From assembly GCA_043767805.1 (NCBI GenBank), contig JAYUGC010000003.1:1-19208 (forward strand): a stretch of DNA of 19,208 nt, in the 5' to 3' direction. The stretch comes from Pseudomonadota bacterium. Lineage in GTDB: Bacteria > Bdellovibrionota > FAC87 > UBA2466. The translations under genes were made by a program, and so were the position numbers. A model generated the notes under the pieces. The model did no database searches and was not told the origin of the DNA. It saw only the letters and a program-made list of their open reading frames with translations. Shown here piece by piece: positions 1-19,208 of this stretch; positions within the stretch are counted from its first letter, which is position 1; each line of letters starts with the position of its first letter.

Positions 1-198
1 CCTTGTGACGGCACCAAAATTCAGCGCCCAGCCCGTACTTCCACCTAGAACGGCGATACCCACGCCCGCACTCACCGTCGCCACCGACGGTGTGTTGTCC
101 CAGAAACTTTCCGAGGAGGACGTCGCCGCCCCGGTTTTCGGGATTACCCCGAGTCCCAGCGTCACCGCGAGCGTCCATTTCCAAGCGTGCTTTTTCAT
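1..198 (-). CDS. Exported protein, probably outer-membrane beta-barrel (N-terminal part; runs off the window)
   Basis: Not in the ORF track. ATG at 198 is preceded by GGAAGGA. Translation MKKHAWKWTLAVTLGLGVIPKTGAATSSSESFWDNTPSVATVSAGVGIAVLGGSTGWALNFGAVTR gives a signal peptide followed by alternating beta-strand-like sequence. Confidence 0.65.
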   Translation of the reverse strand, partial: MKKHAWKWTLAVTLGLGVIPKTGAATSSSESFWDNTPSVATVSAGVGIAVLGGSTGWALNFGAVTR

Positions 199-337
199 AC
201 GAGCGATCCTTCCGTGAGCTCCCTGTTTGCCCTTTTGCCTCAGTTCGTAACCTATTGCTACGTTGCGAACCTCAGCAATTGCGCCGGAATCCTGCACTCG
301 GGAGCCAGAAGCGGCGAAATTCAAAAGGCGAAACGAA

Positions 338-709
338 CTACGGATTCTGGGATTCTTGACCCGACGTCGGCGTGGTCAAATCGCGGTTCATCGACTCGGT
401 CTGAGCTTCGGTGTTCTCCGGCTGCTCAACCTTCGTCTCGGTCGTGGCGTCAGGCGCAATGCGCATCTGAGTCGCACGACGGTGCGCTCTGGCAGTGCCG
501 CCTTCACGGCCGATTTGCGACATATGCGCTCTGTCGCGGCTGACCGCGAGTCCGCCTTTGCGTCCGGCTTCGCGCGCTTCTTCCGACGTAAATTCGTGAG
601 CCGTGCCTTGCTGGTGAGCCGCGCGGCCGCCCTTGCTCGCAATTTCTTTTTGTTTCTCCGCGTCCATGGACGCGAAGCCCCGATTACTCGTTTTTGCAGA
701 TTGTGCCAT
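338..709 (-). CDS. KGG-repeat stress-induced protein (YciG/GsiB/Con-10-like)
   Basis: RGFASMDAEKQKEIASKGG, HEFTSEEAREAGRKGG and HMSQIGREGG repeats; GGAGG RBS-like sequence upstream. Confidence 0.95.
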   Translation of the reverse strand: MAQSAKTSNRGFASMDAEKQKEIASKGGRAAHQQGTAHEFTSEEAREAGRKGGLAVSRDRAHMSQIGREGGTARAHRRATQMRIAPDATTETKVEQPENTEAQTESMNRDLTTPTSGQESQNP

Positions 710-753
710 GAGAGTGTTGCCTCCGTTTGCGGTTTAAGTTCTTCAACCGATTT

Positions 754-769
754 TGCAACGGCTGTGCCA
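754..769 (-). promoter_or_regulatory. sigma54 -24/-12 promoter for the KGG gene
   Basis: TGGCAC-AGCCG-TTGCA, a perfect consensus match, 45 nt upstream of the ATG. Confidence 0.9.
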
Positions 770-794
770 CTAACGGCGGAGCCCGTAAGATTGG

Positions 795-810
795 TGGCAT
801 TGGGTTTGCA
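795..810 (+). promoter_or_regulatory. sigma54 promoter for 923..1210 and 1267..1407
   Basis: TGGCAT-TGGGT-TTGCA. Confidence 0.8.
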
Positions 811-890
811 ACGCCTCTTACCGCGCCCTTCGCAGCTGGCAAAGTTGAAGCTGTGAAACTCAAGTGACGTACAGCGTGCGAAGGGCGGAT

Positions 891-907
891 TGTTGCAAAC
901 TGAAACA
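891..907. promoter_or_regulatory. Candidate enhancer (UAS) palindrome
   Basis: TGTTGCA-AAC-TGAAACA, about 120 nt upstream of the KGG sigma54 promoter. Similar 17-mers recur near other promoters. Confidence 0.55.
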
Positions 908-922
908 AAAATAAGGAATCAG

Positions 923-1210
923 ATGCCGAATTTAGCGAACGTAAACAGAAAAGCCCGGGAAGGATTCGACGCCTTCCCCGTGGGCGCTGTCGCGTTGGCC
1001 GCGGTATCAGGGTTCGTGCTGGGCGGATTTCTCGCCCGGCGGTTCGGGGCGAAGCCAAACGGCTATGATTCACACTTTACGGGACATTATCCCCGTTTTA
1101 CGGGCGCAATCAGCGCCGTCACGGGCGGTCCCCCCGAGGATATGAACGCAATGCCCGTCTGTCCCGATCCCAAGATCGAGGCCTGTATCTACGACGGAAC
1201 GCAGCTCTAG
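923..1210 (+). CDS. Small single-pass membrane protein
   Basis: AAGGAA RBS before ATG 923 (preferred over TTG 890). TM segment FPVGAVALAAVSGFVLGGFLARR resembles the DUF883/ElaB anchor. Confidence 0.7.
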   Translation: MPNLANVNRKAREGFDAFPVGAVALAAVSGFVLGGFLARRFGAKPNGYDSHFTGHYPRFTGAISAVTGGPPEDMNAMPVCPDPKIEACIYDGTQL

Positions 1211-1266
1211 TTCCTCGTTAATCCCCAGATAAACACAACTTTAAGTAGACGACCTCCGAGGAAAAC

Positions 1267-1407
1267 ATGAACTGGGTCCTGCAAAATCAGTATCGGGCTG
1301 GAAAGATCCCCAACTCGCGCTCTGGCCGGCTTTTTCCCCTAAAAGATCTCGCGTTCCTACTGGGCGTCAGTGTTTGCGTGATCGCCCTCATCGCGACCGG
1401 TCATTAA
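1267..1407 (+). CDS. 46-aa tail-anchored membrane microprotein
   Basis: Not in the ORF track. GAGGA RBS; MNWVLQNQYRAGKIPNSRSGRLFPLKDLAFLLGVSVCVIALIATGH. Confidence 0.65.
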   Translation: MNWVLQNQYRAGKIPNSRSGRLFPLKDLAFLLGVSVCVIALIATGH

Positions 1408-1432
1408 CTCTCACGAGTGCAGGTTCCGCTTT

Positions 1433-2137
1433 TTACCGGCCCGGCGCTTTGAGTCCTGCCTCTCTTGGGCGACGGGCATGTCGCTTTTCGGCAACAGGGG
1501 CCGCTGCGACAGGCGTGAGAAAAGCGCTGAGGTGCGGCTCGAAATTCTGCCGGATGGAGAAAAAAGTACCCTGGACCGGCACTTTCTTACCCTTCTTGTT
1601 CACCAACGGAAGCTCCAGACGTTTGCGGTTAAAAAGCCGTCGGAGCGCGTCGGTCTTCAGACGCTTGGCGAGGGAGCGATATTGTTTCTTCGCGTCCTGG
1701 GCGAGCAACACCGTGGTCAAATCCTCCAACGCTCTTTCCGCCCGAGCTCGGCGAGAAGCGAGGTCGATGGTGAGCTTCAGCTCTCTTTCGGTCACGGGCT
1801 TGTGTAGGTAGCCGAAGGGCTCAACGGTGTCGGCCGCTCGCAAGACGCTGTCATCTAGATGAGAGCTCACGAAGATGGTGGGCACCGCGGAATGTTGCTT
1901 GAGCCAACGGGCGACGGCTATCCGTGAAGCCCGATCCTTGTCCCCACTAGGGTCGAGGTCGACCAAAGCGAGATCCGGGCGCGGTAAGGCAAGCAGGTTC
2001 AGCTTCGCGGCATCTTCCGGAACGATGTGGGTGATGGTGTGGCCGAGGTTCCCAAGGGCCTGTTCCAAGGCGTGGGCGATCAGAATTTCGTCTTCCACAA
2101 TCCAAATACGAATAGGTTCAGGGGTGGGTGAGCTCAC
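1433..2137 (-). CDS. Response regulator (receiver, coiled coil, PAS/PAC-like remnant)
   Basis: IWIVEDE, LALVDLD (phosphoacceptor) and FGYLHKP motifs. GTG 2137 chosen because the sigma54 promoter at 2160-2175 lies inside the longer ORF. Confidence 0.85.
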   Translation of the reverse strand: MSSPTPEPIRIWIVEDEILIAHALEQALGNLGHTITHIVPEDAAKLNLLALPRPDLALVDLDPSGDKDRASRIAVARWLKQHSAVPTIFVSSHLDDSVLRAADTVEPFGYLHKPVTERELKLTIDLASRRARAERALEDLTTVLLAQDAKKQYRSLAKRLKTDALRRLFNRKRLELPLVNKKGKKVPVQGTFFSIRQNFEPHLSAFLTPVAAAPVAEKRHARRPREAGLKAPGR

Positions 2138-2159
2138 GGTATTCTCTGGGCGAACAGGC

Positions 2160-2175
2160 AGCAAAAAAAATGCCA
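2160..2175 (-). promoter_or_regulatory. sigma54 promoter for the response regulator
   Basis: TGGCAT-TTTTT-TTGCT. Confidence 0.8.
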
Positions 2176-2196
2176 GAGTCATTTTGTCGAAGAGAC

Positions 2197-2251
2197 TGTG
2201 GCGCATTGAAACGGTGGTCTGTGGCATAAAGCATCGTTGCACTCTGCTCCA
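2197..2251. promoter_or_regulatory. Three tandem candidate UAS 17-mers
   Basis: TGTGGCG-CAT-TGAAACG (2197), TGTGGCA-TAA-AGCATCG (2220) and CGTTGCA-CTC-TGCTCCA (2235), lying between divergent sigma54 promoters. Confidence 0.5.
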
Positions 2252-2304
2252 AAAACTCCTCTTTTAGAACCCAATCCTGCAGGGCCTCTCCGAGGGCCCA
2301 GTTA

Positions 2305-2320
2305 TGGCATTGGAAATGCA
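2305..2320 (+). promoter_or_regulatory. Putative sigma54 promoter facing 2623..2997 and the activator gene
   Basis: TGGCAT-TGGAA-ATGCA. About 300 nt from the next start codon, so less certain. Confidence 0.55.
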
Positions 2321-2622
2321 CTAAGTTTGGTTTCAGAATCACGAGTCTTTGTGTTTCAAAAATTCGGCTAGTAAACCAGAGCTTCTGGGGGAGCTCAGCG
2401 ACTTTGAAACGGCGCTCCAGAAAGGCGCGAATGGCCTTAGGCCCAAGGGATCAAGCTGACCTGGAAGGGAGAGCGCCGCGAGTGGCCTGGTCCGAGGCCG
2501 AAGTTGGTTAAGGATCGGCGTACCTTTCTCATATTTTTCGATGTCGTTTTTCTCCCGCTGACGGTTGGCTTCTTCACCGCGCGGTAGTCGATGGTTTTAA
2601 AAATCTTCCAAGGAGGGCCAGA

Positions 2623-2997
2623 GTGGAAAGAAATAATCCGAAACACGGAAAAAGAGATATTTCCCTAACGGGCAATCCTGAGCCTCTCGAGGCGGGAGAA
2701 ACGAGTGAGGATAGATCCGAGGAAATTTCCCTGGGATCGATTCGAGGCTCAGCGACGGGAGAGGGCGATCGAGATGTCGTTCCCGGCGGCTGGGGCGGAA
2801 CCGAGGACGCTACCTCGACAGCGCCCAGCGATATGATGGGCATTAATTTAAGTCCCGACGGGCTTCCGCCCGAGCCGGATATCAACAAGTTAGGTGATGA
2901 TCTGGGAGATATATCCGATCTCTTGGAAACGGATACCGAAGGCGCCGATAATAGTCCGGCCGACGTTCAATCGCACCGCGTCTCTCGCTCCGCTTAG
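2623..2997 (+). CDS. Acidic, probably disordered hypothetical protein (hydrophilin-like)
   Basis: Strong AAGGAGG RBS before GTG; rich in D/E/G/S/T. Confidence 0.75.
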   Translation: MERNNPKHGKRDISLTGNPEPLEAGETSEDRSEEISLGSIRGSATGEGDRDVVPGGWGGTEDATSTAPSDMMGINLSPDGLPPEPDINKLGDDLGDISDLLETDTEGADNSPADVQSHRVSRSA

Positions 2998-3102
2998 GAA
3001 GATAAGGCTTTCTGGGCGGCTCGGTTGATTTTCAAATGCCGCCATGAGACGTTTCGATCGAAAAGACCAATAGAAAACGTGGGTTAACTTTAGGGGGTTC
3101 CA

Positions 3103-4559
<1,457 letters not shown>

Positions 4560-4563
<4 letters not shown>

Positions 4564-5147
4564 GCAGCGAGCCGCTCGGGATGTCCGTGGGCGTCCACGG
4601 GTATGTCCGCTTTGGCTTCGCCCGCCCGAGACACGCCTTCTCCCTTTGCCGCAGCCAAAATGTCCTCGGCCTGTTTGGCCCAGGCTTTGGAATCGCAATG
4701 CACGGAGAGTAGCGCCTTTCCTTTCGTTACGATGCCTTCAAAGCGTTTCGCCTCAAACTCCGGAATGCCCAGGCCAATGAGCCCGCCAATGATGGCGCCC
4801 AGCACCGTTCCGGAGCCAAGTAGGCTGAGCATCGCGAGAATCGGACCTGCCGCGATGAACGGCTCGAAGAACGAAACGGCCAAATTTCCGCTGCCCGCGA
4901 TGGCCCCGAAGACCGCGCCTAAAAGGCCGGCGATCGCCCCACCGAGTGCGACGCCTTCGGACAATTTTGACTTTTTTCGGTAACCGAACTCTTTCGGATT
5001 TGAGTCATCGCCGAAGAGGACCGAGATGTCGGAAGCCCGAAAGCCGCTCGATCTCAAGTGAGTGATGGCTCCTTCCACCCGAAGCTCGTCGTCAAATAGG
5101 CCATACACGGTAATTTTATCGTCTCTATTCAAGTAACCTCCGTTCAT
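4560..5147 (-). CDS. General stress membrane protein (YflT/17M, DUF3341-like)
   Basis: VYGLFD...GFRASDISVL, glycine-zipper TM hairpin, AAGPI...GLIGLGIPEFEAKRFE...LLSVH. ATGA overlap with the BON gene. Confidence 0.88.
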
Positions 5148-5542
5148 TCGGCCATGACTTCAATATCGTTTACGACGCGCTTACCACTTGCCGCTTCTTT
5201 CGCTCGCTTTTCCACCCGGGACCGTTCTTGTTCGTTCGGAACGCTGCCCCTGAGGGTAATCGTGCCGCGGTCGACCAGAATGGCCACGTTCTTCCCGTAC
5301 ACGGAAAGCCCCTCATCTTCGACGAAGGCTTCTCGCACCTGCCGCGCGAGCGCTTTGTCTCTTGCGTCCATGCGGAAGTCTACGTCCGGTGAGCTGGTGT
5401 TCGGATTCGCGCCGGAAGTTTCCAGGGCAGAGTCTCTTCTCGACTCGTTGAAAGCGACCCGATCAGATTTAGCGATACCGAGTACTGGTATCAGCCCCAG
5501 CAAAATCCCAACTTGAAAGAGGAACTGCTTTGTGACGTTCAT
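5144..5542 (-). CDS. BON-domain (OsmY-like) exported protein
   Basis: Signal peptide; DKALARQVREAFVED...NVAILVDRGTITLRGSVPNEQER...VVNDIEV; AAGGAGG RBS. Confidence 0.92.
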   Translation of the reverse strand: MNVTKQFLFQVGILLGLIPVLGIAKSDRVAFNESRRDSALETSGANPNTSSPDVDFRMDARDKALARQVREAFVEDEGLSVYGKNVAILVDRGTITLRGSVPNEQERSRVEKRAKEAASGKRVVNDIEVMAE

Positions 5543-5576
5543 GGCTCGTCCTCCTTAGGTTTTTCAACTTTACAGG

Positions 5577-5592
5577 TGCAACGGCTGTGCCT
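5577..5592 (-). promoter_or_regulatory. sigma54 promoter for the BON-YflT operon
   Basis: AGGCAC-AGCCG-TTGCA; 15 of 16 nt identical to the KGG promoter. Confidence 0.88.
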
Positions 5593-5907
5593 TGTCTCAA
5601 AAGGCTCTTGCCCCTACCCGTTACGGGAAAGAAATCGAAGCAAGAAGGGGAAGAGGGGGGAAGCCGGCCTTCCCTGGGGGGAAAGCCGGCCATCGATCCT
5701 TTTGGGGAGTGGTCGGGAGATGGAAATACTCACATCTCAGTCGCGGCGGATCGCGGCCGCCACTGTTGTAGGAGGAAGTCATTGCAAACGGTGGACCGAG
5801 ATTCTTAACTCTAAGGGGCCTCGTTCGAGACGAAAGTTGCCACGAATCGTTGCAGCCATCATCGATACTGCGGGCTGAGCGGCAGAGGAACGGGCACAAC
5901 CTTAGTC

Positions 5908-5923
5908 TGGCATCGAGGCTGCA
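5908..5923 (+). promoter_or_regulatory. sigma54 promoter for the OMP remnant and YHS gene
   Basis: TGGCAT-CGAGG-CTGCA, 39 nt upstream of an ATG with an AGAGG RBS. Confidence 0.7.
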
Positions 5924-5961
5924 TAGGTAATGAGCGCAGAAATCATTTAGAGGCGGACGCG

Positions 5962-6160
5962 ATGCGGAAACTTCGGCAGATTAGGTTGCTTTTGGTTTTT
6001 TGTAATAGGGAAGGGTTCGCTTACCGTCGGCACGGGCCTCGACCTCGGCGATTTTTTTGCGTCCTTACGGTATGAGATCGGATCGACCGATCTCGACGAA
6101 AACTCGGCTGGCCGGCACTCTCGAGGGTTTCAGGTGTTGGTCGGCTTTAACTTCGGGTGA
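5962..6160 (+). pseudogene. Outer-membrane beta-barrel gene remnant (internal deletion or frameshift)
   Basis: ATG 5962 gives signal-like MRKLRQIRLLLVF. The +1 frame gives ...GSLTVGTGLDLGDFFASLRYEIGSTDL...RGFQVLVGFNFG*, typical last barrel strands, with no start codon of its own. Confidence 0.6.
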
Positions 6161-6657
6161 GCTCAATGTCCGCACGGTTAGCGTCTGAAGCTTTTGCCAT
6201 GAAAAGCGATCTTCAAGTGAAAACTGATCCGGTTTGTGGAATGGCGGCGAGCCGGCACTCCGAGTTCCGCGCGGAAGCGGCAGGACGAGAGTTTTATTTC
6301 TGCAGCGACGGTTGCCGCGCTCAGTTCGAAGCGGAGCCGCAATCCTTCATGGCGCCCGACGCCGGGGAAGGTGTTCGGGTGCCCGCGCGGCCCGGCGCCG
6401 ATCGGGTCGAAAGAAGCCGCGCGGCCGCCGACGAAGCGACGGGCCGCCAAGGCATCGAAGGCGAGCAAAAACATCACATCCCGGCCTGGGCGGTACATGA
6501 AAGCCACGTGCAGAGAATGCAGCGGGGATCCCATCAAGACGAAGGCCCGCATGAGGGTCCCCCGGATGCGTACGGCGAGGAAGCGATGGCATTGGATGAG
6601 CCCCCCGACGAGCTCGTTCGTCGCGCTCCGCCGGATGATACGGTCTTGGGTGGGTAG
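6157..6657 (+). CDS. YHS-domain protein with a long hydrophilic tail
   Basis: DPVCGM...EFYFCSDGCRAQFEAEP. Start may be 6157, 6166 or 6199. Confidence 0.85.
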   Translation: MSSMSARLASEAFAMKSDLQVKTDPVCGMAASRHSEFRAEAAGREFYFCSDGCRAQFEAEPQSFMAPDAGEGVRVPARPGADRVERSRAAADEATGRQGIEGEQKHHIPAWAVHESHVQRMQRGSHQDEGPHEGPPDAYGEEAMALDEPPDELVRRAPPDDTVLGG

Positions 6658-6663
6658 AAAAGC

Positions 6664-6709
6664 ATCAGCGCTATCCGTCTCGACGCCGGATAGCGCTGAT
6701 AAGTTTTTT
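6664..6709. terminator. Intrinsic terminator between convergent genes, probably bidirectional
   Basis: Perfect 14-bp inverted repeat ATCAGCGCTATCCG/CGGATAGCGCTGAT, with a T-run on the right and an A-run on the left. Confidence 0.85.
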
Positions 6710-6720
6710 GGACGCGAGTT

Positions 6721-7200
6721 TTACTTACGGATGGCGACGCTCTCGGCGGCGATATAGACCTGAGCGGCCAGGATGTCCCGTCTCTCGTTTTCGTTCACTT
6801 TGTCCCACATGAGATCCGACACGGGAACCGATTCGAGCAGCCGAACCGTGCCGAGAACGCGCACGCGGTCGCCGCGGCGAACGTGCTCGACTACGGGAGT
6901 GCGCATTTTGTCCTCACGGACGATGGGCACGCCCGAATGGGTATCGCCGGCCCAAAACACGTAATTGCCGACGACCTCGTCCACCGGCGCGTCGGCGATG
7001 CTGACCTTGCGCCCGACGAGAGACCGCTTATCGGCTGTACTCGAAATCACCGTCAATTCACTGATGGTGTTATTGCCGCCTTGGGTTTCGTTTCCGTTAC
7101 CGGTTCCGATCCCGTTGTCCTTGCCGCAGCCCAGGAGAACGAAAAGAACAGAGACCGCGCTGAGCCCCAACCGACGTTTCAACGTTTGTGCTTGTGTCAT
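6721..7200 (-). CDS. Lipoprotein of unknown function (possible OB-fold-like domain)
   Basis: Lipobox LLGC after a basic/hydrophobic signal; GN-rich linker; VRRGDRVRVLGTV. Confidence 0.8.
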   Translation of the reverse strand: MTQAQTLKRRLGLSAVSVLFVLLGCGKDNGIGTGNGNETQGGNNTISELTVISSTADKRSLVGRKVSIADAPVDEVVGNYVFWAGDTHSGVPIVREDKMRTPVVEHVRRGDRVRVLGTVRLLESVPVSDLMWDKVNENERRDILAAQVYIAAESVAIRK

Positions 7201-7218
7201 GTGATTTACCTAAGCGGA

Positions 7219-7557
7219 TTATTCCGCCGTGCCTTTCTCTAAATTTTCGAGGTGTCTCAAACGGACGTCCACGCGTTGTTGATAGCTGTTCCACTCGGAA
7301 GCGGGCGCGCCTTCCATGTTGCGGAGCTCGGCCCGAGCGTCCCGGGCGTTCGCCATGAGATCACGTCCCCGCTCTCGGTTTTTCATATTGTTCGCTTCTT
7401 TTTCCCAGCGATCGAGTTTCTTATCGACGGTCTTGATGTACCCCGCGCGATCCGTGGACTCGATGTTGGTGGTGCGGGAGGGCCTCGAAGAGCAGCCTCC
7501 GATTAAGAGCAGTCCCGCCAGAGCGGGAGCTACGCATAGATTTTTTAGTTTCATCAT
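7219..7557 (-). CDS. Helical/coiled-coil lipoprotein
   Basis: AAGGAG RBS; lipobox IGGC; amphipathic helices. Confidence 0.85.
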   Translation of the reverse strand: MMKLKNLCVAPALAGLLLIGGCSSRPSRTTNIESTDRAGYIKTVDKKLDRWEKEANNMKNRERGRDLMANARDARAELRNMEGAPASEWNSYQQRVDVRLRHLENLEKGTAE

Positions 7558-7585
7558 GGTTCTCCTTTATTTAGATTTAGTTTGG

Positions 7586-7873
7586 TTAATGAATGAGGTC
7601 CTGGCGGTGTTTGCGAAAATGGAAGAGTCCCAGCATGGGATCGACGTGATCTTCCGTGAGCAGGTCGAATAGCTGAGTGAAAAGCAGCTGCTGTTCCGCC
7701 GTCGTTTTGGGCGCCATGCGCTCCCCCCCGACGTACGAGCCGTCTTCCCCAGAGAAATTAGAAGCGCCGCCGCGCACTTCGGAGAGGAGCCCGCCGACTT
7801 CGTCGTAGTCGACAAGGGAGTCTCCCGCTTCCTGTTGAGACCGGACGTGAGTCGTGGATTTATCGTTTATCAT
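7586..7873 (-). CDS. Hypothetical protein, first gene of the lipoprotein operon
   Basis: ATG 7873 has a GAGGGG RBS and lies downstream of the predicted sigma54 start site; the upstream ATG 7912 does not. Confidence 0.65.
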   Translation of the reverse strand: MINDKSTTHVRSQQEAGDSLVDYDEVGGLLSEVRGGASNFSGEDGSYVGGERMAPKTTAEQQLLFTQLFDLLTEDHVDPMLGLFHFRKHRQDLIH

Positions 7874-7920
7874 TTCCCCTCTCTCTTTCTTCGCGCCGTG
7901 CTTGGTACTCATTTGGACGA

Positions 7921-7936
7921 TGCAATCGTCGTACCA
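7921..7936 (-). promoter_or_regulatory. sigma54 promoter for the 7873-6721 operon
   Basis: TGGTAC-GACGA-TTGCA. Confidence 0.8.
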
Positions 7937-7977
7937 GAGAGAAGGGTGCGCCCTCTTTTCACGAAGAAAATCGGAAG

Positions 7978-7993
7978 TGGCAGGCGCGTTGCA
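7978..7993 (+). promoter_or_regulatory. sigma54 promoter for 8050..8253
   Basis: TGGCAG-GCGCG-TTGCA. Confidence 0.78.
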
Positions 7994-8049
7994 GAGAATA
8001 TCCCAGGAAGGCGAGAGCGAAACTTAGCGAGCTTAAGAAGGAGGCGCGC

Positions 8050-8253
8050 ATGAATCAGACCAAGAACGCCGATAAACGGACTGGTACGGGCATCGGCCCC
8101 AACGATACGTTCGAGAGCGATGACGACATCGGAAACCGCAAGGTGGAGAAGCCTTCTCAGTTCACGCCCGGAGAAGCGAGGCGCGCGGCTGAAGAAAGAT
8201 GGAAGAAGCGGGATGCGGGAACGACCGAAGCAACGAAGGAGCAACCTAAATAG
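8050..8253 (+). CDS. Small hydrophilic protein with one degenerate KGG-like unit
   Basis: AAGGAGG RBS; SQFTPGEARRAAEE resembles HEFTSEEAREAGRK of the KGG protein. Confidence 0.8.
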   Translation: MNQTKNADKRTGTGIGPNDTFESDDDIGNRKVEKPSQFTPGEARRAAEERWKKRDAGTTEATKEQPK

Positions 8254-8412
8254 TTCTGTACGCCCGAACCTTTAGCCATTGAACGCTTCGCGTCTTAAGA
8301 TGAGAAGCGCAGGGCATCGCTCTGAGGTGGGGTTAGCTCTTGACCTTGGGCTCACTAAACGAAAAAGTCAGGGGTCGCCTCGATTTTTATCCTGACTGGG
8401 GCAAGGGGAAAC

Positions 8413-9591
8413 GTGATCGGCCGAGAAAAACCCAAAGTCGTCTTGTTCGCGGAATCAGCGGAGCGTGCCGAGTCACTGGCAAAGGCTCTGGTCTGCGACG
8501 CATACGATTGCGAGACCTCGCCCTTTGAAGGGGCGGAGGCGGCGCTCGTCGATCCTCGGCTTTGTTTTGCCATTATTTTGCTCGAGGACTCGGCCGAGTC
8601 CGGCTTGAAGCTTGCTCGTTCTCTCGGCGAGACTTCCCTTTTTCACGGTTTGCCTTTTTGTTTTCTCACCAGCTCAACTCGCGACGTGCGCACCGAGGCT
8701 GAGGCCTATGCCTGCGGCGCTGTGGATTACGTGGCGCTGCCCGCCGATACTTCCCTCCTAAGAACGAAGCTCACTACGTTGGTGCGCTTGGCAGCCGGCC
8801 GCACCGTCGAGCGAGACGGCGGATCCGAGGAAGTGATCCGTCTTAAACGCGCGCTGGAGACGACCAGCGGCGAGCTCGAACGTTTTGCCTCCGTCTGCTC
8901 TCACGATCTCCGCGAGCCCTTGCGCATCGTCATTTTGATGGCGCAATCTCTCGATCGCCACTACTCGGATAAGCTCGGGCGAGAAGGCAAAGAGCTCGTG
9001 GATCTCATCGTCGCGGGCTCGCGCCGTTTAGCCGAGCGGATCGACGGCATTCTCGAGTATTCCCGTGTTACGGGCGGCCAGGTCGCGGCCCGCGAAGTAG
9101 ATCTGGACGCCTCTCTCGATACCGCCCTGAGAGCGCTGGCTCCGGCCATCGAACAAACGGGCGCGACCATCGAGCGCGTGAAGCTGCCCCGTCTTTGGGG
9201 GAACGCCGAGCAGTTCGTCCGCCTTTTCCAGAATCTCATCGGCAACGCGCTTAAATTTAGAGGGGCTGAAGCGCCGCTCGTGCGCCTCACCGTCGAGAAA
9301 CACGGCAATCAGTCGCGGGTAACCGTTTCGGACAATGGCATCGGCATCGACGCCCAGTACGCCGATAGGCTATTTCGGATTTTCAAGAGATTACACCGTC
9401 CGGAAGAATATCCCGGGGTTGGTATCGGACTTGCCATCTGCAAGCGAATCGTGGAAAGCCACGGTGGCTCGCTCTGGTTCGAGTCGGAACCGGGTAGGGG
9501 GACGGCGTTTCATTTTACAGTGAGTCCCATGCGCGAGACGCGCGCTTTTGAGAACAAGGGCCGATATACGGCGCCCTCGCTGCACTCCTGA
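8413..9591 (+). CDS. Cytoplasmic histidine kinase with an N-terminal degenerate receiver (bacteriophytochrome/Cph1-type kinase core)
   Basis: H-box SHDLREPL, N-box QNLIGNALKF, DNGIGI, FRIFKRLH, GVGIGLAIC. N-terminal receiver-like region (GAVDYV) lacks the acidic pair and the conserved Lys. Confidence 0.95.
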   Translation: MIGREKPKVVLFAESAERAESLAKALVCDAYDCETSPFEGAEAALVDPRLCFAIILLEDSAESGLKLARSLGETSLFHGLPFCFLTSSTRDVRTEAEAYACGAVDYVALPADTSLLRTKLTTLVRLAAGRTVERDGGSEEVIRLKRALETTSGELERFASVCSHDLREPLRIVILMAQSLDRHYSDKLGREGKELVDLIVAGSRRLAERIDGILEYSRVTGGQVAAREVDLDASLDTALRALAPAIEQTGATIERVKLPRLWGNAEQFVRLFQNLIGNALKFRGAEAPLVRLTVEKHGNQSRVTVSDNGIGIDAQYADRLFRIFKRLHRPEEYPGVGIGLAICKRIVESHGGSLWFESEPGRGTAFHFTVSPMRETRAFENKGRYTAPSLHS

Positions 9592-9636
9592 CATAGCTGG
9601 GCCCCATCCGAAGTGAATCGAACGGGGCCCAAACTT

Positions 9637-10197
9637 TTAGTGGTAGCTTTTCGGTTCGCCGTCGGGCGTGGGCGTTTCAGTGGACGTGGGGGCCCATTCT
9701 TTGGCCGCGCCCCCGTCGCCCATTTCGGCTTTGTGGAGCAGGTGGCCTTCCGCCTTCGTGGCGATACGGCCAATGACCTCATCCACTTCACCGGAGATGG
9801 CGGGAATTGCCTGCTTCAGCATCTTGCCGAAAGAGCGCGCAAGACTTCCCAGCACGACCCCTTTGATGAGCTTCAGCTCTTCGTCGAAGGGCCCCGGTTG
9901 CCTGGGCCCTCTCGGAACGCTCGGCGCGAACGCCGTTCGTTCGAAGGAGCTGGAAGAAGAACGGCCCGCGAGCCATCCTCCCACCGCGGCTCCCGCTACG
10001 AGGGATCCTCCCAAAGACCAAAGCGGAAACTGCTTGATCTGATGAGTTGGGGTGATTTTCTGCAGCCCTTCCTTCACGTTCTCGATGGTGCCCTCGACCG
10101 TACTGCGAAGCTGGCTTTCGAGCGAAGCGAAGTCCTGGCCGATTTCGTCTTTGGTTACCTCGATTCGTTCCCGAATCAGGTTTGGTTGTTCAGCCAT
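9637..10197 (-). CDS. DUF3618-like membrane-anchored protein
   Basis: IRERIEVTKDEIGQDFASLE N-terminal helix, FPLWSLGGSLVAGAAVG TM; overlaps the holin-family gene. Confidence 0.75.
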   Translation of the reverse strand: MAEQPNLIRERIEVTKDEIGQDFASLESQLRSTVEGTIENVKEGLQKITPTHQIKQFPLWSLGGSLVAGAAVGGWLAGRSSSSSFERTAFAPSVPRGPRQPGPFDEELKLIKGVVLGSLARSFGKMLKQAIPAISGEVDEVIGRIATKAEGHLLHKAEMGDGGAAKEWAPTSTETPTPDGEPKSYH

Positions 10198-10595
10198 CGC
10201 ACGTTCTCCTGTTCGGCGCCTTCCACAACGGAGGCGCGCTTTTTATCGGACGCGATCTCACCGAGCGGCCAGCCAACTTCCTTCACTTGTTTCTCGTACC
10301 AAACGTAGCATCCGATCGCCGCCGCGAAGTAAACGATGGCGACTCCGAGGCAAGCAAATCCCACGGAAACGCCGTTTTCCACGAGGAGAGCGACGATCGC
10401 GGCCGTGAAGAGTACGAATCCAAAGGCGGCCGCGGCGGCTCCGATCACCAAACCCGTGAGGGCTTTGGCACTTTGCCGCACTTCCGCTTTGACGAGTGCC
10501 ACCTCTTGGCGAACCAAGGTTTGGGTGTCGTCCAAGATCTTACCGAACGTCACAGATAAAGAAGGTTGATTGTCTTTTTTAGAAAGGGCTTCCAC
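10176..10595 (-). CDS. Holin-X / Phage_holin_3_6 family membrane protein (YqjE-like)
   Basis: SLSVTFGKILDDTQTLVRQEVALVKAEVRQ followed by two TM helices. Confidence 0.88.
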   Translation of the reverse strand: MEALSKKDNQPSLSVTFGKILDDTQTLVRQEVALVKAEVRQSAKALTGLVIGAAAAAFGFVLFTAAIVALLVENGVSVGFACLGVAIVYFAAAIGCYVWYEKQVKEVGWPLGEIASDKKRASVVEGAEQENVRWLNNQT

Positions 10596-10596
10596 T

Positions 10597-10932
10597 TTAT
10601 TTTCTCGCTACAGCGTAGCCAAGGATCAGACCCGCGCCGAAACCAATCAGCAGGGCTTGGCCAGGGTTGTTACGGACGAAAGTACGCGTCTCGCCGACCG
10701 CTTTTTCGCCGTACTCCTGAGCTTTGTGAGCTACGTCGGTTACTTTTTCTTGAGCTTGGGACGTAAAATCGGAAAAGCCATCCTTCATGTGCGACAAAGC
10801 CGAGGAAGCTTTTTGCGCAAGCGTGTCAGTGCCCTGCGCGGCAGCGGCTCCGGTCGAGGCTCCGCTGGCGACTTGGGACATAGAAGGATTATCGTGTTTT
10901 TCGTTCTTCGCGGTAGATCCGGTATTTTGCAT
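10597..10932 (-). CDS. ElaB/YqjD/DUF883-like tail-anchored protein
   Basis: Helical hydrophilic body, then FVRNNPGQALLIGFGAGLILGYAVARK. ATG 10932 has an AGAGG RBS; 10962 is an alternative start. Confidence 0.9.
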   Translation of the reverse strand: MQNTGSTAKNEKHDNPSMSQVASGASTGAAAAQGTDTLAQKASSALSHMKDGFSDFTSQAQEKVTDVAHKAQEYGEKAVGETRTFVRNNPGQALLIGFGAGLILGYAVARK

Positions 10933-10998
10933 GATTTGCCTCTTCTTCAAGCTGTCGGCCATAGGCCGGGTTATTCAATCTCTTACCTCGCCCAATAG

Positions 10999-11014
10999 TG
11001 CAGAAGTCATGCCG
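10999..11014 (-). promoter_or_regulatory. sigma54 promoter for the DUF883-holin-DUF3618 operon
   Basis: CGGCAT-GACTT-CTGCA, with candidate UAS 17-mers upstream at 11044 and 11086. Confidence 0.7.
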
Positions 11015-11161
11015 TAGGGAATGCCCCCGCTGGTCTGGGTTTTTGATGCCTATTGAAACAAGGCAGTAGGAGGATTTCCGGCCGGCATTGCGGACTTCAA
11101 CAACTCTTGGGGTGTCTCTTAAGGGAGACACTGGTGCGCATTATGGAATGCCGGAAAAGTG

Positions 11162-11216
11162 AAAGGGGTGGCGCGAGCCGCTTTTTAAGCCGCGATCGCG
11201 CCACCCCTTTTTCTTC
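11162..11216. terminator. Strong stem-loop / intrinsic terminator
   Basis: Perfect 15-bp inverted repeat AAAGGGGTGGCGCGA/TCGCGCCACCCCTTT with a 19-nt loop and T-rich tails on both strands. Confidence 0.75.
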
Positions 11217-11337
11217 ACACACACAGCTAAACTAGGGAGGACTCAAACGACATACGGTCGCTTGTTTCTGCTCATTTTTATGCGCACTCTTGATGCCGGA
11301 AATGCAGGAGCGATTCCGACCCTAGTCTTTGTGAAGA

Positions 11338-11520
11338 TCAGAAAATAATTTTTTCAGCGAGCACAAGCGTATAAAGCGATCCGAGAACTCCGAACATGAA
11401 TAGCAAGTCCATCAGTGGTACGCCTTTTTTCTTGGCCATGGCGCCCAAATGCCTCGGGAGGAAATACAGCTTGTCGCCAAGTTGTGTTGATTGGGCGTTC
11501 CCAAAACTTCCCGAGTACAT
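11338..11520 (-). CDS. 60-aa tail-anchored membrane microprotein
   Basis: AGGAGG RBS before ATG 11520; C-terminal PLMDLLFMFGVLGSLYTLVLAEKIIF; has its own sigma54 promoter. Confidence 0.75.
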   Translation of the reverse strand: MYSGSFGNAQSTQLGDKLYFLPRHLGAMAKKKGVPLMDLLFMFGVLGSLYTLVLAEKIIF

Positions 11521-11595
11521 ATGGCCTCCTGGCATTTCTATCCGTCACGCTCTCGACGTTAGGCGTGTTCTGATGTGTTGTTTGTTTAGATAAAA

Positions 11596-11611
11596 TGCAA
11601 CCCCTGTGCCA
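11596..11611 (-). promoter_or_regulatory. sigma54 promoter for the 60-aa microprotein
   Basis: TGGCAC-AGGGG-TTGCA, perfect consensus. Confidence 0.88.
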
Positions 11612-11734
11612 CTCAATTTCGTGCGGAAAGAGCAAATCGCGCACGAAGTTTTGTATCAGAACGACACAGGAAAAGTGTGACAGGCAACACTCTACAGGGA
11701 TGAGCTTGCCGTGCCGCGCGTTGAAAAAATTATT

Positions 11735-11750
11735 TGGCACGACAACTGCT
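11735..11750 (+). promoter_or_regulatory. sigma54 promoter for the lipoprotein at 11805
   Basis: TGGCAC-GACAA-CTGCT. Confidence 0.78.
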
Positions 11751-11804
11751 TCTCCCTTAAGCACGAGGTTGATTTCTCACAAAATAATTTGAAAGGGTTC
11801 ACTC

Positions 11805-12209
11805 ATGAAAAAATTATGGTTTCTAGGACTAGGTATGGTCGCTCTAGTGGGTTGCAGCTCCAGCCCTAAGACCGTAGCCGTCGAGGACAGACTTTCGGAT
11901 AGGCAGGGCGCAATGGAAAAATCCGACGAATTTCTCACCGACGCTCAGGGCGAGCTGAACAATATGTCCAAAAAGATTAGCGACATGAAAAAGGATTCTC
12001 AGGGCAAAGCGGGTCTTCCCAACAAGGCGCGCTTCGAGAGTTCGTTAGATCATCTGTTACTAGCGGTGCAACGTTCGCAACTCGATCTGCGGGAACTTCA
12101 AGCGCGTAACACCGAGCGCCGCAGACAGTTCGAGAGCCGCGTCAACCGCGCCATGGAACCGGTCGCTCAGCCTGTCGTGGGCGATGACGACGTTTACCAA
12201 GCCGATTGA
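11805..12209 (+). CDS. Coiled-coil lipoprotein
   Basis: MKKLWFLGLGMVALVGC lipobox; heptad-like helices. Confidence 0.88.
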   Translation: MKKLWFLGLGMVALVGCSSSPKTVAVEDRLSDRQGAMEKSDEFLTDAQGELNNMSKKISDMKKDSQGKAGLPNKARFESSLDHLLLAVQRSQLDLRELQARNTERRRQFESRVNRAMEPVAQPVVGDDDVYQAD

Positions 12210-12218
12210 TGAGGGAAA

Positions 12219-12422
12219 ATGCGACGGCCTAAAGCGTTCTCCGAGGAGCTGAAGCTGCAATTAGGAGAAGAGCCCGTCGATCTCACCGCTTATCGCCTCG
12301 CCCACCGGCTGTTCTGGTTCAGAACGGCCGGTGGGGACGAGGTAAATTTTCAAACGCTCTACGAGCAGGTCCGCGCTCTCTTAAAGCGGGAAGCGGCTTT
12401 GGAAAACGCGGAAGCGCCGTAA
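12219..12422 (+). CDS. Small hypothetical protein
   Basis: GAGGGA RBS, 9 nt after the upstream stop; helical sequence. Confidence 0.7.
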   Translation: MRRPKAFSEELKLQLGEEPVDLTAYRLAHRLFWFRTAGGDEVNFQTLYEQVRALLKREAALENAEAP

Positions 12423-12618
12423 AGCCTCATTCCGCAATCTTGCTTTCAATCCCCGCCAAAATATTCTTGGGTACGTACGCTTCGGCGTGATGGGCGGCGG
12501 AAAATCGATCCCGGCTTCCGTCTCCAGCAAATACTGCGGGATAAGCATCACCAGCCCGTACATTGCCGAGCCTTTGAAAAGCCGGCGCACTGACTTAAAA
12601 GTCGGTATTTCGTTCCAT
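12381..12618 (-). pseudogene. Decayed gene for a conserved small membrane protein
   Basis: RRLFKGSAMYGLVMLIPQYLLETEAGIDFPPPIT resembles, from memory, the N-terminus of a conserved hypothetical membrane family. The RBS-associated ATG (12618) is out of frame and the similarity ends after PPPIT. Confidence 0.5.
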
Positions 12619-12710
12619 TCGCCCCTTATACCTCCAGGTCCTTCCCGCCTCAGGTTTCCCCGCCGAACGAACGATAAGTAGATAACCCTCCTTCGACGAC
12701 AGGAAACCTC

Positions 12711-13841
12711 ATGGCCTTGCGCATTGCGTTTTTCCTGTTAATTGTGACTTTTCTGCCTCGGACCAGCTTCGGAAAGACCCGGAGCTTATGCCGGGGCCTA
12801 GGGCCCAATCCGTCGAACGTGACTGATTTTTACGAAGACAATCCCACCTATTTCGCGCCGCTTTCCGACGGTGGCGACTGGCCGAAGGGAACGCCTGAAA
12901 GCCAGGGGCTGCGCTCGGCCCCTCTGAAAGAAGCGACGTACCAGCTCGCCTCTCTTCCTCAGCCTTTGAGCTTTCTCGTCCTTAGGGACGGAGTGCTCGT
13001 CTGGGAAAAATACTTTCACGGCACTCAGGTCTTTCACAGCAACAACATTCACTCGGCCTCGAAATCGATCATCGGCGCGCTGATGGGGATCGCGCAAAGA
13101 GAAGGCTTCTTCGATCACGTCGATCAAAGCATCAGTGATTTTCTTTCCAGCTCGTTTCAGATTGGCGCGAAGAAAAAGATCACGCTTCGTCATCTGCTCA
13201 CCATGACCTCGGGTCTTCAGTGGGTCGAGGACGAGACGGAGTACGAGATCGAAAAGAGCGCGAACTGGGCGCAAGCGATGCTGAACCTTCCCCAACGCGA
13301 TCCGGCCGGTTCTAAATTTTTCTACAGCACCGCCAATACTCACCTTTTGTCGACGATTCTGACCGAAGCGACGGGAATGGACACGTGCTCCTTCGCGCGC
13401 AAGTACTTGCTCGATCCGCTCGGAATCTCGGTCGAGCATTGGGGCCGCGATCCCCAAGGGTACTACTCCGGCGGTTACAACGTTTACCTAACGCCGAGAG
13501 AGATGGCGAAGTTCGGCCAGCTTTATTTGCATGAGGGCGATTGGAACGGGAAGTCTCTCGTGCCTTCCGAATGGGTGAAGGCTTCCGTTACTCCTTCGCA
13601 AACCGTCGATGCGAATCGTAAGTACGGCTACCTTTGGTGGCTCGTCACCTTGGAGGGGCATGCGGCTTACAAGATGTGGGGTTACGGCGGGCAATTCGTC
13701 TACGTGATCCCGAGCCTCGATCTAGTTGTAGTGCTGACCGCCGACACCAAGGCCGAGCATCCAGAGCTAAACGGGGATGACTTCATGAAGAAGTACGTGC
13801 TTCCCGCGGCGGTCCGGAAACCCGGTTCTCGCCCTCTCTAG
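12711..13841 (+). CDS. Exported serine hydrolase, beta-lactamase-related (AmpC/NylB-like)
   Basis: Signal peptide, SASK (SxxK), ITLRHLLTMTSG, FFYSTAN, WGYGGQF. Confidence 0.93.
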   Translation: MALRIAFFLLIVTFLPRTSFGKTRSLCRGLGPNPSNVTDFYEDNPTYFAPLSDGGDWPKGTPESQGLRSAPLKEATYQLASLPQPLSFLVLRDGVLVWEKYFHGTQVFHSNNIHSASKSIIGALMGIAQREGFFDHVDQSISDFLSSSFQIGAKKKITLRHLLTMTSGLQWVEDETEYEIEKSANWAQAMLNLPQRDPAGSKFFYSTANTHLLSTILTEATGMDTCSFARKYLLDPLGISVEHWGRDPQGYYSGGYNVYLTPREMAKFGQLYLHEGDWNGKSLVPSEWVKASVTPSQTVDANRKYGYLWWLVTLEGHAAYKMWGYGGQFVYVIPSLDLVVVLTADTKAEHPELNGDDFMKKYVLPAAVRKPGSRPL

Positions 13842-13875
13842 GCACGGTTTTTCGCCCGTATACTGGCTGTAAGCA

Positions 13876-14183
13876 TTGAGTCTCTCCTTCGATGGAGTGC
13901 CGGTGGGCGCTTCGCGAGCCGCATTTTCGTTTTGACTAACGATGGCCAGTGGGATGCCACCGCCGTTGCGATGATTTCAATGCCGGCCGATGCGTTTAGC
14001 CTCGGCACCACCACTTGCGCGGATTACTTGCCCCCAGGCGCGAGCTGCGACATCGAAGTGATCTTCGCGCCCGCCGACATTGCCCCGGCGAGCTCTTCCC
14101 TGGAATTCACCTACGAGGACGGCATCAACACCGGCATCTCGGTCTCGGCGGCTTTCTTCGGTAACGGCATCTCTCCCCGCTAG
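13876..14183 (+). pseudogene. Frameshifted fragment of an Ig-like ASH / choice-of-anchor-D domain
   Basis: LSFDGVPVGA in one frame, then ASRIFVLTNDG...TTCADYLPPGASCDIEVIFAP...LEFTYEDG in another (shift near 13912). No signal peptide or RBS. Confidence 0.6.
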
Positions 14184-14190
14184 TTAAAAC

Positions 14191-14206
14191 TGGCATGTGG
14201 CTTGCT
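14191..14206 (+). promoter_or_regulatory. sigma54 promoter for the membrane-protein operon
   Basis: TGGCAT-GTGGC-TTGCT, immediately after the upstream stop codon. Confidence 0.8.
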
Positions 14207-14220
14207 CCTCTAACCTTCGA

Positions 14221-14781
14221 ATGGTTAAACGACGACCTCATCTTTCAGGCTTACGGAGTATTCGCGGCGGCCTCAGCGCGCCGTATCACCCCAATCGCAG
14301 AAAGCTCATCCAAATCTCATGGGCAGGCTTTTCGGGGACGCTAGTCACTCTGTTCATGAGTGCGATGCTCTACATCGCGGGGTGGAGCAGCACCGACTTC
14401 GGCGCTCTCTTTGGCTCTTTTCTCGTCAAGGGAGATCCTCCGCTCGTTTCAGAGCCCGCGTGGTGGGTGGGACTCACGATCTATTTGATCTTGGGCGCCT
14501 TCGTTTTCCCGATAGGCGTTGATTACCTCGCTGCCAGAAAGCTTCTCACGAATCACCGATGGACCAAGGGGCTCGCCGCCGGTTTCATTTTGTGGTTCGT
14601 GGCGGAGGCGCTATTGAAACCGCTCGCCGGCATGGGATTTTTCTCCAATCGGCTTCCCGCTTCGTTTGCCGCCACTCTTTTTTCTCTCGCGCTTTGGTTA
14701 TCGTACGCTTTGATTTTTGAAAAGGGAACGCGAGTTCGCCTCGTGCACGACCTTCGTTTGGTCGAGGCAGAGGCTGCTTAA
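14221..14781 (+). CDS. Four-TM membrane protein (DUF6789-like)
   Basis: AGFSGTLVTLFM, DFGALFGS, WWVGLTIY, KGLAAGFILW, PLAGMGFFS. Start moved to ATG 14221, downstream of the promoter. Confidence 0.75.
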   Translation: MVKRRPHLSGLRSIRGGLSAPYHPNRRKLIQISWAGFSGTLVTLFMSAMLYIAGWSSTDFGALFGSFLVKGDPPLVSEPAWWVGLTIYLILGAFVFPIGVDYLAARKLLTNHRWTKGLAAGFILWFVAEALLKPLAGMGFFSNRLPASFAATLFSLALWLSYALIFEKGTRVRLVHDLRLVEAEAA

Positions 14782-14792
14782 AGAAAGGGACA

Positions 14793-14954
14793 ATGAGTAA
14801 GAAAGAAGAGACGAAGCTGAAGCCGCATGAAAAAAAGCCCGCTCTGCGCAAGGGAGGCTCAGCAGGCACCGACGAAGGCGGAGAGGGCGGAACCGCGGGT
14901 AACTGGGGAGGCGGCGCGACGGTAGGGAGTGCGAAGTCAGGCCCTTCCAAGTAA
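14793..14954 (+). CDS. 53-aa Gly/Lys-rich hydrophilin-like microprotein
   Basis: Not in the ORF track. AAAGGGA RBS 11 nt after the upstream stop; MSKKEETKLKPHEKKPALRKGGSAGTDEGGEGGTAGNWGGGATVGSAKSGPSK. Confidence 0.7.
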   Translation: MSKKEETKLKPHEKKPALRKGGSAGTDEGGEGGTAGNWGGGATVGSAKSGPSK

Positions 14955-15007
14955 CGTTTGTAGCATTCGGTCTCCTCTTTTGTTGCAACCAGAAGCAGGG
15001 GCATTTA

Positions 15008-15023
15008 TGGCACTTAGCTTGCA
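15008..15023 (+). promoter_or_regulatory. sigma54 promoter for the small protein ending at 15372
   Basis: TGGCAC-TTAGC-TTGCA, perfect consensus; 17-mer TGTTGCA-ACC-AGAAGCA just upstream (14981-14997). Confidence 0.85.
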
Positions 15024-15138
15024 CCAACGAAAAAAGTTTCTCTTTGAAAAGTTACGACAAGACCGGGGGCCCAGTATCCAAGAAAACTTAAGAGGAAGCG
15101 CCCCTTCGGGCCGGTGGATCGGGCGCGGTGACATTCGG

Positions 15139-15372
15139 GTGGAATGCCGGCAGGACGGAACCGAAGGAGACACGCCCGCGCGGTTTCATTTGGGGCGCGA
15201 GCCTTTGGATATCGTCGAGGTGAAAGAGAGCTGGCTCTCTCCGGAGCATTGTTACTTCAAAGTCGGGACCGAGGATGGCGCGGAATATATTCTCCGCCAC
15301 GATCGGCGTTACGATTTGTGGGAAGTGACGACTTTCGCGGCGATCGATGTCGACGTGCCGTCGACGGATTAG
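15139..15372 (+). CDS. Small conserved hypothetical protein (DUF6504-like)
   Basis: IRVEC...TPARFHLG...DIVEVKESWLSPEHCYFKV...YILRHD...WEV. Start uncertain; GTG 15139 is the first in-frame start after the promoter. Confidence 0.7.
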   Translation: MECRQDGTEGDTPARFHLGREPLDIVEVKESWLSPEHCYFKVGTEDGAEYILRHDRRYDLWEVTTFAAIDVDVPSTD

Positions 15373-15803
15373 GCTGCGCAAATTGTTTTCGGGCGCGCCG
15401 TGCGGATGGCGTCTTTGAGCGAGCTCACTTCGTCCGCGAGTAGCCCAAACACATCGTCGAAAGATAGAAGGGCGACCGCTTTACCCGCTTTATCCACGAT
15501 GGGAATGCGCCGCACTTCCGATTTTTTCATCTTATCGACAACATTGTAGATGCCTTCATCGAGGCTGACTGATTCCACCGGCCGGCTCATGATGGCTTCG
15601 GCAAGGGTCGTGGCGGCCGGCTTTTTTTCGGCGAGGCAGCGGAGCGTGAGATCGCGGTCGGTGATGATCCCGACGGGTTTGCCACCGGAAGTGACCAGCA
15701 CCGCGCCCACGTCTTTATCGCGCATCATTTGCGCGACAGTTTCCGCGGAGGTTTCGGGGGCACACGCCACGAGATCCCGATCCAAAAAATTTTTGAGTGG
15801 CAT
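15369..15803 (-). CDS. CBS-domain pair protein
   Basis: AQMMRDKDVGAVLV...GIITDRDL, MKKSEVRRIPIVD...LLSFDD. ATG 15803 lies downstream of the promoter. Confidence 0.93.
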   Translation of the reverse strand: MPLKNFLDRDLVACAPETSAETVAQMMRDKDVGAVLVTSGGKPVGIITDRDLTLRCLAEKKPAATTLAEAIMSRPVESVSLDEGIYNVVDKMKKSEVRRIPIVDKAGKAVALLSFDDVFGLLADEVSSLKDAIRTARPKTICAA

Positions 15804-15816
15804 GATCGCTAGAGAG

Positions 15817-15832
15817 TGCAAAGCGGGGGCCA
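15817..15832 (-). promoter_or_regulatory. sigma54 promoter for the CBS gene
   Basis: TGGCCC-CCGCT-TTGCA. Confidence 0.7.
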
Positions 15833-15847
15833 TTAAACGGAGCGCCT

Positions 15848-15863
15848 TGGCACGCCGCTCGCT
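15848..15863 (+). promoter_or_regulatory. sigma54 promoter for the EEP phosphodiesterase
   Basis: TGGCAC-GCCGC-TCGCT. Confidence 0.65.
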
Positions 15864-15881
15864 TTTCCTTACGCTTAATCC

Positions 15882-16799
15882 TTGCCCTTAAAATTTGGCC
15901 GCTTACTTTCCCTAGCGGTACTGGTGTGCGCTCTGGTTCGTTGCGGTGCGGACAAACCCGCGAAGCCTCTCGTACTGGGTTACGAGACCAAGGCCACGCC
16001 TGTTTCACTTCTCGCCTACAACACGTTTCTTCGGCCTCATGTGGTGGGGCTTTGGGACAAGAAGGCGGAGCGGCTTCCCGCCAACATCGAGGCGGCGAGC
16101 CGCTACGACGTGGTTGGTTTGAGCGAGGTCTTTGATGACAAGATGCGGGCGGAGCTAAGAAGGAAGCTGAAGGTCTCTCACCCTTACGTGGTCGAGCCGC
16201 CGACGGATCCCTACGGCGTCCGCGAGGATGGCGGCATTTTCTTGATGAGCCGTTTTCCCATCGTGTTCTCGAGGCGATGGATTTACGGCGAAGGAGCGGG
16301 AGCGGATGCTCTGTCGGTCAAGGGCGTGATTTACGCGCGCTTGCAGGTGGGAACGCAAAAACTCGATGTCATGGTGACCCACGCGCAATCAGGAAGCGAG
16401 CATGCGGCCGTGAGAAAGCGCCAGTTCGAAGAGCTCAGCCGCTTTGCCGCCGAGTGGGAAAGTAAGGACGTCGCGCAGGTGCTCCTCGGAGATTTGAATG
16501 TGGCGGAGGCCGAGACGGGCGAGTACGAGTCGATGCTCTCGGTGTTGGGGCAGCCTTGGGATGTGTACCGGCATTTGAACCAGGATCAGGGCTTCACTTC
16601 CGATGGGCTCATGAACGCGTTGGTGGGCAACTCGGTGCGGGAGCGCATCGACTATCTGCTCTGCCGGCATTGCGAGGGTAGGGAAGACTGGTTCAAAACG
16701 AGCCGGGTCGAGCCCTTTCCCTTGAAGGTGCCCGCGGGGAAGGCCAAGTTCGGATCCGACCACTACGCGGTTACGGCCGTCATGGAAATACCCCAATGA
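15882..16799 (+). CDS. Exported endonuclease/exonuclease/phosphatase-family enzyme, sphingomyelinase-C-like
   Basis: AYNTFLRP, DVVGLSEVFD, GGIFLMSRFPI, ADALSVKG, THAQS, GDLNV, RIDY, SDHYAV; N-terminal signal with Cys. Confidence 0.92.
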   Translation: MPLKFGRLLSLAVLVCALVRCGADKPAKPLVLGYETKATPVSLLAYNTFLRPHVVGLWDKKAERLPANIEAASRYDVVGLSEVFDDKMRAELRRKLKVSHPYVVEPPTDPYGVREDGGIFLMSRFPIVFSRRWIYGEGAGADALSVKGVIYARLQVGTQKLDVMVTHAQSGSEHAAVRKRQFEELSRFAAEWESKDVAQVLLGDLNVAEAETGEYESMLSVLGQPWDVYRHLNQDQGFTSDGLMNALVGNSVRERIDYLLCRHCEGREDWFKTSRVEPFPLKVPAGKAKFGSDHYAVTAVMEIPQ

Positions 16800-16830
16800 T
16801 AAAAGCTGCTTAAGTTACCAATTCTCGTGA

Positions 16831-16860
16831 TTGAAGTGGTTCAACGCAAAGTGTTATAAG
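16831..16860 (+). promoter_or_regulatory. Putative sigma70-type promoter
   Basis: TTGAAG-N18-TATAAG with an extended -10 TG, upstream of a GAGGGG RBS. Confidence 0.45.
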
Positions 16861-16882
16861 GGGGCGCTTTTGAGGGGAAACT

Positions 16883-17467
16883 ATGCGCGTTCTAATTTTG
16901 GTGAGTCTTTTGAGTTTGGTGGGCTGTTCGACGGAGAACCATCCGTTGTTTCCGCAGAAGGCGCCTCGCACGGCGCCTTCTCCGACGAAGCCTGAGCTTC
17001 CCCCCACTACCACGACTCCCGAGCCCGCGCCGGAACCGGCGAAGTGGGTTCCCCACGATTTCGACATCGTCGGCCGTTGGAAAAAGCCCTGTGCCTTGGT
17101 TCCGAGCCTGCCGGGGAAGTCTTTGGAAGACGAAATCGCCTTCGTGGGCGATCGCGTTCAGCTGACGACCTATACCTACTCCGACGTGGCTTGCGCGAAG
17201 AGTCTGCTTCTCGCATCCGAAAAGTCCGAGCTCATTTTCGAAGAGGGTTGGGAAGATTCGGCCCCCCGACTGGGAGGTAAAATCGTTCAGGGCTGGCGTG
17301 GTCTTTTCATTAAGGAAGAGAACGGCATGCAGTCGGAAATGTACGAGGTCTCCACTCACCTCGCTTACGAGTTCGGCTCGCGCGTGCTGTACATCAAGTG
17401 GGCCGTTCCGAAACCCGTGCCTCTCGATCCCGTTCAGGACCGGTACGTGTTCGTCGGCTTGAACTAG
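16883..17467 (+). CDS. Lipoprotein of unknown function with a Pro/Thr linker
   Basis: Lipobox LVGC; PT-rich tether; IVGRWKKPC (lipocalin-like GxW start). Confidence 0.85.
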   Translation: MRVLILVSLLSLVGCSTENHPLFPQKAPRTAPSPTKPELPPTTTTPEPAPEPAKWVPHDFDIVGRWKKPCALVPSLPGKSLEDEIAFVGDRVQLTTYTYSDVACAKSLLLASEKSELIFEEGWEDSAPRLGGKIVQGWRGLFIKEENGMQSEMYEVSTHLAYEFGSRVLYIKWAVPKPVPLDPVQDRYVFVGLN

Positions 17468-17544
17468 TTTTTTGAGCGCTTTGGTCTCAAAGACCCAAGT
17501 AGGCTTGAGTACGTCAGTAGTAGAGCGATGGTGTAGCGCATGGA

Positions 17545-18135
17545 TTACCAGAGATAGGAGAAGTTAAAGCCGAGAGTGTTTGCGCTTACTGTAATGGGAA
17601 GTGTTTCGGCTTGGTACTTGATCGACGTGAACCGGAGTCCGAGGCCCATGTTCTTTCTGCTTCCGACGAAGTAATCGCCCTCAATGACGAGGCCGACGGC
17701 GTTTTTGAATTTGGAGGAAGCAATGGCCGCGTCCTTCGAGCCTTTGAGCTCGTTACCGAACTGATAGACCGGCCCGCCGCCGAGACGAAAGTTGTTTTCC
17801 GTGTTGCGATAAAAGCCAAGGAGCTCGATGGGCCAGCGGAAGAAATCGACGGAGCCATTAGTCGCTTCTTTGGTGCTGGTCCATTTGATGCCAACGGAGG
17901 CTTGAGTCTCGAAAGTATGAGGGGTCGTCTCGAAGAGATTCACGACGACTCCGCCTACGAGTAAAAGCCCGCGGCCCGCCTCGATGCCGGATTTCGACCC
18001 GTCCGTATAAGTGACGTCGACCAGTTTATCTCCGCCAAACTCAATCCCCGCGCCTATAAGGGGAGAGATCTTCGCCGCTTGAGACGCCAGAGGAAAGAGA
18101 AGGGCAAACGCAGCAATAAACAGAGTCTGTTTCAT
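17545..18135 (-). CDS. Outer-membrane beta-barrel protein (small, OmpA-membrane-domain-like)
   Basis: Signal peptide ending ASQA, alternating amphipathic strands, C-terminal GFNFSYLW. Confidence 0.88.
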   Translation of the reverse strand: MKQTLFIAAFALLFPLASQAAKISPLIGAGIEFGGDKLVDVTYTDGSKSGIEAGRGLLLVGGVVVNLFETTPHTFETQASVGIKWTSTKEATNGSVDFFRWPIELLGFYRNTENNFRLGGGPVYQFGNELKGSKDAAIASSKFKNAVGLVIEGDYFVGSRKNMGLGLRFTSIKYQAETLPITVSANTLGFNFSYLW

Positions 18136-18283
18136 GAGGGAAATGTGCCAAGAGGCGGCGTAGTTTGCAACGACAACCGGGTTTCAGGCACGTTCCCCGG
18201 GGCCCCCGGGGAGCGTGGGTCCACGGGGCTTGTGTCCAACTGGGGACTTAGCTAAGGTGAAATCTGTTCCTGTTCTTTGACAT

Positions 18284-18636
18284 GGGGGTGACCTGGTTTC
18301 GACGTGGATGCTGAAACTAGTGGTCGCATGCCGAGTTCGCTCGCTGACTCGTAAAAAAGGCGGCAAACCTGTAATTGGCAACAATTACCAACTGGCTGCT
18401 TAACTAAAAGCGGTCCGTCCTGAGCAGGTACTCCCACTGCTTGTTTAAGGACGCAACTTCGTGGGATCGAGCTGTCGGTGCACCTCAGGGTGGCGGCTCT
18501 AAAAAATTCTGAGGTTAGTCTTAGGATAGCTAGGCCTGCAGAGTATTCCTAAGGCGAAATTTATGAGCAGGACAAGCATGTAGTGGCTACAGCGGATCAT
18601 TTGCGGACGGGGGTTCGATTCCCCCCACCTCCACCA
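18284..18636 (+). ncRNA. ssrA: tmRNA
   Basis: 5' GGGGGTGACCTGGTTTCGAC, 3' T-arm GGGGGTTCGATTCCCCC and acceptor CACCTCCACCA; tag frame 18377-18403 encodes GNNYQLAA*; 353 nt. Confidence 0.97.
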
Positions 18637-19208
18637 AAAAAGCAAGTAGTCGAACCCCGATTTTTAAAAAAAGTTGGGGTTTCTACTTTTTGGCCTTCCC
18701 CGGCTTCGGGGCTAGGAGACGTAGCCTTAGGCTCCCCCAGTGGGGCCACCTCAGGCGGGCGGGTTTCGCCCTTGCTCACCCTATAAAGCACGGTAATCGA
18801 ATCAGGGTGGACCTCGACCTTGGATACGAGCTTTTGGATAATCTCGGCCTTCGCAACCTCCCCAACCGTATTTAACCCCCGTTTCAGCGCCGCCAGGAAC
18901 TCCCCATAGCCCGCTAAATCGACTGGCATAGCGCTCTCCTCAAGGGTGCGCTCGATTTCACCAAGCTCGGCCCGCAGCATCTCCTTTGTTTCTTCAAGCT
19001 TTTTCATCTGATTGAAGATTGGCGTTGGCGAAACCCCTTTTGGGATTTGGGACAAGTGTTCAGCCAGTGCTTCTGTTTGAGTGTCTATATTTGCAACTTT
19101 TGCCGTCAGTCGTTGAAAATCATCGGCTCGCTCGTTCTGGCCATGCAGACGTTTAGCCTCGTCTACGATTTTTTTGGCGCGAAATGGGTCGCCTAGAAGA
19201 TGAACCAC
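18597..19208 (-). CDS. C-terminal part of a probable large serine recombinase/integrase (5' end outside the window)
   Basis: Long coiled coil followed by KAEIIQKLVSKVEVHPDSITVLY, typical of large serine recombinase C-termini; faces the tmRNA 3' end. Catalytic domain not visible. Confidence 0.7.
   Translation of the reverse strand: MVHLLGDPFRAKKIVDEAKRLHGQNERADDFQRLTAKVANIDTQTEALAEHLSQIPKGVSPTPIFNQMKKLEETKEMLRAELGEIERTLEESAMPVDLAGYGEFLAALKRGLNTVGEVAKAEIIQKLVSKVEVHPDSITVLYRVSKGETRPPEVAPLGEPKATSPSPEAGEGQKVETPTFFKNRGSTTCFFGGGGGNRTPVRK
18637..19208. mobile_element. Left edge of a putative integrative element inserted at ssrA
   Basis: A recombinase-like gene directly abuts and overlaps the tmRNA 3' end. 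The distal att repeat cannot be seen in this window. Confidence 0.55.
18644..18691 (+). terminator. Terminator-like hairpin after the tmRNA
   Basis: AAGTAG..GAACCCCGATTT / AAAGTTGGGGTTTCTACTT followed by a T-run. Confidence 0.7.

Follow-up and report, generated by a model that had tools for sequence, protein, structure and literature searches.

In E. coli the RpoS regulon includes osmY, yciG, elaB and yqjD-yqjE, and in B. subtilis the SigB regulon includes gsiB and yflT. We compared with these a window of 19,208 nucleotides, that is, the whole stretch of DNA analysed (GCA_043767805.1, contig JAYUGC010000003.1), in which a cluster of predicted sigma-54 promoters spans positions 338-16799, about 0.42% of the genome. 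The overlap in content is partial, with the KGG, BON and PF07332-type families shared and DUF883 and YflT weakly so. Whereas RpoS and SigB are sigma-70-family factors competing for core polymerase, the window carries promoters of the -24/-12 type, which are silent without an ATP-hydrolysing activator. The host is uncultured and related to the predatory Bdellovibrio bacteria, and its densest cluster of sigma-54 promoters precedes small stress-protection genes.

Local sigma-54 stress modules are also known, such as PspF-psp, ZraSR-zraP and RtcR-rtcBA, of which Psp and ZraR are narrow. They share with the layout proposed here a stress-responsive activator lying beside its own sigma-54 targets, but each serves a single function from one or two promoters, whereas the window has more than 12 promoters and mixed products. 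The activator Nla28 of Myxococcus xanthus reportedly has tandem binding sites defined by experiment, unlike the window. According to PMC9765219, Nla28 is a sigma-54 activator that directs the early starvation response and regulates activator genes; with the other Nla activators it represents a related, RpoS-less and activator-rich lineage, but its targets are developmental and its regulon is dispersed. Psp and metal stress are named in PMC4641369. In the Rrp2-RpoN-RpoS pathway of Borrelia (PMC2940757), an NtrC-type activator and sigma-54 likewise head a global adaptive response, but there sigma-54 acts on the genes through rpoS, whereas in the genome studied here no RpoS was found and stress-type genes bear sigma-54 promoters directly.

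A partial precedent is the sigma-54 "general stress" system DVU3303-3305 of D. vulgaris (PMC3333781), in which, as in the window, an NtrC-type sigma-54 activator is accompanied by a kinase and another response regulator. Its activator serves its own operon and neighbouring genes for membrane and hypothetical proteins, genes that several stresses induce, which we also count as a likeness. As reported, the system has four target operons (its own, a neighbouring one and two elsewhere) against 12-16 units in the window, UspA-type products and a Lon-protease response regulator against KGG/BON/YqjD-type products and no Lon regulator, and a defined binding motif with experimental binding data, whereas the window is known from sequence alone and yielded no motif. 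The earlier note's view that such an architecture is undescribed has to be qualified by this printed precedent.

Predicted sigma-54 promoters and the genes they face

The earlier note had listed 15 matches to the consensus TGGCAC-N5-TTGCW, and all are present at the given coordinates and strands (Table 1). Fourteen have zero to two mismatches and the exact GG-N10-GC spacing (3 perfect, 9 with one mismatch and 2 with two), while 10999- reads CGGCAT-N5-CTGCA, with three mismatches and an intact GG-N10-GC core. A 16th site was found at 5783-. Bit scores were obtained with a matrix trained on sites outside the window.

Table 1. Genes and predicted sigma-54 sites of the window; L029 is the sister-species locus.
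Feature	Position	Strand	Evidence
KGG-repeat stress protein	338..709	-	PF10685, E 8.5e-12; sister orthologue 68% identical
KGG-gene promoter	754..769	-	Perfect consensus, 22.3 bits; kept at L029 8843-; GGAGG and ATG 34 nt past predicted start
orf106 promoter, back to back with KGG promoter	795..810	+	14.8 bits; kept at L029 8884+
Receiver-only response regulator, C-terminal half without known family	1433..2137	-	Response_reg 8e-9
Site facing receiver-only regulator gene	2160..2175	-	13.0 bits; no clear start codon/ribosome-binding site
orf124-activator operon promoter	2305..2320	+	11.9 bits; kept with same deviations, L029 9371+; AGGAGG and GTG at 2623
orf124, acidic protein, co-transcribed with activator	2623..2997	+	Homologues beside activator relatives in three genera (L029, L087, L089); no Pfam match
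NtrC-type sigma-54 activator: receiver, AAA+, HTH_8	3103..4563	+	PF00158 3.2e-69, Response_reg, HTH_8
BON protein (5144-5542) and YflT/ActD-like membrane protein (4560-5147), one operon	4560..5542	-	BON 4.7e-11
BON/YflT-like operon promoter	5577..5592	-	14.0 bits; kept at L029 12452-
Candidate small RNA or long BON-operon leader	5600..5771	-	Conserved block (alignment A2); strong terminal hairpin
Extra site, predicted to drive conserved non-coding block	5783..5798	-	12.9 bits; kept at L029 12636-
Site facing YHS-domain gene, weak case	5908..5923	+	13.3 bits; 234 nt ahead of gene; no sister-species counterpart
orf108 and two predicted lipoproteins, three-gene operon	6721..7873	-	Lipobox-like LIGGC, LLGC in translations; no Pfam matches
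orf108/lipoprotein/lipoprotein operon promoter	7921..7936	-	15.6 bits; kept with TGGTA deviation, L029 14474-; start 7873 and ribosome-binding site
Promoter of orf67 and downstream histidine kinase	7978..7993	+	13.4 bits; one-mismatch counterpart L029 14497+
Cytoplasmic histidine kinase, receiver-like N-terminus	8413..9591	+	HisKA, HATPase_c
ElaB/YqjD-like tail-anchored protein, PF07332 membrane protein and orf186, one operon	9637..10932	-	PF07332 1.1e-12; sister synteny
ElaB-like/PF07332/orf186 operon promoter	10999..11014	-	3 mismatches, 11.7 bits; same deviant form at L029 17431-
60-aa membrane protein gene promoter	11596..11611	-	Perfect, 20.6 bits; kept at L029 17828-; AGGAGG and ATG at 11520
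Coiled-coil lipoprotein gene promoter	11735..11750	+	13.7 bits; kept at L029 17972+
Site at 5' end of membrane protein gene	14191..14206	+	16.5 bits; ATG 4 nt past predicted start; gene not found in sister locus
Site, target/start codon ambiguous	15008..15023	+	Perfect consensus, 18.6 bits; overlaps possible ATG at 15007; not conserved at sister locus
CBS-pair protein	15369..15803	-	PF00571, 7.2e-23
CBS-pair gene site	15817..15832	-	16.8 bits; ATG 3 nt past predicted start
Site facing endonuclease/exonuclease/phosphatase-family gene	15848..15863	+	17.5 bits; sister orthologue without site of at least 11 bits

Matches with up to two mismatches numbered 17 in the window against 6.92 +/- 2.74 in 200 shuffles, none of which reached 17. 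With the core required, the genome has 32, 175 and 573 sites at zero, one and two mismatches and the window 3, 9 and 2. Among 2025 sliding windows of 16.5 kb this one came top, with 12 sites of at most one mismatch against a maximum of 5 on any other contig, and is the strongest sigma-54 cluster of the genome. Counting intergenic DNA only, well-placed sites occur at 3.25 per kb here and 0.48 in the genome comparison, and 11 of 24 genes of the window have one as against 226 of 4092 (hypergeometric p 1.5e-8), the baseline being 5.5% of this genome's genes. Genome-wide, 27 of the 32 perfect and 120 of the 175 one-mismatch sites lie outside called genes, with intergenic DNA making up only 9.9% of the genome.

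The claim that nearly all sites face genes and cover most units also held. By our tally there are about 18 transcription units in 338-16799, and about 16 of them are faced by a site, with less clean placement at six sites (2160-, 5908+, 14191+, 15008+, 15817- and 15848+). Ten units have a credible start codon 24-292 nt past the predicted transcription start; a clear ribosome-binding site precedes KGG, orf124, BON, orf108, orf67, the ElaB-like gene and the gene of the small membrane protein, and those of orf106 and lipo134 are weaker. With its ATG so near the predicted start, the transcript from 14191+ would be leaderless if the site is real. Four pairs of promoters are divergent, 15-41 bp apart or overlapping coding starts, which leaves no space for a shared activator site between them.

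The KGG, BON, PF07332 (Holin-X, which we take to be the YqjE family), NtrC-type activator and histidine kinase assignments are above Pfam cut-offs, and the YflT-like and ElaB/YqjD-like ones are sub-threshold. The 4560-5147 protein gives YflT 0.0016 and ActD 1e-4, both under the cut-off; the ElaB/YqjD-like call comes from sub-threshold DUF883 and DUF883_C matches, in 3 of 6 orthologues each, together with architecture, and the C-terminal glycine-zipper anchor is conserved (alignment A4). A sigma-54 site of this kind also belongs to a paralogous BON/YflT-like operon on contig C71. The 5600..5771 block folds at -69.1 kcal/mol (z -3.41), matched no Rfam family and by sequence was found only in the sister species.

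Conservation in the sister species and the family

In the sister species (same genus) 10 of the 16 sites hold position as footprints within diverged DNA. The -24/-12 elements are identity islands with diverged flanks in alignments A1-A3 and the orf124 region, and the site-specific deviations TGGTA, AATGCA and CGGCA...CTGCA are retained. Six sites are not conserved there, and several sites lack a clean start codon; the counterpart of 7978+ faces a FAD/Rieske oxidoreductase and not orf67 and the kinase. The BON and YflT/ActD-like genes and all three genes of the orf108 operon are kept, and the cluster core is inherited as a block together with the activator. The promoters as predicted sites, their enrichment and their conservation are established, as is the sigma-factor inventory given below, and the sequences indicate a genuine, conserved sigma-54 (RpoN) promoter cluster.

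The dense cluster is limited to the family Pseudobdellovibrionaceae, where 10 of 12 KGG genes have a sigma-54 site on the same strand within 450 nt; in controls over the whole phylum sample, which has 20 KGG genes, a site lay on the opposite strand in 5 and downstream in 1. Sites precede 8 of 23 BON genes (controls 0 and 3) and 9 of 26 PF07332 operons (controls 6 and 3), most of both in the family being without one, and the promoter is mostly absent from multi-BON OsmY-type genes. CTGCA-type sites equivalent to 10999- precede ElaB-like/PF07332-type operons in other genera.

The genome encodes one rpoN and about 19 sigma-54 activators, and the sigma-70 family is represented by RpoD, an RpoH-like factor, FliA and four ECFs; no RpoS, SigB/F/G or PhyR model scored above cut-off. 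This inventory and the KGG, some BON and some YqjE-type operons across the family agree with the idea that the lineage runs a stress set from RpoN, but as a general statement it is overstated, as about 227 predicted sigma-54 promoters of very mixed function occur in the genome. As sigma-54 serves so widely, the window would be the module or regulon of one activator and not the whole sigma-54 output.

The embedded activator and its proposed targets

The domains of activator 3103 are established; its GAFTGA motif and receiver aspartate align to 4l4u, and its sister-species orthologue is 84% identical. As it lies behind a conserved sigma-54 promoter, it is probably autoregulated: the site precedes orf124-activator in the window and the sister species, and stands directly before relatives of about 50% identity at two further loci (L030, L031). 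In other genera such relatives adjoin sigma-54-driven ElaB-like, KGG, hemerythrin, ferritin and CBS genes; genes with sigma-54 sites (ElaB-like, hemerythrin, ferritin, CBS and tiny hydrophilic ones) flank them there and, within the same order, in two genomes from another family. Of two order-level loci, L096 has a site (6185-) at a CBS gene that lies 3.5 kb away from its activator relative, and L095 shows none; in one genome (G005) a KGG gene beside an activator relative shows no site.

Activator 3103 is the likeliest activator of the cluster, and that it drives the whole gene set is plausible only. We consider it rather probable that the cluster is a regulon under an activator's control, made up of small genes of stress-protection type whose products mostly go to the envelope or membrane; the identity of the acting activator, the signal and the physiological role are what we infer here.

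Less likely, though to be taken seriously, is an island of real promoters that at least two of the genome's activators share between them, the embedded one ruling no more than its own operon and, perhaps, a few genes nearby. Given the number of activators and the roughly 227 promoters, others could serve some promoters of the cluster. K-mer, dyad and footprint searches found no shared enhancer (activator-binding) motif upstream of the promoters; the only clear palindrome, TGCAACAG-N13-CTGTTGCA, which lies near -78 in KGG promoters, is confined to another genus. In a phylum sample of 151 genomes, 12 have a sigma-54 site before KGG, and 4 of these lack a relative of this activator (E<=1e-112); several Pseudobdellovibrionaceae genomes carry 2-4 paralogues of the subfamily, and the four sites on the right of the cluster do not share the conservation of the others. 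However, the window has a single activator gene and this genome a single subfamily member (E<=1e-112), in other genera sigma-54-driven genes of the same kinds recur beside its relatives, and core and activator are inherited together in the sister species. The earlier note's proposal that the embedded activator drives the set keeps its conserved promoter and the neighbours of its relatives, and is weakened by the missing enhancer and by the four KGG-site genomes.

Unlikely in our view is a single-activator regulon with a narrow purpose, which could be to answer envelope, osmotic or desiccation stress or to serve one stage of the life cycle (a resting form, for example, or the predator's non-growing attack phase). 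In its favour, the known sigma-54 stress systems are narrow, going by a D. vulgaris table in PMC4641369, and in other families of the phylum related activators are paired with a kinase and have one small secreted target. Export or membrane attachment is indicated for many of the products (a BON signal peptide, three to four lipobox proteins, the tail-anchored ElaB-like protein and PF07332), and Pfam detected no catalase, Dps, trehalose or DNA-repair genes within the window. Against this, cytoplasmic hydrophilic proteins (KGG, CBS, hemerythrin) are also in the set, the gene set matches marker families of broad RpoS/SigB regulons (by Pfam descriptions), and the genome yielded no other general stress sigma factor. 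That the motifs arose by chance or as copies of a repeat, and are not promoters, is highly improbable, for despite the overlap of 15008+, 15817- and 14191+ with possible coding starts and one site with three mismatches, the count exceeds every shuffle and genome window, the sites face genes, the matrix is independent of the window and only the -24/-12 blocks persist between species.

A sensor role for the kinase 8413, which the earlier note had tentatively included, is not supported: the kinase has no orthologue in the sister species, which keeps activator and promoters. Its closest match in that genome, at 44%, covers just the kinase core, and receiver gene 1433 has no match there (93% complete). 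As neither has a sister orthologue, both look like lineage-specific add-on outputs.

Proposed mechanism

In the regulon reading that we favour, sigma-54 RNA polymerase would wait in a closed complex on each -24/-12 site until, in response to a signal, the NtrC-type activator is phosphorylated on its receiver domain; the activator's AAA+ ring would then spend ATP to open the promoters. As the orf124-activator operon stands behind one of these promoters, positive feedback would follow. The outputs would comprise KGG, BON with the YflT-like protein, the ElaB/YqjD-like and YqjE-type membrane operon and the CBS protein, besides coiled-coil lipoproteins, the tiny membrane protein, a second BON and a hemerythrin on the adjoining contig and, probably, the small RNA. 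The kinase and receiver 1433 may be recent additions switched on by the system, as feedback or relay parts and not the primary sensor. A role held in textbook bacteria by dedicated stress sigma factors would thus probably be taken here by an ATP-driven activator.

Sigma-54 promoters of the window

The window comprises the whole of contig C3 (19,208 bases) in a 4.52 Mb genome of 204 contigs from the family Pseudobdellovibrionaceae, phylum Bdellovibrionota, and its G+C content is even throughout (0.49-0.62). All 15 sigma-54 sites that an earlier note had listed were found at their positions, and 14 of them match TGGCAC-N5-TTGCW with zero to two mismatches at exact spacing (three perfect, nine with one mismatch and two with two), while 10999- has three mismatches and keeps GG-N10-GC. 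A position matrix trained on 138 well-placed sites, all outside the window, returned 346 sites of at least 12 bits in the genome, 14 of these in the window, and added a sixteenth site, 5783-. The GG-N10-GC core is intact in 16 of 16 sites; three further consensus matches were dropped as their GG or GC core is missing.

The enrichment of these sites is strong by every measure used. The window holds 17 matches with at most two mismatches against 6.92 +/- 2.74 in shuffled sequence, and none of 200 shuffles gets to 17. Sites keeping the core number 32, 175 and 573 genome-wide at zero, one and two mismatches respectively, and among 2025 sliding windows of 16.5 kb this one ranks first, holding 12 sites with no more than one mismatch where the best on other contigs has 5. 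Intergenic motif density, on which the earlier note had staked its reading, came to 3.25 per kb in the window against 0.48 per kb elsewhere. A site faces 11 of the 24 genes in 338-16799 compared with 226 of 4092 (5.5%) genome-wide (p 1.5e-8). Non-coding DNA makes up 9.9% of the genome in the gene calls of a codon-usage caller, yet it holds 27 of the 32 perfect and 120 of the 175 one-mismatch sites. As far as sequence can show, the motifs act as promoters in the host organism. Judged by start-codon distances, placement is less clean for 6 of the 16 sites. At two sites the predicted transcript starts fall 3-4 nt 5' of the ATG, so both messages would be leaderless if the sites are real. The second-densest sigma-54 group of the genome occupies the whole of another contig, C175 (21.6 kb; 8 well-placed sites), which also encodes an activator and a receiver protein behind a 25-bit site.

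Gene content of the window

The window encodes a KGG protein, a receiver-only response regulator, an NtrC-type activator (receiver, AAA+, HTH_8), a BON protein with a YflT/ActD-like membrane protein, a YHS protein, a cytoplasmic histidine kinase, and several lipoproteins and small proteins without family. Apart from these, an ElaB-like protein, a PF07332 membrane protein and orf186 form one operon, and a serine hydrolase, a CBS-pair protein, an EEP-family protein and an outer-membrane barrel are present. A tmRNA gene with the tag GNNYQLAA lies at the right end, where an open frame of no clear family that runs off the contig overlaps the 3' end of this gene. As tmRNA genes are common integration sites, the contig end may be an island border.

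The stress-type families named earlier hold in part: KGG, BON and PF07332 score above cut-off, whereas the YflT-like and ElaB/YqjD-like assignments have sub-threshold matches only (YflT and DUF883). None of the six ElaB-like orthologues matches PF05957 or PF19029 above the gathering score; their best E-values are 0.0074 for DUF883_C and 0.09 for DUF883, each model matching three of the six, and the window's own protein gives 0.038 and 0.098, both below cut-off. The ElaB/YqjD resemblance is one of architecture and of the gene that comes next. A Pfam search of the window returned no catalase, Dps or trehalose genes; ferritin and hemerythrin do occur in relatives. A long inverted repeat, rich in GC and bordered by runs of A and T, lies 5' of the ElaB-like promoter and looks like a two-way terminator between this promoter and a small membrane protein gene.

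Coordinates of the features (window positions unless a contig or locus is named)
Feature	Position	Strand	Remark
Open frame	1-324	-	may be N-terminus of the BON protein of contig C20
KGG gene	338-709	-	
Receiver gene	1433		
orf124	2623-2997	+	small acidic protein
NtrC-type activator	3103-4563	+	behind site 2305+
BON/YflT-like unit	4560-5542	-	
Non-coding block	5600-5798	-	candidate small RNA or leader
orf108 and two lipoproteins	6721-7873	-	
Histidine kinase	8413		
ElaB-like/PF07332/orf186 operon	9637-10932	-	
GC-rich inverted repeat	11150-11205 (approx.)		putative terminator
8-bp inverted repeat	11617-11646	+	
Start codons of possible leaderless messages	14221, 15803		
tmRNA gene	within 18284-19208		
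Region of tmRNA gene and overlapping open frame	18284-19208		
Dropped consensus matches	4676, 13955	+	
Dropped consensus match	8229	-	
Second BON and hemerythrin genes	C20, ~15790-17387		18-bit site at hemerythrin gene
Paralogous BON + YflT-like operon	C71, 8719-9782		
orf124-type protein, sister species	L029, 9626-9952		
orf124-type protein, further relative	L087, 10296-10493		
orf124-type protein, further relative	L089, ~9753-9890		

Conservation in the sister species

In a sister species of the same genus, the activator is 84% identical and gene order is the same from KGG to the serine hydrolase. The earlier note had proposed synteny and promoter conservation in relatives as a check: gene order and 10 of the 16 sites are kept, and the other six, including all four right-hand sites, are not conserved there. 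The kept sites precede KGG, orf106, orf124-activator, BON, the non-coding block, orf108, the orf67 position, the ElaB-like operon, the small membrane protein and a lipoprotein. Their -24/-12 elements align as identical blocks amid diverged DNA, with each site's own deviations from consensus kept. The sister genome lacks orthologues of the receiver gene and the kinase, and carries a FAD/Rieske oxidoreductase in place of orf67-kinase.

By synteny the cluster extends to the left onto C20, a further contig of the genome, which carries genes for hemerythrin and a second BON protein. Besides, a paralogous BON and YflT-like operon on contig C71 (46% and 31% identity) has a sigma-54 site of its own, 33 nt ahead of the start.

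Directly behind the conserved sigma-54-like site 5783- lies a conserved non-coding block of about 170 nt with a good predicted fold (z -3.4) and a 13-bp GC-rich hairpin at its end. It belongs to no Rfam family, and a sequence search of 34 family genomes found it in the sister species alone. The block is a candidate small RNA linked to the activator; alternatively, it may be a long leader for the BON operon.

Distribution in wider relatives

Activator relatives of about 50% identity in other genera of the family adjoin sigma-54 sites that precede ElaB-like proteins (four loci), coiled-coil lipoproteins, hemerythrin, ferritin and orf124 homologues; at L030 and L031, two of these loci, a site precedes the activator relative itself. 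In a second family of the same order (two genomes), sites precede tiny hydrophilic proteins, and a CBS protein in one of the two. Counting sites on the same strand within 450 nt of a gene at any genome location, KGG genes have a site in 10 of 12 cases in the family and in 3 of 8 in the rest of the phylum; as controls, 5 of all 20 have one on the opposite strand, in part because of real divergent promoters, and 1 has one downstream. The corresponding figures are 8 of 23 for BON genes, mainly short single-domain ones (controls 0 and 3), and 9 of 26 for PF07332 operons (controls 6 and 3), a count outside which the window's own 11.7-bit site falls.

A phylum-wide cluster was rejected, as ten loci from five other families have 0-2 sites each and none of the stress-type genes of the cluster. 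Eight of these ten are ordinary kinase-activator pairs with the kinase directly upstream. So dense a cluster is therefore an elaboration of the family, and above all of the genus. At four of the ten loci a site precedes a secreted Lys/Ala-rich protein of 66-78 residues, which may have been the ancestral single target of the activator subfamily; this site lies about 1.8 kb 5' of the kinase-activator pair (L256, L257, L258 and L263).

Control of the cluster

The activator consists of Response_reg (residues 16-125), Sigma54_activat (158-323), AAA_lid_14 (329-407) and HTH_8 (431-472) domains, contains GAFTGA and aligns with 4l4u over its full length. It probably drives its own operon. As it appears autoregulated, is inherited with the cluster and has relatives recurring beside similar targets, the local activator suggests itself as the regulator of these promoters. 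A phyletic comparison gave a mixed picture: the 12 genomes with sites at KGG genes, which are related to one another, have a close activator relative in 8 cases and lack one in 4. The small acidic protein orf124 has counterparts adjoining the activator or its relatives in three genera; they share a conserved GGWGGTEDATSTAPSD-like stretch, match no Pfam family and might either partner the activator or modulate it.

The earlier note had also put forward the kinase as a possible sensor. It lies 3.8 kb from the activator. The sister species has no orthologue of it, so this role was rejected as unsupported; judging from these comparisons, the kinase is not a conserved partner of the activator. What stands of the original interpretation is the conserved sigma-54 regulon of stress-type genes, which is real and has the self-activating NtrC-type protein encoded within it as its most likely regulator.

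No shared activator-binding site came out of the searches made for one. Neither k-mer enrichment in the window's regulatory regions nor dyads (exact and one-mismatch) in 49 cluster promoters against 138 other promoters revealed a shared motif. Discriminative k-mers, before and after masking of promoter-like words, returned only TGCAAC/GTTGCA, which is indistinguishable from partner or decayed -12 elements, and footprints against the sister species contained no recurrent activator-binding motif. A palindrome, TGCAACAG-N13-CTGTTGCA / TGCAACA-N14-16-TGTTGCA, stands at a fixed distance, about 78-80 nt 5' of KGG promoters, in three genomes of another genus (L106 in G023, L108 in G012 and L105 in G043), and is a likely activator-binding site in that genus. 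An exact scan of 5 genomes found four such sites, two at KGG genes, one intragenic and one in a short intergenic gap, the latter two with no promoter nearby, and none in the window's genome. The palindrome was rejected as a general activator site. Between the divergent promoters 11596- and 11735+ there is an 8-bp inverted repeat, TTCGTGCG-N14-CGCACGAA, whose left arm is kept in the sister species and right arm is not.

Sigma factors and the general stress response

General stress responses are the textbook case of sigma-factor competition, as with RpoS, SigB and EcfG. Those regulons depend on a dedicated stress factor of the sigma-70 family; the window genes have -24/-12 promoters instead. The check for an alternative stress sigma factor proposed earlier agrees with this picture: models for RpoS, SigB/F/G and PhyR all remained below cut-off in the genome, while named control genomes do score above it. 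The sigma-70 family is represented by seven genes (RpoD, an RpoH-like factor, FliA and four ECFs), and rpoN is present in a single copy on contig C10 (TIGR02395, 451.8 bits against a cut-off of 277).

This genome makes wide use of sigma-54. There are 22 matches to the sigma-54 activator domain, 17 of them full-length plus two strong fragments, and 227 well-placed sites of at least 12 bits, equal to 5.5% of genes. The best 60 targets outside the window include outer-membrane proteins, FliL, proteases, a lytic transglycosylase, four DUF4360 paralogues, metabolic enzymes and DUF1328, and 36 of the 60 have no Pfam family. The idea of a general stress response run from RpoN stands in that stress-type genes carry sigma-54 promoters, and is overstated in that sigma-54 serves some 227 predicted promoters of mixed function. 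As the factor serves so many, the regulatory unit is the regulon of one activator. Its gene content suggests a possible general stress role for this regulon.

Sigma-54 promoters are fully off until an ATP-driven activator fires, hence expression of the cluster would be tight, switch-like and tied to signalling. In the literature on Bdellovibrio sigma-54/RpoN we found sigma-factor inventories only, and on sigma-54 with general stress, desiccation or KGG/BON/YqjD-type genes we found no such wiring described. These inventories list RpoD, FliA, RpoN, two RpoE-like factors and one sigma-70-like factor (PMC3464611, PMC11209729). A survey of sigma-54 regulons across phyla, published in 2025, names neither Bdellovibrio nor general stress in its main text (PMC12316311).

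We tentatively propose, as a possibility we hold to be rather unlikely, that in Pseudobdellovibrionaceae, where no RpoS, SigB or PhyR-EcfG system was found, an autoregulated NtrC-type activator acting through sigma-54 might be the master switch of general stress or dormancy, with KGG, BON and YqjD/YqjE-type genes, a small RNA and hemerythrin under its direct control. This would be a case of convergent rewiring as yet undescribed in print. Sigma-54 control of the stress-type genes is a testable prediction as the family has cultured members, and the defined promoter set could be used for metatranscriptome mining. Behind sigma-54 promoters, protective genes of the usual kind would be run by a different logic in this lineage, which bears on the survival of RpoS-less bacteria in non-growing periods and on the evolutionary rewiring of regulons.
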